NCBI GenBank assembly: GCA_964540515.1 | Contig: CAZIMS010000003.1 | Location: forward strand, 10,010 to 74,009 | Direction of reading: 5' to 3' | DNA length: 64,000 nt | Origin: an uncultured Pseudomonadota bacterium | Lineage (GTDB): Bacteria > CALINM01 | Part shown: piece by piece, positions 1 through 64,000 of the stretch | Layout of the letters: the number at the start of each line of letters is the position of its first letter | Position numbering within the stretch: position 1 is the first letter of the stretch | Program-made: the position numbers and the translations under genes | The notes under the pieces: model-generated | What the model saw: the letters and a program-made list of their open reading frames with translations, nothing else | Database searches by the model: none | What the model was told of the DNA's origin: nothing

Positions 1-279
1 ATCGAGCATTTAAAGAAGATATTCAAAACCTTTAGGGAGAAGGCTAAGTTTGCCGAGATGCTTACTAAAAGTCTCGACAGAAGTGATATTAAGGTCTATA
101 TCGGTGGGGAGCTCTCTTTGGACATAAATAATGCAGCATTAATTCTCTCGCCCTATAGTTCCTGTAATAACTCTATGGGTGCCATAGGTATTTTTGGCCC
201 TATGAGAATGGACTATAATAACCTAATCCCCTTTTTGCTTTCCACCTCTAAGTTTGTTAATAAAGTAATGAAAGGTTAG
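1..279 (+). CDS. hrcA: Heat-inducible transcription repressor HrcA, C-terminal fragment; the gene starts upstream of the window
   Basis: The frame is open from base 1. The C-terminal sequence GAIGIFGPMRMDY matches the conserved HrcA C-terminus, and the gene sits directly upstream of grpE-dnaK-dnaJ. Confidence 0.75.
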   Translation: MEHLKKIFKTFREKAKFAEMLTKSLDRSDIKVYIGGELSLDINNAALILSPYSSCNNSMGAIGIFGPMRMDYNNLIPFLLSTSKFVNKVMKG

Positions 280-334
280 TATTGTTAGAGATGAACGTAC
301 TTCTTGATACTAAAAGTGATAGTCGGAGGGATAT

Positions 335-913
335 ATGAGTGATGAAAAAAATGATTTAAAGGAAGAAACTCTTGAAGATTTGGAGGGAGAGAACGATGAA
401 AAAAGAGAGCCTTCTTCTGATGAGATAATAAAAAAACTTTCTGAAGAAAGAGATAGATATTATAACAACTGGCTTAAAGCTGAGGCAGAGCTTGATAATT
501 TTAAAAAGAGAGTTTTAAGAGAAAAAGAAGAGTTTAGAAAATTTGCTTTAGAAGGACTTATCAAAGAGATACTCACACCTATAGACTATCTTGAGATGGC
601 TCTCGAACACACAAAAAACGGTGAAAACTTATCTGCATTAGCACAGGGCATTGAATATACAATAAAAATATTTCTCGACCTATTAAAGGGCTATGGGGTG
701 GAGCAGATAAAGGCTGCTGATAAGTTTGATCCTAACTACTTCGAGGCTACTGAGGTTGAAGAAAGAGATGATGTAGAAGAAGGGACAATCCTTAAAGTTC
801 ATAGGAAGGCCTATAAAATTCAGGAAAGACTTCTTAGGGCAGGTATCGTAACAGTTTCTAAGAAGCCCGAAAAAAAAGATAAAGAAATAGAGAATGATAA
901 AAAGGAGGAATAA
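335..913 (+). CDS. grpE: Nucleotide exchange factor GrpE
   Basis: A 192-aa protein with an acidic N-terminus, a coiled-coil region and a GrpE-like C-terminus. It lies between hrcA and dnaK with a GGAGGG ribosome-binding site upstream. Confidence 0.85.
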   Translation: MSDEKNDLKEETLEDLEGENDEKREPSSDEIIKKLSEERDRYYNNWLKAEAELDNFKKRVLREKEEFRKFALEGLIKEILTPIDYLEMALEHTKNGENLSALAQGIEYTIKIFLDLLKGYGVEQIKAADKFDPNYFEATEVEERDDVEEGTILKVHRKAYKIQERLLRAGIVTVSKKPEKKDKEIENDKKEE

Positions 914-916
914 TTT

Positions 917-2821
917 ATGGGTAAGGTTATAGGAATTGATCTAGGAACGACTAACTCTTGTGTGGCAGTAATGCAAGGTAATGATGTAGTGGTAATACCA
1001 AATGCTGAAGGATCAAGAACTACTCCATCTGTCGTAGCTTTTACTGATAGTGGAGAGCTATTAGTTGGGCAGCTTGCAAAAAGACAGGCTGTTACAAATC
1101 CATTAAAAACTATCTATGCTGTAAAGAGATTAATAGGTAGAAAGTTTAATTCACCAGAGGTAAAAAGACATCAACAACTTGTGCCTTATAAAGTAGTAGA
1201 TTCAAACATCGGTGATGCCTGGGTTGAGATAGCAGGAAAACCTTATAGTCCTCAACAGATATCGGCCTACATACTTCAAAAGATGAAACAGACGGCGGAG
1301 GATTTTCTTGGCGAGAAGATAACAGAGGCAGTTATAACTGTTCCAGCCTATTTTAATGATAGTCAGAGACAAGCAACTAAAGATGCTGGAGAGATAGCAG
1401 GGCTTAAAGTTTTGAGAATAATAAACGAGCCTACAGCGGCTGCCTTAGCTTATGGTCTTGGCAAGAATAAGAAAGATGAAAAAGTTGCCGTTTTTGATTT
1501 AGGTGGGGGAACCTTTGATATATCTATACTTGAGATTGGGGAAGGCGTATATGAAGTTAGATCAACCAATGGGGATACATTTTTAGGTGGGGAGGATTTT
1601 GACCAAAGAATAGTTGATTATATTGCCGATGAGTTTAAAAAAGAGACAGGTATTGATATTAGAAATGATAGAATGGCATTGCAGAGATTAAAGGAGGCGG
1701 CAGAAAAGGCAAAATGTGAGCTATCTACGGTAATGGAGACAGAGATTAATCTACCCTTTATAACTGCCGACGCAACTGGTCCAAAGCACTTATTAATGAA
1801 AATAACAAGGTCTAAACTGGAAGCCCTTGTGTCTGATCTTATAGAAAGATTAGAAGAGCCCTGTAGAATTGCCTTAAAGGATGCAGGATTAAAACCAGAG
1901 GAGATAGATGAGGTTATTCTTGTGGGTGGTATGACAAGAATGCCAAAGGTACAAGAGAAGGTAAAAGAAATATTCAAGAAAGAACCTCATAAAGGCGTTA
2001 ATCCTGACGAGGTAGTAGCTATAGGTGCTGCAATCCAGGCAGGTGTTTTAAAAGGTGAGGTAAGAGATGTCTTGTTACTTGATGTAACACCTTTGTCCTT
2101 GGGTATAGAGACCTTAGGAGGAGTTTTTACTAAGATCATAGAGAAAAACACAACAATACCTTGTAAAAAAAGCCAGATATTTACCACCGCTGCCGATAAC
2201 CAGACTGCTGTAACCATAAAAGTATATCAAGGAGAGAGAGAGATGGCCCAGGATAATAAGTTTTTGGGTCAATTTGATCTTATTGGCATTCCACCAGCAC
2301 CAAGGGGAGTTCCTCAGATTGAGGTATCCTTTGACATAGATGCTAATGGAATAGTACATGTTAGTGCGAAAGATTTAGCCACACAAAAAGAACAATCCAT
2401 TAGAATTACTCCAAGTAGCGGTCTCTCTAAAGAGGAGATAGAAAAAATGATTAAGGACGCAGAGCTTCATGCAGAGGAAGATAAGAAGAAAAAGGAGTTA
2501 ATAGATGCAAGGAACCACTTAGACGGTCTTGTCTATACCGTTGAGAAGAGCTTGAAGGATTTTGGAGATAAGGTCGATGCAGCAACTAAAACGTCTGTAG
2601 AAGAGGCCCTTAGAAAAGCAAAAGATGCCTTAAACTCCAATGATATTAATACTATTAAAAGTGCCTCCGATGAGCTTTTACAAAAGTCCCATTCCCTTGC
2701 AGAGCTAATGTATAAACAGGCACAACAAGGTCAGCAAGGAGGTACTCAACAAGCAAGCGGTGCTGAGCAAAAAAGAGAAGATGTTGTTGATGCTACCTAT
2801 GAGGAAGAAAAGGATAAATAA
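917..2821 (+). CDS. dnaK: Molecular chaperone DnaK (Hsp70)
   Basis: A 634-aa protein carrying the Hsp70 signatures [28 protein letters not shown] and [12 protein letters not shown] strong AAGGAGG ribosome-binding site precedes it. Confidence 0.97.
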
Positions 2822-2854
2822 AAAAATATCCTTTCGTAAAAAGATGAAACTATA

Positions 2855-2900
2855 AAAAGATTGGGGCAACTGAGATTTCCGTACCCCAATCTTTATTTAA
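2855..2900 (+). terminator. Rho-independent terminator-like hairpin between dnaK and dnaJ
   Basis: Inverted repeat AAAGATTGGGG ... CCCCAATCTTT followed by ATTTA, 30 nt after the dnaK stop. It may act as an attenuating terminator ahead of dnaJ. Confidence 0.55.
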
Positions 2901-2935
2901 TAAAGCCCTTTTGTTATTTATTTTTGGAGGATTGA

Positions 2936-4057
2936 GTGGGAAAGAGAGACTACTATGAGGTTCTTGGTTTATCGAAAGATGCTACTGAAAATGATATTAA
3001 GAAGGCATATAGAAATCTTGCATTAAAATATCATCCTGATAGAAATCCAGGTGATAAAGAAGCAGAAGAAAGATTTAAAGAGATAAATGAAGCCTATGAA
3101 GTGCTCTCTGATCCACAAAAAAGGTCAAGGTATGATACCTTTGGTCACTCTATGAATGATAACCCCTTTTCTGGTGCAGAGGGTTTTGGAGGCTTTGGTT
3201 TTGGAACTACCTTTACTGATGTTTTCAATGACATATTCTCTGAATTTTTTGGTGCAAATCAAGGTAGGAGAAGACCAACAGCGGGTGAAGATCTACTCTA
3301 CAATCTAAAAATTTCTTTTATTGAATCAGCAAAGGGGGCAGAAAAGGAGATTCTTGTTCGCAAAAAGGTTATTTGCAAGACCTGTGATGGTGAAAGGATA
3401 AAGCCCGGTTCCAAACCTATTATATGTGGTACCTGTGGTGGTAGGGGTTCGGTAAGATATCAGCAGGGTTTTTTTAGTATTAGCAAGACTTGTCATAGCT
3501 GTAATGGTGCCGGCAAGATAATAAAAGACTATTGTCCAACCTGTCAAGGACAGGGCTATCAGTTTGAGAATAAAAATATCAAGGTTTCAATACCAGCTGG
3601 TGTAGAGGATGGCATGCGGCTAAAAATTAGGGGTGAGGGTAATCCTGGTGATAAAGGTGCACCTAAAGGGGATTTGTATATACAAATATCAGTGGAAGAA
3701 CATAACTTTTTTAAAAGGAATGGGGATGATGTAGTATGCGACTTTCCCATAAAATTTACTTTAGCTGCTTTAGGTGGGGAAGTACATGTGCCTACAATTG
3801 ATGGTAAAGTAAAACTAAAAATTCCTGAGGGGACTCAGAGTGACAGGATTTTTAGAATTAAAGGCAAAGGATTTCCCAACATGCACACAGGCAAGACAGG
3901 AGATCAGCTTATTAAGGTAAAAGTGGAAGTGCCTGTTAATCTCTCTCAAAAACAAAAGAAGTTACTTAAAGAGTTTGATGACCTCCTCGATGATTCCAAC
4001 AATCCTGAATCAAAAAGCTTCTTTGATAAAATAAAAGGATTTTTCTCTATACTCTAA
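2936..4057 (+). CDS. dnaJ: Molecular chaperone DnaJ (Hsp40)
   Basis: GTG start with GGAGG upstream. N-terminal J-domain DYYEVLG...[16 protein letters not shown], a G/F-rich linker, and four CxxCxGxG zinc-finger repeats ([32 protein letters not shown]). Confidence 0.95.
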
Positions 4058-4166
4058 AATATACATATCGTCCCTTCTTGTCATAAGTATTTCTAAAATA
4101 AAGAAGAAAAATTTCTAAGTTTGAAAAATAAACAAATCTTCTGTACTATGAAATAGGGGGATATAA

Positions 4167-5372
4167 ATGGACTTAAATAAGCTAAGGATAGACAAAGAAA
4201 AGCTTAAAAAAGATGGTAGAAATAGAAAAAAACTAATATTTTTTCTCTCTGTTTTTTTTATCTTCTTTTTGATAGTAACTTTCTCAAAGGTGGGGTTGGG
4301 TTTTCCAAAAAAGGTAAAAGAAACCACAGTATCTCTTTTGTATCCCTACCAAATAATTACGGTTTTTAATGCCAGTGGTTATGTTACGGCGGGTAAAAAG
4401 TCCTCAGTCTCATCAAAGATAACAGGTAAGATTAAAACTTTAAATGTTGAAGAGGGGACTAGGGTTAGGAAAAATGAGATACTTGCTATTTTGGAAGATG
4501 ACGAGCCCAAAGCCATAAAAAAACAGATAGAAGCACAGATAGAGGTTACGAAAAAAAACATCTTAGTAGCCCAAGAGGATCTAAAGGAGGCAGAGCGTCA
4601 GTATATTAGAAACAAAAACTTATACAATAAAGGCCTTATCTCAAAAAACACTTTTGAGCTATCTGAGACAAATTTAAATAAGGCAAAGGCTTTGCTCGAT
4701 TCCTTGAGTTCACAGCTTAAGTTAAACGAAAGCCAACTGGAACAGGCACTGGTAAATCTCGAAAACACAATTATAAGGGCACCCTTTGATGGCATAATAC
4801 TCACGAAAAATGCCGATATAGGTGATATAGTTACCCCTATTGGCTCTGCTGTTACCGCAAAGGCCTCTGTAGTTGATATGGCTGATATGAATACGCTATA
4901 TGTTGAAACAGATGTTTCGGAATCTTATATAGAAAAGGTAAAGATTAATCAGCCTGTCATAATAAGGCTCGATGCATTTCCAGAAAAAATCTATAACGGC
5001 AAAGTCTATAGCATAATACCTACAGCAAACAGAACTAAAGCCTCCATAACCGTTAAGGTAAACTTTACAGAGAGGGATAATAAGATTTTACCTGATATGA
5101 GTGCAAAGGTATCCTTTCTAAGCAGGGAATTAAAGAAAGAAGAAAAGGATGCCTTACTAATTATAAACAAGAATGCCCTTGTTAGAGAGGGTGATAAAAC
5201 AAAAGTCTATGTTATTAAAGATGAAAAGGTTTATCTTAAAGAGATATCCATCGGTAAAGAAATTGATGATAATGTTGAAATATTAGGGGGGTTGCAGTAT
5301 GGAGATAAGATTGTTTTAAATCCTCCTAAAGGGCTAAAAGATGGCTCAAAAATTAAAGTTGTCGAGGAATAA
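4167..5372 (+). CDS. HlyD/MacA-family periplasmic adaptor (membrane fusion protein) of an ABC exporter
   Basis: N-terminal transmembrane anchor, a coiled-coil hairpin region (EDLKEAERQY...NLNKAKALLDS), and beta-barrel/lipoyl-like segments typical of HlyD-family adaptors. The ABC ATPase follows 3 nt downstream. Confidence 0.75.
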   Translation: MDLNKLRIDKEKLKKDGRNRKKLIFFLSVFFIFFLIVTFSKVGLGFPKKVKETTVSLLYPYQIITVFNASGYVTAGKKSSVSSKITGKIKTLNVEEGTRVRKNEILAILEDDEPKAIKKQIEAQIEVTKKNILVAQEDLKEAERQYIRNKNLYNKGLISKNTFELSETNLNKAKALLDSLSSQLKLNESQLEQALVNLENTIIRAPFDGIILTKNADIGDIVTPIGSAVTAKASVVDMADMNTLYVETDVSESYIEKVKINQPVIIRLDAFPEKIYNGKVYSIIPTANRTKASITVKVNFTERDNKILPDMSAKVSFLSRELKKEEKDALLIINKNALVREGDKTKVYVIKDEKVYLKEISIGKEIDDNVEILGGLQYGDKIVLNPPKGLKDGSKIKVVEE

Positions 5373-5374
5373 GT

Positions 5375-6079
5375 TTGTATTCTCAAGACATAATAGTATC
5401 AATTACTGAACTCTATAAGAGCTACAGAAGGGGTGATCAGTTAATTCCAGTTCTATTAAATCTTAGTCTTTCAATAGATAGGGGCAACTTTGTAGCCTTG
5501 ATGGGACCTTCTGGTTCTGGAAAAAGCACGCTTCTTAATATCATTGCTGGTATAGATTATGCAGATAGTGGCAAAGTGATTGTAAACGGCACTAATATCT
5601 CCGTCCTCTCAGAAAAAGAGCTAACAGAGTGGCGACTTTTTAATGTAGGCTTTATCTTTCAATTTTATAACTTAATACCTGTCTTAACTGCCTATGAGAA
5701 TGTTTTACTCCCCCTAATGTTGACAAAACTCAGCCAATCAGAAAAGAAAGAGCACGCAACCTTTGCTCTGGAACTTGTTGGTTTAACCGATAGAAAAGAC
5801 CACTATCCTAATCAACTTTCAGGTGGGCAGCAACAAAGGGTTGCAATAGCGAGGGCTATTGTTACAGACCCTACGATAATAGTAGCTGACGAACCAACAG
5901 GTGATTTAGATAAAAACTCAGCAATACAGATCCTTGATTTGATTCATCGTCTTAATGAAGATCTGAAAAAGACCATAATCATGGTAACCCACGACCCCCG
6001 AGCTGCAAAATATGCAAAGACTATAAAGTATCTTGACAAGGGCGAGCTCATTGATGATATTTCTAAAATATCTATTTAA
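5375..6079 (+). CDS. ABC transporter ATP-binding protein (MacB/LolD-like)
   Basis: Walker [13 protein letters not shown] signature [14 protein letters not shown], and Walker [13 protein letters not shown]. Confidence 0.92.
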
Positions 6080-7211
6080 AAATCTTACGAGACATAAATT
6101 AAGAACCACCTTAACCATCTTAGGCATAGCAACGGCCATACTCTCTTACGGTTTATTAAGAACTATCATTGATGCTTGGTATGCAGGAGTATCCGCTGCT
6201 TCCACCAAAAGGTTAATCACAAGAAATGCCATATCCCTTGCCTTTTTTCTTCCTCTTTCATACAAAGATAAGATAAAACAAGTAGATGGGGTTTCTAAGG
6301 TTACCTATGCCAACTGGTTTGGTGGTGTTTATATATCGGAAAAGAATTTTTTCTTTAACGCCGCTGTTGATGCTATTAACTATATGGATTTAATACCGGA
6401 ATTCTTAATCTCCGATGAGGAGCTACTAAACTTTAAGAAAGATAGAAAGTCGGCTATTGTAGGTAGGAAATTAGCTGATAGATTTGGTTGGAAGATAGGC
6501 GATACAGTTATGCTTAGAGGCACCATATATCCTGGTAACTGGGATTTTGTTATCAAAGGTATATACAAAGGTAAAGATAAAAATACCGATGAGACCCAGT
6601 TTCTCTTTCATTTTGATTACCTAAATGAGTTCATGAAAAAAAAATATCCTCAAAGGGCAGACTTGGTTGGTTGGTTTATAGTTGAGATTGAAAAACCAGA
6701 GACAGCAGGTATAGTCTCACTAAACATTGACAAGCTCTTTAAAAACTCCCTTGCAGAGACTATTACAGAGACCGAGAAGGCCTTTCAGCTGGGTTTTGTA
6801 AGTATGACGGAGGCTATAGTCTCAGCAATTGAGGTAATTTCTTACCTTGTAATATTTATAATACTTGCGATTACAGCAAATACAATGGTTATATCGGCTA
6901 GAGAGAGAACAAAAGAGTATGCTGTAATGTTAACACTTGGTTACGGTTTAAAAAAGATTGGTCTTTTTCTCTTTTTTGAAACATTAATAATATCTCTATT
7001 AGGCGTATTGATAGGAATTACATTAACATACCCATCGGCTTTTTATTTTGGTAAGCTAATGGAGGCATATTTCCCCATCTTTAATGTTCCCAAAAAGATT
7101 ATATACATTGATATGCTTTTAGTTATAGTGGTAAGTTTATTCTCTACCTTTTTCCCTATATTGAGGATAAGAAAGATAAAAATTTACGATGCCTTAAGGT
7201 GGGTTGGCTGA
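6054..7211 (+). CDS. ABC transporter permease, FtsX/MacB-type (1 of 2)
   Basis: Four-transmembrane FtsX-like topology with a large periplasmic loop after TM1. The likely start is the ATG at 6054 ([18 protein letters not shown]) rather than the TTG at 6033. It overlaps the 3' end of the ATPase gene. Confidence 0.7.
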   Translation: MIFLKYLFKNLTRHKLRTTLTILGIATAILSYGLLRTIIDAWYAGVSAASTKRLITRNAISLAFFLPLSYKDKIKQVDGVSKVTYANWFGGVYISEKNFFFNAAVDAINYMDLIPEFLISDEELLNFKKDRKSAIVGRKLADRFGWKIGDTVMLRGTIYPGNWDFVIKGIYKGKDKNTDETQFLFHFDYLNEFMKKKYPQRADLVGWFIVEIEKPETAGIVSLNIDKLFKNSLAETITETEKAFQLGFVSMTEAIVSAIEVISYLVIFIILAITANTMVISARERTKEYAVMLTLGYGLKKIGLFLFFETLIISLLGVLIGITLTYPSAFYFGKLMEAYFPIFNVPKKIIYIDMLLVIVVSLFSTFFPILRIRKIKIYDALRWVG

Positions 7212-8377
7212 TGGAGCTTATCATCCTTTACTCCATAAGAAATTTGTTAAGAAGGAAGCTCACAACCTCTTTTACAGTATTCGGAATGGCTCTTGTAGTC
7301 TTTGTCTTCTCAGCAGTCATAATGTTAACAGAAGGGTTAAGACAGACTCTTGTTAAGACAGGCGATTACGATAATGTAGTAGTTTTAAGAAGATCCTCTC
7401 AAGCTGAGATGCAGAGTGTTATTGACAGGGAACAGGCAAACATTATAGAGACTATAGAAGAGATAAAGGTTGGACAGGAGGGAAGAAGATTAATCTCAAA
7501 AGAGGTTGTTACTTTGATAAGTCTGGATAAAAAAAGCACAGGAAAACCTTCTAATGTAACCATTCGTGGTATTGACGAAAACTCCTTTCTTTTAAGAAAA
7601 GGACTAAGGTTAGATAAAGGTAGAATGCCTATAACTGCAACAAATGAGATTATAGTAGGCAAAAGTATAGCAAAAAATTTTCTTAATGTAAAAATAGGAA
7701 ATTATATCACTTTTGGTGGTAGAAGTTGGCTTGTTGTAGGTATATTTGATGCAGGCAATAGAGGGTTTGACTCAGAGATTTGGTGTGATGCCAATCAGCT
7801 TATGCAAGCCTTTAGAAGAGGTGCCTACTCAACAATAATCTTTAAATTAAATGATGATAAACTTTTTGGTAAGGTTAAGGAAAAGATAGAGACTGATCCA
7901 CGTCTAACATTAGATGCAAAAAGAGAAGTAAAATATTATGAAGAGCAGTCGGAAGTAATGGCAAATTTTATAAATTATTTAGGTATCTCGATGACACTAA
8001 TATTTTCAACAGGAGCTATTCTTGGTGCTATGATTACAATGTATACAGCGGTAGCAAATAGGGAAAACGAGATAGGTACTCTTAGAGCAATAGGCTTCTC
8101 AAAAAAAAAGATTCTTATTACCTTTTTGATAGAGTCTATCCTTATTAGTTTTTTGGGGTTACTATTGGGGTTATTCTTTTCTTCCTTTTTACAGTTTTAT
8201 ACTATATCTACTTTAAACTGGCAAACCTTCTCAGAACTTGCCTTTAAGTTTAAGCTTACACCAAAGATAATTCTTTATTCAATGGCCTTTGCAATTTTTA
8301 TGGGTGTTTCAGGAGGGCTACTACCTGCTATCAGGGCGTCAAGGAAAAATATTATAGAGGTTTTAAGAACAGGATAG
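7211..8377 (+). CDS. ABC transporter permease, FtsX/MacB-type (2 of 2)
   Basis: Paralogous FtsX-like permease (MELIILYSIRNLLRRKLTTSF...). Its ATG overlaps the TGA stop of permease 1 (TGATG), indicating translational coupling. Confidence 0.7.
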   Translation: MELIILYSIRNLLRRKLTTSFTVFGMALVVFVFSAVIMLTEGLRQTLVKTGDYDNVVVLRRSSQAEMQSVIDREQANIIETIEEIKVGQEGRRLISKEVVTLISLDKKSTGKPSNVTIRGIDENSFLLRKGLRLDKGRMPITATNEIIVGKSIAKNFLNVKIGNYITFGGRSWLVVGIFDAGNRGFDSEIWCDANQLMQAFRRGAYSTIIFKLNDDKLFGKVKEKIETDPRLTLDAKREVKYYEEQSEVMANFINYLGISMTLIFSTGAILGAMITMYTAVANRENEIGTLRAIGFSKKKILITFLIESILISFLGLLLGLFFSSFLQFYTISTLNWQTFSELAFKFKLTPKIILYSMAFAIFMGVSGGLLPAIRASRKNIIEVLRTG

Positions 8378-8401
8378 GATATAATTATTTTGAGGGAGAA
8401 A

Positions 8402-8815
8402 ATGCTAAAAAACAAACATCTAGCCATATTAATTATTTGTATATATATAATAATTAGCGTAAAAACTCTTTATGCCCAAAATCTCAATAATTTCAAAACA
8501 ATAAAAATTAAGGTAGACGGTAGGGAACTTAATGTGGCACTTGCGGACACACCAAAAAAGAGGGAACAAGGCCTTTCTGGAACTGAACTTATTGATTTAA
8601 AAAGGAGAAACATTCAGGGAATGCTTTTTGTCTTTGAAGATGACAAAGAAAAGACATTTCAAGCATGGTATATGAGATATGATTTAATGCTATTAGTATT
8701 AGAAAAAATTAATGGATATAATTTTAGTGTAAGGCAAAGGGTTCCTTTGAGAGTGGCAACCACTGCAAAGGTATCAGGGAGATGGGTATTAGAAGTACCT
8801 ATTAAGAAAGATTAA
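8402..8815 (+). CDS. DUF192-family secreted protein
   Basis: Signal peptide, then a segment (VALADTPKKREQGLSGT...GMLFVFEDD...YMRYDL) that matches the DUF192 consensus (A.T...R..GLM.R ... GMLF.F ... M.NT..PLD). Confidence 0.55.
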   Translation: MLKNKHLAILIICIYIIISVKTLYAQNLNNFKTIKIKVDGRELNVALADTPKKREQGLSGTELIDLKRRNIQGMLFVFEDDKEKTFQAWYMRYDLMLLVLEKINGYNFSVRQRVPLRVATTAKVSGRWVLEVPIKKD

Positions 8816-8975
8816 AAAAAATTATTTTTTCAGTTGACTTATTTATAGACAAGTGTTATCCTTATTGGTAAAAGTGTGTTATTACTCTACTTTAAGAAGG
8901 TAGGATTAATTACTTGGCATACAATTTGAGTATAAATTTATAAGTAAAGATAGGTAAAATAGACGGGGGTAAAAG

Positions 8976-10310
8976 ATGCTAAACAAAAAAATATTGAACT
9001 TACTTAAAAGCAAAAAGATAGCCCTCCCTTTGACAATATTTTTATTATTGTTATTTAACAGTGGTGCTTACGCTATTTCGCTGGGTAATCCTGTTATAGT
9101 ATCTGACAGTAGGTTTCAGAGTTTAGGTGGGATAGCTACAGACGGTACTAATATTTATGTTGCCGATTATGGTGCAAATAAGATCTGGAGACTTGATGCC
9201 AGCAGAGTAGTAACTCCCCTCATTAATGTGTCCAAGCCAATCTCTGTTGCCCACGATAGCGGCAAACTATATGTTATAACTGAGAATGGAGGATTTACTT
9301 ATACTACTGCAGGGGCAAATACAACACCAAATAGTTTTGGTGCAGGGGTGGTTAAGGCTTCTGACATTATAGTTGATACTACATATATTTATATAGCAGA
9401 TATTTCTGCAAAAAATGTCAAAAGATATAATAAATCAACAGGTGCTTACGTTGATGCCATTGGTGGTCCTGTTAATACATCAGCTACAGATGCGCAGAGT
9501 GGTAAATTTTACATGCCATCAGGCCTTGCGCTTTCTGGTACAAAGTTACTTGTTTCTGACTACAATAATCCGAGTAACATAAGATATACATTAGCAGCTG
9601 CAGGTGGTACTACTGCATGTATAAGTGGTGTAACGGGCGATATAGGTTATAGAGTTACTAAGCCCACAAAACTCGCTAACAAATATGATAGCAAAATTGC
9701 TCGTCAAGATAGTAGGTATTATTACTATAACTTATGTCCAAACATGACAGGCCTAAATACAGGCACCAAGCCTGATAACATTGTCCTCTGTTCTCAGACA
9801 GAACTAATTAATGGTACTTGTCCTGATTTTGGTGGATACTTAGGTTATAAATCTACTGGTGTTGTGCCAGATAGTTATGAAGGTAAGCCTAAGGGCCTTG
9901 TTCAAATATTTAATGGTACTACCTTTGACAGATCCTATGTGTTAAAAAGCTTTAAAGACGCTACTAATTTTGTGATTGCTAATTATACGCTTACAAGTCT
10001 GTGGGCTGATGGCACATATATCTATACTCTTGACTCACAGGGTATGAAAATAGATATTTACGACGATATCTCAAACACCTCTTTTGCGAAGGGGACAAAT
10101 GATGCTAATTATACTTATATACCCTTCGCTAATGATAATCTGGCCAAATCAGCACCAGCAGGTTACGGCAGATATCACAAGGCTGGAAGGAAAACTTTGC
10201 CAACAAGCTTACAAAACTCCTTAGTTATATATAGAGATCTTGTTAAAAAAGGCACAGAGCTTGTAATATCAGACACAGCTGGTAAGGTTATATACTTTCC
10301 AATTCAGTAG
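8976..10310 (+). CDS. Secreted Asn/Thr-rich beta-propeller-like protein (NHL/SMP-30-like repeats)
   Basis: Signal peptide and repeated motifs such as YVADYGANKIWRLD, KLYVITENGG and YIYIADISAKNVKRY, resembling NHL / six-bladed propeller blades. It carries about 10 N-x-S/T sequons. Confidence 0.35.
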   Translation: MLNKKILNLLKSKKIALPLTIFLLLLFNSGAYAISLGNPVIVSDSRFQSLGGIATDGTNIYVADYGANKIWRLDASRVVTPLINVSKPISVAHDSGKLYVITENGGFTYTTAGANTTPNSFGAGVVKASDIIVDTTYIYIADISAKNVKRYNKSTGAYVDAIGGPVNTSATDAQSGKFYMPSGLALSGTKLLVSDYNNPSNIRYTLAAAGGTTACISGVTGDIGYRVTKPTKLANKYDSKIARQDSRYYYYNLCPNMTGLNTGTKPDNIVLCSQTELINGTCPDFGGYLGYKSTGVVPDSYEGKPKGLVQIFNGTTFDRSYVLKSFKDATNFVIANYTLTSLWADGTYIYTLDSQGMKIDIYDDISNTSFAKGTNDANYTYIPFANDNLAKSAPAGYGRYHKAGRKTLPTSLQNSLVIYRDLVKKGTELVISDTAGKVIYFPIQ

Positions 10311-10329
10311 TAAGGAGGGGGCTTAGAAA

Positions 10330-11106
10330 ATGAGAAGAGTTTTTGGCTTTATATTGGTGATGATTTTAATAAGCGTAAGTTTTAAGGTCTATGCAGCGAC
10401 AAAAAATGTCTCAAATACAATGCATAATTTAGCAACATGGTCTGGCAACACCATTAGATCTACAAATGTTAATGAAGTCTGCGTTTTTTGCCATACGCCT
10501 CACTCAGCGTCAGAAGTGCCATTATGGAATAGAGATACTGAGATGAGAGGCAATACTTATGTAGGCTTTATACCATACAGTACTGCTTATGCAACACAGT
10601 TTCTTTTAGGTATGGAAACACTTTTATGTATGAGTTGCCATGATGGCATTACATCTATGAGAGCCATACATAATAAACCCAATGTTTTAGGTAGCTCACC
10701 CATTACTATGACAACTGAGAATTTTACCGGTAATCCAGGTAGTTTTGCCGATATAGGTAACCCCGATGAATTCGCAAATATGTATAGTGTAAGTTTAGCA
10801 GATGCAGAGTCATATTATAGCACTGGTGGTGCAATGGTCTTTAGAGCATGGGCGGATCCAATTAGCGGTAGAGGTCTTGGTGATCATCCTATATCTATTA
10901 ACTATGACGAGGTTGTTGCAAATGCTCCATCTAAATATAGAACTAAGCCAGCAACATTAAGATTTTTTGGAGACGACAAGGATGTTTTAGAATGCACTAC
11001 CTGTCATGACCCACATGTTGATTATAATTTGGATACGAGGTATAGGCCCTTTCTTGCCTATAGCAATAGGTCTTCAGCTTTATGTTTTCAGTGCCATATA
11101 AAATAA
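10330..11106 (+). CDS. Tetraheme c-type cytochrome with a signal peptide or membrane anchor; possibly a NapC/NrfH-like electron entry module
   Basis: Four CxxCH motifs (CVFCH, CMSCH, CTTCH, CFQCH) and an N-terminal hydrophobic segment. GGAGGGGG ribosome-binding site upstream. Confidence 0.8.
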   Translation: MRRVFGFILVMILISVSFKVYAATKNVSNTMHNLATWSGNTIRSTNVNEVCVFCHTPHSASEVPLWNRDTEMRGNTYVGFIPYSTAYATQFLLGMETLLCMSCHDGITSMRAIHNKPNVLGSSPITMTTENFTGNPGSFADIGNPDEFANMYSVSLADAESYYSTGGAMVFRAWADPISGRGLGDHPISINYDEVVANAPSKYRTKPATLRFFGDDKDVLECTTCHDPHVDYNLDTRYRPFLAYSNRSSALCFQCHIK

Positions 11107-11123
11107 AATTTTAGGAGAACCTT

Positions 11124-14100
11124 ATGAAGCACCTAAGGTTAGCAATTTTATTAATAACAATTATAATGGGTGTAATGGCTAATCAAGTCTATGCTGTTGA
11201 TCCACCACATAACACTATTGATTGTTCAACTTGTCATGGTGCAGGTAGAGTTAGCTATGGTAGGCAAGGTCTTGACCTATCAACAGTGTGTTTAGACTGT
11301 CATAGACCAGGTGGGTTAGGCAAACCTGTAGGTACAAAGCCAGCTAATCTTTATGGTGCTTTAAACTCGATTACACCATTTGGTGAAGGTACTGAACATA
11401 GCTTCTCCGGTTATGACATCAATCCATTAGCTAAAGCAACAACAAGACCTAGGGATAATGAATTTGTAGGCGCCTATGGCACAAAGTTGGCAGGAATGCT
11501 TTCTTGTAACTCCTGTCACAATCCCCACAAGCAACCAAATAATGCAGTCGGCGGCAAGTTCTTGAGGGCAAAAGGCGATAAAAGTAACGTCTGTATTAAA
11601 TGCCATAGCCCTATGAATGTTACTGTAAAAGGTGGTTTTTCTCATCCTGTTAACAGTATGGTAGGGTTAAATGAAAGCGAATATTTCACACAACCGCAAT
11701 ATACAACACTTAAATCTGTATATAAAGCAAGCAATAACAACGTGACATGTCTTGTTTGTCATAAGGTTCATTATGGGTTTTCCAATCCAACAGCAACAAG
11801 TGGCAAAGGCAATGCTAAGTTAGGGCGTGTATATACCGATGACTGGCTTTGTGCACAATGTCATAAAATGTCAGTTCATGGTAATACTAAAGGATCACCG
11901 ACAGCAACATGTATAAGCTGTCATAGTACTCATAACCCCGGTAATAATATAAAACTTGTTAGAACTCAAGTTGTTGATTCAAGAGGGAAAACAAAAGCTC
12001 TTGTTTATACAGCCAACTCATTACCAACGGATTTTTATAATAACCAGGGTACAGGACTATGTCAGGCATGTCATACTAAGACCAAATACTTTAGAAACTA
12101 TTCAGTAACTAACTATATAATTACTGGTAACTCAACTCATAATCCAGATAATAGTAAGTGTATAATCTGTCATAGCCATGAGCCCGATGAAAATTTTGTT
12201 GCACCTTTAGTAGATGAAGTGCCTAATTTTCCACGAAGGGCCTTCGGTACTTCTTCCTGTAGCGGTTGTCATGCTTTTCCACCGAATAATGGTGCACACC
12301 TAAAGCATGCAAATAGTAATACTGATTTGACTGACTGTGCAGTATGCCATATAGGAGCAACAAACTTTACAACCCAAGGCGGCCATGCAAACCACGAGAT
12401 AGGCAACCTGCTTAATCTAAACGACAGGAATAAAAGAAACTTGGCTACTTTTATTACTAAAAACTCTACAAATAAATTATTAAATACTTGTGGAGGTGGA
12501 AGCCAGCCCTGCCATAGTCAGACAGGTACAGTTCCTACATGGGGTAGTACTTCGCTTTCTTGCGACGCCTGTCATGGTAATCCGCCATCAACAGGCAATC
12601 ATGTAGTGCATTCAGTGACTAATTCAATGCTCTGTACAGATTGTCACTACAACGTGACTAACAACACTGCTACCTTTAGACCCCATGCCTCAGCCTTAAG
12701 TACAGCAGGCCTTACTGATGAACAGGCATACAAAAAGAAGGCATGGGATATAACTTACACTTATGATATAAAGGTAGATGACAGAAATAGAAATAATGGG
12801 TTTAGTACCTATAGCTCTTATAACAAATCTTGTTCAAATATAGTATGTCATGACCCAAGTAATATAAACAAGAGAGCAAGATGGAATATTGATTCACCAA
12901 CATGTAATTTGTGCCATGGTAGCAATGCAACTAATATGACTACGGGCTCACATAGCCAACATTTAAATGCATCTGCTACTTTTGGTATTGCTATAACATG
13001 TAGTAGCTGTCATACAAATGTTGGACCTACTGCATATAACCATTTTATGTCAACACTTAATGCAATAGAGTTAGTAGGTCTTAATTATACAGGAGGTTTA
13101 GTCCCTGGCGATAACAGCTTTGGTTCCTGTGGTACAAACGCATGTCATAATAATGGTAGAGGTGGTGCTCCTATAAATAATACATACACTTGGGGTGTTA
13201 CACCTCCAGGTGACCAATGTGCAATCTGTCACGCAATGCCACCAGACACACCATATGTCGATGCCACATACTCTAAACACAAAGTGCATTGGATTAGCTA
13301 TATTCCAAACATTAGTCCTAAACTAACCCCTCAATGTACAATGTGTCATACTGCAGGTAATGCCTCTACACACATTAACAGCGCAGTAAACATGTTATAT
13401 GGTGGTAGTAATTACATTACAACATTTAGCTTTGGTGCCAACGTTAATGACCCAACTGATGATACCTGTCAGGCAACCTGTCATTCAAGCCCAACCTCAA
13501 ATCTTGTCTGGTCCGCAAGCAAACCAACAAGCTGTGATGCCTGCCATGGTTTCCCTGGATCTGCGACAAACCCACTAAATACAGGTAAACATCATAAACA
13601 CCATGTAGATAGTGATACTGACTATACAGAATGCGGTCAGTGCCATCCAAATGTAGAAGGTTATACAACAGCATTATCGGGCAAGCATGGTGATGGTACA
13701 AAAGATACTGGCCCTGGTGGTAACTCAAAAGTATCAAGCTGGATTAAAGCCACAGAATCTTGTACAAACAATTGTCATACAGTTGCAAATAACCTTTGGA
13801 AGGCAACCCAAAAAAATACAGCAGATCCTCTACAGTGTTACAACTGTCACGGCAACCCCCCAACTACAGGCAAACATACAGCCCATGTAACAAATAGCTC
13901 AATTGCCTGTGTAGCCTGTCATTTTGGTGCTAACACAACACCACATACCCCTCTTACACACAACGATGTTACTGGCACTGCTTCTAACGATGGCGATTTT
14001 CTATACAAGAAAGCTGTTGGTTGGAACTCGGCAGTTTATACAAGAACTATAGAAGTCGACGACAGATTATACAATAACGGCACTACCCCAACATGGGCAT

Positions 14101-15911
14101 CAGGTAGCTGTTCTACTAAGAAATGTCACAATCCTTCACCATCTGCAACTTATAGTGCAAACTGGACAAGTGGCGCTAATTCATGTACTCTATGTCATGG
14201 ATATATTGGAGCAACAACAGGTTTATCAACTGGTCACAATGCCCATGTGACAGCAAACACCAACTTTGGAATAAATATTACATGTACTAACTGCCATAGC
14301 AATAATGCTGGTAATTACAGGCACTTTATGGTTGGTGGTGTACCACGTGGGTATGTAGACTTTTCTGGAGCTGTTTTCTTTAGATATACAACAGCTGATA
14401 GAACTATACCAGGTACAAGAAACACTGGTTATTGTACAACTAATGTATGTCACAATGATGGACGAGGTGTAAGCTATCCAGCAGTGTCATCAAAAATACA
14501 TTGGGGAACTACACTTCCTAATAATGATCCTAACGTAGCGTGTAACATTTGTCATAAGTTTCAGATAAATACGAGAAGACATTTTGACCACTTCTCAACG
14601 GTAAGTACTGCTAAATATGGTCCAAGGTTACAGTTTACAACAGCTAACTGTAATCAGTGCCATAGCTTACAAACAAACTCAACACATATTAATACAGTTG
14701 TTAACTTTAGAGATGGTGGCGCTAACTTATCAACTACAAAATCTTGTAACAACTGTCATACCTCTGTGAATGCTCAGAGAGCAAAAGGTTACTGGTTATA
14801 CAGCTCAACGACGAGCTTTTTAAGATGTCAGACTTGTCATTTAACAACAGCTGGAACACCTGCATATAGCAAATACACAAGCTCAATTGCCGGAGGTGTG
14901 TACGCACCAGCATTTCCAGCCTATGCAACGCTAGGTCACGGAAGACCAACTGCATCTGGTAATTATGCTTCAGGTAATCCTCCTGCAAATCAGACATTAT
15001 GTACGAATTGTCATGGTATTACATCTTGGGGAAGTGGTGGAAGACATATAACCAATACAGCTAATGATTTCAAAAGATTGATACTATCTACTACAAATGC
15101 ACAATGTAATTACTGTCATGGAGCAAATCAGCCTGGCTTTGCAACTAAGAGCGGTATAGTATCTCATAAAGGTACAGTAAGATTTTCTTTCCCAGAACTT
15201 TCATGTGGTGAATGTCATGAGTTACACGGTGGTAGCACTAATAAACCTGTAAACAGTAACATAATGATGATCAGAGCCACAAATGCAACATACTATGCTC
15301 CATCCGCTACTGTAGTATTTACATCGCGGACCTTTGGCACTGATTCTTTTGACGAGGCTGAAAGTCCCTTTACTTCGGGATCTTCTAATAATGATGATAT
15401 CTGTGCGACTTGCCATGTAAATACTTACCACAATAGCAGGACCAAAGATGGTAAACATGGATCAGGAAACAATGGCACAGACTATGGCAACAGTCAGAGC
15501 TGTATAAACTGCCATAGCCATAAAAACTTCTTTACACCAGCTGGTTGCAATGGCTGTCACGGTACAGATGGGCCTGATGGTGCACCAAGAACATCTGGAG
15601 GCTCAAAATACTCAGGCAGCTATGGTGCCCATGCTATACATCTGGATCTTATATTCCCAAGAGTTGGAGTAACAACTAATAAATGTGATAAATGTCACGG
15701 GGCTGGTGCTACAGCAGGCACACACACTGGACATAATCAGGGTAATGGTAATGTTTTAAGATCTAACGTAACATTAAATGTAAGCACTGAATACGCCTTC
15801 AAGGGTACAAACCCAAGTTACGTTATGAGCACTGAGCCACAGTATGCCTATTGTGCAAGCACTAACTGTCATTTTGGACCATCTCCAAAATGGAAGTGCT
15901 TACCATACTAA
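11124..15911 (+). CDS. Giant secreted multiheme c-type cytochrome, 1595 aa, about 34 canonical plus about 8 variant heme sites
   Basis: Signal peptide MKHLRLAILLITIIMGVMANQVYA. I counted 34 CxxCH motifs and further Cx3CH, Cx4CH and Cx6CH sites (CSNIVCH, CGTNACH, CQATCH, CTNNCH, CSTKKCH, CTTNVCH, CASTNCH, CGGGSQPCH), often paired with a following CxxCHG-PP-xG-H module. The protein is extremely rich in Asn, Thr, Ser and Gly. Confidence 0.93.
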   Translation: MKHLRLAILLITIIMGVMANQVYAVDPPHNTIDCSTCHGAGRVSYGRQGLDLSTVCLDCHRPGGLGKPVGTKPANLYGALNSITPFGEGTEHSFSGYDINPLAKATTRPRDNEFVGAYGTKLAGMLSCNSCHNPHKQPNNAVGGKFLRAKGDKSNVCIKCHSPMNVTVKGGFSHPVNSMVGLNESEYFTQPQYTTLKSVYKASNNNVTCLVCHKVHYGFSNPTATSGKGNAKLGRVYTDDWLCAQCHKMSVHGNTKGSPTATCISCHSTHNPGNNIKLVRTQVVDSRGKTKALVYTANSLPTDFYNNQGTGLCQACHTKTKYFRNYSVTNYIITGNSTHNPDNSKCIICHSHEPDENFVAPLVDEVPNFPRRAFGTSSCSGCHAFPPNNGAHLKHANSNTDLTDCAVCHIGATNFTTQGGHANHEIGNLLNLNDRNKRNLATFITKNSTNKLLNTCGGGSQPCHSQTGTVPTWGSTSLSCDACHGNPPSTGNHVVHSVTNSMLCTDCHYNVTNNTATFRPHASALSTAGLTDEQAYKKKAWDITYTYDIKVDDRNRNNGFSTYSSYNKSCSNIVCHDPSNINKRARWNIDSPTCNLCHGSNATNMTTGSHSQHLNASATFGIAITCSSCHTNVGPTAYNHFMSTLNAIELVGLNYTGGLVPGDNSFGSCGTNACHNNGRGGAPINNTYTWGVTPPGDQCAICHAMPPDTPYVDATYSKHKVHWISYIPNISPKLTPQCTMCHTAGNASTHINSAVNMLYGGSNYITTFSFGANVNDPTDDTCQATCHSSPTSNLVWSASKPTSCDACHGFPGSATNPLNTGKHHKHHVDSDTDYTECGQCHPNVEGYTTALSGKHGDGTKDTGPGGNSKVSSWIKATESCTNNCHTVANNLWKATQKNTADPLQCYNCHGNPPTTGKHTAHVTNSSIACVACHFGANTTPHTPLTHNDVTGTASNDGDFLYKKAVGWNSAVYTRTIEVDDRLYNNGTTPTWASGSCSTKKCHNPSPSATYSANWTSGANSCTLCHGYIGATTGLSTGHNAHVTANTNFGINITCTNCHSNNAGNYRHFMVGGVPRGYVDFSGAVFFRYTTADRTIPGTRNTGYCTTNVCHNDGRGVSYPAVSSKIHWGTTLPNNDPNVACNICHKFQINTRRHFDHFSTVSTAKYGPRLQFTTANCNQCHSLQTNSTHINTVVNFRDGGANLSTTKSCNNCHTSVNAQRAKGYWLYSSTTSFLRCQTCHLTTAGTPAYSKYTSSIAGGVYAPAFPAYATLGHGRPTASGNYASGNPPANQTLCTNCHGITSWGSGGRHITNTANDFKRLILSTTNAQCNYCHGANQPGFATKSGIVSHKGTVRFSFPELSCGECHELHGGSTNKPVNSNIMMIRATNATYYAPSATVVFTSRTFGTDSFDEAESPFTSGSSNNDDICATCHVNTYHNSRTKDGKHGSGNNGTDYGNSQSCINCHSHKNFFTPAGCNGCHGTDGPDGAPRTSGGSKYSGSYGAHAIHLDLIFPRVGVTTNKCDKCHGAGATAGTHTGHNQGNGNVLRSNVTLNVSTEYAFKGTNPSYVMSTEPQYAYCASTNCHFGPSPKWKCLPY

Positions 15912-15968
15912 GCTGTAAAAGGGGTGATAAATATGAAGATATATAGCTTAATAAAAAGGAAGGTAAAT

Positions 15969-18900
15969 ATGAAAAAGATAGCATTAACATTCATATTGAT
16001 GCTACTTGTACCTGTAATTGCACAAGCTGCTGTTACAGTAGCAGACGTTGTTAAACATATTCCCACAGATGTGTCAGTGCAAGCAGGTGCATCAACTACA
16101 GACCTCAACAGAAATGTTATCACCCTTTCATATAGCTTAAGGTCAGATCAAACTAATGATGTGTTAACTAGTATTACAATTGATGATACTGGAACCCTTG
16201 CTGCAGGTGAGGCAGATCTTAAGGTTTATGTTAACCCTATGGGTAGAAATAGTACAAGGGGCGCCTTTCTTGTGGTAAACCAGCCATCTTGGAGTGCTGC
16301 GAGTGGGACTATAAACTTTTCGAGGAACATTGCACTTACACAAAATGTTAAAGCTTTTGTATTTATTGTATATGATTTAAGAAGCACCGCTGCAGGTAGA
16401 ACAATTCAGACATCAGTATCGTCCATGGGGCTTGCTGCTGGTAGTGGTAGTGGTACAAGCGTTCCTATAAACCAAACTTCAAATTTAAATAATGTAGTTG
16501 CAAAGACCGCATGTTATGATGATGTAAAGCTTAATCAATGTGGTATGTGTCACAACTATCAGGGCTATTACCAGATGTTTTATCCCCATTCATCAGCTAC
16601 ATCAAGAAAGGGGCATGAAAAACATGTTGGCCTTAATAGATTTGAATGCTTTATCTGCCATAACAATGCAAATAGATATCATACAAGGTATACCAGTGTA
16701 GCGCCACAACACATGAATAATGCTATTAACGTAGGCCCTAAGATTTGGGACAATGTATCTTCTGCCGGTGGATTAGGTGTTGGACATGGCAGTTACAATA
16801 GTTCAACAAGAGTATGTTCAAACGTATATTGTCATTCTAATGGTGCTGGCACGAGGGTTAACTCTCCTGCTTGGGGAACAAAGGCATCAGGCTGTACAGT
16901 ATGCCATGGGACACCACCAAACACAGGAGCACATAATGCCCACTGGACAAGGATAACAGGCCTTACTTCTCCAGGAGATTGTGGTATATGTCATAGGGAT
17001 GGTGGAACAGGCACCTTTCATCATGCCGATGGTCATGTAGATGTGTTATTCGATCCCGCCTATAACGACAGAAACTTAACAGCCACTTACAATACTGGTG
17101 CAAAGACATGCTCTAATGTAAGTTGTCATGGTGGTGTAACAACCCCAGCCTGGAATTCTGCTACAGGTGCATATAGACAGACAGTTACAGGTGCTGCTTT
17201 CACTTCAGAAAACAATACATGGTTAAGATGTGAGATGTGTCATGTAGTTGATAACATAACATCAGGACAAGAAACCAATGTTTCCAGATGGAATAGTGCA
17301 AGGTCTGGTAAACACAACGCCCATGCTGTGACAGGCCTTGCAAGTATGAGGGCATACACAGGTATAGTTAATGGTGTTAACTTTGGAAGAAAAAGAATGA
17401 GGGTATCAGTATGTTATGTCTGCCACAACAATGCACATTTTGATGGCACAGCAAATGATTATCGCTGGACAAAGGCCAGTATTTCCGATTACCATTTTTC
17501 CATTAACCCAGGTGGCACTAACAATACAATAGGTGGTAGCGCACAAAGAGGTGGTGGAACTGTAGGAGCAAATATATTTGATACTTATGTTGATAACTCA
17601 ACAACTGCTATAGCACTAAATACTTCACCGACTCAAAATGTCTTTTATATGAGGTCAACAGCTGATATATATCAATCTGGTACCTGTAACAACACAGACT
17701 GCCATGGTGGTGGTACATGGAGTTATGTGGCTACATTAGACTGTACTACATGTCATAGTAAGGTGATAAGGGGTAGAACAGCAAATGTAATTGCTGAGTT
17801 TAGTATGCCATCTCGCCATGTTCAGGGTGTAGCGGTTAACTCTCATCATTGTTACAGATGCCATTGGGAGGCTGACAATAATGCTGGAACAATAGTTAAA
17901 AACGCTTTATACCATGGTGATAATAAAGCACAGTTAGTTATCTATGATTCAACTAACAATGCGAGACCAACAACAGCAAATAGCGCAACCTTAACTGTCT
18001 TTAACAGAGCTACATCTGCAACTAGTTTGCGGGTTAATGCCCACTGTTTAGGCTGCCATAATGAAGGTGGAAAGGGAAAAGCAATCTTTCCAGGTGATAC
18101 AAGAACAACAAACCAGTATGCTTGGGATGGAAGCTCAATACAGGCGAGATATATGGCATATAGACGTTACTCGTCACATGTGTATAACGCAGTAACCTAC
18201 AACGTAGTTCCAAATAAAATTAAAACTTCTAGCTCACACTACTATATGAACCAGCATCAAAGAGGTGTTGCTGTTGGTGCAGCATGGTCAGATGACCAGA
18301 GCACGATTTTAGCAGCAGGCACCTTTGATGCCCAGGGAAGGCAGGGTTCTGTTGGTTGTTTAGACTGTCATAACTCACACGGCTCTAACATACCTTTTGG
18401 TACCTTTGGCTATACATCTTACAGCTCCTTTACTGGTAAACACAGGGGTGGTATATTAAAACAGACATGGGCAAATACTCATGGCTATGGTGATAATTAT
18501 ACACCGACTGAAAGAAATCTTAACGTTACTGGTGGTTTATGGGCAATATGGAGCGCCCAAGCAGCACTATGCTTTGACTGTCATTTAGGTCCTGATAAGG
18601 CCATTACAGCATATTTGGGATCAACCTATTCAAGCTGGTCTTCAGTAACTACTTTGCCACCAGATAGTAGGGGAGTAAGAAGAAACTACATTAGCTATGG
18701 TAGAAACGCTGGTAATATCATTGCAGGTTACTATGATCCTATAAATTATGAAGCTGCAATAACTAACAGAGCATCGATACACGGTAGAGGTAGATGGTAT
18801 ATAGATTTAAACACCGCAAATACTACCTATGGTAATAATGGCTATAGTTATGTACAAAATCAGAGAAACAATAGTGCAGCCTTCTGGTTTGGTGAGTTTA

Positions 18901-20264
18901 GTTATAAAAGAGGTACTATAATTGGTACCCATTTTAAAAAATACGATGGTGCCTACGTACAAGGTTATACTCCAAGAGACTGGAAAAATAGTGCTAATTC
19001 TGGTAATACTAGATCAGATCTAAGGGGTATGTGCACGCCATGTCATGATCCTCATGGAGTTAATGCCCTAAATGGAAGTCCCTACTTGGCAAATATAAGG
19101 TATTACTCTCCACAGCTTAAAGGTATGTGGCTAACAGGTTTATATTATGAAGACAGACCTGGAAATAGAGATACTTCTGCTAATTCCGAGGGCACTTACG
19201 CAGTTGTTAATACTTTTAGTACCAATACTCTTACTAATACGAGAGTAGCTCCAAGAATGGTTCCTACAAAAAGACTAAGCAGACCTAAACAAACAGGTAA
19301 TGGATATGGTTTTGGTTTGAATGACGGATTAGGTCAAGATGGTTTCTTTATTGATGATAATACCTTCGGCGTAACAATAAATAATGGTACTACTGCTGTT
19401 GAGTTGTTTAGTAATAATAATTATAATCTTGTGCATCAAAACTACTGGTTTGATAACTGGACTAATGGTCAAGTACATCCATTTCGTACAGGAGGGTCAG
19501 TTACTGTGAATATGATTTCGGAGAGTGAAAGTCAGTTTGCAGGTTTGTGCCTTGGTTGTCATCCAAAAAGCGTTTTAGTAAATACGCTATCATCTCATAA
19601 CAATAGAAGAGCGTCATTTCAAACGCATGCCCATAAAACAGTAAAAGGCTGGGCTGCAACGGCAAATTCGCCTGCAAATGCTGATATAGTACCAAACTAT
19701 TATATCAACAGAGCTTCTAACGCCGCAGGCTTAACGAACGCTTATACAACGACTAATAATTTTGGAAATATTTCAATGTCACCACTTCTATTGTATGCTA
19801 ATGGTGGTACTGCTGGAATAAGAGGATTAGATGCTCCTAATGTGCAGGTAGGTATTCACTTTTACTGGGGCTTACATTTACCAAAGCAGGCTGATACAAA
19901 CGCAAGCAACAATATACAGGTACAATATCATAACTTCCCATGCTCAAAGTGCCACACAGTTCACACCTCAAGGCTACCAAGACTTATGAAAACTAACTGT
20001 TTAGATGTAAGGCAGTCAAAAGATGTTGCAAATAACTGGGCATCAGGTAGTAATTTATTTAGACAGAAATTTGCAGAAGGTAATAATAACTGGTACATTA
20101 GAATGATTTATACAGGCACAAACAATAGTCCAGGAACATCAGGGACTACAGCAAATCTTCTCATCTGGAATCCAGCCAGAGCCGTTAGATGCCATAATAG
20201 TCCACTTGTTATGGATAACGTTAATCAAACCAGATGGAATGATGTAACTCCATGGGGTAATTAA
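15969..20264 (+). CDS. Giant secreted multiheme c-type cytochrome, about 1430 aa, about 17 heme sites
   Basis: Preferred start is MKKIALTFILMLLVPVIAQA (signal peptide, AAGGAAGG ribosome-binding site); the ORF track begins at a GTG at 15924. It has 14 CxxCH and 3 Cx4CH (CSNVYCH, CSNVSCH, CNNTDCH) motifs and an approximately 190-aa heme-free N-terminal domain. Confidence 0.9.
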   Translation: MKKIALTFILMLLVPVIAQAAVTVADVVKHIPTDVSVQAGASTTDLNRNVITLSYSLRSDQTNDVLTSITIDDTGTLAAGEADLKVYVNPMGRNSTRGAFLVVNQPSWSAASGTINFSRNIALTQNVKAFVFIVYDLRSTAAGRTIQTSVSSMGLAAGSGSGTSVPINQTSNLNNVVAKTACYDDVKLNQCGMCHNYQGYYQMFYPHSSATSRKGHEKHVGLNRFECFICHNNANRYHTRYTSVAPQHMNNAINVGPKIWDNVSSAGGLGVGHGSYNSSTRVCSNVYCHSNGAGTRVNSPAWGTKASGCTVCHGTPPNTGAHNAHWTRITGLTSPGDCGICHRDGGTGTFHHADGHVDVLFDPAYNDRNLTATYNTGAKTCSNVSCHGGVTTPAWNSATGAYRQTVTGAAFTSENNTWLRCEMCHVVDNITSGQETNVSRWNSARSGKHNAHAVTGLASMRAYTGIVNGVNFGRKRMRVSVCYVCHNNAHFDGTANDYRWTKASISDYHFSINPGGTNNTIGGSAQRGGGTVGANIFDTYVDNSTTAIALNTSPTQNVFYMRSTADIYQSGTCNNTDCHGGGTWSYVATLDCTTCHSKVIRGRTANVIAEFSMPSRHVQGVAVNSHHCYRCHWEADNNAGTIVKNALYHGDNKAQLVIYDSTNNARPTTANSATLTVFNRATSATSLRVNAHCLGCHNEGGKGKAIFPGDTRTTNQYAWDGSSIQARYMAYRRYSSHVYNAVTYNVVPNKIKTSSSHYYMNQHQRGVAVGAAWSDDQSTILAAGTFDAQGRQGSVGCLDCHNSHGSNIPFGTFGYTSYSSFTGKHRGGILKQTWANTHGYGDNYTPTERNLNVTGGLWAIWSAQAALCFDCHLGPDKAITAYLGSTYSSWSSVTTLPPDSRGVRRNYISYGRNAGNIIAGYYDPINYEAAITNRASIHGRGRWYIDLNTANTTYGNNGYSYVQNQRNNSAAFWFGEFSYKRGTIIGTHFKKYDGAYVQGYTPRDWKNSANSGNTRSDLRGMCTPCHDPHGVNALNGSPYLANIRYYSPQLKGMWLTGLYYEDRPGNRDTSANSEGTYAVVNTFSTNTLTNTRVAPRMVPTKRLSRPKQTGNGYGFGLNDGLGQDGFFIDDNTFGVTINNGTTAVELFSNNNYNLVHQNYWFDNWTNGQVHPFRTGGSVTVNMISESESQFAGLCLGCHPKSVLVNTLSSHNNRRASFQTHAHKTVKGWAATANSPANADIVPNYYINRASNAAGLTNAYTTTNNFGNISMSPLLLYANGGTAGIRGLDAPNVQVGIHFYWGLHLPKQADTNASNNIQVQYHNFPCSKCHTVHTSRLPRLMKTNCLDVRQSKDVANNWASGSNLFRQKFAEGNNNWYIRMIYTGTNNSPGTSGTTANLLIWNPARAVRCHNSPLVMDNVNQTRWNDVTPWGN

Positions 20265-20288
20265 AAAAAAAATAAAAGGAGGTTTGTG

Positions 20289-20345
20289 ATGAAAAAGTAT
20301 ATTAAACCCAAAAAAGTAGGTGCGAGTTCCGTTCATCCCTGCTAA
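20289..20345 (+). CDS. Candidate 18-aa small ORF (MKKYIKPKKVGASSVHPC) with a near-perfect Shine-Dalgarno sequence
   Basis: AAAGGAGG lies 6-7 nt upstream of the ATG. The ORF sits between the giant cytochrome stop and a rho-independent terminator. Confidence 0.25.
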   Translation: MKKYIKPKKVGASSVHPC

Positions 20346-20373
20346 TGAGAAGTTGCAAGTCAGTGTTATTGGT

Positions 20374-20404
20374 AAAAGGGCGTAAATTATACGCCCTTTT
20401 TTTA
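20374..20404 (+). terminator. Rho-independent terminator ending the cytochrome operon
   Basis: Stem GGGCGTA / TACGCCC with loop AATTA, followed by T8. Confidence 0.75.
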
Positions 20405-20564
20405 TTGATTTCAAAAGTCTTTTTATATTCTACTATAAAACTATGCAAAAGGGCTTTGATGAAGCAAAATTGGAAGCAATAAGACAGTTTCTTCTTACTC
20501 AAGAAAAAAAATATAAGGCAAATAAAGAAGAAGAGCAAAAAAAATCATCGAAACTCTAAAATCG

Positions 20565-20882
20565 TTGGAACCAATCTGGAAGAGATTTAAAATAGAAAAG
20601 GTGTATCTATACGGAAGTTTTGCTGATATGACCTTTTCGGCTCATTCAGACATTGATATTGCCGTATATCCCGATGTTGATTATAAGGTGTTTTCAAAGC
20701 TTTTTCATTATGTGAACAGACCTTTTAGACGGACGGTGGACCTGCGTTTATTGAGTGAGCTGCCCTTTCGTCAAAATGTGGAAAAAGAAGGAATTTTGAT
20801 TTATGAAAGAAAGGCTCGTCATATTAAAAAGTGTGATTGCTGTAGATCAAAAAAAACTGGACAAGCTTTTTACAAAAATTGA
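20565..20882 (+). CDS. Nucleotidyltransferase (MNT, HI0073-like) antitoxin-type protein; the N-terminus may be disrupted by a frameshift
   Basis: The GSFADMTFSAHSDIDIAV motif is the minimal nucleotidyltransferase G-S-x(9-13)-DxD signature. The ORF begins at a TTG, and upstream ORF 20443-20559 in another frame joins it across an A8 tract. Confidence 0.6.
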   Translation: MEPIWKRFKIEKVYLYGSFADMTFSAHSDIDIAVYPDVDYKVFSKLFHYVNRPFRRTVDLRLLSELPFRQNVEKEGILIYERKARHIKKCDCCRSKKTGQAFYKN

Positions 20883-20925
20883 AAGAGCTTATTTATCCTT
20901 TTTACAGTCAGGGTAATATGCTAAA

Positions 20926-21288
20926 TTGGTGGAAGCAGCATTCTATATAAATCAGCTTTATACTGGATTTGAAAGGATGTTTAAACACATAGCAAAAGTT
21001 TTTGAGAATAATATTGAAGATGACTTCTGGCATAAATCGCTTCTTGAGAGAATGTCTATTGAGATTGAGTCTGTAAGGCCTGCTGTTATATCTAAAAAGT
21101 ATTTTGATTATTTGAATGAGCTTCGATCATTTCACCATTTTTTCAGACATGCTTATGACACAGATATAGACAGAGAAAAGTTCAACATAGTTATAAAAAT
21201 GACAAAACATTTAGAGAAAACGGGAAGAAAAGATTTAGAAAAATTTGTTATATTCCTTCAAAACTTAATCAAGAAAATAGAAGGATGA
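20926..21288 (+). CDS. HEPN / nucleotidyltransferase substrate-binding protein (HI0074-like), toxin-antitoxin partner of the MNT
   Basis: A 120-aa helical protein whose RSFHHFFRHAYDTD fits the R-x(4-6)-H-x-Y HEPN/HI0074 motif. It lies directly downstream of the MNT gene. Confidence 0.6.
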   Translation: MVEAAFYINQLYTGFERMFKHIAKVFENNIEDDFWHKSLLERMSIEIESVRPAVISKKYFDYLNELRSFHHFFRHAYDTDIDREKFNIVIKMTKHLEKTGRKDLEKFVIFLQNLIKKIEG

Positions 21289-21386
21289 TCTTTAATATAT
21301 TTACTAATTTTTTCATTATCTCTACATAGAAAAGGTTTAAGTTTATTTCTTTTTTTTGAGATTAAAATATCTTATAATAAAGCATT

Positions 21387-24002
21387 ATGAATGAGAGAAA
21401 GATTACTAATTATCTATTGTTAGTCTTTACACTATCGTCATTTATCTTAAGACTTATACCATGGAAATACACTATAATTGATGGTGGTAAATGGGTACTA
21501 TTTGTACAACCCGATGCCTATTACCATTTAAGAAGAGCAACTATTTGGGCACAGAATTTTCCTAAAATTTTTACTCTTGATTATTATATGGCATATCCAT
21601 TTGGTGCTGAGTGTCCTTGGCCGCCACTTTATGATTGGCTTATTGCTGTTGTGACGATTATTTTAGGAGGCGGAAAATATAATGTTAATATATTACAGAT
21701 TGTAACAGCATTATTCCCACCGATCTTAGCGGCATTATGTATTTATCCCGTTTATAAAGTTGTTTTTTTGATATGGAAAAGCAATAGAGTAGCTTTAATA
21801 GCTGCCTTTTTTGCTATCTTGATGCCAGGTATGCTTAGTTATTCAACCATAGCTTCTGGTGATCATCATATAGCAGAAACCTTGATAGGACTTTGTTTTT
21901 ATTATTATGCATTAAAAATTGTAGATGCTGCAGAGGATAAAGGGATATCTAATAAAGATGTTTCTTTAACTGCAATATTTATAATAATAGGACTGTTAGT
22001 ATGGCAAGGAGAGGTAGTTTTCTTTACAATTTTTGCTATTTATCTTTTTATCCTTTTTTTAAAAATGAGAAATAACTTTGAATTTATAAAAAAGGTCTCG
22101 AAGGCATTTTTGATATCCTCAATAATTAGTTCATCTTTTTTGGCATTAATAAGATTCATTATTCCAGGAGGAACTCATCTAAGTCTTTTTAATTTTGGTT
22201 ATTTTTCATACTTTCAACCCTTATACATGCTGTTTTTATATTTAGGAGTCTTTTTATTTGGAAGGTTAATATTCATTTATATGAAAAACAAAAAAATTTT
22301 TTTAATATCACTTTTAAGCACAGCTATTTTTATATTAACCACTTTAATTATTATCAAACCCTTAAGAGTTGGAGTTTGGGAAGGTATAAACTTCCTTTTC
22401 AAAACTGATCCATGGCATGCAAGTATAAATGAGTTTCAAAGTACCTTTACTTTGAATTTTCTAAAAAGTAGCTTAGAAAGCTTTGAAGGATGGACTAATA
22501 TTATTTATTTTTTATCATTTTTACTTCCTTTTACATATTCTGTATTTTTTATTTATAAATGGCTTAAAAATAAAAAAATAAGCTATCTATTTGTTACAGA
22601 ACTACAAATTAAACCATCAAAAAGTAATAACTTCATTATCAATAGTGAGCACTTTAAATATAATAACTCAGATATTTTGAAAAGATTTTTCGAAAAAAAT
22701 AAAAATAAAACTTTATTTTTTATTGTAGTCGCCATTGCTTTTTTTCTTTTAGCACTATATCAAAAGAGATGGACCAACTCTTATAGTCCAATTCTTGCTA
22801 TTGGGCTTAGTTTGTTTGCTAACAATATATATATAAGAGTTAAAAAAGGACATTTTTTAATAAGAGAGTTTTTTCATTGGAGGTCAAAAAAGCTTAAAGA
22901 TAGTCCTGGTCTATTAACAAGAATCATTTTTTTGTGGGAAAAATCGCCATTAATACTCTCTTTAATAATAATAATTCTTTTCTTATTCCCCTATTATATA
23001 ATAGCTCAAGGTATATTGTTAAGAAAAGGCTATCCCATAGAGTCAGATCTGTATAATAGCTTACAATGGATGAGATTATATACTCCAAAAACAAGCTATC
23101 TCTATAAACCAAATGAAAAACCAGAATATGGTGTACTCGCCACTTGGGATATGGGACACTTTATACAATACATAGCAGAAAGACCTGCAATCGTAAATAA
23201 TTTTGGTCATCAGCTACCGGGAGATGGCTTTAAAACATCTATATATGTATGGAGTTGTGATAGTGAAGATGAGCTCACATCTATTTTAGATAAATACCAG
23301 GTAAGATATTTAATCCTGTCAGATCCAATTGTTTACTTTAATGATAATGTTAAAGCTTATACAAAGGAAGGTTTTCTTGAAAAAGCAATACAGTTTGAAA
23401 AAATTCATTACAATATACAAGTACCAGTTCCTACAGAAGAGTTTTTTCGACTACCATTGGCAAATACATGGTTATTTGATGGGAGTGCGAACAATTATAA
23501 AAGTGCTACAAAAAGGCTAAGGTTAGTCTTTGAGTCTCAAAATCCAACACCTTTTCAGTATTTCGAAGGGTTAGAAACTAAAAAAATTAAGATATTTGAA
23601 TATGTTAAAGGTGTAAAGGTTAAAGGAAAAACAAAACCAAAAGATATTATATACATAAGTGCAGATTTTATTACTAATTTTGATAGAGGCTTTAGATGGG
23701 AAGCTGCAGCTATAGCTGATGAAAATGGTAACTTTACCGCCTATTTGCCCTACGCAACAGCAGAAGATAACCTTTTTGTTAAACCATTATCTCCCTATTA
23801 TTTTTATAGCTCCCAAAAAGAAATCAAAGTATATACAACTAATAGTGAGGTAGAAAATGGTGTCGAAAAAAGCGTTGATATGAATTCGGGTGAAAATATC
23901 CCAGAGTTTAAAAGGGATGAGATAAGACAAAAGCTAATTGGCTTAGCAGGTCAGGTAAGGTCTAAAAATTTTATGAAGTTACATAGGAAGATTAATGAAT
24001 AG
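21387..24002 (+). CDS. STT3/AglB/PglB-like oligosaccharyltransferase homolog (GT-C), 871 aa, divergent
   Basis: About 13 N-terminal transmembrane helices. The first loop has QPDAYYHLRRA...YYMAYPFGAECPWPPLYD, compared with Stt3 DPWFNYRA...WYPLGR...YPGLM. The motif ATWDMGHF sits where WWDYG lies in Stt3/PglB, followed by an approximately 300-aa C-terminal soluble domain. Confidence 0.55.
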   Translation: MNERKITNYLLLVFTLSSFILRLIPWKYTIIDGGKWVLFVQPDAYYHLRRATIWAQNFPKIFTLDYYMAYPFGAECPWPPLYDWLIAVVTIILGGGKYNVNILQIVTALFPPILAALCIYPVYKVVFLIWKSNRVALIAAFFAILMPGMLSYSTIASGDHHIAETLIGLCFYYYALKIVDAAEDKGISNKDVSLTAIFIIIGLLVWQGEVVFFTIFAIYLFILFLKMRNNFEFIKKVSKAFLISSIISSSFLALIRFIIPGGTHLSLFNFGYFSYFQPLYMLFLYLGVFLFGRLIFIYMKNKKIFLISLLSTAIFILTTLIIIKPLRVGVWEGINFLFKTDPWHASINEFQSTFTLNFLKSSLESFEGWTNIIYFLSFLLPFTYSVFFIYKWLKNKKISYLFVTELQIKPSKSNNFIINSEHFKYNNSDILKRFFEKNKNKTLFFIVVAIAFFLLALYQKRWTNSYSPILAIGLSLFANNIYIRVKKGHFLIREFFHWRSKKLKDSPGLLTRIIFLWEKSPLILSLIIIILFLFPYYIIAQGILLRKGYPIESDLYNSLQWMRLYTPKTSYLYKPNEKPEYGVLATWDMGHFIQYIAERPAIVNNFGHQLPGDGFKTSIYVWSCDSEDELTSILDKYQVRYLILSDPIVYFNDNVKAYTKEGFLEKAIQFEKIHYNIQVPVPTEEFFRLPLANTWLFDGSANNYKSATKRLRLVFESQNPTPFQYFEGLETKKIKIFEYVKGVKVKGKTKPKDIIYISADFITNFDRGFRWEAAAIADENGNFTAYLPYATAEDNLFVKPLSPYYFYSSQKEIKVYTTNSEVENGVEKSVDMNSGENIPEFKRDEIRQKLIGLAGQVRSKNFMKLHRKINE

Positions 24003-24684
24003 TAATTATAGGATATCCGTAGTTATTCCTGTGTATAATGAAAAGGATAATATTAAAAAGATAGTTGAAGAGGTATTAAAACAAAAGGTAGATGAGATTA
24101 TTATTATAGATGACTGTTCTAATGATGGCACAAGAGATGTTTTAAATAATATAGTTGATGATAATATTAAAAAGATATATCACGAAAAAAACATGGGGAA
24201 AGGAGCTGCTGTAAGAACAGGACTAAAAAGAGTTACTGGCGATATAATTATAATTCAAGATGCAGATCTCGAGTATGACCCTAATGAGTATATTAAGCTT
24301 CTTGAACCAATCTTTAAGGATAAGGCAGATGTTGTTTATGGTAGTAGATTTAAAGGTGTTACGAGGGTTTTTTATTTTTGGCATTATTTAGGCAATAAGT
24401 TTCTTACATTCATCTGCAATTTACTTTATAATACTACTTTGTCAGATATGGAGACCTGTTATAAGGTCTTTAAAAGAGAGTGTGTGACAGATTTAGAGCT
24501 TAAATCTAACGGCTGGGGTTTTGACCCAGAGATTACAGCTCATTTTCTAAAGAAAAAAAACATTCGAATTGTTGAGGTGCCCATATCCTATTATGGAAGG
24601 ACCTATGACGAGGGAAAAAAGATTAGGTGGAAGCATGGCATAGTAGTTTTATTTACTATATTTTGGTGTAAGTTTATAAAGTGA
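23995..24684 (+). CDS. GT2 glycosyltransferase, polyprenyl/dolichyl-phosphate sugar synthase (Dpm1-like)
   Basis: A 229-aa protein with ISVVIPVYNEKDNI...IIIIDDCSNDGT...IIIQDADLEYDP, the classic GT-A DxD fold of Dpm1/GtrB-like enzymes. Its start overlaps the stop of the OST-like gene. Confidence 0.8.
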   Translation: MNSNYRISVVIPVYNEKDNIKKIVEEVLKQKVDEIIIIDDCSNDGTRDVLNNIVDDNIKKIYHEKNMGKGAAVRTGLKRVTGDIIIIQDADLEYDPNEYIKLLEPIFKDKADVVYGSRFKGVTRVFYFWHYLGNKFLTFICNLLYNTTLSDMETCYKVFKRECVTDLELKSNGWGFDPEITAHFLKKKNIRIVEVPISYYGRTYDEGKKIRWKHGIVVLFTIFWCKFIK

Positions 24685-25745
24685 TGATTAGAAAGTTAAT
24701 ACTAATTTTTTTACTGCTTTTACCTCATATTTCTTATGCAAAAGAAGTAGAGCTTCTTAAATATAATACTATTAATGATATTGAAGAGATAAAAGCTGAT
24801 GAAGATACAGCCATTTTAATCCTATCGAGTAGATATTACATTGATGATCTAAGAAAGTTAGTTGGCGATAGGGGATATATTTACTGGGTTCTGCCTTTTT
24901 CTCAAGTAGAAGAAAAAGATTTGCTTGCATTTAGACATCTTGCCGAGACTTTAGGCAGGCATGTTAAAATAAACTTCACATCTGAAGGAGCCTATGTAGA
25001 AGAAGAAGGATGGTTAGATTACAAAATTATTTCTTATTTAGATCTTAACAAAGTTGTTTATGAGAAGATTGTAATATTGTTAGATGTTGATTTTTTCTTT
25101 AGACTTTATATTAATAGTATTTCAAAGGTTAACAATGAGAAAACCTTAGAGATAATGAAGTTTTACCGCAGCATTGAAAGTTATGAGCTTAATGTAAATC
25201 AGATATATTTAATATTAAGTAGAGATATTAATCTCCCTGAATGGGCTGAGGAGTTTGGTTATCTTATAGAAAAGATTTATCATTATTGGAAGAAAAAAGA
25301 GTTCCCAACAAGTTACGTTTTATTGGATGAGGTGGGCAAATATATAGTTTTTGCACAGTATGAAGAAGCCTATGAAATATTATTAGATGTGTTTCCAGAA
25401 CAGTCAGAAAATCCCTATTTTTATGAAAAAATGCTTTTTATAAGTTCAAAATTACGTGCCTTTAACGATATGTTAAAAGCTTTTGAGGAAGGATACAAAA
25501 GAAATAGTGCTATTATTTTTTTAGTGCCTGATATTGCAAAAGAATTATTGCAAAAGAGAGAGTTTTATCCTTCCTATCTATTAGTTAAAAGTGCCTATGA
25601 AAAGGAGATTTGGAATAAAGAGATAAAAAAGTTACTTGAAGATATTATTTTAGAAGGCTATAAATTCTATAATATGTTAAATGAAGATAGTGAGCTTTTT
25701 GAGTTTTTTAAGTCTGAATTGGAAAAGTTAAAAAGTAAGAAGTAG
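24681..25745 (+). CDS. Secreted hypothetical protein (354 aa)
   Basis: Signal peptide MMIRKLILIFLLLLPHISYA. No recognisable domain. Translationally coupled to the GT2 gene (ATGA overlap). Confidence 0.5.
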   Translation: MMIRKLILIFLLLLPHISYAKEVELLKYNTINDIEEIKADEDTAILILSSRYYIDDLRKLVGDRGYIYWVLPFSQVEEKDLLAFRHLAETLGRHVKINFTSEGAYVEEEGWLDYKIISYLDLNKVVYEKIVILLDVDFFFRLYINSISKVNNEKTLEIMKFYRSIESYELNVNQIYLILSRDINLPEWAEEFGYLIEKIYHYWKKKEFPTSYVLLDEVGKYIVFAQYEEAYEILLDVFPEQSENPYFYEKMLFISSKLRAFNDMLKAFEEGYKRNSAIIFLVPDIAKELLQKREFYPSYLLVKSAYEKEIWNKEIKKLLEDIILEGYKFYNMLNEDSELFEFFKSELEKLKSKK

Positions 25746-25764
25746 GGTTTACTGGGAGGTCATT

Positions 25765-27909
25765 ATGTATAGAATAGCCCTTATTGCTTTATCTTTCCTG
25801 TTTATTTTCTCTTGTGCAGGACCAAAGTTTATGAATAAATATGAGATAGAGTATGACGATAACTTTAAAGAATATGTTCTCTATCTTCATGGTGATTACA
25901 AAAATTGTAATAATGTAAAAATCGAGGTGTCCAAAGATGGTAAAAAGCTATTTCAGCAGGAATTATCTGGGAAAGTATCAGATTTTGCGGTAAATATACC
26001 TATAAAAAATCTTGATCTCGGTGAAAATATAGCAACGATTCTTTGTGATGAAAAAAAAGAAGATATTTCCATATCTATTTGGAATTTTAGAAATCCTATC
26101 TTGAGATATGTCTTTTCTCATAACTACAATGACAGTTTGGTTACACCAGAAGTAGAAGAGTTGATGGAAACAGATTTGTTTTTAAATGAGTTTAGAGAAT
26201 TTATACTTAAATCGGAAAAAAATTTTGTTAAAGCATCACCACTTATTGAGTTTTTAGATTATAAAAATAAATCAAAAATTCTTGATGAAGCAGCAAAAAA
26301 AAATTATGCCAGTAAAGAGAGTATGCTGGTTTTTTATGAGTATTTAAAAGGGCTTCTTTTTGACGATAGCTGTTTTAACGTAATAGATACATTGTTTAGC
26401 AGAAAAGACTATTATACAGATATGGAAGTTTTTAACATCCTTATGAGTAGACCTGAAAAAAGGATTTATGATAGATATTTTAATTTCTTTTTAAAAGAGC
26501 CCCATCTAAAGACTGCAATTTTAGAACATTTAATTGCTGATAGGGAATCACAGTTTTTTTTCGAGGCACTCATCTATTTTAAAGATAGAATTAGAAAAGA
26601 AGGATTAAAAGATCCCTTTGTGCTTAAATTTGCTAAAAATTACTTTGCCTATAATAGCCAAGAGTTACCTTTTATTATAGAAATGATGAAAGGTCAGTTT
26701 TATAAAGATGGCATTTTACTTTTGGATATAAATGATTTATATGAAGATAGTGGGAAAGAGGTTTTCAAGCATTATAAAGATTTTAATAAAGTAACAAAAA
26801 TTTATGTTTTAAAAAGACTTTTGCCTATTATTGGGGAAGACGAGGCTATTTTTACTACCGTAATTGAAGAAAGAGATAAAGATTTTATAGCAATACAATT
26901 AGAATATATATCAGCTTTTCCAAATAGGTATGATGATAAAACCTGGAGCTTTATTAAAAAATTAGTTGATGAAAATTATATAAAACTAGAAGTTTATAAT
27001 TATCTTCTAAACGCACCTTTAGAAATGAAAAAATATGGGTTTAGAAAAATTTATGAACAAAAAGGAAATCTTGAAAATTTAGTGAATCTTAAAGGTGTAG
27101 ATGATGAATATTATGAGAATGAACTTGTTAAAATTGCAAAAAAAACAAGAAAAAAAGATGCAGTAATGCTATTAGCTCATTTTAAAGAAAAATATTTAGA
27201 TTTTCTTATTGAAGTATACAAAGATGAGAAAAATGTAAACGACAGGGCAGATTTATTAGAAATGATAGCAGGATTGGGTACAAGGGGATATGATTTTGCT
27301 TTAAATGAAGTTCTTATTAAACCCTATAAGTTAGAATATGCAAAGGTATTGACAACATTAACACTAACGGCTAATGAGGAAAACTTAAAAAAGATTTTAG
27401 AAGATATAATGGGTTATCCAAAAGAATATTTCATTGAAGTAACTATAGGTCTTGAAAATGATAAAAAAAGGATAGACTGTGATAAGATTTTGCCTCAATG
27501 GTTTTATAACAAAAAAGATGAAGAAGAGATTATTAGAGTTGGATGGGTTTGGGCATATTGTTGTCCCCAAAGCTATTTAGACTATATTAAACTTGTTGAA
27601 GAAAGATATGGGAAAAATGAGAAGATTGTTAATGAGACCTTGGATGGCCTGATAGACATTATGAGTATCTTTAAGATAGATTATAAAGAGTTTACCAAAA
27701 ATTATGCTAAAAGCTACTTTGAGAGATTTCCTAATAAATATACCAAACTGAAGGTAGCAGAAATTTTAGGTGAGGTAGGAAGTAAGGAAGATATAAGCTA
27801 TTTCCATAGGTTAATTGAGGGCGAAGATGATACCGATTATATTGATATGATTATATATTTTAAAGAGATATTAAAGAACAGATATAATATTGTTGATGAA
27901 ACTAAATAA
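25765..27909 (+). CDS. Lipoprotein, 714 aa, helical-repeat rich, unknown function
   Basis: Lipobox LFIFSCAG after an N-terminal signal sequence, with a GGAGG ribosome-binding site. No catalytic motif recognised. Confidence 0.5.
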   Translation: MYRIALIALSFLFIFSCAGPKFMNKYEIEYDDNFKEYVLYLHGDYKNCNNVKIEVSKDGKKLFQQELSGKVSDFAVNIPIKNLDLGENIATILCDEKKEDISISIWNFRNPILRYVFSHNYNDSLVTPEVEELMETDLFLNEFREFILKSEKNFVKASPLIEFLDYKNKSKILDEAAKKNYASKESMLVFYEYLKGLLFDDSCFNVIDTLFSRKDYYTDMEVFNILMSRPEKRIYDRYFNFFLKEPHLKTAILEHLIADRESQFFFEALIYFKDRIRKEGLKDPFVLKFAKNYFAYNSQELPFIIEMMKGQFYKDGILLLDINDLYEDSGKEVFKHYKDFNKVTKIYVLKRLLPIIGEDEAIFTTVIEERDKDFIAIQLEYISAFPNRYDDKTWSFIKKLVDENYIKLEVYNYLLNAPLEMKKYGFRKIYEQKGNLENLVNLKGVDDEYYENELVKIAKKTRKKDAVMLLAHFKEKYLDFLIEVYKDEKNVNDRADLLEMIAGLGTRGYDFALNEVLIKPYKLEYAKVLTTLTLTANEENLKKILEDIMGYPKEYFIEVTIGLENDKKRIDCDKILPQWFYNKKDEEEIIRVGWVWAYCCPQSYLDYIKLVEERYGKNEKIVNETLDGLIDIMSIFKIDYKEFTKNYAKSYFERFPNKYTKLKVAEILGEVGSKEDISYFHRLIEGEDDTDYIDMIIYFKEILKNRYNIVDETK

Positions 27910-28822
27910 AATTTTAATTATCTTTCTTCTTTTTTTTAATGTAAAAATTGTTTTTGCACTAAAGATAGAGCCAGATTTCATCAAGATTGGAGAAATATTA
28001 AAAGAAACGGAATACACTTTTAATATTAAAGTTTTTAATAATAGCAATGAGCCAATAGAGATCTTAGGGGTTATAAATCAATGTGGCTTAAATTTTAATC
28101 TTGAGAGGAAATATCTGTCTCCCCTGAAAGCTATATATGGCGAATTAAGATTCAACTCGGGCACTAACCCCGGCAGATTTATTGAATCTGTGAAGATAGT
28201 ATATAAAGAGAAAGACACAATTAAACAAAAAACACTTACTGTTAGCTGGTTCAATAAAGTTGAGTTTTATAGCAAACTTTTTATTTTGGATAAGAAAATT
28301 GATTTAGGTGAAATAAAACAAAATAGAAGCAAAAAATTTTTCATAGAAGTTGTTAATGCTGGTAATAGCGAGGGGGAGATTTTATTTCATGCCCTTGATG
28401 AAGGTTTGACTACAAATGTTAGAGAGAAGATACCCCCCAAATCTAATAAATTTTTGGAACTTAAGCTTGATGCTAAAACAGAAGTTATAAAAAAAAGATT
28501 AAGCTATGAGAAGCTTGATGTAAGAGGGGGTAGTGGTTTTGTAGAAATATTTGGAAGACCTTCTCAAATTTATTCTATTAGTATTGATAATCCTGTAAAA
28601 AAAGACCAGACCTATGAGTTAAGTTTGATAATGAATAATGTAAATAGTTTAGGGCAGTTATTAGAAGTTAGAGATGTTCATGGAAATAAATACGCTTTTG
28701 ATAGATCAGCGATTTTTAGAGGGGATAACATTATCAAGGTGTTTGTGCCAGAAAAAAATATTGATATTGTAGTTAAAAATGGAATTGTTTTGACTGTTAA
28801 GTTTCTACTTAATGATGAATAA
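27890..28822 (+). CDS. Secreted protein with two DUF1573-like (Ig-like) repeats
   Basis: Signal peptide. Repeats IKIGEILKETEYTFNIKVFNNSNEPIEILGVINQCG and IDLGEIKQNRSKKFFIEVVNAGNSEGEILF resemble the DUF1573 consensus (DFG.i..g....F...N.G..pL.I). Confidence 0.35.
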   Translation: MLMKLNKILIIFLLFFNVKIVFALKIEPDFIKIGEILKETEYTFNIKVFNNSNEPIEILGVINQCGLNFNLERKYLSPLKAIYGELRFNSGTNPGRFIESVKIVYKEKDTIKQKTLTVSWFNKVEFYSKLFILDKKIDLGEIKQNRSKKFFIEVVNAGNSEGEILFHALDEGLTTNVREKIPPKSNKFLELKLDAKTEVIKKRLSYEKLDVRGGSGFVEIFGRPSQIYSISIDNPVKKDQTYELSLIMNNVNSLGQLLEVRDVHGNKYAFDRSAIFRGDNIIKVFVPEKNIDIVVKNGIVLTVKFLLNDE

Positions 28823-30500
28823 TAACTTAAAGAAGCACTACTTTTACCTGTACATCTCAGTAATTATTTTTATGTCCCTTATAATTTATGGAAAAACAGT
28901 ATTTTTTTCCTTTGTTACCGATGATTGGATGAATATTTTTGACAATAGTTTGTATTTTTCTTTGGAAGATATTAAAAGGATCTTTACTTCTACTCAGATT
29001 AATTATAGAGACGAAAGTTATTATAGGCCCTTAGATACAATCTATTTCCTAATCACATTTAATCTTTTTAATGACAATCCCTTTTATTACCATATCCTTA
29101 ATATATTTTTTTTTATATTTTTCCTTATTTTATTTTATTGCTATTGCTTAAAAAAGTTTTCTGATAGAAACTTAGCTTTAATTTTAATATTACTTTTTTT
29201 GTCTCATCCTATAAATGTAGAAACTGTTTCATGGATTTCAGCAAGAAATCAGATTTTAATAGGCATTTTTTTTGTCTTGGCGATAACTTTTTCTGAAAAA
29301 ATTTTTGAGAAAGGCAACATTAATATTTTTCTAATTTTAATTTCTGGTGTTATGGCCTCTCTAATACACGAGATAGGGTTAATGGTATTTCCATTGGTAA
29401 TTTTTTTGGTTTTTAATCAATCAGTAAATATAAATGTAGCAAAAATTAAAAAAAAACAAATAATTTTGTTATTTTCTTTTTCTATTATTGTAATTTTATA
29501 TTTGTATGTAAGAAGTTTTTTGGGAATTACTTTAAAAATTGAACATAGTTTATATGAGAGATTATTAACGTCTTTTATTATTTTTAAAAAAACAATTTTT
29601 AATCTTGTCTTCCCCTTTAATCTCAAACTCTATTATCATGAGTTAGTGGTCAAGAAATCAATGGATTTAGAAGTAATGAGTTCAATATTAATTTTTGTGT
29701 GTTTTTTAACTGTTACTACCTTTATTGCTTTGAAAAATCCTATTGCAAGAGTTGGTTATTTCTTCTTTTGGCTAACATACGTACCTTTTTCAGGAGTTTT
29801 CAAGTTAATTGATAGGTCTTTTATATCTGACAGATATCTTTTTTTGCCCTTATGTGGAATACTGATAATGTTTTTTGCGGTTGCAAAAAAAAATTTATCT
29901 AACTATTCTAAATACCTTTATTTAGTATCTTTTTTTGTTATTATAATTTTTTCCATTATAAGTTTTAATAGAGTGGATATCTGGAAAAATGACTTAGAAA
30001 ACGCAAAAGAGCTCGTGAGAGAATATCCTGAAGAAGACAGTTATAGAAATAACCTTGCGATACTCTATTTAAACAATGGTGATTTGGATGCTGCAGAAAA
30101 GGAGTTTTTAGAAGCAATGAAAATAGCCAAATACCAAAAAGATTATTTAGTCGCTACAGAGGCTTTTATCAGTATTATAAAAGGCAATAGGGAGGAGGCT
30201 AAAAAAATTTATTTGAATTACTTAAATACAAATAAGTATAACATGAAAATTAATTATAACTTAGGGGTACTTTTTTTAGAAGAAGGTGATAGAGAAAAGG
30301 CAAAATATCATCTTGAACTTGCAAAGAAAGTAGCAAAAAAATACTTAAGAGAATATCCAGACATTTTGAATAATTTAGGAGTTATCGAATTTATTAGTGG
30401 AAATAATAAAAATGCAGAAAGTTATTTTCTCGAAGGATTAAAAATTAGACCCTATGACAAAAGGCTATTGCAAAATATAGAAAAAATAAGAAAAGATTAG
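28812..30500 (+). CDS. TMTC/DUF1736-like GT-C glycosyltransferase: N-terminal multi-TM domain plus C-terminal TPR repeats (paralog 1)
   Basis: Motifs FSFVTDDW (DD in the first loop), YYRPL, SARNQ and ISDRYLFLP, then TPR repeats (NNLAILYLNNGDLDAAEKEF...). This is the architecture of TMTC-type O-mannosyltransferase-like proteins. Confidence 0.65.
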   Translation: MMNNNLKKHYFYLYISVIIFMSLIIYGKTVFFSFVTDDWMNIFDNSLYFSLEDIKRIFTSTQINYRDESYYRPLDTIYFLITFNLFNDNPFYYHILNIFFFIFFLILFYCYCLKKFSDRNLALILILLFLSHPINVETVSWISARNQILIGIFFVLAITFSEKIFEKGNINIFLILISGVMASLIHEIGLMVFPLVIFLVFNQSVNINVAKIKKKQIILLFSFSIIVILYLYVRSFLGITLKIEHSLYERLLTSFIIFKKTIFNLVFPFNLKLYYHELVVKKSMDLEVMSSILIFVCFLTVTTFIALKNPIARVGYFFFWLTYVPFSGVFKLIDRSFISDRYLFLPLCGILIMFFAVAKKNLSNYSKYLYLVSFFVIIIFSIISFNRVDIWKNDLENAKELVREYPEEDSYRNNLAILYLNNGDLDAAEKEFLEAMKIAKYQKDYLVATEAFISIIKGNREEAKKIYLNYLNTNKYNMKINYNLGVLFLEEGDREKAKYHLELAKKVAKKYLREYPDILNNLGVIEFISGNNKNAESYFLEGLKIRPYDKRLLQNIEKIRKD

Positions 30501-30506
30501 GGTTAT

Positions 30507-31706
30507 ATGAGATTAATTGTTTATCAGGTAGATTTAAGGATGACTATCCTGTGTCAATTTTTGTGATTTATATCTACAATCTCATTATATTTAGTAACAC
30601 TCTTTTATTTGATCTTGTTTGGGATGATATCTCCTTTCTACTGGAAAACCTCAAAATAATAGAATTAAATAGATTTTTATTTTTTTGTAGAACCCATGCC
30701 CACTGATATTTGGCCTATTAATTATAGACCTCTGCTGATGTTTAGTTTTGGCTTGGATTGCGCTCTTTGGGGATATAAATCCTTAATCTTTTAGATTGTA
30801 TTTTGAGTATCTTAGATTATTGTTTTTCCTCTACCAACTTAAATTGATTTATCATCAATTGCCTATATAAAGATTTTTTTCAGTTTGGATATATGCCATA
30901 CGCAATTTTCTTAGTTATTATATTTATTTTCTTTTTTAAAATAAGGGGAAGATATGGATTTTTTTTGTTTTGTCTCAATAATAATCTCACTTATAACGGC
31001 CTCAGATTTCTAAGTCTTATTGATATCTCACCTCTCGAAGAAAGGTATTTATATTTTCCGAGGGTTTTTTTGGTTTTCTTTAGTTCTATTTATTATAAAA
31101 GAAGTAAATAAAAAGGTAGTTCTTTATATAGCAATTGGTTTTATGGGACTTTATAGTTTTTTTTGGAATTTTAATTGGAAGAACCAAGGTGGCTTTCTGA
31201 CAAAAAAGATAAAAGATGATCCTAACTATAAAGGAGTTCATCATGAGTTTGCCCCTTTTAATCTTATAAAAGGAAATATTGATTTTTCCGAAAGGCCTTC
31301 CAAGAAAGCAATAGATATAAGAAGAGATTATTTAGAGGCTTATGTAATGTCTGAGAACCTATACAGTCTAACAAGAAGGGATGAAGAAGCTCTCCCCTAT
31401 TACTAAAAAGCTTCTCAGATAAATAAGCATAACCTTCTAATTTAAAATAATATTGCTACTACCTACCAAAATATGATGAAATTAGATAAGGCGCTTCTAA
31501 ATTACTACAGGGCTTTTCAAATTGATGAAAATTTTTATAAAACAAATTATAATCTTGGTTATTTACTTTGGAGAGTTAACAGAAATTTAGAAGCTATTAA
31601 CTTTTTGAGAAGGCCTTATAGTATAATAAATAATATTAACTTGCTAAAAGATATTAGACAATTTGAAATAGATATAGAAAAAGAGTTAAGAAATGGGGAA
31701 AGATAA
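30507..31706 (+). pseudogene. Decayed TMTC/DUF1736-like paralog (frameshifts and an internal deletion)
   Basis: Fragments in three frames carry the family motifs: LFDLVWDDISFL, then a shift in a T-run to PINYRPLLMFSFGLD, then LEERYLYFP (30893-31111), then WNFNWKNQ...KDDPNYKG plus TPR remnants (31020-31706). Total length is well short of the roughly 1.7 kb of the intact paralogs. Confidence 0.7.
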
Positions 31707-33765
31707 AAAGATTTTTTTCAGTATTTTAGGTGTGGTAATACTTTTTAATATTATCAACAGATTGAGCTTTTTAAGATATGTCTTTGCCTTTCCCGAACTT
31801 AGACTTGTTGGTCCTGATAGTTTTTATCATTTAAAAAGAATAATTTATACCTTTGAAAATTATCCAGAGATGCTTATGTTTGATCCTTTTTTATCATATC
31901 CAGAGGGTGATTTTGTTCCATGGCCGCCTTTATTTGATTTCATAGGTGGTAGTCTTGCAAAAATAATTGGTAATCCTATTTATTCATCTGTTTTTTTAAA
32001 TTTTTTTGTAGGGTTATTAACTCTATTATTAATATTGTTATATTTAAGTAAAAGGCATATAACAGCGACTATAGTCTCACTTAGTATATTAGCAGTTTCA
32101 ACATTATTTGTTAGTTCTCAGAGCGTTGGCAATATAGACCATCATGCTTTAGAAGTTTTTTTGGTTTTATCTTTTTATCTGTCTTTTGCTTACTTAGAGA
32201 ATAAAATTTGGAAGGTTATCATTTTATCTATTATAGTAACACTAAGCTTCTTCAATTGGCCAGGTGCACCTTTATATTATGGTCCCGTTTTTTTATTTAA
32301 TTTAGTTAATATGATAAAGAAAGAAAACAATAAGTTCAATTGGGTTAATATAGCCATTCCGTTCTTTGTTTCAGGTTCTTTAATCTATCTGTATTTGACT
32401 TTTTCTGGTTATAATGTCTTTGATTATTCTTACAGATTTTTTTCAAGGTTTCATGTAGATTTTTGCTTCTTCGTTGCCTTTGTGTCATTTGCTGCAATTC
32501 TTTATGGGGCAAAGCATATACCAAAATTTATTCCCTTAACTCTAACAGTAGTCATTTTTGTAATTTTTAGGGGGATATTCTTTGAGGTTTTTGGTGGAAT
32601 GGGCTATCTAACAAAGACGGCAGAGAGTCAACTTATGGGTTTAGTCAGTGAGTCACAACCATTGTTTTTTGGTAATAATAGATTTTTTATTGATGATTTT
32701 GTTAGAAATCTGTTTTTTTTTAGTATTTTTTATCTCATCAGTCCCTTTATTATTTATAGAGAGATTAAGAAGAAAAATAATGAATTACTTTTTTTTGCCT
32801 TAGTATATTTTTTCTTGTTAACATTTTTTCAGATCAGAATGGGTATCTTTTTTGTTCCTTTTATAGCAATTTTCTGTGGTTATTTAGCTTTTGAATATTA
32901 TAAATCAGGAAAAACATTTATAAAAAAGCATATTTTTTTAATAGTAGCTCTAATAAATATGCTTGTTATGACAATAATATGGTTTAGACTGGGTTATGAA
33001 AATTATGATTTTGGGAAACACACTATCTATGAAACTATGAATTACCTTAGGGAGAATACTAAAGATAAAGAGAGGTTTCAAAGAGGTGAGGTGCCCTATG
33101 GTATTTTTACTGCCTGGGACATTGGGCATTACGTAGTAACCTTGGGAAACAGGCCTGCAATCGCACATAACTTTATTACCAATGCAAGAAATAATAAGGA
33201 ACTTGAGTATATAAAGGCTATTTACTCAAAATCTGAAGATGAGATTGTTAGTTTGATGGATAAAAACAATACCCCCTATTTAATCATATCTAATCTTTAT
33301 CAGTATGTGGCAAATAGTTGGAGTTTAGTTTATAATTCTTATAATCCCTATGTAACAGAATATGAAGATAAGGTAGAGTTAAATGATAATATTAATGATT
33401 TATTTTTGAATAATCTTGTATTTGGAGGCTATCCCTCTAAGCACTTAAGAATAGTCTTTGAAGCCGATTTTAAAGATAACTTACATGATTACATAGCTAT
33501 TGTAGAAAGGGTTAAGGGGGTAAAATTAGTAACAAAAGAGAAAGGGGTCATTATAGTAAACTTAAAAACAAAAAATGGAGACCTTGAACTTTCATATAAT
33601 CCTGAAAATATTGGCCAAAAATATATCTTTACAGTACCATATTCAACAGATAAGAAATTTGATGTAATAGTAGATAGTGTACTATTTAAAAATGAGAGGG
33701 GTATAAAGAGGCTTTTCATAAGTGAGGAAGAAGTGATTAATGGAGTTGAAAGAATTTTATTTTAG
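31693..33765 (+). CDS. STT3/AglB-like oligosaccharyltransferase homolog (GT-C), 690 aa, paralog of 21387-24002
   Basis: Same motif set: GPDSFYHLKRI...LSYPEGDFVPWPPLFD in loop 1, GNIDHHALE, and FTAWDIGHYV at the WWDYG position, followed by a C-terminal soluble domain. Confidence 0.55.
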   Translation: MGKDKKIFFSILGVVILFNIINRLSFLRYVFAFPELRLVGPDSFYHLKRIIYTFENYPEMLMFDPFLSYPEGDFVPWPPLFDFIGGSLAKIIGNPIYSSVFLNFFVGLLTLLLILLYLSKRHITATIVSLSILAVSTLFVSSQSVGNIDHHALEVFLVLSFYLSFAYLENKIWKVIILSIIVTLSFFNWPGAPLYYGPVFLFNLVNMIKKENNKFNWVNIAIPFFVSGSLIYLYLTFSGYNVFDYSYRFFSRFHVDFCFFVAFVSFAAILYGAKHIPKFIPLTLTVVIFVIFRGIFFEVFGGMGYLTKTAESQLMGLVSESQPLFFGNNRFFIDDFVRNLFFFSIFYLISPFIIYREIKKKNNELLFFALVYFFLLTFFQIRMGIFFVPFIAIFCGYLAFEYYKSGKTFIKKHIFLIVALINMLVMTIIWFRLGYENYDFGKHTIYETMNYLRENTKDKERFQRGEVPYGIFTAWDIGHYVVTLGNRPAIAHNFITNARNNKELEYIKAIYSKSEDEIVSLMDKNNTPYLIISNLYQYVANSWSLVYNSYNPYVTEYEDKVELNDNINDLFLNNLVFGGYPSKHLRIVFEADFKDNLHDYIAIVERVKGVKLVTKEKGVIIVNLKTKNGDLELSYNPENIGQKYIFTVPYSTDKKFDVIVDSVLFKNERGIKRLFISEEEVINGVERILF

Positions 33766-33783
33766 TTATATGGATACTACAAA

Positions 33784-35505
33784 ATGATTTTTGAAAGATA
33801 TTTTGATAAAAAGATAAGTTTCTTTGTTTTTATATCAATTTTAACTATTTTATGCTTCTTTAATGCCCTCTTTATGGATTTTGTATGGGATGATATTGTA
33901 CACTTAGATAAATTTAAATTTATATTAAAGAATTTTTCTGATTTATTGGATTTTTTCAAAAGTACCAATATTGTTGGACAACCTTTTTACTATAGACCAC
34001 TAATGTTAATAAGCTACGGATTAGATTATCTTCTTTATAATACTAATTCCTTCGGATATCACTTAACTTCATTAATAATTCATATTCTAAATGTTTTTTT
34101 AGTATTTCTGATTACTGAGAAAATATTAAATAAAAATGTTGCTCTTTTAAGCTCCATTATATTTGCTATTCATCCCGTTCACGCTGAACCAGTTGTCTGG
34201 ATATCCGCTCGAGCAGATGTGTTAAGTGCATTATTCTTATTTGCTTCTTTTTATTTTTATCTGAAATTATTAGATGAAGGGAAATACAAATATTTTGGTG
34301 CAACAATATTTTTCTATGCCTTAACAATTTTAACCAAAGAAACCTCAATAGTCTTACCGATAATTTTTTTGATATATCCTTTCTTCAAGAATGATAAGTT
34401 TAAAAAAAATATATATATTACCTTTCTTTTCACTTTGCTTTTGTCTATAGGATATATTATTGTTAGGATTAATATTGTAAACAGTTTTTGGGGAACTGAT
34501 TATTTCCCTTTTCAGTCGAAAATAGCAACTATCCCTTTAGTTATTTTAAGTTACTTCAAATTGTTTTTTTATCCCTTTGACCTAAGGTTGTTATATAATG
34601 AGCCAAAGATATTGTCAGAGCCAAATTTATATTCATTTATTAGTTGGGGGATTTTATTTTTATTCATTTTATTTATATTTACTCTCTACAAACGAGAAAG
34701 ACTGATTACTTTTTTCTTGGTATTCTACCTACTTTTTCTTTTACCTGTTTCAGGTATAGCTACATTTATAAGAGTGTCTTTAATTGCCGATAGATATTTA
34801 TACTTACCCTCCTATGGTCTAATTGTTTTTTGTTCTTATTATTTTTTAAAACTTTATGAGGTTTTTAAAAGTGAGAAGGCAAAAAAATATCTGGAAAAAT
34901 TGTTTTTTGTTTATTTATTAATACTTTTTTTATTGACTGTTTTTAGGAACTTTCACTGGAGCGACCAATTTAATTTTTTATCGAAAATGATAAAAGATAA
35001 ACCTGATTATTATGGAGCTTATATTCATTTAGGAACTTATTATCTATCAGCAAAAAGGTTTAATGAAGCTGAAGATGCCTTTGAGACTGCTTTAAAATAT
35101 ATGGGCGAAGAAGATATACATATAGTTATGAATAATTTTTGTGTTTTATATTTTGAGAAAGGTGATTATGTTGAAGCAGAAAAATATTGTCTTAAAAGTA
35201 TAGAGCTGAACAAAGAGTATTCTTTTCCTTATTATAATCTTGCTTCAATTTATTTAGAAACAGATCAGCTAAACAAATCCTATATTGTAATACAAGAAGC
35301 TATAAAGTATGATAAACTAAACCCAGATTTCTATAATAAGGCAGGTTATATAGCTTTACTTTTAGGGCATATTGATGAAGCAATAATGTACATAGATAAA
35401 GCAATAGAATTAGATCCTAAAAATGAGATGTTTAGAAGAAATAAAGAAATAATATTAAAATTTGGATTTTCTTCAAAGGTGCAAGATGTTGTACAAAAAC
35501 CTTAA
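33784..35505 (+). CDS. TMTC/DUF1736-like TM+TPR GT-C glycosyltransferase (paralog)
   Basis: MDFVWDDIVHL, FYYRPLML, SARADV and IADRYLYLP, followed by C-terminal TPRs. Confidence 0.65.
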   Translation: MIFERYFDKKISFFVFISILTILCFFNALFMDFVWDDIVHLDKFKFILKNFSDLLDFFKSTNIVGQPFYYRPLMLISYGLDYLLYNTNSFGYHLTSLIIHILNVFLVFLITEKILNKNVALLSSIIFAIHPVHAEPVVWISARADVLSALFLFASFYFYLKLLDEGKYKYFGATIFFYALTILTKETSIVLPIIFLIYPFFKNDKFKKNIYITFLFTLLLSIGYIIVRINIVNSFWGTDYFPFQSKIATIPLVILSYFKLFFYPFDLRLLYNEPKILSEPNLYSFISWGILFLFILFIFTLYKRERLITFFLVFYLLFLLPVSGIATFIRVSLIADRYLYLPSYGLIVFCSYYFLKLYEVFKSEKAKKYLEKLFFVYLLILFLLTVFRNFHWSDQFNFLSKMIKDKPDYYGAYIHLGTYYLSAKRFNEAEDAFETALKYMGEEDIHIVMNNFCVLYFEKGDYVEAEKYCLKSIELNKEYSFPYYNLASIYLETDQLNKSYIVIQEAIKYDKLNPDFYNKAGYIALLLGHIDEAIMYIDKAIELDPKNEMFRRNKEIILKFGFSSKVQDVVQKP

Positions 35506-36945
35506 TATATATCCTCTTCCTGTAAAATATCGGCGATCAAAGATGCTAAAAAATACTCTTGGCAGCGCTATGGTAAGATAATAATTTTTTATTTTTATAA
35601 ACTTATAGTATCTATGTTTAATAATTTTTTTTACTAACCATTTTGGAAAAAGGAATAAATAATTATAAAGAAATATAAGACCATAATAGTTTTCATCATT
35701 AAATTCACGCCAATGAAGCCCCTTTTTTGAGTGTAATCCTTCTTCGACAATCCTTATATCATTTTCCTTTAAATAGCCTTTGTCTAAGGCATAATTTGTA
35801 ATACTTGTCTTAGGGTAGTAGTTTAAGAAAAAAAGACTAATTAAATTTGGTCTATGTTCATTATAAGTAAGAATAGCCTTTTCATGATTTTCAATAGTAT
35901 CATCGGGGATACCTATTAGATGGTCTGTTTGAAGAAAGATTTTATGTTTTTTTACAATTTCAATTGATTCTATGATTTTTTTATTAGAAGTAGGTCTTCT
36001 AAGAACATTTTTGCAAAGCTCTTCATTAAAAGATTGTACCCCCATTTGTATATCAAGGCAATTTGCTTTTTTTAGCAACTCTATCTTTTCTTCATCTATA
36101 TTGAGGGGACTGAGACTACAGAGAAAAGGTAATCCAATATATTTTTTATAATCTCTTGAAAAATCTATCAACCAGTTTTTGTTTAATCCAAATAAATCGT
36201 CGGCAAAATGGACATATTTAATACCAAATTTTTTTTTTGCATATAAAAGCTCTTCTAGTACATTTTCAACAGATCTTTGTCGGATGATTAACCTGCTCTT
36301 TAAGGTTTTATAGTAATCGTTAATGCAATAAGAACAATAATAGGGACATCCTCTACTTGTAATTATTAAGTATTCTCTTTTGAGAAAGGGCATCTCTTTA
36401 TAAAAAGGTTCTTTGTTAGGGAATGGGATTTTATCGAGATCTGAAAGAGGACCTTCTAAAAACTCTCCTAACAAAACATTGTCTCTCTTAAAAACGATAC
36501 CTTCAACGGGTTTATCAGGAAGAAATATTTCCTTTTCTTTTATTTCAAGGCTATTTATAAAATTTTTTAAAGATATCTCTCCCTCTCCTATGGAAATGGC
36601 GTCTATGAAAGCATTTGATATTACTTTTTCTGGGACTAAGGTAGTATGAATACCACCAAAAATTATTAATGTTTTTGGTGATATTTTTTTTACTTCCTTA
36701 GCTAAGTTTAATTGAAAGATATAATTATCTGTTAATGCAGAAAAACAGACTATTTTTGTTTCTCTATCTATTATTTTCTTAGCGAGTTCTGAATAATTAA
36801 TTTTAAAAGATGATTTCAGATAAGGGTCAAAGGACCTATAAAAGAATAAATCAGATTCCACTCCTTCTTTTTTTAAAATTGAAAGGAGATAAGCAATACC
36901 TAAATTCTCAAAATCCGGATAGACAAATAAAACTTTTTTTTTCAT
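35473..36945 (-). CDS. B12-binding domain radical SAM protein (class B radical SAM, possible methyltransferase)
   Basis: N-terminal Rossmann-like B12-binding region (MKKKVLFVYPDFENLG...) and the radical SAM cluster motif SRGCPYYCSYC. Its 3' end overlaps the convergent TMTC-like gene by 33 nt. Confidence 0.75.
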   Translation of the reverse strand: MKKKVLFVYPDFENLGIAYLLSILKKEGVESDLFFYRSFDPYLKSSFKINYSELAKKIIDRETKIVCFSALTDNYIFQLNLAKEVKKISPKTLIIFGGIHTTLVPEKVISNAFIDAISIGEGEISLKNFINSLEIKEKEIFLPDKPVEGIVFKRDNVLLGEFLEGPLSDLDKIPFPNKEPFYKEMPFLKREYLIITSRGCPYYCSYCINDYYKTLKSRLIIRQRSVENVLEELLYAKKKFGIKYVHFADDLFGLNKNWLIDFSRDYKKYIGLPFLCSLSPLNIDEEKIELLKKANCLDIQMGVQSFNEELCKNVLRRPTSNKKIIESIEIVKKHKIFLQTDHLIGIPDDTIENHEKAILTYNEHRPNLISLFFLNYYPKTSITNYALDKGYLKENDIRIVEEGLHSKKGLHWREFNDENYYGLIFLYNYLFLFPKWLVKKIIKHRYYKFIKIKNYYLTIALPRVFFSIFDRRYFTGRGYILRFLYNILHL

Positions 36946-36998
36946 GATTTAATTTCTTTTATTATAAAATCATTATAAGGAGATTAGAATAGTTTTTT

Positions 36999-38768
36999 AT
37001 GGAAAAAATTAAACAAAGAAATTTAATTTTTTTGTCTTTTGTGATTGTCGTAATTTGTGTTTTTGTTTATTTCAAGAGCTTAGGATATGACTTTGTATGG
37101 GATGACCTTATTTATATTCTCAACAACCCACATCTAAAAGATTGGGCTATGGCAAAAGATTTTTTCTTCAACGGGATGCCAACTTTTAAAGACAGTGTCC
37201 ACTACAGACCGATAACAATGAGCTTTATGTTGCTTCAATATAAGCTTTTTCTGAAAGATGCCATTTACTATAGGATTTTTTCATTAATTTTACATCTTTT
37301 ATGTAGTATATGGATTTTTCTTATATTACAGAAAGCTACTAAAAAGACGGTACCCTCTTTTTGGGGTGCCCTTATTTTTTCCGTTCATCCAGCTTTGGTA
37401 GATGCTGTAGCATGGATATCGGGCTTTGTCGAACCTCTCTGTGGGATATTTCTTTTTGCTTCTTTTTTCTTTTTAATAAAATTTTGTGAAAATTTTAATA
37501 GAAAATTTTTTTATCTCTCATTTCCACTTTATTTTATATCAATTTTTGTCAAAGAGATGGCTTTGACATTTTTTTTAATATTTTGGTTATATGCATATTT
37601 TTTTGTTGAGAAAGATAAATTTAAAAAACTTCTACCCTATCTTATAAGCTATATAATTCCAGCTTTTATATATATATCTTTAAGAATAAGTATTTTACCA
37701 AAACCGTATGGCCAAACATCAGATTTTATCTATCAAATTTACTATCCGATTTTACATTATGCATATTTTGTTAGCTATATCTTTAACCCCTTTTCCATAA
37801 AACTTATAAAATATGAAGTTGATCTAACAGGCTCGATTAATTACTTGTTTCTGGGAGTATTCATTATTTTATTTTTATTTTCCATTGCCATTATCGCTTT
37901 TCTATTCAGAAAAAGAAAGACCCTTTTGTTTGCTTTTTTATATTTTTTGATTACCTTAATACCGGTTGTTGGGTTTATAGCACCTATAAATATTTTTGGC
38001 AGGTATCTTTATATCCCAATTTTAGGTGTTCTAATAATTTTTACTGAGTTTATTGATTATTTATCGTCAAAGAAGGTATTTTTAGCCTATGGGATTTTGG
38101 TTTTTATAGTTTTGTTTTTTAGCTTCTTTACCTACCAAAGACTTGATTATTTCAAGGATAACTTTACCTATTTCAAAAGGGCTTCAGAGGAATCTAATAA
38201 AAATGATGCTGCTTATGTCCATTTAGCGAAACATTATCAAGACATGGGTGACTTAGAAAAGGCAAAGGAAGTTTTAAATAGGTGTATTGATATTAAAGGC
38301 AAATTTCAATCTAAATGTTATTCCATGTTGGCTCTCGTTTTCTTGTCTGAAAGTAAATTTGATGAAGCAGAAAAGGCACTCTCAATTTCTCATATATTAG
38401 ACCATAAAAATGATGAAGTATTTTATGGATATGGCAGGTTTTTTTTAGAGAAGGGGGATTTTGAAAGGGCCTATGATTTTTTGAATCAGGCTATCTCTTT
38501 AAATCCTGATGACCCATTATATTTTTATACTATGACCCAATTGTTCATTTTCAAAAAAGATTATGAGACAGCACTTCTTTACGCAAAAAAAGCTCTCTCT
38601 CTTAGTGAAGATAATGTAGATAGCCTAAATCTAATGGGCATTATTTATGCTGAAATGAAAAATTATGAAATGGCAAAAACTTATTTTAAGAAAGCCTTGA
38701 AGATGGCTCCTCAAGATGATTTTATTAAAAAAAATATTGAGAGATTAGAAAGTATCTATAAAAAATAA
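36999..38768 (+). CDS. TMTC/DUF1736-like TM+TPR GT-C glycosyltransferase (paralog)
   Basis: YDFVWDDLIYIL, VHYRPITM and GRYLYIP, followed by C-terminal TPRs (AAYVHLAKHYQDMGDLEKAKE...). Confidence 0.65.
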   Translation: MEKIKQRNLIFLSFVIVVICVFVYFKSLGYDFVWDDLIYILNNPHLKDWAMAKDFFFNGMPTFKDSVHYRPITMSFMLLQYKLFLKDAIYYRIFSLILHLLCSIWIFLILQKATKKTVPSFWGALIFSVHPALVDAVAWISGFVEPLCGIFLFASFFFLIKFCENFNRKFFYLSFPLYFISIFVKEMALTFFLIFWLYAYFFVEKDKFKKLLPYLISYIIPAFIYISLRISILPKPYGQTSDFIYQIYYPILHYAYFVSYIFNPFSIKLIKYEVDLTGSINYLFLGVFIILFLFSIAIIAFLFRKRKTLLFAFLYFLITLIPVVGFIAPINIFGRYLYIPILGVLIIFTEFIDYLSSKKVFLAYGILVFIVLFFSFFTYQRLDYFKDNFTYFKRASEESNKNDAAYVHLAKHYQDMGDLEKAKEVLNRCIDIKGKFQSKCYSMLALVFLSESKFDEAEKALSISHILDHKNDEVFYGYGRFFLEKGDFERAYDFLNQAISLNPDDPLYFYTMTQLFIFKKDYETALLYAKKALSLSEDNVDSLNLMGIIYAEMKNYEMAKTYFKKALKMAPQDDFIKKNIERLESIYKK

Positions 38769-38791
38769 AAGGTAAATGAAATAATTATATT

Positions 38792-40645
38792 ATGAACATT
38801 ATCGGTATATCTTCCTTTTATCACGACTCAGCTGTATGTTTGTTAATAGATGGTAAGGTTATTAATGCTATCCAAGAAGAGAGATTTAGTCGTATAAAAA
38901 ACGATATGTCTTTTCCTATCAATGCTTTAGATTTTTGTCTAAAAAATAATGGATTAGGTATCGAGGATATTGATCTATTTGTATTTTATGAGAAGCCATT
39001 TGTTAAGTTTGAAAGGATTTTGGAGAATGTATTAATAAATGCGCCAAAGGGACTAAAATCGTTTGTTAAACAGATTCCTGTATGGATAAAAGAAAAAATC
39101 TTTCTTAAAGATATTATTTATAACTATCTAAAAAATGTGAAGGATGATAAAGCGCTCTTTAATAAGATTGCTTTTGTGCCACATCATTTTGCCCACGCAG
39201 GAAGTGCCTTTTATCCCTCTAACTTTGATGAATCCGCTATTATTACCATAGATGGTGTGGGAGAATGGGCAACAGCCTCTATAGGCCATGGTAGAGAAAA
39301 CAAGATAAGAGTATTCAAAGAGATGTATTTTCCCCATTCAATAGGACTCTTTTACTCTTCTGTTACATATTATTTAGGTTTTAAGGTAAACTCTGATGAG
39401 TATAAGGTTATGGGGCTTGCCCCCTATGGGAATGAAAGGTCAAAAGATTATGAGGCAATTTACGATAAGTTTAAACAGATTATTAAGATAAATGATGATG
39501 GTTCCGTGTTTCTTAAACAGAATTTTTTTGATTACCTCTATGAAGACAGGATGGTAAAAGATCTAAAATGGAAAGAGCTTTTTGGATTCGAAAGAAGAAA
39601 GAAAGATGAAAAGATTGAACAATGGCATTGTGATATGGCTCTGGCAAGTCAGAGAATATTAGAATCTGCTATATTAAAAATGTGTAAACTCGCTAAAGAG
39701 ATTACAAGATCTAAAAATTTATGTTTAGCAGGCGGCGTGGCTTTAAATTGTGTAGCTAACTCAAGGATTTTAGAAGAAAACATCTTTGATAATATCTGGA
39801 TACAACCAGCGGCAGGAGATGCAGGTGGGGCTATGGGAGCTGCTTTTTGTGGTTATCATATCTATTTTGATAAGCAAAGAGAGATAATTAAGGAAGATTA
39901 TGACAAACTTAATTGGAGCTTTTTAGGACCAGAATTTTCTAACTTGCAGATTATTCCTGTATTAAAAAAATATAAGTTAAGTTACTTACACTTTGATAAC
40001 TTTGAAAAATTAGTTGATGAAGCAGTGAAGGAGCTTATTAAAGGAAAGGTGATAGGCTGGTTTCAGGGAAGAATGGAGTGGGGGCCAAGGGCTTTGGGAA
40101 ATAGGAGTATTTTAGCTGATCCAAGAAACAAGGAGATGCAAAGGATTGTTAATTTAAAAGTTAAATTTAGAGAGGGCTTTCGTCCCTTTGCACCAGCAGT
40201 GTTAGAAGAAGATTTTAGAGAGGTCTTTGAAGAGAGGACAGGCTCCCCCTATATGCTTCTAGTCTCTAAAATTAAAGAAGGCCTTAGAAAATATTGTCAC
40301 AGCATTGATAATATGTCTGTGGAGGATAAGATTAATTATTCAAGCTCAGTTTTTCCAGCTGTAACACATCTTGATTTTTCAGCAAGGGCTCAGATTGTAA
40401 ATGAAAGATCTAACTATAAGTTTTATAGATTATTAAAAAAGTTTAAGGAAAATACAGGTTTTGGTATAATATTAAATACCAGCTTCAATGTAAAGGATGA
40501 ACCTATTGTGTGTAGCCCTGAAGATGCCATAAAGTGTTATTTGAAGACAGATATTGATCTTTTATTTATCGAAGATTTCATAGTTTACAAAAAAAGTGAA
40601 AAGGCATATTTTAATAGAGCTTTTAATTTTTTTGAGAGTAACTAA
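38792..40645 (+). CDS. Carbamoyltransferase, NodU/CmcH family
   Basis: N-terminus MNIIGISSFYHDSAVCLLIDGKVINAIQEERFSRIKND is the signature start of NodU/CmcH O-carbamoyltransferases (Kae1/YgjD-like fold). The protein is 617 aa. Confidence 0.85.
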   Translation: MNIIGISSFYHDSAVCLLIDGKVINAIQEERFSRIKNDMSFPINALDFCLKNNGLGIEDIDLFVFYEKPFVKFERILENVLINAPKGLKSFVKQIPVWIKEKIFLKDIIYNYLKNVKDDKALFNKIAFVPHHFAHAGSAFYPSNFDESAIITIDGVGEWATASIGHGRENKIRVFKEMYFPHSIGLFYSSVTYYLGFKVNSDEYKVMGLAPYGNERSKDYEAIYDKFKQIIKINDDGSVFLKQNFFDYLYEDRMVKDLKWKELFGFERRKKDEKIEQWHCDMALASQRILESAILKMCKLAKEITRSKNLCLAGGVALNCVANSRILEENIFDNIWIQPAAGDAGGAMGAAFCGYHIYFDKQREIIKEDYDKLNWSFLGPEFSNLQIIPVLKKYKLSYLHFDNFEKLVDEAVKELIKGKVIGWFQGRMEWGPRALGNRSILADPRNKEMQRIVNLKVKFREGFRPFAPAVLEEDFREVFEERTGSPYMLLVSKIKEGLRKYCHSIDNMSVEDKINYSSSVFPAVTHLDFSARAQIVNERSNYKFYRLLKKFKENTGFGIILNTSFNVKDEPIVCSPEDAIKCYLKTDIDLLFIEDFIVYKKSEKAYFNRAFNFFESN

Positions 40646-40757
40646 AAAGTGGTGGTTAGCCCCAATTATAATTTTTCTTCTATTGTTGAGTATCATTTTG
40701 TATTCAGAGTTAACAGGACTCTCTCCTTTTATTTATACATTTTTTTAGTGGTACTAT

Positions 40758-41114
40758 ATGAAAGATACAAAAATTAATAGATTACCATTGTTAATAATTA
40801 TTTTTTTATTGCTCCTTTACGGAAAATACCTCTGGATATATATACCATTGATTTTGCTGATTCTAATAGAGCTATCTACTAAATCCTTAAGGTTATATGT
40901 ATATGCTTTAAAAAAAACTGTAAAAATTATAGGCACTGTGAATAACTGGGTTTTTCTTACTATAACTTATTTTTTGATCATAATCCCCATATCTTTTTTT
41001 TATAAAAAGAGTAAGAAATCAAAGATTAATTACTATACAAACTCATCTATCCCTTCTACTTTTTTGAATGTGGATTATAAAATTGATAGGGCAAGCTTCT
41101 TTAATCAATGGTAA
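40758..41114 (+). CDS. Small membrane protein (118 aa) adjacent to the carbamoyltransferase
   Basis: Two or three predicted transmembrane helices and a basic tail. No known motif. Confidence 0.4.
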   Translation: MKDTKINRLPLLIIIFLLLLYGKYLWIYIPLILLILIELSTKSLRLYVYALKKTVKIIGTVNNWVFLTITYFLIIIPISFFYKKSKKSKINYYTNSSIPSTFLNVDYKIDRASFFNQW

Positions 41115-42283
41115 TTTGGCATTTTGTTATCTGATTTTTCTAAAAAATTTTTTGATAAAAACTCTACAAGCAGTTCAGCGATTATACTGTTTGCTTTATC
41201 GTTTGGGTGTTTGTCTTTGGGATGCACCCATAGCTCATAGTCTTTATAAACTCTAAAATATGGGAATAAATCAATGTATGTTATTTTATTTTCTTGAAAA
41301 ACATTATGCATAAAGCTATGAATCTTAAAGAAAGGATACTCATCGTTGAGCTTATATAGGATAGGAAAAAACAAAACTATAAACTTAATATTTCTTCTAT
41401 CACATTCATTCTTAAGCTCTATCAAAGAAGTAATATTTAGTTGCAAATCATCTAAGTTATCTTCGGAATAAAGGTTGTAGTAGCTTTGTATAGTTTGGCT
41501 TTTTAGATCCCTTAAAAAGAACATTAGATCGATAAATCTGTATAGGTAAGAAAAGCTAAAAAATCTATCACTGTAATCAATATTCATAGGGGCACCTTCA
41601 AATAAGTCTAAAATTCGGGGATTGGGTTCAATTTTGTTGTTTTTTTTATCATAATAAAAAATGTTACCTTCAACATCATTTATGTTGAAGCCGTAAATAA
41701 CAATATCAGGAGTTAGTCTTAAGGCTATATCCATAAATATATGATAGCAGTTAAAAATGTTGTTTCCAGGGGATGCAAGGTTCATACATTCTATGTCTTT
41801 GTTAGGGAAAAGCTCTCTAAGTTTTTTACATACTTTCTCTGGGTAGGTTTCAGCATCAAAAAGCCCCCACCCAAAGGTAAAGGAGTCACCTAAAAAGGCA
41901 ACTCTAACTGAGTTTTTTGGTTTTTTCTCATCAAAGTCTTTACCTCTAAAGCCATAGTTATTTGTTTTTATAAAACCCCTTTTCTCAGTTGAAGAAAAAA
42001 AGCTGGAAGAAGGATAGATAAACTCCCACACACTATTGGGCTGGGGAAGTAAATATAAAATTTTGTTGTATCCATTAATCTCTCGAGTTTTAATTCTTAC
42101 GTTAGGTGCCTTAAGCTCATAGCTCTTGAAAATACGATTGTAAATAAAAGGAATTCTAAGAATAATCTCGGCAACTATAATCAGATATAAAAGATATAAA
42201 AAAGCTTGTATAAGCTTTGACTTCTTTATAATTATTTGTGGTGACATTAAAGATATTTTAAGAATTTCTCTTTTTTTTAGCAA
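41105..42283 (-). CDS. Membrane-anchored SGNH/GDSL-family hydrolase (esterase or acyltransferase-like)
   Basis: N-terminal transmembrane helix. Block I is AFLGDSFTFGWG (GDS), block III is GFNINDVEG (GxND), and block V is DKHPND (DxxH). Confidence 0.65.
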   Translation of the reverse strand: MLKKREILKISLMSPQIIIKKSKLIQAFLYLLYLIIVAEIILRIPFIYNRIFKSYELKAPNVRIKTREINGYNKILYLLPQPNSVWEFIYPSSSFFSSTEKRGFIKTNNYGFRGKDFDEKKPKNSVRVAFLGDSFTFGWGLFDAETYPEKVCKKLRELFPNKDIECMNLASPGNNIFNCYHIFMDIALRLTPDIVIYGFNINDVEGNIFYYDKKNNKIEPNPRILDLFEGAPMNIDYSDRFFSFSYLYRFIDLMFFLRDLKSQTIQSYYNLYSEDNLDDLQLNITSLIELKNECDRRNIKFIVLFFPILYKLNDEYPFFKIHSFMHNVFQENKITYIDLFPYFRVYKDYELWVHPKDKHPNDKANSIIAELLVEFLSKNFLEKSDNKMPNYH

Positions 42284-42396
42284 GCACCGTTATAAATTAA
42301 AAATAGGCTAATATTAAGTTTTGTTAAAGTTACAATTTTTTATTTAAAATCGACAATTTGACAAAGGTTTGATACATTTGTTAGCATAAGATTATT

Positions 42397-45342
42397 ATGA
42401 GACTTATAGTTATCTATGTGCTCTTTGCATTATCTGGTTTCTCTGCGCTGATTTACGAGCTTTTGTTTACCTACTATCTTAAATTGTTTTTAGGGCACTC
42501 TTCCTATTCTCAAACCTTAGTCTTAGCAGTTTTTATGGGAGGATTGACTATAGGCTCTTTTTTAATAGGTTATTTTATTAGGAAGATAAAGGATCCTGCT
42601 TTTTTTTATATTTTAGTAGAGGTTATTGTTGGATTATATGCCATTTTTTTTGATCCTATTTTTAGAAGCTTTATTGACTTTTCCTATAGATTTGTTATTC
42701 CAGATATTTCAGAGCCCCTATATATAGATCTCTACAGAATAATCTCCTCTACTATTCTAATTATCCCACAGTTTATTCTTTTGGGTACTACTTTTCCTTT
42801 AATAAGTTCCTTCTTATTTAAACTTGAGAATAACATTAATAGAGGCAAGATTTTAGCAAGCTTATATTTTACTAATACAATTGGTGGGGTGGCAGGCATC
42901 TTTTTGTCAGGTTTTATTCTACTTGATTATTTAGGTCTTAGAGAGACTATAACTTTAGCTGGTTATGTAAATATTTTTATAGCATTAGTAATTATCTTTT
43001 TACAAAAAAAAGAAAAAATTAAGGACACTACTAAGGATATTACTGATACGTTACCAAATTCTTTAAAATTAGACGATAGATATTATCTACTTTTTTTTGT
43101 TGCCTTTCTTACAGGTTTTTCTTCTTTTATTTATGAAGTGACCTGGATAAGGATGCTATCTTTAATTTTTGGGAACTCTGTTCATTCCTTTGAGATAATG
43201 CTTCTTTCTTTTCTATTAGGACTTGCCTTTGGTGGCTTCTTTTTGAGCAAGAGGATAGAAAATATAAATAATTGTATTTTTTATCTCATCAAGGTACAGG
43301 TGCTTATGGGTTTTTTTGCCATTGCAACTTTGCCTTTTTATAACATTTCTTTTGATATTTTTTGTTATCTTTTTAATATTTTCCCTAAAACTCAAGAAGG
43401 TTATCATCTTTACAATTTTGTTACTCAATCTATATCCATCTTAATAATGTTTCCTGCCACATTTTTTGCTGGTATGACATTGCCTTTGATAACGCATATC
43501 TTGATTAAGAATGGCTATGGTGAAAAAGTAATAGGCTATGTCTATGGAGTTAATACTATTGGAGCTGTTTTAGGAATTACTATTACTATATATTTTCTGA
43601 TTCCTATAATAGGTCTTAAGGATTCTCTTATTATAGGTGCCTTGATTGATATTATGATTGGTATTGAGCTTTTTTTAAAGTTTGGTGGTGAAAGAAAAAG
43701 TTTATTCAACAAAAAATATTTTTACTTTGCTACAGCTTTAACAGTTGTCCTTATAGGTTATTTTTTTGATCCCAAACCTTTAAAGCTTGTTTCAGGAATT
43801 TACAGGACAGGAGAGTTAATCAAAGATAAAGAAGCAAAAATTATCTATTATAAAGATGGCAAGACGGCAAGTATATCGGTTGTAAATATTGATGATGCCC
43901 TTTCTATTAGAACAAATGGAAAAAGTGATAGTGCTTTATGCATAGATCCTAAGAGACCTCCCGAGTTAGATGAGTACACGGTCTTCTTGTTAGGGTATCT
44001 ACCACAGCTATATATGCCAGAGGCAAAGAGTGCTGTAAATATTGGAATGGGAACAGGGGTAAGCAGTAATATATTATTAAGTAATAGAAATATTGAAGAG
44101 GTCTATACTGTTGAGATTGAGAAAGAGGTTGTAAAGGCAGGTAAGTTTTTCTCGCCCTTTAATGACCTTGTCTTTAAAGACGCAAGAAGCAAGATAGTTA
44201 TTGATGATGCGAGGAACTTTTTCATAAAGAATAAAAAAAAGTATGATATCATTATTTCGGAGCCTTCTAATCCTTGGATAACAGGAGTTGCTAGTCTTTT
44301 TACTAATGAGTTTTATAAGATTGTTGCTGAGGATCTAAAAGACGATGGGGTCTTGGTTCAATGGCTTCAGTTGTATGAGATTGATATTAGATTGATGGTA
44401 TCGGTATTTAAAGCCTTGTCTGAGCATTTTGAAGATTATTATATATACGCACCTAATGATAATGAGGTGCTTATAATATTAAAGAAGAAAGGGAAGCTGG
44501 GGACAATAAAAAGTCTTGTGACAAACAATGAAGTAAATTATTTTTTAAATAAACTAAATATAAATACCCTTTGTGACATTAAAGTCAGAAAAATTGGCAG
44601 TAAAGAGACAATGGAGAAATTTTTTAATACTTTTGATATCACAGCAAATAGTGATTACTTACCTATCCTTGAAAGACAAGCACCAATGGCAAGATTTATG
44701 AATGTTGGTGCAGGAGACTTCTTAAAAATAGCCAATTATTATGTGCCTTTACTTAGATTTTTTGAGGAAGAAAATAAAGGATTTAATTATGTTACCGATA
44801 ATAGCTGCTTTTCAAGGTCTAAGATGGCTTATAAAGCAAAAGTTGTAAGAGACATCTTCCTTTATGATGAGATTTGTTATAATACGCCAAAAGAGATACT
44901 GGAAGATATGTTAAAATTAAAAGCATATTTAAAGGATCCAGAAAAAGTTCTTAGCTTTGATGAGAGGATGAATTTACTGTTGGGTCTTGCTATAACAACA
45001 ATTCCCTACTTAGATGAGAGAGATTTGACTAATATGTGGGATAGTGTCATAAAAAGCAAAGCCTATCTAAGAATGACTGATATAGAAAAAAGTTGGATAG
45101 AACTATTTAGGAGTATCAGTGTTAGGGATATTTATAAGATGAGAGACCAGTCAAAAAAGATTATTCTTACTCTCAAGCAGATGCCTCAGATAGCTAAAGA
45201 GTATCTCTATACCTCTTATTTATTAAGTGATGTCTTATTGGGGTCAAAGAGTAATACTATTAATAATGAGATTAGGATTGAAAGAAGTTTTTGGGGTGAA
45301 AATACAATTATCTATGATTATCTGATGAGCCTATATCTATGA
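42397..45342 (+). CDS. Fused MFS-like membrane domain plus spermidine synthase-like (aminopropyltransferase fold) protein, 981 aa
   Basis: About 12 N-terminal transmembrane helices. The central domain has VNIGMGTGV...IVIDDARNFF...YDIIISEPSNPW, the polyamine aminopropyltransferase (PABS) signature. A C-terminal extension of about 400 aa follows. Confidence 0.7.
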   Translation: MRLIVIYVLFALSGFSALIYELLFTYYLKLFLGHSSYSQTLVLAVFMGGLTIGSFLIGYFIRKIKDPAFFYILVEVIVGLYAIFFDPIFRSFIDFSYRFVIPDISEPLYIDLYRIISSTILIIPQFILLGTTFPLISSFLFKLENNINRGKILASLYFTNTIGGVAGIFLSGFILLDYLGLRETITLAGYVNIFIALVIIFLQKKEKIKDTTKDITDTLPNSLKLDDRYYLLFFVAFLTGFSSFIYEVTWIRMLSLIFGNSVHSFEIMLLSFLLGLAFGGFFLSKRIENINNCIFYLIKVQVLMGFFAIATLPFYNISFDIFCYLFNIFPKTQEGYHLYNFVTQSISILIMFPATFFAGMTLPLITHILIKNGYGEKVIGYVYGVNTIGAVLGITITIYFLIPIIGLKDSLIIGALIDIMIGIELFLKFGGERKSLFNKKYFYFATALTVVLIGYFFDPKPLKLVSGIYRTGELIKDKEAKIIYYKDGKTASISVVNIDDALSIRTNGKSDSALCIDPKRPPELDEYTVFLLGYLPQLYMPEAKSAVNIGMGTGVSSNILLSNRNIEEVYTVEIEKEVVKAGKFFSPFNDLVFKDARSKIVIDDARNFFIKNKKKYDIIISEPSNPWITGVASLFTNEFYKIVAEDLKDDGVLVQWLQLYEIDIRLMVSVFKALSEHFEDYYIYAPNDNEVLIILKKKGKLGTIKSLVTNNEVNYFLNKLNINTLCDIKVRKIGSKETMEKFFNTFDITANSDYLPILERQAPMARFMNVGAGDFLKIANYYVPLLRFFEEENKGFNYVTDNSCFSRSKMAYKAKVVRDIFLYDEICYNTPKEILEDMLKLKAYLKDPEKVLSFDERMNLLLGLAITTIPYLDERDLTNMWDSVIKSKAYLRMTDIEKSWIELFRSISVRDIYKMRDQSKKIILTLKQMPQIAKEYLYTSYLLSDVLLGSKSNTINNEIRIERSFWGENTIIYDYLMSLYL

Positions 45343-46598
45343 GTAGAGAACATAAAGAGATTAAAAAATGTAGAATTTGTGGTAATGATGATTTTGAGGA
45401 GATAATATCTTTAGGTAATTTAGCCTTTACAGGCATTTTTCCCAAAAAAAAAACTATATCTGTACCTTATGGTCCCCTAACGGTTATTAAGTGTTCAGAA
45501 AAGAATGGAAAAGGCTGTGGAGTCCTTCAGTTAAAACATAGTTTCGATAAGTATAAGCTTTATGGCGAGAGTTATGGCTATAGGTCAGCCCTAAATGTAA
45601 GTATGGTTAATCATCTGAAAGATATTTCTATGGATATTAAAAAAATCTTGGATCTGAAAAAAGACGATATTATCTTGGATATAGGTAGTAATGACGGCAC
45701 CTTTCTTTCCTTTTTCGAAAAAGATTACATACTGATAGGCGTTGATCCAACAGCTCTAAAGTTTATTAAATATTATAGAGATGACATTATGGTAATAGCA
45801 GATTTTTTTAGCAAAGATAAGGTTATTAAGCTTATAGGTAAAAAAAGACCTAAGGTTATAACTTCTATTGCTATGTTTTATGATTTAGAAGATCCTGTAG
45901 CCTTTGCTAAAGAGATTAATGATCTACTTGATGATGATGGATTATGGGTATTTGAACAGAGCTATACTCCCAATATTTTTAAAAAAAACGGCTATGATAC
46001 AATATGTCATGAGCATTTACTTTATTACTCATTGAGAGATATAAAATTGATCTTGGATAAGTCTGGTTTTAAGATTTTAGAGATAAAACTAAATAACGTA
46101 AACGGTGCGAGCATAAGGTTATATGCTGCAAAAAGTAGATCGAGATATAAAAGTGCTACAAAGAAGATAAAAGCCATCTTGGAATATGAAAGAAGGATTG
46201 GTTTTTATGAAGAGCCTTTTTTTAAAAATTTTAGAGAGGCTATTTTAAGACACAAAGATGAACTAGTTGGTTTTATTGAGAATGAAATCAAGAAGGGCAA
46301 AAAGTTTTTTGGTTACGGTGCTTCTACAAAAGGTAATGTAATCCTACAGTTTTGTGGTATAAACGATAGGCATATTAAATATATAGCGGAGGTAAATGAG
46401 GATAAGTTTGGTAACTATACCCCAGGAAGTTTGATTAAGATTATATCCGAAAGAGATGCAAGGCAGCTTAGACCAGATTATTTTTTGGTTCTGCCATGGC
46501 ATTTTAAAAAAGGGATTATTTCAAAAGAAGATTCCTATCTTAAAAGTGGTGGCAAACTGGTTTTTCCCCTTCCTAACTTAGAGGTAATTAATGGCTAA
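45339..46598 (+). CDS. SAM-dependent C-methyltransferase with an N-terminal zinc ribbon (sugar C-methyltransferase family, TylCIII/NovU-like)
   Basis: N-terminal CRICGNDDFEEI...C..C zinc-binding domain, a class I methyltransferase core (ILDIGSNDGTF), and a C-terminal domain typical of the Methyltransf_13/14 pair. Confidence 0.7.
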   Translation: MSREHKEIKKCRICGNDDFEEIISLGNLAFTGIFPKKKTISVPYGPLTVIKCSEKNGKGCGVLQLKHSFDKYKLYGESYGYRSALNVSMVNHLKDISMDIKKILDLKKDDIILDIGSNDGTFLSFFEKDYILIGVDPTALKFIKYYRDDIMVIADFFSKDKVIKLIGKKRPKVITSIAMFYDLEDPVAFAKEINDLLDDDGLWVFEQSYTPNIFKKNGYDTICHEHLLYYSLRDIKLILDKSGFKILEIKLNNVNGASIRLYAAKSRSRYKSATKKIKAILEYERRIGFYEEPFFKNFREAILRHKDELVGFIENEIKKGKKFFGYGASTKGNVILQFCGINDRHIKYIAEVNEDKFGNYTPGSLIKIISERDARQLRPDYFLVLPWHFKKGIISKEDSYLKSGGKLVFPLPNLEVING

Positions 46599-47523
46599 TG
46601 TTTTTATAGTAGGTGCTGGCGGTCAGGATGGCAGGATCTTGTTGAACTATCTCAAGAATGAAGAGGTTATATGCTTCTATAAAGAGAGGATATCTTTTTT
46701 ATCTGAAAGAAGGGAGATAAATATAGAAGAATATAAAAAAGAGATAGTTTTTGATATGGTAAGAAGATATAATCCTCAATATTTATACTATCTGGCAGGT
46801 TATCACCATTCTTCCGAAGAAAGTCAAGGGCTTGATATTGATGTATTTGAGAGGAGTAATTTTACCCATGCAGTCTTGTTTAGTTATTTTCTGGAAGCAA
46901 TGAGATTGTATGCCCCTAAGGGTCGTATCTTTTATGCAGCCTCATCTTTAATTTATGGCAATCCTAAGGTAGAGATATTAGATGAGAATAGGCCTATAAA
47001 TCCTATATGCCTTTATGGTATTACAAAGGCCACAGGATTTTTTTTAGCCAAATATTATAGAGAAAAACATAATATGTTTGTTTCTAATGGAATCCTATTT
47101 AATCACGAATCTGAATATAGACCCGAGAGATTTCTTTTTACTAAGGTAATCAAAAGGGCCTTTGCCATAAAAAATGGTTTAGAAAATAAACTATTAATTG
47201 GGAATCTCAAGGCGGTAAACGACTGGGGATATGCCTATGATTATGTGAAGGCAATGATTAATATTTTAAATCTTAAAAATGCTGATGATTTTGTAATAGC
47301 GAGCGGTGAGGCTCACAGCGTAGAAGAGCTTGTGGAGATAGTTTTTTCCCATTTAGGTTTAAACTATAAGGATTATGTATGTGAAGATAGTAGCTTAATT
47401 GTAAGAAATAAGCCTGTCTTGATAGGAAATCCTTCAAAATTAATTAAAGCGACTGGCTGGAAGAGAGAGGTTAGTTTTAAAGAGATGATAATAAGAATTA
47501 TGGATGCTTTAAGAGATGGATAG
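46591..47523 (+). CDS. NAD(P)-dependent sugar nucleotide 4,6-dehydratase/reductase of the GDP-mannose 4,6-dehydratase (Gmd/Rmd) family
   Basis: Rossmann motif VGAGGQDGRIL, catalytic YGITKATGFFLAKYY (YxxxK), and ILFNHESEYRPERFLFTKVIKR matching the Gmd NHESPRRGxxFVTRKI block. Confidence 0.7.
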   Translation: MANVFIVGAGGQDGRILLNYLKNEEVICFYKERISFLSERREINIEEYKKEIVFDMVRRYNPQYLYYLAGYHHSSEESQGLDIDVFERSNFTHAVLFSYFLEAMRLYAPKGRIFYAASSLIYGNPKVEILDENRPINPICLYGITKATGFFLAKYYREKHNMFVSNGILFNHESEYRPERFLFTKVIKRAFAIKNGLENKLLIGNLKAVNDWGYAYDYVKAMINILNLKNADDFVIASGEAHSVEELVEIVFSHLGLNYKDYVCEDSSLIVRNKPVLIGNPSKLIKATGWKREVSFKEMIIRIMDALRDG

Positions 47524-48226
47524 ACTACTAATTTTTATTCCTACCTACAATGAAAAAGAGAATGTTAAAGAAATGGTTAGACAGATCAACTCTACAAATT
47601 TAGAGTTGGACCTTCTTTTTGCTGATGACAACTCTCCTGATGGAACAGGTAAGATACTTAATGAACTAAAAAAGGAATATAAAAACCTCTTAGTGGTTCA
47701 TAGAGAAAAGAAAATGGGTATAGGTAGTGCCCACAAGTTTGGCATTAAATACGCCTATGATAATAATTATGATTATCTGATTACTATGGATTGTGATTTT
47801 ACCCATAGTCCTTCTGATATAACAAAATTTTTGAAAGAAAAAGACTATGATGTTGTAGTAGGTACACGTTATAAAGATAAGAAAAGTTTAGAAGATTGGA
47901 ATTTATATAGAAGATTTCTAACAAAATTAGGACATTTCTTAACAAAAACCCTATTATCTTTAGAGTATGATGCGACAGGTGCTTTTAGATTATACAATTT
48001 AAAGAAGATTGATAGTGAAATTTTTGATAAAGTTGAATCTAATGGTTATGCCTTTTTTTTTGAGAGCTTATTTTTCCTAAACTTAAAGGGTTATAAGATT
48101 AAAGAAGTTCCCATAATCCTTCCCAAGAGAACTTATGGCAGCTCAAAAATGTCCTTTCTTGAGATCTTTAAAAGCCTCAAAAGGCTTGGAAGACTTTTTT
48201 TGTACAGAACTGGAATTTTAAGATGA
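47516..48226 (+). CDS. GT2 glycosyltransferase, polyprenyl-phosphate sugar synthase (Dpm1-like), copy 2
   Basis: LLIFIPTYNEKENV...LLFADDNSPDGT...ITMDCDFTH. Confidence 0.8.
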   Translation: MDRLLIFIPTYNEKENVKEMVRQINSTNLELDLLFADDNSPDGTGKILNELKKEYKNLLVVHREKKMGIGSAHKFGIKYAYDNNYDYLITMDCDFTHSPSDITKFLKEKDYDVVVGTRYKDKKSLEDWNLYRRFLTKLGHFLTKTLLSLEYDATGAFRLYNLKKIDSEIFDKVESNGYAFFFESLFFLNLKGYKIKEVPIILPKRTYGSSKMSFLEIFKSLKRLGRLFLYRTGILR

Positions 48227-48870
48227 CTATGGACTGGGAAGAGTACTGGCAGGCAAAAAAAGTTGGGAAGAGACCTTTTTATGATATTATTGCCTCTCTA
48301 TACAGATTTTTTATAATAAGAAGAAGCCTAAATTATTTTATCAAGAAATATGCCAAAAAAGAGAATTATCTCCTCCACGCAGGCTCAGGGAGTGGTGAAG
48401 TAGATAAAGACCTAATATATAATTATAAGATATTTGCTATTGATAGCTCAGCTGAGGCGATGAATATTAACAGAGTTGATAATTATAAAGTGAGAGGCGA
48501 TATCTTTTTCTTACCCTTTAGGGATAATACTTTTGATATAGTCTATAATCTCGGAGTGCTTGAACACTTTAGTAGAGGTGAGATAATAAAATTGCTTTGT
48601 GAGTTTAAAAGAGTTCTCAAGAAGAAAGGCTATCTTATAGTTTTTATACCACCAGAGTTTGGATTAACGGTGGTCTTTTTCAAATTACTCAAGAAGTTTT
48701 TAAAAATTTTTATGAGAAGTGAGGTTGAGTTTCATCCCAAAGAGCCATCGAGACTAAAGTCTAAAAAAGAAGCTCTGGAATTTTTAGATGAGTCTGGTTT
48801 AAAATTAAAAGAATATTACTTTGGCATAAGAGACCTCTTTACTTATTCTGTAATAATAGCTGAAAAATGA
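48223..48870 (+). CDS. Class I SAM-dependent methyltransferase
   Basis: LLHAGSGSGEVD (motif I) and a downstream acidic-loop motif. The protein is 215 aa. Confidence 0.6.
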   Translation: MTMDWEEYWQAKKVGKRPFYDIIASLYRFFIIRRSLNYFIKKYAKKENYLLHAGSGSGEVDKDLIYNYKIFAIDSSAEAMNINRVDNYKVRGDIFFLPFRDNTFDIVYNLGVLEHFSRGEIIKLLCEFKRVLKKKGYLIVFIPPEFGLTVVFFKLLKKFLKIFMRSEVEFHPKEPSRLKSKKEALEFLDESGLKLKEYYFGIRDLFTYSVIIAEK

Positions 48871-50420
48871 TCAAGACAGAAAAAAAACTCTACATTTTTT
48901 TATTACTTTTAATAACCTCAATATTTTATCTGAGAGTTTTCTTCCTTGATTTTGTATGGGATGATATACCTCAGGTAATACATAATACAACGGTTAAAAA
49001 TTTTGATCTTTTCAATATGTTTATAAAAGATGGAGAGTGGGGGATAGCAGTTAGGGAGACAAAAACACCTTACTATAGGCCAATCTTTATATTATCTTTA
49101 GCCATAGATTACCTTATTGCTGGTGAAAATCCAGCGTTTTTTCATACAACCAATCTAATATTACATCTTCTTCTAACTTTAGCAATATTTTATACGCTTT
49201 CTTACTACTTTGAGGATAAATTTTATGCCTTTTTAGGCTCCTTGTTTGTAGCTCTTTATCCTGCAAGGGCTGAGGCTGTTGTCTATGTAAGTGCAAGGCT
49301 TCATATTTTAGGAGCTCTTTTTTCGATATTAACCTTTTATCTATTAAAAAGATATTTTACTGAAAATAATAAAAAACTATATTACCTTTCAGTTTTAACC
49401 TTTTTTCTAAGTATCTTTAGTTTTGAGATGAGTCTCTTCTTGCCAGTCTTTGTAATTTTAGAAAATGGCTTCTCAAAGTTGAAAAATACAGTCAAGATAT
49501 TGGCGCCTCATATTGTTCTGATTATAATCTATTTTCTTGCAAGATGGTTAGTACTTACGAAGTATATATGGTTTGATGTGCCCTTTCCTACAAAGTTTTT
49601 TACTGGATTAGCCACTTTTGTTAAGTATTTAGAGATAATTTTTTTCCCCTTTAATCTGAAAACCTTTTATGAAAATTTTGATTATTTCAAGAAAAATATT
49701 GATTTAGATGTGGCTTTTGGTTTTGTCTTGCTTAGCCTATTAATATACAGTCTCTACATATCTTACAAGAAAAATAGGGTAATATTTTTGGGGCTACTGT
49801 GGTTTTTGTTAACATTCTTCTTTGTATCTAATATCCCCTATCTTATGTATCCATCACTAATAGCAGAAAGATATCTTTACTTTCCATTAATAGGACTTGC
49901 TTTTATTATCCCTGAGTGTTTTAGAGTTTCTATAAAGGATGAGAATAAAAAAAAGATAATAATAGTAAGTGTTACTATTTTGTTTTTAATACCTGCCTTC
50001 TATTCAATTTATAAAAGGACAACACCTTATAAAAACAATCTTCTCTTTTGGCAAGAGGCTATAAAGGATGCCCCTAAAAATACTTATGCCCTTGATCAGC
50101 TTGCGCAGGTTTATTTAGGAATGAATAACTATTTTGAGGCTTTAAGGCTCTATGAGATAATTGCTGAGATTAATCCAGGAGATTTTGATAATTATACAAA
50201 GATGGGCAATTTTTATTTAAAATTTGGCAATTATTTAAACGCTGAGATTTACTACAACAAGGCTTTAGAGATAAAAGAGTATGATGAGGCCTATTGGGGG
50301 CTTGCAAGAGTTAATATATTAAAAAATGATTTTGAGAAAGCCAAAATCTACCTTGAAAAGGCTATAAAAATATCCCCTCATAAGAAAAAATATAGAGAAA
50401 GCTTACAGAGTATTAGGTAA
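48867..50420 (+). CDS. TMTC/DUF1736-like TM+TPR GT-C glycosyltransferase (paralog)
   Basis: LDFVWDDIPQV, PYYRPIFIL, SARLHI and IAERYLYFP, followed by C-terminal TPRs. Confidence 0.65.
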   Translation: MIKTEKKLYIFLLLLITSIFYLRVFFLDFVWDDIPQVIHNTTVKNFDLFNMFIKDGEWGIAVRETKTPYYRPIFILSLAIDYLIAGENPAFFHTTNLILHLLLTLAIFYTLSYYFEDKFYAFLGSLFVALYPARAEAVVYVSARLHILGALFSILTFYLLKRYFTENNKKLYYLSVLTFFLSIFSFEMSLFLPVFVILENGFSKLKNTVKILAPHIVLIIIYFLARWLVLTKYIWFDVPFPTKFFTGLATFVKYLEIIFFPFNLKTFYENFDYFKKNIDLDVAFGFVLLSLLIYSLYISYKKNRVIFLGLLWFLLTFFFVSNIPYLMYPSLIAERYLYFPLIGLAFIIPECFRVSIKDENKKKIIIVSVTILFLIPAFYSIYKRTTPYKNNLLFWQEAIKDAPKNTYALDQLAQVYLGMNNYFEALRLYEIIAEINPGDFDNYTKMGNFYLKFGNYLNAEIYYNKALEIKEYDEAYWGLARVNILKNDFEKAKIYLEKAIKISPHKKKYRESLQSIR

Positions 50421-52201
50421 TGATATCTTTTAAAAAAATAAAAAATGAAAAAATTTATTCTTATTTAGCTTTTATAGTTTTTATAAGCCTTTTAGTCTTT
50501 GCTAATACCCTCTTTTTTGACTATGTGTGGGATGATACTCACCAGATTAAATATAACAGGTCTCTAAGGGATATCAAAAACATTTATGATTTCTTTCTCA
50601 GCCCAATACCTGAGATGCCCATGTATTACCGCCCCATCTTTATGTTGTCACTATTAATTGATTATCAGATATGGGGACCTTCTCCCTTTGGGTTTCATCT
50701 AACTAATATCTTACTAAACATTTTCTCTAATATACTAATTTTCATTGTAGTAGAAAGAATTTTTAAATCGAGGGCTATTGCCTTTATAGCAGCTCTTATA
50801 TTTGCTGTTCATCCATCCCATTCTTCATCGGTATCTTATATATCAGCAAGAAATGAGTTACTTTGTGGTTTTTTTGTTCTCCATGCCTTTTCTTTTTATA
50901 CAAAATATAAGATGGAAAGAAACAAGAGAATACATCTTTTATTAAGTCTTACTTTTTACATTCTTGCTTTACTATCTAAAGAAATGGCTATTACTATGCC
51001 TTTTCTTGTTTTACTTTATGAGTATGCCTTTCACAAAGAAGATATAAGAAGAGACTTTAAGCATATATTTCTATTTATCTTTACTACATTCATTTATTTC
51101 TTAATTAGGCTACTTGTTTTAGAAGCAGAAGCACAAAGCTTTCCTCTTTTATGGAGATTGGCTACATTCTCGAAGGTACTTTTATATGACCTCTTTATGC
51201 TTTTTTTTCCCTTCTTTCATAAGGCCTTCCATAAAGTTGAGATCTTAGAGGGTTTTTCTAACTTTTTATCGTTATTATATCTTTTGTGTGTCCTGCTGAT
51301 TTTGGCTTTAACTATCTTTTTAAGCAAGTATGATAGGAGACTCTTTTTCCCCTTTACATGGATTATTATCTCATTAATTCCGGCAACAACTATAATAACT
51401 TTTATTTACCCTACTCTTGTTGCCGAGAGATACCTATATATACCTTCTATGGGTTTGGCGATGTTTTTAGCTGTTTTTTATTATGATATTTATAATCTAA
51501 TTACAAAAAAATTTCCTCGAAAGGCCCTTTTCTTAAAAATAGCCTTTGGATTAATAACGCTGGTCTTTTTAGTGCTTACATTCGAAAGAAATTTTGAGTA
51601 TAAGGACAATCTAACTCTATGGAAGACTGCTAAAGAGGATGAGCCCTATGAGCCCTATGTTATAGATAAATTAGCGCAATCTCTAATTGAAAAAAAATAT
51701 TACGCTCAAGCTGAGGTGGAGCTTAAAAGGCTTGAGATGATAGACTATAATAACCCTCAGGTGCATCAAAAACTTGGTAATCTATATAAGAGATGGGGAA
51801 GATATGATTTAGCAGAGGCTAAATATTTATTAGCTCTAAAATTTGCACCAGATGACAACTTGGTTCTTGATGATCTTGCAGATTTATATAAGAGAAAGGG
51901 TGATTTAGATAGAGCATTAAGTATCTTTTTGCGCTCCATAGAGATAGAGCCTAAGGACTCTAATGTAAACTATGAAATAGGAGAGATCTTACTGCAAAAA
52001 AATGATTTATTTCAAGCAGAGAAGTTTTTCCTGAATGCCATTGCCTATAATCCAGATCATCATCTTGCCTTTTCGAGATTGGGAGAGATATATATGTTTA
52101 TAGGAAGAATAGATCTGGCTAAAGAGATGTTTAAGAAAGCCCTTGTATTAGAACCTGAAAATGAGGATTACAAAAACAAACTTTTGATGATAGGGCAATA
52201 G
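50420..52201 (+). CDS. TMTC/DUF1736-like TM+TPR GT-C glycosyltransferase (paralog)
   Basis: FDYVWDDTHQI, MYYRPIFML, SARNEL and VAERYLYIP, followed by C-terminal TPRs. Confidence 0.65.
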   Translation: MISFKKIKNEKIYSYLAFIVFISLLVFANTLFFDYVWDDTHQIKYNRSLRDIKNIYDFFLSPIPEMPMYYRPIFMLSLLIDYQIWGPSPFGFHLTNILLNIFSNILIFIVVERIFKSRAIAFIAALIFAVHPSHSSSVSYISARNELLCGFFVLHAFSFYTKYKMERNKRIHLLLSLTFYILALLSKEMAITMPFLVLLYEYAFHKEDIRRDFKHIFLFIFTTFIYFLIRLLVLEAEAQSFPLLWRLATFSKVLLYDLFMLFFPFFHKAFHKVEILEGFSNFLSLLYLLCVLLILALTIFLSKYDRRLFFPFTWIIISLIPATTIITFIYPTLVAERYLYIPSMGLAMFLAVFYYDIYNLITKKFPRKALFLKIAFGLITLVFLVLTFERNFEYKDNLTLWKTAKEDEPYEPYVIDKLAQSLIEKKYYAQAEVELKRLEMIDYNNPQVHQKLGNLYKRWGRYDLAEAKYLLALKFAPDDNLVLDDLADLYKRKGDLDRALSIFLRSIEIEPKDSNVNYEIGEILLQKNDLFQAEKFFLNAIAYNPDHHLAFSRLGEIYMFIGRIDLAKEMFKKALVLEPENEDYKNKLLMIGQ

Positions 52202-52246
52202 AGTATTTAGGTTTTTAAGGTATAAAATTAAAAATTATCTGATAAA

Positions 52247-52978
52247 ATGATTTCTATGGATAAAGACATCTCTGTGGTCATTCCAGCCTATAATGAAGAA
52301 AAAATAATAGAGCAAACGGTAAAAAAAATTAGAGAATATCTAAGTTCGAAGGGATTTAGCTACGAGATTATAGCTGTAAATGATGGTTCTTCTGATAGGA
52401 CGGAAGAAATTTTGATAAAACTAAAAAATGAGATTGAGGAGCTAAAAGTTATTAATCATAAGGAAAATATGGGCAAAGGGAGATCTGTTAAAGATGGGGT
52501 TTTAAACTCTTTAGGAGAGCTAATATTATTTACAGATGCAGATCTGTCAGCTCCAATAGAAAACTTAGATGGGTTAATAGAAGAGTTAAAAAAGGGGTAC
52601 GATGTGGTTATCGCATCAAGAGAGATTGAAGGGGCAAAGGTAAGAAAAAGAACTTTAATTAGAAGGGTACTTAGCAAAGTTTTTAATCTTGCCATAAAAA
52701 TATTTGGTTTTAAAGGTTTTAGAGATACCCAGTGTGGTTTTAAACTTTTTAAATCTACTGTAGCCCAGTTTCTTTTTCTCAAATCAAGAATAAATGGATA
52801 TGCCTTTGATGTAGAGATACTGCATATAGCAGAAAAAAGGGGCTATAAAATAAAGGAATATCCCATCTTATGGATAGATAGAAAAGATTCAAAGATGAGG
52901 CTTTTTAAAGATGGACTAAGAATGCTGAAAGAGGTTATAAAGATTAGGTATTATGATTGGAAAGGCTATTATATATAA
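52247..52978 (+). CDS. GT2 glycosyltransferase, polyprenyl-phosphate sugar synthase (Dpm1-like), copy 3
   Basis: ISVVIPAYNEEKII...IIAVNDGSSDRT...ILFTDADLSAP. Confidence 0.8.
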   Translation: MISMDKDISVVIPAYNEEKIIEQTVKKIREYLSSKGFSYEIIAVNDGSSDRTEEILIKLKNEIEELKVINHKENMGKGRSVKDGVLNSLGELILFTDADLSAPIENLDGLIEELKKGYDVVIASREIEGAKVRKRTLIRRVLSKVFNLAIKIFGFKGFRDTQCGFKLFKSTVAQFLFLKSRINGYAFDVEILHIAEKRGYKIKEYPILWIDRKDSKMRLFKDGLRMLKEVIKIRYYDWKGYYI

Positions 52979-54602
52979 AGAGTGGAAGGAAAAACATTAT
53001 TATCTTTTTTTTATAGCTCTAAATCTTGTCTTATATTTTAATACACTATTTTTTGGTTTTGTCTGGGATGATATTAGACAGATTGTGTTTAATGATAGGC
53101 TAATATCTCAGATAGTAGATTTATCATTTCTCTTTAGCCCAGTAGGAGAAAATGTTTCTTACTATAGGCCAATCTTTTTTCTATCTTTAGCTATTGAGGC
53201 ATTTTTGTTTAAAGGACAGGCCTTTGGATTTCATTTAGGAAATATAATTTTACAGATATTGGTAGTTATTTTTATCTTTAAGCTTTTAAGAGCGATGAAT
53301 ATTGATAGTAGTTTGTCTCTTTTAACAGCTTTTATCTTTTCCATTCATCCGTCCCACTCGGAGCCTGTTTCTTGGATTTCTGCAAGAAATGAGATTTTAT
53401 ATAGTCTTTTTGGTTTAATCTCATTCTATCTTTATATTAGAGGTAGCTATCTTTCTTTTCTTTTTTTTGTCCTCTCTTTGCTTTCTAAAGAGACTGCCAT
53501 AATCTTACCAGTGCTGATCTTTCTTTATGAGATAATATTTAATGGCAAGTTAGAAAAAAAGCGAATCTTTTTCATCATTTCGTTCTTTTTATTGTCCTTT
53601 TGCTATTTAGTATTTAGGAAGTTTCTTCTTCCAGAACCTTTTGGCGACGAGGTTTATGTTAATGTAAGAGTTTTTACGACTATAAATAATTTAGCCTTTT
53701 ACTTAAAAAAGATGTTTTTTCCCTTTGATTTAAAAGTTTTTTACAGTGGTCTCATTAAAAATAGTTTTGATAGAGAGGTTGCTTTTTCGTTAATCACCCT
53801 AATCTTATTCTCCATTTTTAGCTTTTTAGTAGTTAGGAGGGATAGAAGAGTCCTTTTTTTTATCCTATGGTTTATTCTTCTTATTTTGCCTGTATCAGGT
53901 GTTGTTGTTACATCAACTATAACATATGGCTCTGATAGATATTTATATCTACCTTCTTTAGGGTTATCTTTTTTGTTTGCCCTTTTTTTATCAAAGCTGT
54001 CACCAAAAAAACTATTAATAGTACTTTGCTTTCTTCTATTTGTTTTAGGTGGCTATTCTGTAAAAAGAAATTTTTCCTACAAGGATCAGCCAACATTTAT
54101 CAATGAGGCATTAAAAGATGCGCCATCGGATCCTCTCGTTTTAAACGAAATCGGAGTTTATTATTATTTCATAGGGAGGCTTGATCTCGCAGAAGAGGTG
54201 TTTAAAAAGGTAATAGCTTTGAGTCCAAAAAGTTATGGTGGTTACTACGACCTTGCGAGGGTACAGTATGATATAGGGCTTTTATTGGAGGCGAAGGATA
54301 ATTTTCTAAAGGCCCTTGAGCTAAAACCCAACTTTTCACCAACATATTATTTCTTAGGAGAGATAGCTCTTAAAGAAAAAAGATTAGAAGAGGCATATAA
54401 ATTATTTTCCGATGCCATAAGATATAATAAAAACTATGCAGATGCTTACAATAGGCTTGGTGAGATTGAAGTATTAAAAGGAAACTTAAGAGAAGCTTAT
54501 TCGCTCTTTGAAAGAGCCTACTCCCTTGAGCCCGACAGAGATTACTTAAACAACATGAAGAAAATTGAGGGGTCTATAAATCCCTATTCCCCGAGAAGGT
54601 AA
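52953..54602 (+). CDS. TMTC/DUF1736-like TM+TPR GT-C glycosyltransferase (paralog)
   Basis: FGFVWDDIRQI, SYYRPIFFL, SARNEI and GSDRYLYLP, followed by C-terminal TPRs. Confidence 0.65.
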   Translation: MIGKAIIYKEWKEKHYYLFFIALNLVLYFNTLFFGFVWDDIRQIVFNDRLISQIVDLSFLFSPVGENVSYYRPIFFLSLAIEAFLFKGQAFGFHLGNIILQILVVIFIFKLLRAMNIDSSLSLLTAFIFSIHPSHSEPVSWISARNEILYSLFGLISFYLYIRGSYLSFLFFVLSLLSKETAIILPVLIFLYEIIFNGKLEKKRIFFIISFFLLSFCYLVFRKFLLPEPFGDEVYVNVRVFTTINNLAFYLKKMFFPFDLKVFYSGLIKNSFDREVAFSLITLILFSIFSFLVVRRDRRVLFFILWFILLILPVSGVVVTSTITYGSDRYLYLPSLGLSFLFALFLSKLSPKKLLIVLCFLLFVLGGYSVKRNFSYKDQPTFINEALKDAPSDPLVLNEIGVYYYFIGRLDLAEEVFKKVIALSPKSYGGYYDLARVQYDIGLLLEAKDNFLKALELKPNFSPTYYFLGEIALKEKRLEEAYKLFSDAIRYNKNYADAYNRLGEIEVLKGNLREAYSLFERAYSLEPDRDYLNNMKKIEGSINPYSPRR

Positions 54603-55971
54603 GCCATCTAATAGCCCTTTTAAAAACGTAGTAGAGATGTTCAAGGCTTTTTATGCTTTTTATAAAATCAATTATTATGCGGGGTCTGAAATAAAACTTG
54701 ATGAGAGCCTTCCTTCTATACCATGTAAGCTCTGAGACAGTAAGATTGGGAGGAGCCCATATTGTTGACTGTAAAGAGGGGCTAAACTTTTCCCAGTGGT
54801 CAATCTTTAAAAGGCCATCTCTTAAAAGCTCATGATAGATTGTTGTACCTGGTAGTGGCTGGAAGGTTGCAAAGGATGCCCTTCTAAGTGGGAGAGATAA
54901 GGCAAAATCTATAGTATTTTTAATATCATCCTTTGTCTCTCCAGGATATCCCAGTATAAAAAAGGCGTTTATGTCAAGATCAAACCTTTTTAGGAGCTCA
55001 ATTTTTTCCTTTATCTTCTCAACCGTTAGAGATTTCTTCATAAGTTTTAAAATTCTATTGCTTCCTGATTCTATTCCAATAGAAAGGGCATAGCATCCTG
55101 AGTTCTTCATATAAGAGACCATCTCTTCATCTAAAGTGTCAATTCTTACCCCATTCGGGCAAGTCCAAGTTATGTCTGGAAACTCCTCTTTTAGTTTTTT
55201 ACAGAAGGAGATGACATAATCTTTTTTAAAGGTAAAGTTGTCATCTTCAATATGAATCTCTTTTACGCCATAGTTATTGTATAGCAGTCTAATCTCATCA
55301 ATTACATTTTCAACACTTCTTTGTCTAATCCTTCTACCTGATACTATGTGTCCTCCACAGAAGGTGCACAAATAGGGACAGCCTCTTGAGGTAATAATAG
55401 GTGCTATAGGGTATTGTTTGAAAAATGCTCCGTGTGGAGCCATTGGATATGTATTAGGAGGTATAAGCTCCCATGCGACAGAGAAATCATCTAAATTTTC
55501 TGGAAATATAGGTGGGTTTTTATAAATTTTATCATCCTTTAAATAGGCTATACCTTCAATATCTTCAATATTAGGTTCCCCGGTTTCTAAATATCTTATA
55601 AGCTTTGGAAAGCCTATCTCGCTTTCGCCAATAAAAACATAATCAACGAGATTTTTGAAAAAGTTGAGAGTTTCATCAGGCAAAGCTGTTGGGTGGGGGC
55701 CACCAAGAATAGTCTTGGCATGCCTATTAGAAAACTTAATAATTTCAAGATATTTTTTGCAAAGAGATAGGTCTTTTGTGAATAGTGTTATACCTATAAC
55801 ATCATAATTTTTTATTTTATCAGGCAGTTGTTTTAAAGTAACGCCTTCTTTTAGGGCATCTAAAATTTTTACGTTATAATTTTTTATAACTGTAGAGGCT
55901 AAATACCCCAAAGATATGGGTGGTATAATCTCATCGGCTGTGCTATTTAGTTTGATGAGTAAGATATTCAT
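54574..55971 (-). CDS. B12-binding domain radical SAM protein, paralog of 35473-36945
   Basis: SRGCPYLCTFCGG radical SAM motif, and IRQRSVENV shared with the other copy. Its 3' end overlaps the convergent TMTC-like gene by 29 nt. Confidence 0.75.
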   Translation of the reverse strand: MNILLIKLNSTADEIIPPISLGYLASTVIKNYNVKILDALKEGVTLKQLPDKIKNYDVIGITLFTKDLSLCKKYLEIIKFSNRHAKTILGGPHPTALPDETLNFFKNLVDYVFIGESEIGFPKLIRYLETGEPNIEDIEGIAYLKDDKIYKNPPIFPENLDDFSVAWELIPPNTYPMAPHGAFFKQYPIAPIITSRGCPYLCTFCGGHIVSGRRIRQRSVENVIDEIRLLYNNYGVKEIHIEDDNFTFKKDYVISFCKKLKEEFPDITWTCPNGVRIDTLDEEMVSYMKNSGCYALSIGIESGSNRILKLMKKSLTVEKIKEKIELLKRFDLDINAFFILGYPGETKDDIKNTIDFALSLPLRRASFATFQPLPGTTIYHELLRDGLLKIDHWEKFSPSLQSTIWAPPNLTVSELTWYRRKALIKFYFRPRIIIDFIKSIKSLEHLYYVFKRAIRWLTFSGNRDL

Positions 55972-56277
55972 TGAGATTAATTTAACACAAGATATAACAT
56001 TTTGCCATAGACAAAAAAGGTAAAATGTTAAGCATTAGAGGCTTTTTATACATCTTTTTATATGTTAGTCAGGAAAGAGTTCATAAATTTTTTTTAAACT
56101 TAAGTGCTAAAAATATTTAAAATCCTGAGTATTTAGCTTGTATTAAGCGATAACTTGTATTAATGGCGCTATGAGTTTTTTAATATTTTTATAAAAGATT
56201 TTAGGAAAATGTTGAATTTATATACAATATCTGATATATTTGCCATAAAGGTTATCTCTTTCTAATTAAAGGAGCTT

Positions 56278-57267
56278 ATGATGACAGTAGGGACAACTCT
56301 TACAAAGTTTATCCTTGAAATGCAAAGGTCCTATCCAGAAGCAAAAGGTGAGTTTACCTCACTTATAAATGATGTTGCTACAGCTGCTAAGGTTGTTACA
56401 AGAGAAGTCAGAAAGGCTGGGCTTGTTGATATATTAGGCGGTACTGGTAAAGAGAATGTACATGGCGAAAAAGTGCAGAAGTTAGATGTTTTCGCTAACG
56501 AAACATTTATTAAACACTTAGAGCATACAGGATATCTCGCAGCCTTTGCATCGGAAGAGATGGACAATTTTTGTCCTGTGCCAGAGTATTATCCAAGAGG
56601 TAAGTATATAATGGTAATGGATCCTCTTGATGGCTCCTCAAATATTGATGTAAACATTAGTATTGGGACAATTTTTTGTGTATTCAAGAGGGTGAGCAAA
56701 GGAGATCATCCTGATGTAAGTGACTTTCTCCAAAGTGGGAGTAGGATAGTTGCTGCTGGCTATGTCATTTATGGTTCCAGCACAATGCTTGTATATTCAA
56801 CAGGTCAGGGTGTGCACGGATTTACTCTCGACCCCAGTATCGGAGAGTTTCTCCTTTCTCACGAGAATATAAAAATTCCTGCGAAGGGTAAAGTTTATAG
56901 TATTAACGAAGGCAATTTTAATATTTGGGAAGACTGGACAAAGAAATACGTAGAATACACAAAAAACAAGAGAGAAAAATCATTAAGATATGTAGGCACC
57001 CTTGTGGCAGATGTTCATAGAACACTTTTAAAGGGTGGTATCTTTTTATACCCAGGAGACAAGAAAAATCCAGAGGGGAAATTAAGACTTCTTTATGAGT
57101 GTCTTCCAATGGCTTATCTAATTGAACAAGCTGGCGGTATTGCTACAGATGGTAATATGAGAATCTTAGACAAAACCCCAAAAGATTTACACGAAAGGTC
57201 ACCTTTAATTATTGGAAGCATAGAAGATGTTAAGGATGTATTAAACTTTATAAAGGAGGAATTGTGA
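56278..57267 (+). CDS. fbp: Fructose-1,6-bisphosphatase class I
   Basis: A 329-aa protein with typical FBPase I blocks (LINDVATAAK, VMDPLDGSSNIDVN, YECLPMAYLIEQAGG). Confidence 0.85.
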   Translation: MMTVGTTLTKFILEMQRSYPEAKGEFTSLINDVATAAKVVTREVRKAGLVDILGGTGKENVHGEKVQKLDVFANETFIKHLEHTGYLAAFASEEMDNFCPVPEYYPRGKYIMVMDPLDGSSNIDVNISIGTIFCVFKRVSKGDHPDVSDFLQSGSRIVAAGYVIYGSSTMLVYSTGQGVHGFTLDPSIGEFLLSHENIKIPAKGKVYSINEGNFNIWEDWTKKYVEYTKNKREKSLRYVGTLVADVHRTLLKGGIFLYPGDKKNPEGKLRLLYECLPMAYLIEQAGGIATDGNMRILDKTPKDLHERSPLIIGSIEDVKDVLNFIKEEL

Positions 57268-58064
57268 AAAAGCTGATATTAATCATTTCTATTTTTATAT
57301 TAACTGCCTGTGCAGGCTCTTCTGATAAGGTTCAGACAGAGTATTTCAAAGATTTTCAGTCTCAGCTTGTTGCCCTATCACAAAGAGTTGATGCTCTGGA
57401 AGCAAAGGCAAGAAGAGAGTCAACCACTAAGTTAGATGTAACCGAAAAAATAGATAAGATAGAAGAAAGATTAGTATCTGTAGAAAAAAATATTGATAGA
57501 ATTAAGTCTAACCCGATCTTAGAGGTTACCGAATCGGCTAAACTGACTCCGGTCCCGACTTCAGGAGTTATAAGTATAAAACCTGAAGGTATCGTTAAGG
57601 TTGCAGAAGTAAAGGCTAAACAAGAGGCAGCAGAGATCAAGAAAGAAGAACCCAAGATAGAGGTGGCTAAAAAAGAAGAGAAACCTCTAATGTTAAAAGT
57701 AGTAGAGGAGAAAGAGACAAGTCAAAGCTTATACAACAAAGGTTATGAGATGTATAATCAAGGGAAATATCCCCAGACTATATCCATTTTTAGGGATTTT
57801 TTACAGAAATACCCAAAGGATAACTTAGCTGATAACGCACAGTATTGGATAGCAGAAAGTTATTATGCTCAAAAGCTTTTTGAGAAGGCTATAGAAGAGT
57901 TTAAAAAAGTAGAAAAACATCCTGATGGCAATAAAGCACCAGATGCCTATTATAAGATATATTTAGCCTATACGGAGATGGGAAAGAAAAAAGAAGCGGA
58001 AAAATGGAAGAAAGAGCTTTTGAAGAAATTTAAAGACTCGGAACCTGCAAAGAAAATTAAGTAA
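57264..58064 (+). CDS. CpoB/YbgF-like protein (coiled-coil plus C-terminal TPR); lipoprotein-type signal
   Basis: Lipobox LTAC, an N-terminal coiled coil, and a C-terminus NAQYWIAESYYAQKLFEKAIEEFKKVEKHPDGNKAPDAYYKIYLAY matching the YbgF/CpoB TPR region. Confidence 0.55.
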   Translation: MKKLILIISIFILTACAGSSDKVQTEYFKDFQSQLVALSQRVDALEAKARRESTTKLDVTEKIDKIEERLVSVEKNIDRIKSNPILEVTESAKLTPVPTSGVISIKPEGIVKVAEVKAKQEAAEIKKEEPKIEVAKKEEKPLMLKVVEEKETSQSLYNKGYEMYNQGKYPQTISIFRDFLQKYPKDNLADNAQYWIAESYYAQKLFEKAIEEFKKVEKHPDGNKAPDAYYKIYLAYTEMGKKKEAEKWKKELLKKFKDSEPAKKIK

Positions 58065-58081
58065 GCTTTTGGATATTATTT

Positions 58082-59146
58082 ATGAAAAAAAACTTTACCA
58101 AAACATTATTTTTAATAGCCTTAGCAGGTTTTTTTCTATCTAATCAGGCTTTACAAAGTCAAGAATATAAAGAACATACTGTTAGGAAAGGTGATACCCT
58201 CTGGGGGCTCTCTGAAAAATACAAAAAGGATCCCTTTAAATGGATTAACATATGGAAGTTAAACCCAAAGGTTACAGATCCTCACTGGATTTATCCGGGA
58301 TGGACTTTAAGGATATACAAAGATGAGATAGTTGTTAAGAAGAGTCAAGAGAAGGCTGAGCTTAAAGAAGAAACTGTTATGCCCGAGCCAACTGTAGAGA
58401 TTGAAGAAAAGGTTATATACGAAGAAAAGGCAAGAGAGATTGCCATTGAAGAGAAAAAAGAGGAAAAGGAGCAGGTAAAAAAGTATGTTTTAGAACTAAG
58501 AGAGTTAGAAAGACTGGGACTATTATTTCCTAAGCCAATAGATAGTAAGATTAAGATCTTAACCTCTGTGGATATTAACAAAAAGATGGGAGAATTAGGG
58601 ACAGAGTATTTTGTTGAAGGAGGCGATATAAACTCTGTAAAAGTAAATGATGTATATACAGTTGTTAGGTATAACAAAGACATAGTAGATTCTGTAACAG
58701 GACGTTTTTTCGGGAAATACTATACAAAAGTAGGCAAGATTAAGATTACGGAAGTATATCCAAATATGTCTGTTGGGAGAATAATTAAATCCTACAGAGA
58801 GATTAATGAGGGTGATATATTAGTTAAAGAAAAGGATATGGAGAACTATGAAGTAGTTCTTAATAGGGCTGACGTTTTTCTCGAAGGTACTATAATTGAT
58901 GGGATTGACCATAGTTTCTTTATTTCAGATAAAACCTTTGTTTTTGTTGACAAAGGGACCTCCGATGGGCTTTCAAAGGGGAATGTGTTGAAAATAGAGA
59001 AGATGTTAGGTGGAAAAAGTGAAAGGTATCTTGATCTAGGGAGAATGGTTGTTGTAAAGACCTGGGATAGCATCTCCTGTGCTTATGTAATTGAGATAAG
59101 GGATGTTGTTGAGGCAGGTTATAGATTTTCTACCTTTGTAAAGTAA
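58082..59146 (+). CDS. LysM domain-containing envelope protein
   Basis: Signal peptide, then HTVRKGDTLWGLSEKY...W..I...N, which is a LysM motif. Confidence 0.6.
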   Translation: MKKNFTKTLFLIALAGFFLSNQALQSQEYKEHTVRKGDTLWGLSEKYKKDPFKWINIWKLNPKVTDPHWIYPGWTLRIYKDEIVVKKSQEKAELKEETVMPEPTVEIEEKVIYEEKAREIAIEEKKEEKEQVKKYVLELRELERLGLLFPKPIDSKIKILTSVDINKKMGELGTEYFVEGGDINSVKVNDVYTVVRYNKDIVDSVTGRFFGKYYTKVGKIKITEVYPNMSVGRIIKSYREINEGDILVKEKDMENYEVVLNRADVFLEGTIIDGIDHSFFISDKTFVFVDKGTSDGLSKGNVLKIEKMLGGKSERYLDLGRMVVVKTWDSISCAYVIEIRDVVEAGYRFSTFVK

Positions 59147-59195
59147 CAAATATAAAGTTTACAAAATATTAGTTTCCTATTTATAAGGAGAAGAG

Positions 59196-59780
59196 ATGAA
59201 AAAACCTATAATATATTCCCTTTTAATATCTCTATTGCTTATTGGAGGAGCCTATTACTATTTCTTTATACTCCAATCAGAACCAGAAATATCACCACTT
59301 CCATCAAAGGTAAAGCTGGTAATGCCGCCTCTTTCTTCTGTGCAAGTGGCTAAAGAGACGAGCAAAGACACCAAAAAAGAAGAGAAAAAACCTGAGATAA
59401 AGAAGGAAGAGCCAAAATTAACTGGCAAGGAAGAGAAAAAGGTTGAGGCAAAAAAAGAAGAGCCAAAGAAAGTAGAGACTAAGGAAGCTGCAAAGGAGAA
59501 GGTAGAGGAAAAAAAGAAGGAAGTGCCTAAAAAGAAAGAAGAACCCAAAAAGCCAAGATATTATCAAGTGATTGCTGTGTTTAAAAACCAAGAAGAGGCA
59601 AAGTCTGTTAAAGATAACCTTCTGTCATTAGGTTACCATACTGCTAAGGTGGTTAATAAAAATGGGGTTAGCCATGTGATATTATCGCCCTTTACGGATT
59701 ATTACGAAGCAGATTATGTGAGGAAAAATATAGAGTTAGAGACAAAAAGAAAAGACTTTAAGACTAAAGCAGTTTATTGA
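59196..59780 (+). CDS. SPOR domain-containing protein (septal peptidoglycan binding)
   Basis: N-terminal transmembrane helix, a K/E-rich linker, and C-terminal YYQVIAVFKNQEEAKSVKDNLLSLGYHTAKVV, the SPOR fold signature. Confidence 0.65.
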   Translation: MKKPIIYSLLISLLLIGGAYYYFFILQSEPEISPLPSKVKLVMPPLSSVQVAKETSKDTKKEEKKPEIKKEEPKLTGKEEKKVEAKKEEPKKVETKEAAKEKVEEKKKEVPKKKEEPKKPRYYQVIAVFKNQEEAKSVKDNLLSLGYHTAKVVNKNGVSHVILSPFTDYYEADYVRKNIELETKRKDFKTKAVY

Positions 59781-59805
59781 TTAATAATAAAGAAAGGAGT
59801 AGAGT

Positions 59806-60822
59806 ATGAGTATTGTGGCGATTGATATAGGTTTTGGTTATACTAAAGCAACAAACGGCAGTAATGATTTGATTTTTAAGTCCATTCTTGGAGAGGCAAC
59901 AGATATACAGTTTCAGGATGAGCTTTTCCCCAGAAAAAAGCAAGACCTTTTAAACATTAAGATAGAGGGGAAAAATTTTTTTGTTGGTGAGCTCGCAGAA
60001 AGGCAGTCAAATGTTAGGCTTTTCACACTTGACCAGACTCAGTTTATAACGCAGTTTGCAAAGGTACTTGCCCTTGTCACCTTAGGGAATATGGTAGATA
60101 ATTATGATAATGTTAATCTTGTTACTGGCCTACCTGTAGGATATTATAAGCAATATAAGGATGCCTTAGCCTCTAATCTTTTAGGAGAACACAAGTTCTC
60201 TCTCGTAAAAAGCTCTAATGAAGAGATAGAAAAGATATTTACAATTAGCAAAATTAGGATAATCCCCCAGCCCTATGGTAGCCTTCTTAATGTATTTCTT
60301 GATGATGAGGGGAAGGCTAAAAATACAGATATCTTTAAGCAAAAAATTGGCATTATTGATATCGGTTTCAGAACTACGGACTATATTATCTCAGACAAGC
60401 TTCAGTACTCAGAGAGGGGTAGCAAAACTACCGATAACGGTATCTCTAAGGCCTTTTCTGTTATTGCCAATAAGCTTAGAGAAAAAAGTGGAGTTAACGT
60501 AGAGATATTTAAGATCTATGATTCTATAATCAAAGGTAGTATTAAGATTAAAGGTAAGGAGTATGATTTAACAGCTGTAAGAGAACAGGTGCTACAACAG
60601 TTGGCTTCACAGATTGCTTCTGATACGGAAAGATTCTGGATTGATGATTGGGATATAGATACTGTTTTAATAAGCGGTGGTGGCGGAACGTTGTTAGAGA
60701 AATATCTAAAACCTTTACTTGCTAATGCTCAGGCAGCCTTTGATAGTTCAGTTGATGGAAGGTTTTTTAATGTTAAAGGTTACTTAAAATATGGAAAAAG
60801 TATCTGGTTTGGAGAAAAATAG
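59806..60822 (+). CDS. Actin-like ATPase (ParM/StbA/Alp-like fold), chromosomal
   Basis: MSIVAIDIGFGYTKA (phosphate 1), IIDIGFRTTDYII (phosphate 2) and VLISGGGGTLL (adenosine motif) are spaced as in actin/ParM-superfamily proteins. Confidence 0.45.
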   Translation: MSIVAIDIGFGYTKATNGSNDLIFKSILGEATDIQFQDELFPRKKQDLLNIKIEGKNFFVGELAERQSNVRLFTLDQTQFITQFAKVLALVTLGNMVDNYDNVNLVTGLPVGYYKQYKDALASNLLGEHKFSLVKSSNEEIEKIFTISKIRIIPQPYGSLLNVFLDDEGKAKNTDIFKQKIGIIDIGFRTTDYIISDKLQYSERGSKTTDNGISKAFSVIANKLREKSGVNVEIFKIYDSIIKGSIKIKGKEYDLTAVREQVLQQLASQIASDTERFWIDDWDIDTVLISGGGGTLLEKYLKPLLANAQAAFDSSVDGRFFNVKGYLKYGKSIWFGEK

Positions 60823-60827
60823 TTGTT

Positions 60828-62144
60828 ATGATACTTGATAGACTTTTCTTTAAAGGAAGAGTCATAGACATAAAAACAGAGATAGAGGGTGGTTTTGCCA
60901 CCTTCTTTACTATGTGTTATATAATCTTTGTCCAACCAGCAATTCTTTCAAAGTTAGGAATGGATTTTGGTCCCGTTATGGTTGCTACATGTATCTCATC
61001 GGCTGTAGCGACTATTTTAATGGGGCTATTAGCAAACTACCCAATAGCCTTAGCACCAGGCATGGGACATAATTTTTTATTTGTTATTACGGCTACATCT
61101 TTAGCCATTAGTTGGGAGAAGGCCTTAGGAATTATCTTTATATCAGGGAGTCTTTTTATAATTCTTTCGGTTATCCCTTTTAGGGAGAAAATAATAAATG
61201 ATATGCCCAACAGTCTTAAATATGGTATATCGGTAGGGATAGGACTATTAATAACATTAATAGGATTGCAGTGGGCTGGTATAGTGGTATCAAAGCCTGG
61301 AACGTTTATAGGACTTGGTGAGTTAGCCTTTTTACCTGTAATAATCACATTAATTGGTCTTTTGATTATAATATTTCTTCATATAAAGGGGTTTAGATCG
61401 GCTGTTTTGTGGGGTATTTTAGGTTCCACCATAGTTTCTTTGCTCACAGGGGTATCAAAGTTTCACGGTGTCGTTAGCCTCCCACCATCTATAGAGCCAA
61501 CATTTTTTAAGTTTCAGCTTTTAGATATAATTTCTATTGACTATCTTACTCCTATTTTTATTTTTTTGTTTCTTGATGTCTTTGATACGGTGGGCACATT
61601 AGTGGGCGTAGGAGAACAGGGTGGTTTTATACATCAAGGTAAGCTACCCCGAGCAAAATCAGCCTTTATGGCAGATGCTATTGGTACTTTAACAGGTAGT
61701 ATATTAGGCACCTCTACAGTAACAAGCTACATAGAAAGTGCTTCAGGCATAAGTGTTGGGGCTAAGACAGGTCTTGCAAGTATCGTAACAGGGTTACTTT
61801 TTATTGTTGCCCTTTTCTTTTATCCCCTTGTTCAGACCGTAGGTGGTGGCTATGAATTCAATGGTTATTACTATTATCCCACCATATCTTCGGCACTTAT
61901 CTTTGTAGGCTTTTTAATGACCCAAAATGTAAAGAAGATTAATTTTAAAGACCTCGAAGAGGGTTTTCCTGCCTTTATTTCAATGATAATGATACCTCTA
62001 ACCTTTAGCATAACCGATGGGATAGCCTTTGGCTTCATAAGCTATAGTCTCATTGAGATCTTTAAAGGTAGGCTCAAAGAGCAAAACAAACTTGTTTTTA
62101 CAATCTCCCTAATTTTTCTTCTGAAATATATATTCATTTCATGA
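60828..62144 (+). CDS. NCS2-family purine permease (AzgA-like adenine/guanine/hypoxanthine transporter)
   Basis: FFTMCYIIFVQPAILSKLGMDFGPVMVATCISSAVATILMGLLANYPIALAPGMGHNFLF matches the AzgA subfamily N-terminus. Confidence 0.75.
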   Translation: MILDRLFFKGRVIDIKTEIEGGFATFFTMCYIIFVQPAILSKLGMDFGPVMVATCISSAVATILMGLLANYPIALAPGMGHNFLFVITATSLAISWEKALGIIFISGSLFIILSVIPFREKIINDMPNSLKYGISVGIGLLITLIGLQWAGIVVSKPGTFIGLGELAFLPVIITLIGLLIIIFLHIKGFRSAVLWGILGSTIVSLLTGVSKFHGVVSLPPSIEPTFFKFQLLDIISIDYLTPIFIFLFLDVFDTVGTLVGVGEQGGFIHQGKLPRAKSAFMADAIGTLTGSILGTSTVTSYIESASGISVGAKTGLASIVTGLLFIVALFFYPLVQTVGGGYEFNGYYYYPTISSALIFVGFLMTQNVKKINFKDLEEGFPAFISMIMIPLTFSITDGIAFGFISYSLIEIFKGRLKEQNKLVFTISLIFLLKYIFIS

Positions 62145-63496
62145 AAGATAAAATTATCAACATTATAGAAAAAAGCTTTGACAGGGAAGATCTTTTTCTC
62201 TCAGATATCCCAGAAAAATATCATTATGATGAATCAACTATCTATAAGGCTGAACCAGAGGCAGTATTTTTACCTGATTGTGCAGAAAAAATAATAGATT
62301 TTATAAAGATTGCTAATGAAAGCAATATCAAAATTATCCCCCGAGGCGCAGGCACAGGGGTATGCGGTGGAGCTGTAGCTACTTATGGTGGGGTTATTTT
62401 ATCTCTTGAAAGGATGGATAAGATTCTTGACATAGATGAGACAAATCTGACTGCAACTGTTTATGGTGGTTTAATAAATGGTTTTTTGAAGGAAGAGCTC
62501 AAAAAAATTGGATATTATTATCCACCAGATCCACAGAGTTTTGAGACCTCAACCATTGGGGGTAATATCGCTACAAATGCTGGAGGCCCTTCTGCCATAA
62601 AGTATGGCACAACAAAAGATTATGTAATGTCTCTTTCTGTAATTACAGGGGAGGGGATACAGTTAAATACTGGCGGTAAAGTCTATAAATGTTCTTCTGG
62701 TTATAATCTAAATGAGCTTTTTATCGGTTCAGAGGGCACACTTGGTATAATCCTTACGGCTACATTAAACTTTATAAGGTTACCAGAAAAAAAGGTATTC
62801 TTTCTCGTCCCTTTTCAAAATGTATTAGATGTGATGACCTTTTTTAGAGAAAGCATAAAGTCTCATATTAATTTTTCTGCCTTAGAGTTTATAGATGAGA
62901 GCGCCAAAAGGTTAGTGGAGATTTTTCTAAAGAGGAAACTACCTAAATCTGATATTGCCAGCTGCTATCTCTTCATAGAATATGAAGGAGATATTGATGA
63001 AAACAAAATATTTGAGCTTATTGAGAAGAGTAAGGGGCTGGAGCTTTTTTATGCAAAGGATAAAAATCAGGAAGAGAGACTATGGGAGGCAAGAAGAAAG
63101 ATTGCCTATGCTGTAAAAGATTACGCTAAGAAGGTCTATAAGGCAGATGTAGTGGTGCCAAGAGGAAGCATACCAATTTTTTTAGAGAAGCTTAGGAAGT
63201 TTGAAAGTGATGATTTGATTATAGCTACCTTTGGTCATATAGGTGATGGCAATATTCATCTAAACATCCTTGATAGAGATGGCGATAAACCAAATGAGTC
63301 TTATGAGCTAATGAGAAAGGTTATGGCCATAGTAAATGAACTAAAGGGTTTCCCATCAGGAGAACATGGCATAGGTTTAGCTAAAAAAGAGTTTTTAAAA
63401 AACTTTTTTTCGGTTTATCATATAGATAGGTGGAAAGCTATAAAAAGGGTTTTTGACCCAAAAAATATAATGAATCCAGGTAAGATCTTTGATTAA
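62141..63496 (+). CDS. FAD-binding oxidoreductase (GlcD/D-lactate dehydrogenase-like)
   Basis: IIPRGAGTGVCGGAV FAD-binding PCMH motif and a C-terminal FAD-oxidase domain ending NPGKIFD. Confidence 0.8.
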   Translation: MKDKIINIIEKSFDREDLFLSDIPEKYHYDESTIYKAEPEAVFLPDCAEKIIDFIKIANESNIKIIPRGAGTGVCGGAVATYGGVILSLERMDKILDIDETNLTATVYGGLINGFLKEELKKIGYYYPPDPQSFETSTIGGNIATNAGGPSAIKYGTTKDYVMSLSVITGEGIQLNTGGKVYKCSSGYNLNELFIGSEGTLGIILTATLNFIRLPEKKVFFLVPFQNVLDVMTFFRESIKSHINFSALEFIDESAKRLVEIFLKRKLPKSDIASCYLFIEYEGDIDENKIFELIEKSKGLELFYAKDKNQEERLWEARRKIAYAVKDYAKKVYKADVVVPRGSIPIFLEKLRKFESDDLIIATFGHIGDGNIHLNILDRDGDKPNESYELMRKVMAIVNELKGFPSGEHGIGLAKKEFLKNFFSVYHIDRWKAIKRVFDPKNIMNPGKIFD

Positions 63497-64000
63497 TAGA
63501 AAAGTTTTTTTGTTTATCCTAATTTTAATAACCTTTACAGGTTGTTTCTTAGTAGTCACTCACGAAGATAGGGATCCAACGGTACTTGCTGTTCACCTTC
63601 TGCCGCCCAAGCTTGAAGAGCTTAAACCAGAAAAACCCATTGATAGTTTTGTTGCCATATTCCCCTTTTATTTTGATATAAAGTTTTCAGAAAAGGGCTA
63701 CCCCTATTTTCTTGATTACTCCCATTTACCAAGAGAGTTTAATGAAAACTTGGCAGTCCTTTTAGAGAACGGAATTTTTACAAAAGTAGATATTGCCGGT
63801 GAGCTAACTACACTAAAAGATAAAGATTTTTATGTTAAAACCCTACAAGATTTAAATTATGATACTGGCATATATGGTAGTGTAAAAAAATTCCACATGG
63901 AGAAGAAGGGCGATTACTGGATTGGTGAAGTGCTTATAGAATATAATATTGTTAGCTATGATGGATTTGAGGTAGGTAAGTATGTATTTGAGAGAAAATT
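63489..64000 (+). CDS. Lipoprotein, partial (runs off the window end)
   Basis: TTG start candidates at 63489 and 63510. The frame then stays open to the window end with a lipobox ITFTGC after a hydrophobic leader. Confidence 0.4.
   Translation, partial: MINRKVFLFILILITFTGCFLVVTHEDRDPTVLAVHLLPPKLEELKPEKPIDSFVAIFPFYFDIKFSEKGYPYFLDYSHLPREFNENLAVLLENGIFTKVDIAGELTTLKDKDFYVKTLQDLNYDTGIYGSVKKFHMEKKGDYWIGEVLIEYNIVSYDGFEVGKYVFERK

Follow-up and report, generated by a model that had tools for sequence, protein, structure and literature searches.

The closest described relative of the two proteins presented here is the oligosaccharyltransferase AglB-L of A. fulgidus (AfAglB), whose complex carries dolichol monophosphate. 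In this enzyme, the WWDYG motif and the DK/MI motif together form the Ser/Thr site (PMC8342417), and the literature regards WWDXG as essential (PMC12229607). The PglBs of Desulfovibrio have WWDWG, carry NL in place of DK/MI and act on relaxed sequons. Hence, bacterial oligosaccharyltransferases are able to deviate both in their motifs and in their acceptor rule (PMC12229607).

The window, that is the whole stretch of 64,000 nucleotides analysed here, belongs to an uncultured bacterium with peptidoglycan. As an earlier note on this DNA had reported, it contains two open reading frames for large glycosyltransferases, P1 and P2 (Table 1), which are both intact and full-length. The sole NCBIfam model matched by these proteins, TIGR04154 (archaeo_STT3), spans most of each of them (P1, E 6.8e-99, 332 bits; P2, E 6.5e-51, 174 bits). 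Since both scores are well under the curated cut-off of 450 bits, neither protein belongs to the TIGR04154 subfamily. P1 is above threshold for the Pfam families AglB_core-like and AglB_L1, and P2 reaches 24 bits with AglB_core-like, slightly under the 27-bit cut-off. In a PDB sequence search, AfAglB chains are the only matches (P1 with 5GMY/3WAJ, E 1e-15; P2 with 3WAJ, E 3.4e-5). Neither ArnT nor PMT is matched in the same search, and Pfam PMT_2 on P2 remains at 18.5 bits, under its cut-off of 26.1 bits. The AF2 models (pLDDT 85 for P1 and 88 for P2) both display a C-terminal globular domain. Together with the Pfam match of P1, they bear out the C-terminal soluble domain announced by the earlier note, which is of the STT3 type. 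With Foldseek, both models match AfAglB over their full length, in the range of 1e-27 to 1e-33. The best match is 7E9S (P1, E 6.5e-33, TM 0.72; P2, E 6.5e-27), and 3WAK gives a TM of 0.83 with P2. Eukaryotic STT3 comes second and PglB third (E about 1e-9 to 1e-8), with ArnT (E 7.8e-4 for P1, 2.5e-3 for P2) and Pmt4 (E 3.6e-4 for P1) far behind. ArnT (GT83) and PMT (GT39), the outcome that the earlier note had set against its STT3 assignment, are thus far worse matches than AglB in sequence and in structure, and are ruled out as the identity of P1 and P2. DPY19 is also ruled out as the closest structural relative, because AglB and eukaryotic STT3 score better in Foldseek (DPY19, E 3.5e-9 for P1 and 1e-8 for P2). 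P1 and P2 are full-length GT-C glycosyltransferases of the STT3/AglB type, with an archaeal AglB-L architecture.

Table 1. Features of the window discussed in the text, in order of position.
Feature	Coordinates	Strand	Basis
Second giant multihaem cytochrome, 1595 aa, 34 CxxCH	11124..15911	+	Co-syntenic with 1446-aa gene
Giant secreted multihaem c-type cytochrome, 1446 aa, candidate acceptor	15924..20264	+	TIGR01904
P1, AglB-L-type STT3-like GT-C glycosyltransferase, 871 aa	21387..24002	+	TIGR04154, Pfam, PDB, AF2, Foldseek, motif conservation
Presumed GT2 polyprenyl-phosphate sugar synthase (DPM1/AglJ/ArnC/GtrB-like), 229 aa	23995..24684	+	Pfam, NCBIfam, PDB
Cassette protein, 354 aa, N-terminal hydrophobic signal-like segment	24681..25745	+	No family match
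Cassette protein, 714 aa, probable lipoprotein (…FIFSC)	25765..27909	+	No family match
Exported DUF1573/Ig-like cassette protein, 310 aa	27890..28822	+	Pfam DUF1573 4e-8
Polytopic membrane protein with C-terminal TPR (TMTC/PMT_2-like GT-C), 562 aa	28812..30500	+	TPR families
Pseudogene remnant, decayed seventh TPR/GT-C copy, several frames	30501..31692	+	tblastn/blastx
P2, shorter paralogous AglB-like GT-C, 690 aa	31693..33765	+	TIGR04154, PDB, AF2, Foldseek, orthologue motifs, hhalign
PMT_2 and TPR GT-C protein, 573 aa	33784..35505	+	Pfam PMT_2 2.5e-13 and TPR
B12-binding radical-SAM enzyme, 490 aa, conserved cassette end	35473..36945	-	Pfam Radical_SAM and B12-binding

The residues with which AfAglB binds the metal, the carboxamide of the acceptor and the phosphate of the lipid are all invariant in the P1 and P2 clades. 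The Asp of EL1 (D43 in P1, D42 in P2) aligns with AfAglB D47, and the second DXD-type motif (D159-H160-H161 in P1, D149-H150-H151 in P2) with D161-x-H163. The EL5 Glu is found in S-I-N-E349 of P1 and in V-S-E320 of P2, the latter aligned with TIAE of AfAglB. The TM11 Arg, in Q-K-R461-W and Q-I-R382-M, corresponds to AfAglB R426, located near the lipid phosphate. D43, D159-H-H161, E349 and R461 do not vary in 33 P1-type sequences, nor do their P2 equivalents in 23 P2-type sequences, and this catalytic set is near-universal among 200 relatives. The sequence blocks on which the earlier note relied are present, including YPxG...PWPPL in both proteins, with two corrections. The first-loop block (QPDAYYHLRR in P1, GPDSFYHLKR in P2) takes the form P-D-x-x-Y-H-L-[RK]-R and not the D-P-x-x-x-Y-H given by the note. 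The DHH block (SGDHHIAE, P1 157-164; NIDHHALE, P2 147-154) does occupy the second-DXD position, but it is no oddity; it aligns with NDHHIWE of AfAglB (D161-H162-H163) and is the normal archaeal AglB form. P1 and P2 are predicted to be catalytically competent. That they would be inactive relics or purely structural paralogues, as the degenerate WWDYG and DK motifs and the decayed gene between P1 and P2 might suggest, is extremely improbable in view of intact reading frames, confident folds, a conserved operon structure and catalytic residues that stay invariant over hundreds of divergent sequences.

At the sequence level, the Ser/Thr-recognising pocket is lost, the first Trp of WWDYG and the DK/MI motif being both degenerate. 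The replacement of WWDYG seen by the earlier note holds: HMMER aligns TWDMGHF (P1 586-592, with W587) and AWDIGHY (P2 474-480, with W475) to WWDYGHW of AfAglB. These motifs are kept in 30 P1-type and 22 P2-type orthologues and are thus no chance occurrence. The first Trp is missing in 52/52 clade members, and the change is a stable clade character. In the P1 clade, WWD becomes [P/T/S/A/Q]-W-D, with a near-invariant Asp. In the P2 clade, it becomes x-W-[H/D/E/S], the Asp being mostly His, Glu or Ser in the orthologues. No variation is seen in the second Trp, the Gly or the His that follows it. Downstream, where the DGGK (or DNXTZNX[T/S]) motif would lie, P1 has V-N-N-F-G-H vs. A-N-P-F-Q-A-G in AfAglB, with no literal DGGK in either, and N605, F606 and G607 of P1 are near-invariant. 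At the aligned position of the DK motif, the alignment gives only [D/N]-P-I in the P1 clade and S-N-L-Y-Q-Y-V in P2. The DK motif occurs only in canonical-type sequences such as P0031, which retains D-VEMATG-K-FYA-M. Because the second Trp, the Gly, the His and, in the P1 clade, the Asp are kept, some Ser/Thr recognition might survive. A first alternative is therefore that P1 and P2 are ordinary N-oligosaccharyltransferases still using Asn-x-Ser/Thr, the motif changes being neutral drift in a tolerant pocket. Conservation of the carboxamide-activating Asp and Glu is in line with it. However, both halves of the pocket are changed, stably over whole clades, the Asp itself is replaced in most P2 orthologues, and the changes affect a motif held to be essential.

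Where the earlier note saw one distinct clade, two old paralogous lineages are found, P1 and P2 sharing 22% identity (hhalign E 1.3e-69). Both lie inside a much larger uncharacterised radiation that keeps only x-W-x-x-G, relatives numbering roughly 2,700 overall; the neighbor-joining tree is crude and midpoint-rooted, so that clade relationships are approximate. Members of the radiation are bacterial wherever the sources name them, with examples in Elusimicrobiota, Acidobacteriota and Myxococcota; the alignment-seeded homologue search gave 13 matches, and this taxonomic spread is that of a few named MAG proteins. One bin holds three paralogue types (OHK0040 tags _03360, _00620 and _01350), which argues for non-redundant roles. 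The literature searched, largely that outside subscription journals, contains no description of a bacterial AglB clade devoid of WWDYG.

P1 heads a conserved cassette made up of the STT3-like protein, a Dol-P-Man-synthase-like GT2, three exported proteins and a B12 radical-SAM enzyme. The GT2 gene starts in an 8-nt overlap with the P1 stop codon, and it is directly 3' of the STT3-like gene in 11/11 informative loci of the group with at least 45% identity. The GT2 matches Pfam Glycos_transf_2 (2e-38) and, below threshold, NCBIfam AglJ (1e-36). In the PDB, it matches Pyrococcus Dol-P-Man synthase (9e-19), ArnC (4e-13) and GtrB (3e-11). It is presumed to make the lipid-linked donor, and a GT2 of this type points to a donor on lipid monophosphate, like that of AfAglB. 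No flippase, GtrA-like ones included, was identified here. An orthologue of the 354-aa protein follows the GT2 in L001, L005-L008, L019-L022 and L027. The 714-aa protein is conserved in L001, L006, L007 and L020, and the 310-aa protein in L001, L006-L008, L020, L022 and L027; Pfam and NCBIfam give nothing beyond DUF1573 for these three proteins. The radical-SAM enzyme, HpnJ/BchE-like below threshold, adjoins the cassette in L006-L008, L010, L011, L020, L022, L023 and L027. In the window, the DUF1573 and radical-SAM genes are separated by two TPR/GT-C genes, the pseudogene remnant and P2. Besides P1 and P2, the interval 21387-33765 contains six further genes and one pseudogene. No Rfam RNA element matches anywhere in the window.

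On its other side, P1 is associated with giant cytochromes that have signal-like N-termini. Orthologues of the 1446-aa cytochrome (14 CxxCH and 3 CxxxxCH; N 10%, S+T 18%), with 84% to 31% identity, immediately precede the STT3-like gene in 11 of the 14 informative P1-type loci. This synteny holds despite divergence of the STT3 proteins to about 31-33% identity. The 1446-type gene is itself preceded by an orthologue of the 1595-aa cytochrome in L005, L008, L021, L022 and L027, and one subclade (L006, L019, L026) retains the cassette without cytochromes. An origin of the cytochrome and oligosaccharyltransferase module in Methanoperedens-like archaea was considered and rejected, the archaeal AglB loci L002-L004 having no adjoining cytochromes. 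In the literature searched, largely that outside subscription journals, no link between oligosaccharyltransferases and multihaem cytochromes was found.

The cytochromes also inform on the acceptor rule. Each neighbouring cytochrome has 25-61 N-x-S/T sites, and a mild excess is observed in some orthologues (z 2.2-2.3, L021 and L022), as expected if Asn-x-Ser/Thr were still in use. However, the two cytochromes of the window show no enrichment over composition (z -0.5 and -0.2); together with the evidence from the pocket, this makes continued use of the canonical sequon unlikely. One of them has a weak excess of D-N-x-[S/T] (5 observed vs. 1.1 expected). An unbiased scan of dipeptides and gapped dipeptides in the window-type cytochromes gave haem-motif signals only, which leaves no acceptor motif to propose for P1. 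Cytochromes adjoining the genes of a sister lineage are strongly enriched in D-N-x-[S/T/A/V] (z 8.6 to 14); the sites concerned turn over from one orthologue to the next, and cytoplasmic neighbours lack them. This enrichment and the loss of both pocket halves make an altered acceptor specificity more plausible. Protein glycosylation on a residue other than Asn with a polyprenyl-phosphate monosaccharide, either on Trp (C-linked, DPY19) or on Ser/Thr (O-linked, PMT), would also agree with a missing sequon-reading pocket, with DPY19 among the structural matches and with a GT2 of the Dol-P-Man-synthase type, which feeds DPY19 and PMT. It is very unlikely, since DPY19 is behind AfAglB by about 24 E-value orders and behind eukaryotic STT3 by about 4-7, the STT3-specific catalytic set is fully retained and the sole motif enriched in neighbouring substrates is Asn-centred.

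P1 and P2 lie in a sugar-modification island of 35 kb. It comprises three GT2s and seven TPR/GT-C paralogues, one of them decayed, as well as a carbamoyltransferase, a C-methyltransferase and a dehydratase. Upstream of P2, the 562-aa protein has about 10 TM-like segments, is a full-length paralogue of the PMT_2-positive product of the gene at 33784 and has an orthologue in the identical place in L001. The pseudogene consists of collinear fragments matching paralogue residues ~8-90 and 327-538 (E down to 4.5e-8). The 573-aa gene begins 18 nt past P2, and its product has eight TM-like segments. Elsewhere, P2-type genes and those of the 755-aa type usually stand alone, with no secreted-protein candidate adjoining. 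No conserved partner of P2 was found; in L016 and L017, the P2-type gene stands alone, with nothing but a flavodoxin-like FMN reductase ahead of it. Both this isolation and the island, as well as the ArnC/GtrB-like character of the GT2, could mean that the STT3 fold is re-used for a non-protein acceptor (lipid A/LPS, capsule or exopolysaccharide, cell-wall polymer), as in ArnT, GtrX and Emb-type GT-C enzymes that use polyprenyl-phosphate sugars. Yet the EL5 xIxE strand, which in AglB pairs with the backbone of the acceptor peptide, has been retained, together with the Asn-amide-binding Asp/Glu pair and the core and peripheral domains of AglB. Moreover, the structural matches to ArnT, PMT and Emb are poor, and a single orthologous secreted protein remains syntenic across deep divergence. 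A non-protein acceptor is thus quite unlikely.

We consider the best explanation, to which we give an even chance, to be that P1 and P2 are competent AglB-type enzymes and that P1 glycosylates exported proteins, chiefly the cytochrome, from a polyprenyl-phosphate sugar and under a non-canonical rule. We infer the donor and the acceptor of P1 as follows. The GT2 would load a sugar on polyprenyl monophosphate at the cytoplasmic face; its product, either as such or after extension to a short glycan, would be flipped to the periplasmic side. P1 would then transfer the glycan to side chains of exported proteins, most likely Asn, with the neighbouring giant cytochrome as its chief target and an acceptor rule other than Asn-x-Ser/Thr. 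P2, an old paralogue with a further altered pocket, would probably have a different acceptor or donor and may work with the adjoining TPR-bearing GT-C proteins. More tentatively, giant extracellular multihaem cytochromes could have a bacterial protein-glycosylation system of their own, whose archaeal-type oligosaccharyltransferase has exchanged the universal Asn-x-Ser/Thr-reading pocket for another acceptor rule, D-N-x-[S/T/A/V] being one new sequon and the x-W-x-x-G relatives a reservoir of specificities. If so, a large lineage has kept the chemistry and discarded the reader, and the rule by which N-glycosylation sites are chosen is able to evolve. Hundreds of x-W-x-x-G relatives would then be oligosaccharyltransferases with diverse non-canonical specificities and could add to the enzymes available for bacterial glycoengineering, which is limited in practice by sequon restrictions. 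The conserved pairing with giant multihaem cytochromes also suggests that these bacteria have glycosylated extracellular-electron-transfer proteins; glycosylation could affect cytochrome stability, surface display or mineral contact.

Among known systems, AfAglB (3WAJ, 3WAK, 5GMY, 7E9S), a single-subunit GT66 enzyme, is the top match of P1 and P2 in both sequence and structure. Like AfAglB, P1 and P2 have the AglB core, P1 has the L1 peripheral domain, and catalytic D47, D161-x-H163, TIxE360 and R426 are common to them. Unlike AfAglB, with which they share only 17-19% identity, they have TWDMG/AWDIG for WWDYG, lack the DK(i) motif D-x6-K-x3-M and are found in a bacterial host. In addition, the clade-specific E-C-P-W-P-P-L block places a Pro opposite His81 of AfAglB, a residue close to the lipid phosphate. 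The archaeosortase context of TIGR04154, the archaeosortase-A-associated oligosaccharyltransferase, is absent here. PglB of Campylobacter and Desulfovibrio is, like P1 and P2, a single-subunit bacterial STT3 homologue, and it acts in the periplasm. However, the PglBs keep both Trp of WWD and use undecaprenyl-diphosphate oligosaccharides, and no pgl-type locus is present at P1/P2. Finally, the three-part periplasmic systems (GtrB/ArnC/DPM1 with GtrX/ArnT/PMT/DPY19) share the logic of the P1 and GT2 gene pair, and TPR-bearing PMT_2-type GT-C proteins likewise occur in the island of P1 and P2. In contrast to these systems, the GT-C partner here is of the STT3/AglB type and not of the ArnT/PMT/Gtr type.

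P1 and P2, the two STT3/AglB-like GT-C proteins of the window, lie where the earlier note had placed them (Table). The strings it quoted are also present, TWDMGHF (residues 586-592) and SGDHHIAE (157-164) in P1, AWDIGHY (474-480) and NIDHHALE (147-154) in P2, and a YPxG…PWPPL block in both. Two of its readings have to be amended. The first-loop block is P-D-x-x-Y-H-L-[R/K]-R, not D-P-…, and the DHH block is simply how the second DXD motif looks in archaea, since HMMER aligns it to N-D161-H-H163-I-W-E of the single-subunit oligosaccharyltransferase of Archaeoglobus fulgidus (AfAglB, or AglB-L). The interval 21387-33765 holds six further genes and one pseudogene besides P1 and P2.

Features discussed, in window numbering or in that of the locus named
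Feature	Position	Strand	Size	Remark
Giant multihaem cytochrome			1595 aa	34 CxxCH; directly upstream of P1
Giant multihaem cytochrome	15924-20264	+	1446 aa	14 CxxCH, 3 CxxxxCH; directly upstream of P1
Nucleotidyltransferase-like and HepT-like ORFs	20565-21288		105 and 120 aa	between cytochrome and P1
P1, STT3-like	21387-24002	+	871 aa	cassette member 1
GT2			229 aa	cassette member 2; overlaps P1 stop codon
Exported protein			about 354 aa	cassette member 3
Lipoprotein			about 714 aa	cassette member 4
DUF1573/Ig-like protein				cassette member 5
B12 radical-SAM enzyme		opposite to P1		cassette member 6
Decayed TPR/GT-C copy	30501-31692			seventh copy
P2, STT3-like	31693-33765	+	690 aa	
TPR/GT-C paralogue	36999			
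DPM1-like GT2	47516			
TPR/GT-C paralogue	48867			
TPR/GT-C paralogue	50420			
DPM1-like GT2	52247			
TPR/GT-C paralogue	52953			
Second B12 radical-SAM	54574-55971	-		
Actin-like ORF	59806-60822			
L010 cytochrome	943-9867			D-N-x-enriched
L011 cytochrome genes	3710-9022 and 2-2851			D-N-x-enriched
L024 cytochrome	2-4660			D-N-x-enriched
L025 cytochrome	2-5998			D-N-x-enriched
L014 module	10001-15993			
L016 P2-type gene and reductase	9469-12076			
L017 P2-type gene and reductase	9472-12040			

TIGR04154 (archaeo_STT3) is the sole NCBIfam match (E 6.8e-99 for P1, 6.5e-51 for P2), with both scores under its 450-bit cut-off. In Pfam, P1 matches AglB_core-like and AglB_L1 above threshold; P2 matches AglB_core-like just below threshold and PMT_2 weakly. 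Searched by sequence with either protein, the whole PDB gave A. fulgidus AglB chains only. AlphaFold2 models made from clade alignments are confident (pLDDT 85.2 and pTM 0.85 for P1, 88.4 and 0.87 for P2). In Foldseek, the best PDB match of both models is AfAglB-L (7E9S; P1 E 6.5e-33, P2 E 6.5e-27; TM up to 0.83). Eukaryotic STT3 follows at 1e-16 to 1e-12, PglB and DPY19 come after it at about 1e-9 to 1e-8, and ArnT and, for P1 only, Pmt4 are no better than 3e-4. Because sequence search, models and ranking all favour AglB, the proposed STT3/AglB-type identity stands: ArnT/PMT is ruled out as best structural match, and the C-terminal domain is STT3-like. That P1 and P2 use a non-Asn protein acceptor, as enzymes of the DPY19 or PMT type do, is quite improbable. 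P1 also carries an Asn/Lys-rich insertion of ~40 residues between membrane helices (396-434, pLDDT below 50), absent from P2 and gapped out in the clade-to-clade alignment.

Motifs were compared in 30 P1-type and 22 P2-type orthologues, to which an exhaustive HMMER search added 146 more representatives (P0063-P0208). Among 50%-identity clusters this search gave 2,720 relatives at E <= 1e-3, of which 297 reached E <= 1e-30. The AfAglB residues that contact metal, acceptor amide and lipid phosphate have (nearly) invariant counterparts: the EL1 Asp (D43 in P1, D42 in P2), D-x-H (D159/H161, D149/H151), the EL5 Glu (S-I-N-E349, V-S-E320) and the TM11 Arg (R461, R382). In contrast, the sequon-reading Ser/Thr pocket, built from the motifs WWDYG and DK/MI in published structures (PMC8342417), is not conserved in the collected P1-type and P2-type sequences. 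The P1 clade has [P/T/S/A/Q]-W-D-[H/M/I/L/F]-G-H at the WWDYG site and retains only [D/N]-P-I at the DK position; the P2 clade has x-W-[H>D,E,S]-x-G-H, and P2 aligns S-N-L-Y-Q-Y-V at DK. Canonical-type sequences in the same alignment retain D-x6-K-x3-M, like AfAglB. A smaller difference is that His81 of AfAglB, near the lipid phosphate, aligns with the Pro of a clade-specific E-C-P-W-P-P-L block. With the catalytic set intact, the idea that P1 and P2 are inactive relics is hardly credible. Among the 150 nearest representatives (~116 with a readable motif), only ~17 have WWD[Y/F/N/H]G, and in some sub-branches the second DXD has changed from D-H-H to D-N-N, D-N-E or D-Q-H, with EL1 Asp, EL5 Glu and Arg still present.

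Neighbour joining of 200 sequences gives a tree with the canonical WWD[Y/F]G in one cluster alone; elsewhere just the second Trp and the Gly are retained. P1 and P2 fall on separate branches of this tree and not, as had been suggested, in one distinct clade. BLAST aligns only their C-terminal halves (24% identity), and profile-profile comparison extends the homology to their full length (probability 100%, E 1.3e-69, 677 columns, 22% identity). P1-type and P2-type genes occur together in the N2202 bin and, with a 755-aa-type gene, in the OHK0040 bin. Judged from sequence, P1 and P2 are old paralogues kept together in genomes, and this co-retention argues for distinct roles.

P1 leads a conserved cassette whose members are found again across loci. 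The GT2 gene directly follows the STT3-like gene in all 11 informative loci (>=45%-identity group). Its nearest solved relatives, Pyrococcus Dol-P-Man synthase (9e-19), ArnC (4e-13) and GtrB (3e-11), are all polyprenyl-monophosphate sugar synthases. Between the DUF1573 and radical-SAM genes, the window has P2, two genes for TPR/GT-C proteins (polytopic, with a C-terminal TPR domain), the first also found in L001, and one decayed copy. The latter, seemingly intergenic, consists of collinear protein fragments in several frames and is about 0.5 kb shorter than its intact paralogues. P2-type genes elsewhere are stand-alone. In L016 and L017 a flavodoxin-like FMN reductase gene (about 186 aa) precedes and overlaps the P2-type gene, with multihaem cytochrome genes within 10 kb. 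Beyond P2, the glycosylation island runs on for another 20 kb (about 36999-56000) and also encodes a carbamoyltransferase and a GDSL hydrolase (a pair found again in L011), a sugar C-methyltransferase, an NDP-sugar dehydratase and a fused MFS/spermidine-synthase protein (981 aa).

Upstream, in 11 of the 14 loci with sufficient upstream sequence, the STT3-like gene is preceded on its own strand by an orthologue of the secreted 1446-aa cytochrome; the other three loci belong to one subclade. Cytochrome identity is 84% in L005, 43% in L008, 34% in L010 and 31% in L011, and synteny persists at enzyme identities of about 31-33% and across a genomic GC shift from 33% to 65%. Beside such pairing, a non-protein acceptor for P1 and P2 appears unlikely. 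The two small ORFs that separate cytochrome and P1 look like a MntA/HepT toxin-antitoxin pair (the 120-aa ORF has PF20797 on an identical contig) and are not at the corresponding position in L005. A distant degenerate-motif relative from an Anaeromyxobacter sp. MAG (L014, GCA_046351695.1) belongs to a module with PMT_2/TPR, GT2 and methyltransferase genes, amid type IV pilin-like (N_methyl) genes, a prepilin peptidase and a YfhO-type GT-C. The module is therefore stable, and the secreted proteins adjoining it vary. Substrates in the Anaeromyxobacter lineage may be pilins.

The window cytochromes have 25 and 29 N-x-S/T sites, with no excess beyond composition (z -0.2 and -0.5), and an unbiased scan of window-type cytochromes gave haem-motif signals alone and no acceptor motif. 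That P1 and P2 are still canonical N-x-S/T enzymes, with the pocket lost, seems unlikely. Haem motif aside, no dipeptide is as over-represented as Asp-Asn in the cytochromes adjoining the STT3-like genes of the high-GC sister lineage (enzymes P0015 and P0017), and Asp precedes about 19-20% of all Asn there. In these mutually related cytochromes, D-N-x-[S/T/A/V] was observed 37 times versus 5.5 expected in L010 (z 14), 18 versus 3.1 in L011 (z 8.6), 15 versus 1.7 in an adjacent partial cytochrome-like protein of L011 (z 10), 20 versus 3.1 in L024 (z 10) and 29 versus 3.9 in L025 (z 13). The cytoplasmic neighbours and the STT3-like enzymes of this lineage have no such site. Flanks are heterogeneous, and of 29 alignable sites 15 are common to L010 and L011, which have 39 and 18 private ones; such turnover between orthologues is typical of glycosylation sites, not of structural motifs. 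The motif is a candidate non-canonical sequon of the sister lineage, a lead rather than proof. A weak echo, D-N-x-[S/T], occurs in the window 1446-aa cytochrome (5 versus 1.1 expected, z 3.6).

These data suggest a model in which GT2 would make a polyprenyl-phosphate sugar, which would be flipped and then serve P1 in glycosylating exported proteins, above all the adjoining cytochrome, probably on Asn under a rule other than N-x-S/T; P2 would perform related chemistry with a different acceptor or donor. We give this chain as a whole about even weight. A system dedicated to cytochrome glycosylation with a new sequon is put forward more tentatively.

The host is an uncultured low-GC bacterium (about 33%) whose window DnaK shares a cluster (90% or more) with a MAG protein labelled 'Proteobacteria bacterium'; the sequence is also contained in metagenome assembly GCA_900096875.1. 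The window encodes grpE-dnaK-dnaJ, a MacB/FtsX-HlyD efflux set, and LysM and SPOR proteins. Adjoining the latter, and unrelated to the STT3-like finding, is an ORF with an actin-like ALP_N / archaeal MreB-like C-terminal domain.

A literature search found no paper describing a degenerate-motif AglB-like radiation. The family itself is known, because databases already label relatives as STT3-domain proteins: Elusimicrobiota and Thermoanaerobaculia members are 'STT3 domain-containing protein' at NCBI, and the Anaeromyxobacter one is 'hypothetical protein'. Within this family, three things appear undescribed: a large radiation, with bacteria as its named members, that keeps the catalytic set intact without WWDYG and DK; the pairing of this radiation with giant multihaem cytochromes; and an Asn-centred non-canonical motif in one lineage.

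Follow-up and report, generated by a model that had tools for sequence, protein, structure and literature searches.

A putative glycosylation gene island of an uncultured bacterium with seven genes clearly related to animal TMTCs

Seven genes in the 64-kb stretch of DNA analysed here (the window) lie in what appears to be one glycosylation gene island of an uncultured bacterium and, by their sequences, are clearly related to the animal TMTCs. They belong to a single family and span positions 28812-54602; six are intact (c1 to c6, all on the plus strand) and one has decayed to a pseudogene. We favour, with moderate confidence, the view that they are ancient paralogs of a bacterial branch of the TMTC (GT105) family, which would transfer sugars from polyprenyl-phosphate carriers in the periplasm with the labour divided among the paralogs. 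The island genes considered below are as follows.

21387..24002, plus strand: AglB/STT3-like oligosaccharyltransferase 1, 871 aa, first gene of the island
23995..24684, plus strand: GT2_a, soluble GT2, candidate polyprenyl-phosphate sugar synthase
28812..30500, plus strand: c1, TMTC-like GT-C and TPR paralog, 562 aa, variant active site
~30540..31703, plus strand: pseudogene of the seventh paralog, ortholog of the intact R_b in a related genome
31693..33765, plus strand: AglB/STT3-like oligosaccharyltransferase 2, 690 aa, between the pseudogene and c2
33784..35505, plus strand: c2, TMTC-like paralog, 573 aa, canonical motif set
35473..36945, minus strand: B12-binding radical SAM enzyme, whose 3' end overlaps that of c2 (convergent genes)
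36999..38768, plus strand: c3, divergent TMTC-like paralog, 589 aa, 6 TPRs
45339..48870, plus strand: sugar-tailoring genes upstream of c4, with overlapping start and stop codons
47516..48226, plus strand: GT2_b, candidate polyprenyl-phosphate sugar synthase
48867..50420, plus strand: c4, TMTC-like paralog, 517 aa, 4 TPRs, variant site
50420..52201, plus strand: c5, TMTC-like paralog, 593 aa, 6 TPRs
52247..52978, plus strand: GT2_c, candidate polyprenyl-phosphate sugar synthase
52953..54602, plus strand: c6, TMTC-like paralog, 549 aa, 5 TPRs, canonical motif set
54574..55971, minus strand: B12-binding radical SAM enzyme, whose 3' end overlaps that of c6 (convergent genes)

An HMM of the TM domain matched the six intact copies at E values of 1e-134 to 1e-144 and found nothing else in the 64-kb window except the pseudogene. 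Each intact protein consists of an 11-TM domain followed by 4-6 TPRs; c3 and c5 share a 35-residue insertion, and c4 is short by 41 alignment columns. When the six TM domains were aligned with the N-domains of human TMTC1-4 by hhalign, the match extended over 367 columns with a probability of 99.9% (E 1.9e-33), against E 0.11 for the ArnT control, and BLASTP of c6 against TMTC3 gave E 2e-17. These alignments mark the TM domain as genuinely TMTC-type. A GT-C fold is predicted for it: in a Foldseek search of the PDB with the TM-only AF2 model of c6 (pLDDT 93.1 and pTM 0.92 for the c6 model; pLDDT 92-93 across models), the top 28 matches were all GT-C-fold membrane proteins, among them PglB, STT3, AglB, Pmt, ArnT, Emb, AftD and a GPI-transamidase subunit, with query TM-scores of 0.30-0.55. 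In the c6 model, ten C-terminal helices form five pairs. The density of Lys and Arg is 0.24-0.36 in the proposed cytoplasmic loops and 0.08-0.12 in the proposed periplasmic loops in 13 of 13 proteins examined, and the positive-inside rule places the DD (active-site) loops and the TPRs in the periplasm. The periplasmic position of the DD pair, on which the initial annotation had staked its assignment, thus holds, and together with the homology, motif order and fold it bears out the description of these proteins as TMTC-like TM and TPR glycosyltransferases.

The published TMTC motifs M1 (DD), M2 (YRP), M3 (RxD), M4 (KE), M6 and M7 (ERxxY) are present with their order kept. The DW motif, which has been modelled as metal- and phosphate-binding in TMTC, is missing from all six copies, with hydrophobic residues at its place, and no copy matches PF08409 in a Pfam search; the label "DUF1736-like" given earlier therefore fails at the Pfam level. 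The motif set of the initial annotation is shared across the family, though not strictly, and its statement that every copy has all four motifs went too far: F(V/T)WDD reads FVTDD in c1 and YVWDD in c5, and SAR(N/A) reads SARL in c4. Invariant in the six intact copies are V-DD, YRP, P133, S143, RYL..P and a few others, and a further shared motif, HPxHxE, and a K-E pair had been overlooked.

Individual copies depart from this pattern in their own ways. The active site of c1 (FVTDD, RNQ, H-E and DRYLF) is shared with its orthologs R_a (47% identity) and P0279 (42%), and that of c4 (YPAR, RLH, F-E and FFFVSN) with R_e and P0245, each 64% identical to c4. c5 has S in place of E137 and carries PFFHK, and c3 lacks both the M3 Arg (ISGF, not SAR) and the M7 acidic residue (GRYLY). 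The canonical c2 is the only copy to reach Pfam PMT_2 (PF13231, E 2.5e-13). Some copies may not be catalytic, since positions at which the family is >90% conserved (K179, R145, P313 and E328) are substituted in c1, c3 and c4.

The duplications are old, since the paralogs in the window are only 22-33% identical to one another in pairwise comparisons, in line with the old family and single pseudogene proposed at the outset. In a related genome the island recurs with seven copies, all of them intact; five are 1:1 orthologs of window copies at 47-64% identity with order kept (59% for c2 and R_c, 63% for c5 and R_f). No c3 ortholog was found in this genome; the closest match to c3, P0241, is 98.9% identical and probably a conspecific protein, and the next best is 28% identical. 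Between near-identical strains dN/dS is ~0.2, an estimate that rests on 7 and 19 substitutions (~0.19 for c5 against a 99.2% identical strain). Active-site substitutions peculiar to single paralogs are conserved in three lineages; this speaks for a division of function and against decay, and it fits the multiple specificities that had been suggested for the copies, putative as these are.

One copy is lost in the window lineage. Mapped against its intact ortholog R_b, the pseudogene retains LVWDD, NYRPL and EERYLYFP, but ~157 codons are gone (R_b residues 82-238), the SAR region is wholly absent, and there are at least three frameshifts and several in-frame stops. The same truncation is seen in a strain with 98.9% DNA identity, and relative to that strain the pseudogene region has diverged by 2.4% and its flanks by 0.74%, that is, about three times faster.

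The neighbouring genes include three GT2s, which are the likely source of polyprenyl-phosphate sugar donors, as judged from their DPMS/GtrB/ArnC-like sequences. The best PDB relatives of GT2_a are P. furiosus Dol-P-Man synthase (8.8e-19), ArnC and GtrB; GT2_b matches Dol-P-Man synthase at E 2e-23; and GT2_c is related to GtrB (9e-20), Dol-P-Man synthase (9.7e-20) and ArnC (5e-19). GT2_b lies among the tailoring genes, which comprise a C-methyltransferase, a GDP-mannose-dehydratase/epimerase-like SDR and a SAM methyltransferase and whose order is kept in the related genome. The chain of overlapping genes ends with c4, whose start overlaps the methyltransferase stop, and c5, which has one base in common with the c4 stop; the 3' end of GT2_c likewise overlaps the start of c6. 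For the mannosyl additions offered as an example earlier we found no support; modified sugars are suggested by the genes nearby, which encode a C-methyltransferase, a dehydratase-like protein, a methyltransferase and a carbamoyltransferase. Oligosaccharyltransferase 1 matches TIGR04154 at E 6.8e-99 (332 bits, below the 450-bit cut-off) and Pfam AglB_L1 and AglB_core, and oligosaccharyltransferase 2 matches TIGR04154 at E 6.5e-51 and has a 53% identical ortholog in the related genome. Both radical SAM genes are conserved in the related genome, the one at 54574..55971 also in the close strain; a homolog of this gene adjoins two TMTC-like genes in a Nitrospirales MAG.

In the mechanism that we propose, the three soluble GT2s would load single sugars on polyprenyl phosphate at the cytoplasmic face, some of them probably pre-modified by the neighbouring C-methyltransferase, dehydratase-like and methyltransferase enzymes. 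The lipid-linked sugar would be flipped across the membrane, and each GT-C paralog would then transfer it in the periplasm, where the loops are predicted to hold the catalytic DD and the donor-binding YRP, HPxHxE, RxD/E, K-E and (D/E)RxxY. The TPR domain would help to choose the acceptor, most likely a secreted or envelope protein, and the paralogs would be non-redundant, with the work split by donor and/or acceptor.

It is also conceivable, though rather unlikely, that the paralogs act on glycans, adding sugars sequentially from polyprenyl-phosphate sugars onto a lipid-linked oligosaccharide or extending an N-glycan that the two neighbouring AglB-like oligosaccharyltransferases would attach to proteins. 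The ER-lumenal ALG3/9/12/6/8/10 series and Haloferax AglS are precedents for such stepwise addition. The two AglB/STT3-like genes lie among the paralogs in a single dense stretch of genes on one strand (AglB1, GT2_a, three more ORFs, c1, the pseudogene, AglB2 and c2), three lipid-sugar synthase-like GT2s with six GT-Cs resemble a lumenal extension pathway, and a conserved active-site variant in each paralog would suit distinct linkages. However, the specific relatives are the TMTCs, which act on protein Ser/Thr, and not ALG-type enzymes; yeast ALG3, the sole ALG structure among the Foldseek matches, comes 46th, with E 1.8. The island contains no machinery for cytoplasmic lipid-linked oligosaccharide assembly, and the TMTC-like arrays L012, L014 and L015 of other bacteria have no AglB-type Pfam match among their called genes. 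Every copy has also kept its TPR domain, as have the protein-specific TMTC, TMEM260 and OGT, although TPRs are no proof of a protein acceptor because polysaccharide-export machinery has TPR domains too.

The copy number might instead reflect complex composition, with c1, c4 and perhaps c3 as weakened partner subunits in heteromers (candidate pairs being c1 and the copy that is now a pseudogene, and c4 and c5), which we regard as improbable. A variant and a canonical copy are neighbours in each genome (R_a-R_b and R_e-R_f; c4-c5), the phosphate-binding Lys is replaced in the variant copies, as are other residues conserved >90%, and PMTs work as dimers according to PMC7759382, with PMT1-PMT2 or POMT1-POMT2 as precedent. 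Yet every copy retains an intact catalytic DD, YRP and R-Y-L, the His that replaces Lys in c1 could still bind phosphate, and c1 stays intact though its putative partner is a pseudogene in the window lineage. That the array is redundant or decaying, whether it arose by recent tandem duplication or as a horizontally acquired island, and its function undivided, is very improbable and largely refuted by the low identity between paralogs, the higher identity and kept order of the five orthologs, the active-site signatures conserved in three lineages and the dN/dS, even though one copy is a pseudogene and c3 has no ortholog in the relative. The island does have a lower GC (0.297) than its flanks (0.38 and 0.356), and at the left edge is an MNT/HepT toxin-antitoxin pair; however, GC falls in the same way in the relative's island, a fall that membrane-protein composition would explain as well as transfer would, and neither a tRNA nor an integrase is present.

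Both the family and arrays like this one are widespread in bacteria, and the window array is a large new case of a kind that is known but uncharacterised. The TM profile retrieved 115,402 cluster representatives (clusters at 50% identity) at E<=1e-3, and TMTC-like arrays of 3-5 copies, again beside GT2 genes, are found in Geobacter sp. OR-1 and in two further lineages; with seven copies, the window array is the largest in a small sample in which seven other loci hold 1-5. Eisenhaber et al. 2021 (PMC7801869) described full-length homologs with transferase and TPR regions in many prokaryotes that are poorly characterised, and we found no biochemical data for prokaryotic members in the literature searched. 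AMJ42_05695 of Deltaproteobacteria bacterium DG_8 (PMC7801869) is of the same architecture and family as the window copies; unlike such homologs, the window array is interleaved with two AglB-like oligosaccharyltransferases.

Among other GT-C systems, PMT/POMT (GT39) and mycobacterial Pmt share the GT-C fold and an acidic pair in the first external loop, and Pmt4 and Pmt1/2 are among the structural matches of the TM-only c6 model. Their donor, polyprenyl-phosphate mannose, would also be a likeness, given the donor type that we infer for the window copies, which differ in having no PF02366 match, no MIR domain and a C-terminal TPR domain. ArnT (GT83) and Gtr systems follow the same logic, in which a GT-C uses a GT2-made polyprenyl-phosphate monosaccharide outside the cytoplasm, and the window GT2s are related to GtrB and ArnC. 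Nevertheless, ArnT has no sequence similarity to the window copies, and ArnT and Gtr systems act on lipid A or polysaccharide and have no TPR domain. Gtr systems have three components (GtrA flippase, GtrB GT2 and GtrC GT-C; PMC11127046); the island ORFs of 100 aa or more include no GtrA-like protein and no other flippase that could be recognised. TMEM260, an O-mannosyltransferase specific to IPT domains, resembles the window copies in its 11-TM GT-C module, TPR-like repeats and protein-domain-specific action; the TMEM260 paper reports no significant sequence similarity between TMEM260 and the TMTCs.

The animal TMTC1-4 protein O-mannosyltransferases (CAZy GT105) have a membrane domain homologous to the window copies over its whole length. 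In both, 11 TM helices precede TPRs that lie on the non-cytoplasmic side, the motifs run in the common order DD, YRP, HPxHTE..GRxD, KE, P(A/V)SN and ERxxY, and a 23-residue TMTC stretch corresponds to the bacterial consensus ALLFAVHPVHxEAVAWISGRxDxL. The window copies lack the TMTC motifs DNPA and DW in the TM7-TM8 loop, which has ~48 residues compared with 75 in the DUF1736 region of TMTC1, and the SHKS that precedes YRP. TMTC1-4 reside in the ER and are encoded by four dispersed genes, whereas the window copies are predicted to act in the periplasm and come as seven clustered paralogs with GT2 partners.

A profile HMM of the transmembrane (TM) domain, run over the 64 kb window, matched six intact genes and one decayed copy and nothing else. 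Together with the open reading frames, this shows that the initial annotation of a single family spanning 28812-54602 was essentially right. The copies are as follows.

28812-30500, + strand, c1, intact ORF of 562 aa
~30540-31703, + strand, pseudogene, the decayed seventh copy, between c1 and the next gene
33784-35505, + strand, c2, intact ORF of 573 aa
36999-38768, + strand, c3, intact ORF of 589 aa
48867-50420, + strand, c4, intact ORF of 517 aa
50420-52201, + strand, c5, intact ORF of 593 aa
52953-54602, + strand, c6, intact ORF of 549 aa

The pseudogene keeps recognisable remnants (…NTLLFDLVWDDI…, …NYRPLLMF…, …EERYLYFP… and TPR-like sequence) in different frames with stops between them. 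Compared in pairs, the window copies are 22-33% identical. The DD pair is invariant in all six intact copies and retained in the pseudogene; across the family alignment D40 occurs in 68/68 members and D39 in 67/68. YRP (motif M2) is also invariant in the six copies, with Y/H-Y standing in place of the absent SHKS prefix. RxD at M3, KE(T/Q)xxT at M4 and ERxxY at M7 are all present in c2, c5 and c6. At these sites c1 carries RNQ, H-E and DRYLF, c4 carries RLH at M3 and F-E at M4, and c3 has F in place of the M3 Arg and G in place of the M7 acidic residue. A 35-residue insertion is found in c3 and c5, and a 41-column deletion in c4. The claim that every copy has one strict motif set therefore comes close but is not exact: c1 reads FVTDD, c5 YVWDD, c4 SARL, c3 ISGF and GRYLY, and the pseudogene lacks the SAR region. 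The proposed 4-6 TPRs per copy were confirmed, and the c6 model has ten C-terminal helices.

Because domain libraries recognise almost only TPRs in these copies, with c2 alone reaching Pfam PMT_2 (E 2.5e-13), we tested the TMTC link directly, using human TMTC1-4 N-terminal domains extracted from an alignment that Eisenhaber et al. published in 2021 (PMC7801869, Additional file 1). Comparison of the six-copy TM domains with human TMTC1-4 by hhalign gave a probability of 99.9% and an E value of 1.9e-33 over 367 columns at 24% identity, nearly end to end, and BLASTP of c6 against TMTC3 gave E 2e-17. The published TMTC ligand-binding motifs map one to one onto the copies: M1 as DD, M2 as ..YRP, then HPxHTE..GRxD (which holds M3), M4 as K-E, M6 as P(V/A)SN and M7 as (E/D)RxxY. 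M5 is the exception: where TMTCs read 'DW' in the TM7-TM8 loop, the window copies have one of F/Y/L/I and then one of Y/H/K. Two PF08409-positive bacterial homologs (P0028 and P0096) have 'ADY' at this site, and the column of their D is F/Y/L/I in the six copies. The TMTC 'DNPA' element is absent from the window copies as well, and their TM7-TM8 loop is shorter; these losses explain why no window copy matched PF08409 (DUF1736) in Pfam at E<=0.01. The TMTC-like assignment is thus right, and is now backed by hhalign, BLASTP and motif order, but the 'DUF1736' label and the suggested mannosyl additions are not supported. Judged by sequence, the DW/DUF1736 signature for recognising TMTCs is not conserved across much of the bacterial family, so that domain-based annotation reads only 'TPR repeat protein'. 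Assignment to PMT/GT39 was rejected, as Pfam gave no PF02366 or MIR match and the C-terminal domain is TPR. Homology to ArnT (GT83) was also rejected, because hhalign against residues 28-397 of C. metallidurans ArnT gave a probability of 0.5% and E 0.11; the likeness is at fold level only, and an ArnT-like role in lipid A modification is rejected at the sequence level.

AlphaFold2 modelled full-length c6 with a pLDDT of 93.1 and a pTM of 0.92, and the TM-only form with a pLDDT of 91.8. Full-length queries found TPR proteins only, both in PDB sequence search and in Foldseek, and the informative queries were those restricted to the TM domain. With the TM-only c6 model, the top 28 Foldseek matches in the PDB were all GT-C-fold membrane proteins (query TM-score 0.30-0.55; probability >0.9 in 27/28), the GT-C matches being PglB, STT3, AglB, Pmt4, Pmt1/2, ArnT, EmbB, AftD and a GPI-transamidase subunit. 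The TM-only sequence profile matched no PDB entry at E<=10, and therefore the PDB copy searched holds no sequence-detectable TMTC-type structure. The c6 model contains 11 TM helices and a juxtamembrane helix (236-255), which fits the 11-TM TMTC topology. Across 13 proteins, comprising the six window copies and the seven of a related genome, K+R density was 0.24-0.36 in cytoplasm-assigned loops versus 0.08-0.12 in motif-carrying loops, consistently in 13/13. The positive-inside rule predicts a periplasmic position for the DD loop, for every donor-binding motif and for the TPR domain. As the initial annotation had expected, the motifs are shared with TMTCs and the charge bias places the DD loop outside.

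We further compared the island with Logan contig SRR27730033_10381 (53.7 kb) from another metagenome, on which the same island recurs with its gene order almost unchanged and with all seven copies (R_a-R_g) intact. Sequencing run SRR8371833, like SRR27730033, contains close relatives. Five window copies pair with orthologs there, c1 with R_a (47% identity), c2 with R_c (59%), c4 with R_e (64%), c5 with R_f (63%) and c6 with R_g (57%), and the pseudogene pairs with the intact R_b (41% over 250 aa). These one-to-one relationships indicate that the duplications long predate the split of the two lineages, and the family, with paralogs 22-33% identical, is as old as was proposed. Neither c3 nor R_d has a counterpart in the other genome, and this segment has undergone remodelling. 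The only homolog of c3 above 28% identity is a 98.9% identical, probably conspecific protein; R_d, the different copy that the relative has in place of c3 (14427-16082 of its locus L003), lies on the opposite strand, flanked by a GDSL gene on either side.

Group-specific signatures are kept in a third lineage too: FVTDD, RNQ, H-E/D and DRYLF in the c1 type; YPxR, RLH, (F/V/I)-E and FFF(V/I)SN in the c4 type; HPxHS(S/A) and PFFHK in the c5 type. These substitutions hit positions otherwise >90% conserved in the family, and their retention across three lineages is the pattern expected for divided function rather than decay; several specificities among the paralogs would fit the data. For c5 and c6, dN/dS was ~0.19-0.20, calculated with small counts from a near-identical strain only (99.2% identical in DNA), as synonymous sites are saturated in the deep orthologs at 47-64% protein identity. 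The same truncated pseudogene occurs at 4464-5499 of L011, a 98.9% identical contig from the same sequencing run, and is thus fixed in at least two strains. Between the window and L011 its region differs at 2.4% of sites versus 0.74% in flanking genes (~three times), in line with expectation for a dead gene. The pseudogene continues to overlap, at its 3' end, the beginning of an AglB-like gene, a trait shared with the intact ortholog in the relative. A scan of GTDB genomes with c6 found distant relatives only (22-27% identity), and an exact-sequence look-up with c1 gave no match. The host DnaK is 87-92% identical to MAGs and then 72-77% to Desulfobaccales, Syntrophobacterales, Binatia and 'Deltaproteobacteria', which by this marker places the host in an uncultured lineage.

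The copies lie within a 33 kb low-GC stretch (GC 0.297 vs 0.38 and 0.356 in the flanks) in which nearly all genes are for glycosylation; GC falls in the same way across the island of the relative. Neither border carries a tRNA gene, and no integrase lies near the left one. An MNT (Polbeta) nucleotidyltransferase and HepT-like toxin-antitoxin pair (20565-21288) sits exactly at the left border. Interleaved with the paralogs are two oligosaccharyltransferase genes.

21387-24002, AglB/STT3-type oligosaccharyltransferase 1, TIGR04154 'archaeo_STT3' E 6.8e-99, below the curated cut-off
31693-33765, AglB/STT3-type oligosaccharyltransferase 2, TIGR04154 'archaeo_STT3' E 6.5e-51, below the curated cut-off

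By eye, both proteins keep a D-H-H motif (…SGDHHIAE…, …NIDHHALE…) and a WWDYG-like motif (TWDMG, AWDIG). The genome is clearly bacterial, as GrpE-DnaK-DnaJ and MacB-type genes share the window with them. Three genes for soluble GT2s (GT2_a-c) have Dol-P-Man synthase, GtrB and ArnC, which are polyprenyl-phosphate monosaccharide synthases, as their best relatives with solved structures. The island further encodes a C-methyltransferase, a GDP-mannose-dehydratase-like SDR, a SAM methyltransferase, a carbamoyltransferase, a GDSL hydrolase, a fused MFS/spermidine-synthase protein and two B12-radical SAM enzymes. The genes for C-methyltransferase, SDR, GT2_b, methyltransferase, c4 and c5 form a chain with overlapping start and stop codons. 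Such overlaps also join GT2_c to c6, AglB1 to GT2_a and a 354-aa ORF, and a DUF1573 gene to c1, an arrangement that argues for co-expression.

A standard GT-C mechanism is best supported for the island, the polyprenyl-phosphate-sugar donor being suggested by the GT2 genes of this type adjoining the TMTC-like genes. From that donor onward we infer that a GT2 would load a sugar, possibly tailored, onto polyprenyl phosphate, that the lipid-sugar would be flipped across the membrane, and that each TMTC-like enzyme would transfer the sugar in the periplasm to an acceptor picked via its TPR domain.

The B12-binding radical SAM genes (35473-36945 and 54574-55971, both - strand) converge on c2 and c6 with ~30 nt overlap of 3' ends, an arrangement kept in the related genome. 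A 28% identical homolog adjoins two TMTC-like genes in a Nitrospirales MAG (L004 5157-6605), and in L015 a radical SAM gene lies between GT2s. One possibility is that these enzymes methylate the sugar or lipid. A NodU/CmcH-type carbamoyltransferase followed by a 118-aa membrane protein without a Pfam match occupies 38792-41114, and in the relative a 50-aa DUF5989 gene separates this pair; the carbamoyltransferase suggests O-carbamoylated sugars. The MFS-like/spermidine-synthase-like fusion (981 aa, 42397-45342, mid-island) has 59-68% identity in the relative, and a Spermine_synth+TPR fusion stands beside a TMTC-like array in an unrelated genome (L015 1-2867). It is purely speculative that the membrane part of the MFS-like fusion could flip lipid-linked sugars.

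The acceptor could be either a protein, as with TMTCs, or a glycan, as with ALG enzymes and AglS. A secreted DUF1573 protein (Ig-like beta-sandwich, 27890-28822) is encoded with an 11 nt overlap with the c1 start, and a DUF1573 gene also lies upstream of the c1 ortholog in the relative. Since animal TMTC and TMEM260 enzymes modify Ig-like domains, this protein is a candidate acceptor or accessory. It is preceded by genes for two conserved proteins without a Pfam match, one of 354 aa with a signal peptide and the other a 714-aa lipoprotein. The stretch just upstream of the island (8976-20264) encodes an NHL-repeat protein (8976-10310), a Paired_CXXCH cytochrome and two secreted multihaem proteins of giant size (1595 aa with 34 CxxCH and 1446 aa with 14 CxxCH; N+S+T 28-31%). 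The same cytochrome and NHL module stands beside TMTC-like arrays in Geobacter sp. OR-1 (L012 17368-20434) and in the metagenomic L014 (1-2878). These upstream proteins might serve as acceptors, but cytochromes abound in genomes of this kind, and the 25-29 N-x-S/T sequons in each upstream cytochrome are no more than the N/S/T-rich composition predicts, so that a role for the cytochromes as N-glycosylation targets gains no specific support.

The interleaving of oligosaccharyltransferases with the paralogs makes it plausible that the latter act on glycans, extending a lipid-linked oligosaccharide or an AglB-made N-glycan; however, the specific TMTC relationship, the TPR domain universal among the copies and the arrays in L012, L014 and L015, whose called genes include no AglB-type Pfam match, speak against this. 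The adjacency of variant and canonical copies suggests possible heteromers of canonical and weakened subunits, an arrangement compatible with the main explanation that the paralogs divide periplasmic sugar transfer among themselves. Orthology, the conserved signatures and purifying selection contradict the view that the copies are redundant or decaying duplicates.

Full-length TMTC homologs have already been noted in many uncharacterised prokaryotes (Eisenhaber et al., PMC7801869). Our TM-domain profile matched 115,402 representatives of 50%-identity clusters, 86,276 of them at E<=1e-10, and NCBI/JGI names for some members read 'transmembrane and TPR repeat-containing protein F38B6.6' or 'protein O-mannosyl-transferase'. 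Among the seven long-contig loci around distant homologs that were compared, L014 has five tandem TMTC-like copies, L012 (Geobacter sp. OR-1) and L015 three or more each, and L016 probably two, the second called from TPR matches only; the other three (3/7) have a single copy. The L012, L014 and L015 arrays all have GT2 neighbours. The Nitrospirales MAG locus L004, found separately by genome scan, has two TMTC-like copies. Neither the family nor its clustering is new, and the locus holds no new kind of enzyme; its seven copies interleaved with two AglB-like genes are the largest and richest case in this small sample.

Animal TMTCs O-mannosylate cadherins, and TMTC genes are disease genes. Our literature search found no functional or experimental study of any bacterial TMTC homolog. 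Prokaryotic homologs are very numerous (~115,000 clusters). The locus offers a compact, conserved system in which to ask their role: it brings together seven old paralogs whose active-site variants are distinct and conserved, a pair of AglB-like oligosaccharyltransferases, adjoining secreted proteins that are plausible acceptors and, in runs of overlapping genes, sugar-tailoring enzymes and the likely synthases of the lipid-sugar donors. A rather unlikely reading is that the island is a bacterial, ER-lumen-like protein glycosylation factory, in which archaeal-type AglB enzymes and seven domain-specific TMTC-type O-glycosyltransferases would decorate particular secreted proteins (candidates are the giant multihaem cytochromes, the NHL protein or the DUF1573 protein) with unusual methylated or carbamoylated sugars. 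If true, prokaryotic TMTC homologs would have their first assigned function, and the domain-specific O-mannosylation of animals would have a counterpart in prokaryotes. A Pfam scan of island ORFs >=100 aa found neither a GtrA-like protein nor a recognisable flippase; of the three-component Gtr system, the GT2 and GT-C parts are present here, overlapping or abutting.

Follow-up and report, generated by a model that had tools for sequence, protein, structure and literature searches.

A B12-domain radical SAM protein in a bacterial envelope-glycosylation island may tailor a lipid-linked sugar donor

Within a 64,000-nucleotide stretch of contig CAZIMS010000003.1 from an uncultured Pseudomonadota bacterium (the window), two genes for putative membrane glycosyltransferases each run head-on into a gene for a radical SAM (rSAM) protein with a B12-binding domain. 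Does this repeated arrangement represent a duplicated functional module, as predicted from the sequence, and on what would the radical SAM proteins act? All four open reading frames are present (573, 490, 549, and 465 aa), and the predicted 3' overlaps of about 30 nt were confirmed at 33 nt (33784/35473) and 29 nt (52953/54574), values which are set by stop codons and hence independent of start-codon choice. Jointly with the donor-tailoring role proposed below for rSAM-2, we consider it probable that the 21.4-56 kb region containing both pairs is a single large envelope-glycosylation island, encoded mostly on the plus strand (Table 1). This island would hold two archaeal-type STT3/AglB oligosaccharyltransferases (OSTs), six anciently diverged GT-C+TPR paralogs, three small GT2 enzymes resembling polyprenyl-phosphate-sugar synthases, sugar-tailoring enzymes, and two class-B-type rSAM genes from two different families. 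The first STT3/AglB gene (21387) has orthologues of 45-47% identity in comparison loci L172 and L006 and in close relatives shares synteny with rSAM-2, and the second (31693) has a 53% orthologue in locus L001. The best NCBIfam matches of the three small GT2s are AglJ, PpgS, ArnC, and PgfS, every score lying below the curated cutoff.

Table 1 Features of the candidate glycosylation island (window coordinates; proteins are named in the text by start coordinate).
Feature	Coordinates	Strand	Supporting matches
STT3/AglB-like oligosaccharyltransferase, archaeal-type, 871 aa	21387..24002	+	AglB_L1, AglB_core (Pfam); TIGR04154, 332 bits
AglJ-like small GT2, 229 aa, predicted polyprenyl-phosphate glycosyltransferase	23995..24684	+	NCBIfam
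Rest of conserved OST block: 354-aa, 714-aa, and DUF1573 (310 aa) proteins	24681..28822	+	
GT-C+TPR paralog, 562 aa	28812..30500	+	
Second STT3/AglB-like GT-C, 690 aa	31693..33765	+	AglB_core-like; TIGR04154, 173.6 bits
GT-C (PMT_2)+TPR paralog, 573 aa, convergent with rSAM-1	33784..35505	+	PMT_2, 51 bits; TPR
rSAM-1, class-B-type radical SAM, 490 aa	35473..36945	-	B12-binding + Radical_SAM (Pfam)
GT-C+TPR paralog, 589 aa, divergent from rSAM-1, 53-nt spacer	36999..38768	+	
Sugar-tailoring/accessory genes: NodU-like carbamoyltransferase (38792), 118-aa ORF, GDSL esterase, fused MFS/spermidine synthase, sugar C-methyltransferase (45339), GDP-mannose-dehydratase-like (46591), small GT2, class-I methyltransferase	38792..48870	mixed (GDSL esterase on -)	
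Two GT-C+TPR paralogs: 48867-50420 (517 aa) and 50420-52201 (593 aa)	48867..52201	+	
Second small GT2, 243 aa, PgfS/ArnC/PpgS-like	52247..52978	+	
GT-C+TPR paralog, 549 aa, convergent with rSAM-2	52953..54602	+	TPR (Pfam)
rSAM-2, class-B-type radical SAM, 465 aa	54574..55971	-	B12-binding + Radical_SAM (Pfam)

The glycosyltransferase members of the two pairs had been described as TMTC-like, a label that fits their domain layout in part. C-terminal TPR domains were matched by multiple TPR families in both proteins (E values 1e-13 to 1e-18), and 33784 also carries PMT_2, while 52953 gave no PMT_2 match at E ≤ 0.01. The latter has eight hydrophobic segments and shares 32% identity with 33784 across its full length and 33% with 50420, and its GT-C N-terminus is predicted by paralogy to 33784. 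As in the eukaryotic O-mannosyltransferases TMTC1-4, an N-terminal polytopic PMT_2-type GT-C would thus precede C-terminal TPR repeats. Unlike TMTC1-4, however, the window proteins are bacterial, form a set of six paralogs, and are matched by PMT_2 and TPR models only, with no TMTC-specific Pfam family among the matches to 33784 and 52953 at E ≤ 0.01.

In a model extending the original prediction, a TMTC-like GT-C and a B12 rSAM would form a fixed couple that was duplicated as a unit, with 3' overlaps providing mutual antisense regulation. Both pairs do share the same arrangement, and the best paralog of 33784 is indeed 52953; the two are near mutual best paralogs (241 and 219 bits), leaving room for an ancient pair duplication. 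The rSAMs tell against the model, being only 29% identical over 315 aa in an all-against-all BLAST and belonging to separate large families; for each, closer relatives elsewhere number in the hundreds to thousands. The SRGCPY.C..C and IRQRSVENV motifs cited as evidence of clear paralogy do occur in both proteins, but family consensus lines indicate that they are superfamily-wide. The same BLAST comparison, which rules out a recent module duplication, did not single out 33784 and 52953 as a clear reciprocal pair within the six GT-C+TPR proteins (25-33% identical to one another): 52953 matches 50420 about as well as 33784 (215-247 vs. 219-241 bits), so that the two members of pair 1 do not both find their reciprocal closest paralogs in pair 2. 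Nor is the pairing fixed, since four of the six GT-C+TPR paralogs in the window lack a convergent rSAM partner. Being on the minus strand, each rSAM gene faces the plus-strand gene that happens to precede it; GT-C+TPR genes make up about a third of the candidates (6 of the 17 plus-strand genes in the island), from which we estimate a chance of ~0.1 that both rSAMs would face such a gene.

Synteny across other genomes largely refutes the fixed couple. Pair 1 is kept only in the syntenic relative L001, where a 59% orthologue of 33784 faces the rSAM-1 orthologue across a 5-nt gap instead of an overlap. Pair 2 is missing at the loci of the relatives of rSAM-2 with 77% and 69% identity (L172 and L006, respectively): the former converges on a DUF1573 gene and the latter lies between genes for a 659-aa protein and a cytochrome, neither having a TPR GT-C neighbour, and yet both loci retain the AglB-GT2 block corresponding to window positions 15924-28822. 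PMT_2 GT-Cs are enriched around rSAM-2 relatives, as a couple would predict, but outside close relatives these partners are unrelated PMT_2 proteins encoded in co-directional operons, and no window protein shows BLAST similarity to the GT-Cs that accompany rSAM-2 orthologues in other phyla. The overlaps themselves are generic. Genes overlap at each of the window's three convergent junctions (by 33, 10, and 29 nt) and at 16 of its 39 co-directional ones (by up to 47 nt), and short 3' overlaps are normal for this genome, which is compact and has 33% GC. A special RNA element or bidirectional terminator was considered and rejected, since neither rSAM/GT-C overlap contains a terminator-like site and RNA folding z-scores of the overlaps range from -0.01 to +1.4. 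Conservation does not extend to the final 8 residues of rSAM-2. Taken together, a unit-duplicated, antisense-regulated couple is very unlikely, and the two apparent modules, ordinary on their own, reflect accidental gene order in a glycosylation island rich in paralogs.

The class-B architecture predicted for the rSAM proteins is, by contrast, well borne out. Both carry the Pfam B12-binding and Radical_SAM domains above gathering thresholds, with scores of 58.4 (rSAM-1) and 49.6 bits (rSAM-2) for PF02310 (cutoff 32.1) and of 81.8 and 99.7 bits, respectively, for PF04055 (cutoff 29.5), as well as a CxxxCxxC motif for the [4Fe-4S] cluster (CPYYCSYC and CPYLCTFC). Their AlphaFold models (pLDDT 91.0 for rSAM-1 and 90.9 for rSAM-2) display a confident class-B fold, including the cobalamin-binding fold, and match AprD4, MgmA/QCMT, CysS, TokK, TsrM, and OxsB over the full length in structure comparisons. 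With class B enzymes such as MgmA/QCMT, CysS, TokK, TsrM, OxsB, GenK, and Fom3, the proteins share an N-terminal Rossmann-type B12-binding domain and a CxxxCxxC radical SAM barrel followed by a C-terminal helical domain. Alignments of family profiles also extend across the N-terminal domain to QCMT, CysS, TokK, TsrM, OxsB, and 4Q37, a set that includes genuine cobalamin binders. Cobalamin use by both rSAMs is predicted. In L172, cobalamin biosynthesis genes adjoin the rSAM-2 orthologue, which offers weak circumstantial support for this predicted use.

Unlike the named class B enzymes, neither window rSAM reaches any curated family cutoff. The top NCBIfam match of both is HpnJ (TIGR03471), at 196.7 bits for rSAM-2 and 105.8 for rSAM-1 against a cutoff of 577.6, and scores against the AprD4 family (NF033070) are 108.5 and 44 bits, respectively, against a cutoff of 500. 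Among solved structures, AprD4 (PDB 6fd2) is the best match in both sequence and structure (TM 0.76/0.78 for rSAM-2), although the sequence-profile alignment covers only the radical SAM core of the window proteins and not their N-terminal domains. AprD4 is the radical SAM 1,2-diol dehydratase of apramycin biosynthesis and acts on a sugar; it and ArsL are members of the same sequence network that do not bind cobalamin (PMC12931638). Methylation, the chemistry originally suggested, is therefore one candidate rather than the sole option, the nearest solved relative being a sugar diol dehydratase and the best NCBIfam match HpnJ. The two proteins also differ in how much comparative evidence they offer. 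rSAM-2 belongs to a very large uncharacterised family (>3880 relatives), whereas rSAM-1 has 412 relatives, and statistics for the latter are thin because a metagenome scan returned few close relatives (best 43% identity). Genomic contexts of rSAM-1 relatives are mixed, including 3 of about 11 in which the gene stands alone among housekeeping genes. Despite this mixed family context, rSAM-1 probably tailors another sugar of the island.

For rSAM-2, genomic neighbourhoods point to a conserved partner that is not a GT-C+TPR gene but the AglJ-like GT2 at 23995-24684, a partnership proposed here from gene content and synteny. This GT2 matches AglJ (126.9 bits), PpgS, and ArnC best in NCBIfam, all below cutoff, and its orthologues are 72% identical in L172 and L006 and 46-53% identical in L007, L008, L009, L010, L011, and L018. 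In L007-L011 the GT2 gene is directly adjacent to and co-directional with the rSAM-2 orthologue, with the two ORFs abutting or overlapping in L007, L008, and L010, and in L018, L172, and L006 it lies at most three genes away; only 3 more GT2s of this type were found among about 150 other loci. The association spans Patescibacteria, Omnitrophota, and DPANN archaea, where the genes frequently form compact operons, many of them with a lineage-specific PMT_2-type GT-C. The second small GT2 (52247-52978), although next to pair 2 in the window, was rejected as the rSAM-2 partner because the GT2s that accompany rSAM genes elsewhere are orthologous to 23995 and not to 52247. In the window itself, rSAM-2 sits 30 kb from the 23995 gene and operonic coupling is absent, and for about half of the close relatives of rSAM-2 (L012-L017, L019, L020, L045, and L140) no GT2 of this type lies within ±5 genes.

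All neighbourhood counts were drawn from MAG contigs with home-made ORF calls, for loci that are not phylogenetically independent. Small GT2s occurred near 10 of 18 close rSAM-2 relatives vs. 14 of 91 distant class-B rSAMs (Fisher p = 6e-4). Based on uniform Pfam scans of all polytopic neighbours, PMT_2, STT3, or PTPS_related proteins lay within ±3 genes of about 9 of the 18 close relatives vs. at most 12 of the 91 distant ones (about 50% vs. 13% or less). A census of 106 neighbour proteins included 16 GT2s, 9 class-I methyltransferases, 8 rSAMs, and 6 PMT_2 proteins. Control rSAMs are also fairly often located in glycan clusters, so that part of the signal reflects general cluster membership. 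Judged by length, a TPR domain appears to be missing from most GT-Cs beside rSAM-2 orthologues in other phyla, and their dissimilarity to the window proteins is as expected for a conserved donor pathway feeding variable transferases. A 134-137-aa ORF between the rSAM and PMT_2 genes in L010 and L011 was considered as a GtrA flippase and dismissed, having one hydrophobic segment and no Pfam match, and no other GtrA-type flippase was identified.

The reading we favour, and consider probable together with the single-island interpretation, is that rSAM-2 tailors a lipid-linked sugar donor subsequently used by GT-C/oligosaccharyltransferase enzymes. On the cytoplasmic side of the membrane, the GT2 would attach a sugar to polyprenyl phosphate; rSAM-2 would modify this lipid-linked sugar by radical chemistry, with C-methylation, deoxygenation/dehydration, and ring rearrangement as candidate reactions; and, after flipping, GT-C/OST enzymes would pass the modified sugar to envelope acceptors. 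Radical SAM chemistry requires cytoplasmic SAM and reductant, which makes modification of an already installed glycan unlikely. Of the two substrates originally put forward for an rSAM in a GT-C pathway, the sugar donor thus has comparative support, in the case of rSAM-2, and the installed glycan is an unlikely target. More tentatively, and with the balance tipping against it, the AglJ-like GT2 and B12-domain rSAM could constitute a cross-domain two-gene unit that makes a radically modified lipid-linked donor sugar for GT-C/OST enzymes in Patescibacteria, Omnitrophota, DPANN archaea, and this bacterium's lineage.

The rSAMs could instead tailor soluble NDP-sugars or free glycosides in the manner of GenK, Fom3, or AprD4, their co-location with GT2 and GT-C genes reflecting a shared cluster only. 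The island does encode NDP-sugar enzymes (at 46591, 45339, and 38792), epimerases and dehydratases are found near rSAM-2 relatives, and AprD4 acts on a soluble aminoglycoside. However, NDP-sugar enzymes make up only 3 of the 106 neighbours, and tight adjacency to a single AglJ-like GT2 orthologous group better fits a shared lipid-linked substrate, so we regard this alternative as unlikely. Less likely still is a glycolipid role, in which the GT2 would glycosylate a membrane lipid and the rSAM rearrange the hexose, e.g., by ring contraction to a cyclitol, yielding a head group rather than a glycan donor. Such a role would parallel HpnI/HpnJ (hopanoid cyclitol ether) and the calditol synthase Cds, whose rSAMs have lipid-linked hexoses as their proposed substrates (PMC13459092), and it is consistent with the full-length alignment of rSAM-2 to HpnJ, its best NCBIfam match, and with the frequency of the rSAM-2 family in DPANN and Patescibacteria. 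The island resembles HpnI/HpnJ in combining a glycosyltransferase with a B12-domain rSAM, but differs from HpnI/HpnJ and Cds in having GT-C/OST enzymes nearby and a partner GT2 that is AglJ/PpgS/ArnC-like and not HpnI-like. The HpnJ score falls far under its cutoff, no hopanoid or GDGT genes were found among annotated neighbours, and the frequent PMT_2/STT3 neighbours, as users of polyprenyl-linked donors, favour a donor role.

Tailoring of a lipid-linked sugar before GT-C transfer is known from ArnC/ArnD/ArnT and from DprE1/DprE2 with Emb/Aft, and pentofuranose three-component systems offer a further precedent (PMC11127046). The proposed rSAM-2 pathway would resemble three-component and related extracytoplasmic routes (GtrB/GtrA/GT-C, ArnC-ArnD-ArnT, DprE1/2 with Emb/Aft, and pentofuranose systems) in combining a predicted small polyprenyl-phosphate GT2 with a GT-C transferase and, in between, the cytoplasmic tailoring of a lipid-linked monosaccharide. 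It differs in that the proposed tailoring enzyme is a radical SAM protein, and the literature searched yielded no example of a radical SAM enzyme acting in a polyprenyl-phosphate, AglJ, or GT-C pathway. The lead emerging from this locus is one rSAM family tied, from ultra-small bacteria to DPANN archaea, to one set of orthologous lipid-phosphate sugar synthases and to variable GT-C transferases. If the rSAM acts on a lipid-linked sugar, this would represent a new type of tailoring chemistry in polyprenyl-phosphate-dependent glycosylation. Within the B12-domain radical SAM superfamily, a large orphan branch comprising thousands of sequences would then gain a function, and poorly understood, mostly uncultured lineages would be expected to carry unusual cell-surface sugars.

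A glycosylation island occupies about 21.4–56 kb of the window, in which 43 of the 46 called genes lie on the plus strand and the only minus-strand genes are those for a GDSL esterase and for two radical SAM proteins with B12-binding domains (rSAM-1 and rSAM-2; see table). Six paralogs combining a GT-C glycosyltransferase with TPR repeats (GT-C+TPR; starting at 28812, 33784, 36999, 48867, 50420 and 52953) share 25–33% mutual identity. Two archaeal-type STT3/AglB-like oligosaccharyltransferases (OSTs) are found within this one bacterial locus, and both score highest against the NCBIfam model for archaeosortase-A-associated STT3 (332 bits for the first and 174 bits for the second, each under the cutoff of 450). 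The island also encloses a fusion of an MFS protein with a spermidine synthase, and the 1.2 kb at 30500–31693 hold a single ORF of 128 aa (31020–31406) that lacks a Pfam match.

Coordinates of features in the window
Feature	Position	Strand	Basis or remark
Archaeal-type STT3/AglB OST	21387-24002	+	sequence families
AglJ-like small GT2	23995-24684	+	island gene content
Archaeal-type STT3/AglB OST	31693-33765	+	sequence families
GT-C (PMT_2) + TPR protein, 573 aa	33784-35505	+	PMT_2 domain and TPR repeats
rSAM-1, 490 aa	35473-36945	-	Pfam B12-binding and Radical_SAM above gathering thresholds
NodU-like carbamoyltransferase	38792-40645	+	island gene content
118-aa ORF	40758-41114	+	51% identity in L001
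GDSL esterase	41105-42283	-	island gene content
Fused MFS/spermidine synthase, 981 aa	42397-45342	+	64% identity in L001
Small GT2	47516 (start)	+	island gene content
Small GT2	52247 (start)	+	island gene content
GT-C+TPR paralog, 549 aa	52953-54602	+	TPR repeats; GT-C part by paralogy
rSAM-2, 465 aa	54574-55971	-	Pfam B12-binding and Radical_SAM above gathering thresholds
Sugar C-methyltransferase	in island	+	island gene content
GDP-mannose-dehydratase-like enzyme	in island	+	island gene content
Class-I methyltransferase	in island	+	island gene content

The original prediction described two convergent pairs, each a TMTC-like gene facing a B12-binding radical SAM gene with a 3′ overlap of about 30 nt. 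All four ORFs are present, and the overlaps measure 33 nt in pair 1 (33784/rSAM-1) and 29 nt in pair 2 (52953/rSAM-2), values that are independent of start-codon choice because they are set by stop codons. The 52953 product has no direct Pfam match to PMT_2; its N-terminal half, with 8 hydrophobic segments, is 32% identical to 33784. Overlapping ends are the rule in this compact sequence (33% GC), since all three convergent junctions overlap (33, 10 and 29 nt), as do 16 of the 39 co-directional ones (by up to 47 nt). The third convergent junction joins the conserved 118-aa ORF to the GDSL esterase, and its 10-nt overlap indicates that convergent overlaps are generic in the window. At both pair overlaps we found no terminator-like site and no better folding than in shuffled sequence (z −0.01 to +1.4), and the eight C-terminal residues of rSAM-2, to which most of its overlap corresponds, show no conservation within its family.

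These pairs were further proposed to be copies of one module. The motifs SRGCPY.C..C and IRQRSVENV do occur in both rSAM-1 and rSAM-2, and are general to their two families according to the consensus lines. The proteins themselves share only 29% identity over 315 residues and belong to separate large families. At E ≤ 1e-10 rSAM-1 has 412 relatives, found in Nitrospirota, Planctomycetota, Geomonas, Nitrospinota and Elusimicrobia, and rSAM-2 has more than 3880, many in Patescibacteria and DPANN archaea. Among the GT-C+TPR proteins, 52953 is about equally similar to 50420 and 33784. GT-C+TPR genes account for 6 of the 17 plus-strand genes of the island, and by our own estimate the chance of both radical SAM genes facing one is about 0.1.

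Comparison with related loci also spoke against a fixed pairing. In the otherwise syntenic locus L001, relatives of rSAM-1 (57% identity) and its GT-C neighbour (59%) keep the convergent arrangement, with a 5-nt gap in place of the overlap. Pair 2 is missing from L172 and L006, the two closest rSAM-2 lineages open to examination. In L172, rSAM-2 (77% identity) converges by a 4-nt overlap on a DUF1573 gene, beyond which are genes for a 370-aa protein, a GT2 of 223 aa, an AglB-type OST and a multihaem cytochrome, while in L006 (69%) it is flanked by a 659-aa protein and cytochromes and adjoins the same block. By reciprocal BLAST, this block corresponds to window 15924–28822; the roughly 25.7 kb between the DUF1573 gene and rSAM-2 in the window hold all six GT-C+TPR paralogs and rSAM-1. 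rSAM-2 appears to hold a cluster-end position, with 52953 merely the last gene ahead of it. Taken together, the predicted arrangement is real, whereas the evidence, with overlaps generic, does not support its reading as a duplicated or fixed module, and a GT-C/radical SAM functional couple present in two copies is highly improbable.

More distant rSAM-1 relatives occur either in differently organised glycan clusters with PMT_2 (the L002/L170 operon, L169, L089 and L094) or alone amid housekeeping or regulatory genes (L004, the P0025 contig and L171). The operon recurring in L002 (5733–15231) and L170 (118–9083) comprises a radical SAM protein without a B12 domain, rSAM-1, a 318-aa GT2 and a methyltransferase, then an amine-oxidase/GLF-like flavoprotein, a second B12 radical SAM protein (470 aa) and a PMT_2-like protein. 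A NodU-like carbamoyltransferase accompanies rSAM-1 family members in three loci (the window, L001 2138–3952 and L002 15291–16670).

In the window, the genes for the AglB-type OST and the AglJ-like GT2 are immediately preceded by those for two giant multihaem cytochromes (11124–20264; 1595 and 1446 aa). This cytochrome-OST-GT2 synteny recurs in L172 (17773–19395) and L006 (9532–17363), so that extracellular multihaem cytochromes may be targets of N-glycosylation.

Lack of a cobalamin-binding fold had been named as evidence that would count against the original prediction. Such a fold is instead predicted in both radical SAM proteins, as their confident AlphaFold models (pLDDT 90.9 and 91.0; pTM 0.89 and 0.90) match class-B-type structures over their whole length (AprD4, MgmA/QCMT, TsrM, OxsB, CysS and TokK). 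AprD4, which ranks first among these matches, binds no cobalamin (PMC12931638), and a B12-like fold alone is therefore no proof of cobalamin use. However, alignment of the family profiles to AprD4 begins only at the radical SAM core, whereas with QCMT, CysS, TokK, TsrM, OxsB and 4Q37 it runs through the N-terminal domain, which favours a genuine cobalamin site. Just upstream of the 77% rSAM-2 orthologue, and in divergent orientation to it, L172 carries genes for cobalamin biosynthesis (4518–8281; CbiD and three tetrapyrrole methylases), which lends weak circumstantial support to B12 use. Neither protein reached a curated NCBIfam family cutoff, the best match being HpnJ (196.7 bits for rSAM-2 and 105.8 for rSAM-1; cutoff 577.6).

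To compare neighbourhoods, an rSAM-2 family alignment was scanned against GTDB representative genomes (80 loci) and an rSAM-1 alignment against metagenomes (80 loci), and ORFs were called in all loci of both scans. The GT2 flanking rSAM-2 orthologues is consistently an orthologue of the AglJ-like GT2; 52247, which adjoins pair 2, was rejected as the partner for this reason. This GT2 is 72% identical in L172 and L006, and 46–53% in Parcubacteria (L007), Aenigmatarchaeota (L008), another archaeon (L009), Omnitrophota (L010 and L011) and Nanoarchaeia (L018). In five of these loci it is immediately adjacent to rSAM-2 and co-directional, the ORFs abutting or nearly so, and only three more GT2s of this type were found among about 150 other loci. 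Its nearest NCBIfam models are AglJ, PpgS and ArnC, all scoring under curated cutoffs; these enzymes load sugars onto polyprenyl phosphate. An unbiased neighbour census (n = 106) placed GT2s first (16), followed by class-I methyltransferases (9), further radical SAM proteins (8) and PMT_2 (6). In uniform Pfam scans, about 9 of 18 close relatives of rSAM-2 had a PMT_2, STT3 or PTPS_related GT-C no more than three genes away, vs. at most 12 of 91 distant class-B radical SAM proteins. These GT-Cs showed no BLAST similarity to window proteins, and only some are alike among themselves. Judged from sequence, the putative donor-side pair of GT2 and rSAM-2 is conserved, and the GT-C transferase is variable. 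In Omnitrophota, a 134–137-aa protein with one N-terminal hydrophobic segment and no Pfam match is encoded between the rSAM-2 orthologue and a polytopic/PMT_2 gene (L010 11464–11868; L011 10876–11289).

The idea that a B12-domain radical SAM protein serves a GT-C pathway via the sugar donor finds partial support, for rSAM-2, with the AglJ-like GT2 as its conserved partner. Because rSAM-2 is tightly and specifically linked to a polyprenyl-phosphate GT2, with variable GT-Cs, we suggest a scheme in which the GT2 would produce a polyprenyl-phosphate sugar, rSAM-2 would modify it at the cytoplasmic face (candidate reactions being C-methylation, dehydration/deoxygenation or ring rearrangement), and the modified donor would be flipped and used by GT-C/OST enzymes. 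Modification of the installed glycan, also part of the original prediction, is unlikely, since radical SAM chemistry requires cytoplasmic SAM and reductant and the glycan would already be exported. Lipid-linked sugars are tailored ahead of GT-C transfer by ArnC/ArnD/ArnT and by DprE1/2 with Emb/Aft. Pentofuranose three-component systems provide another such precedent (PMC11127046), and radical SAM reactions on lipid-linked hexoses have been proposed for HpnI/HpnJ and Cds (PMC13459092). It is rather unlikely that these radical SAM proteins tailor soluble NDP-sugars, and less likely still that the substrate is a glycolipid head group instead of a glycan donor. Within the limited literature collection searched, we found no description of an AglJ-like GT2 paired with rSAM-2. 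We infer that this putative donor-tailoring pair represents a variant within a known frame, that of polyprenyl-phosphate-dependent glycosylation with tailoring of the lipid-linked sugar.
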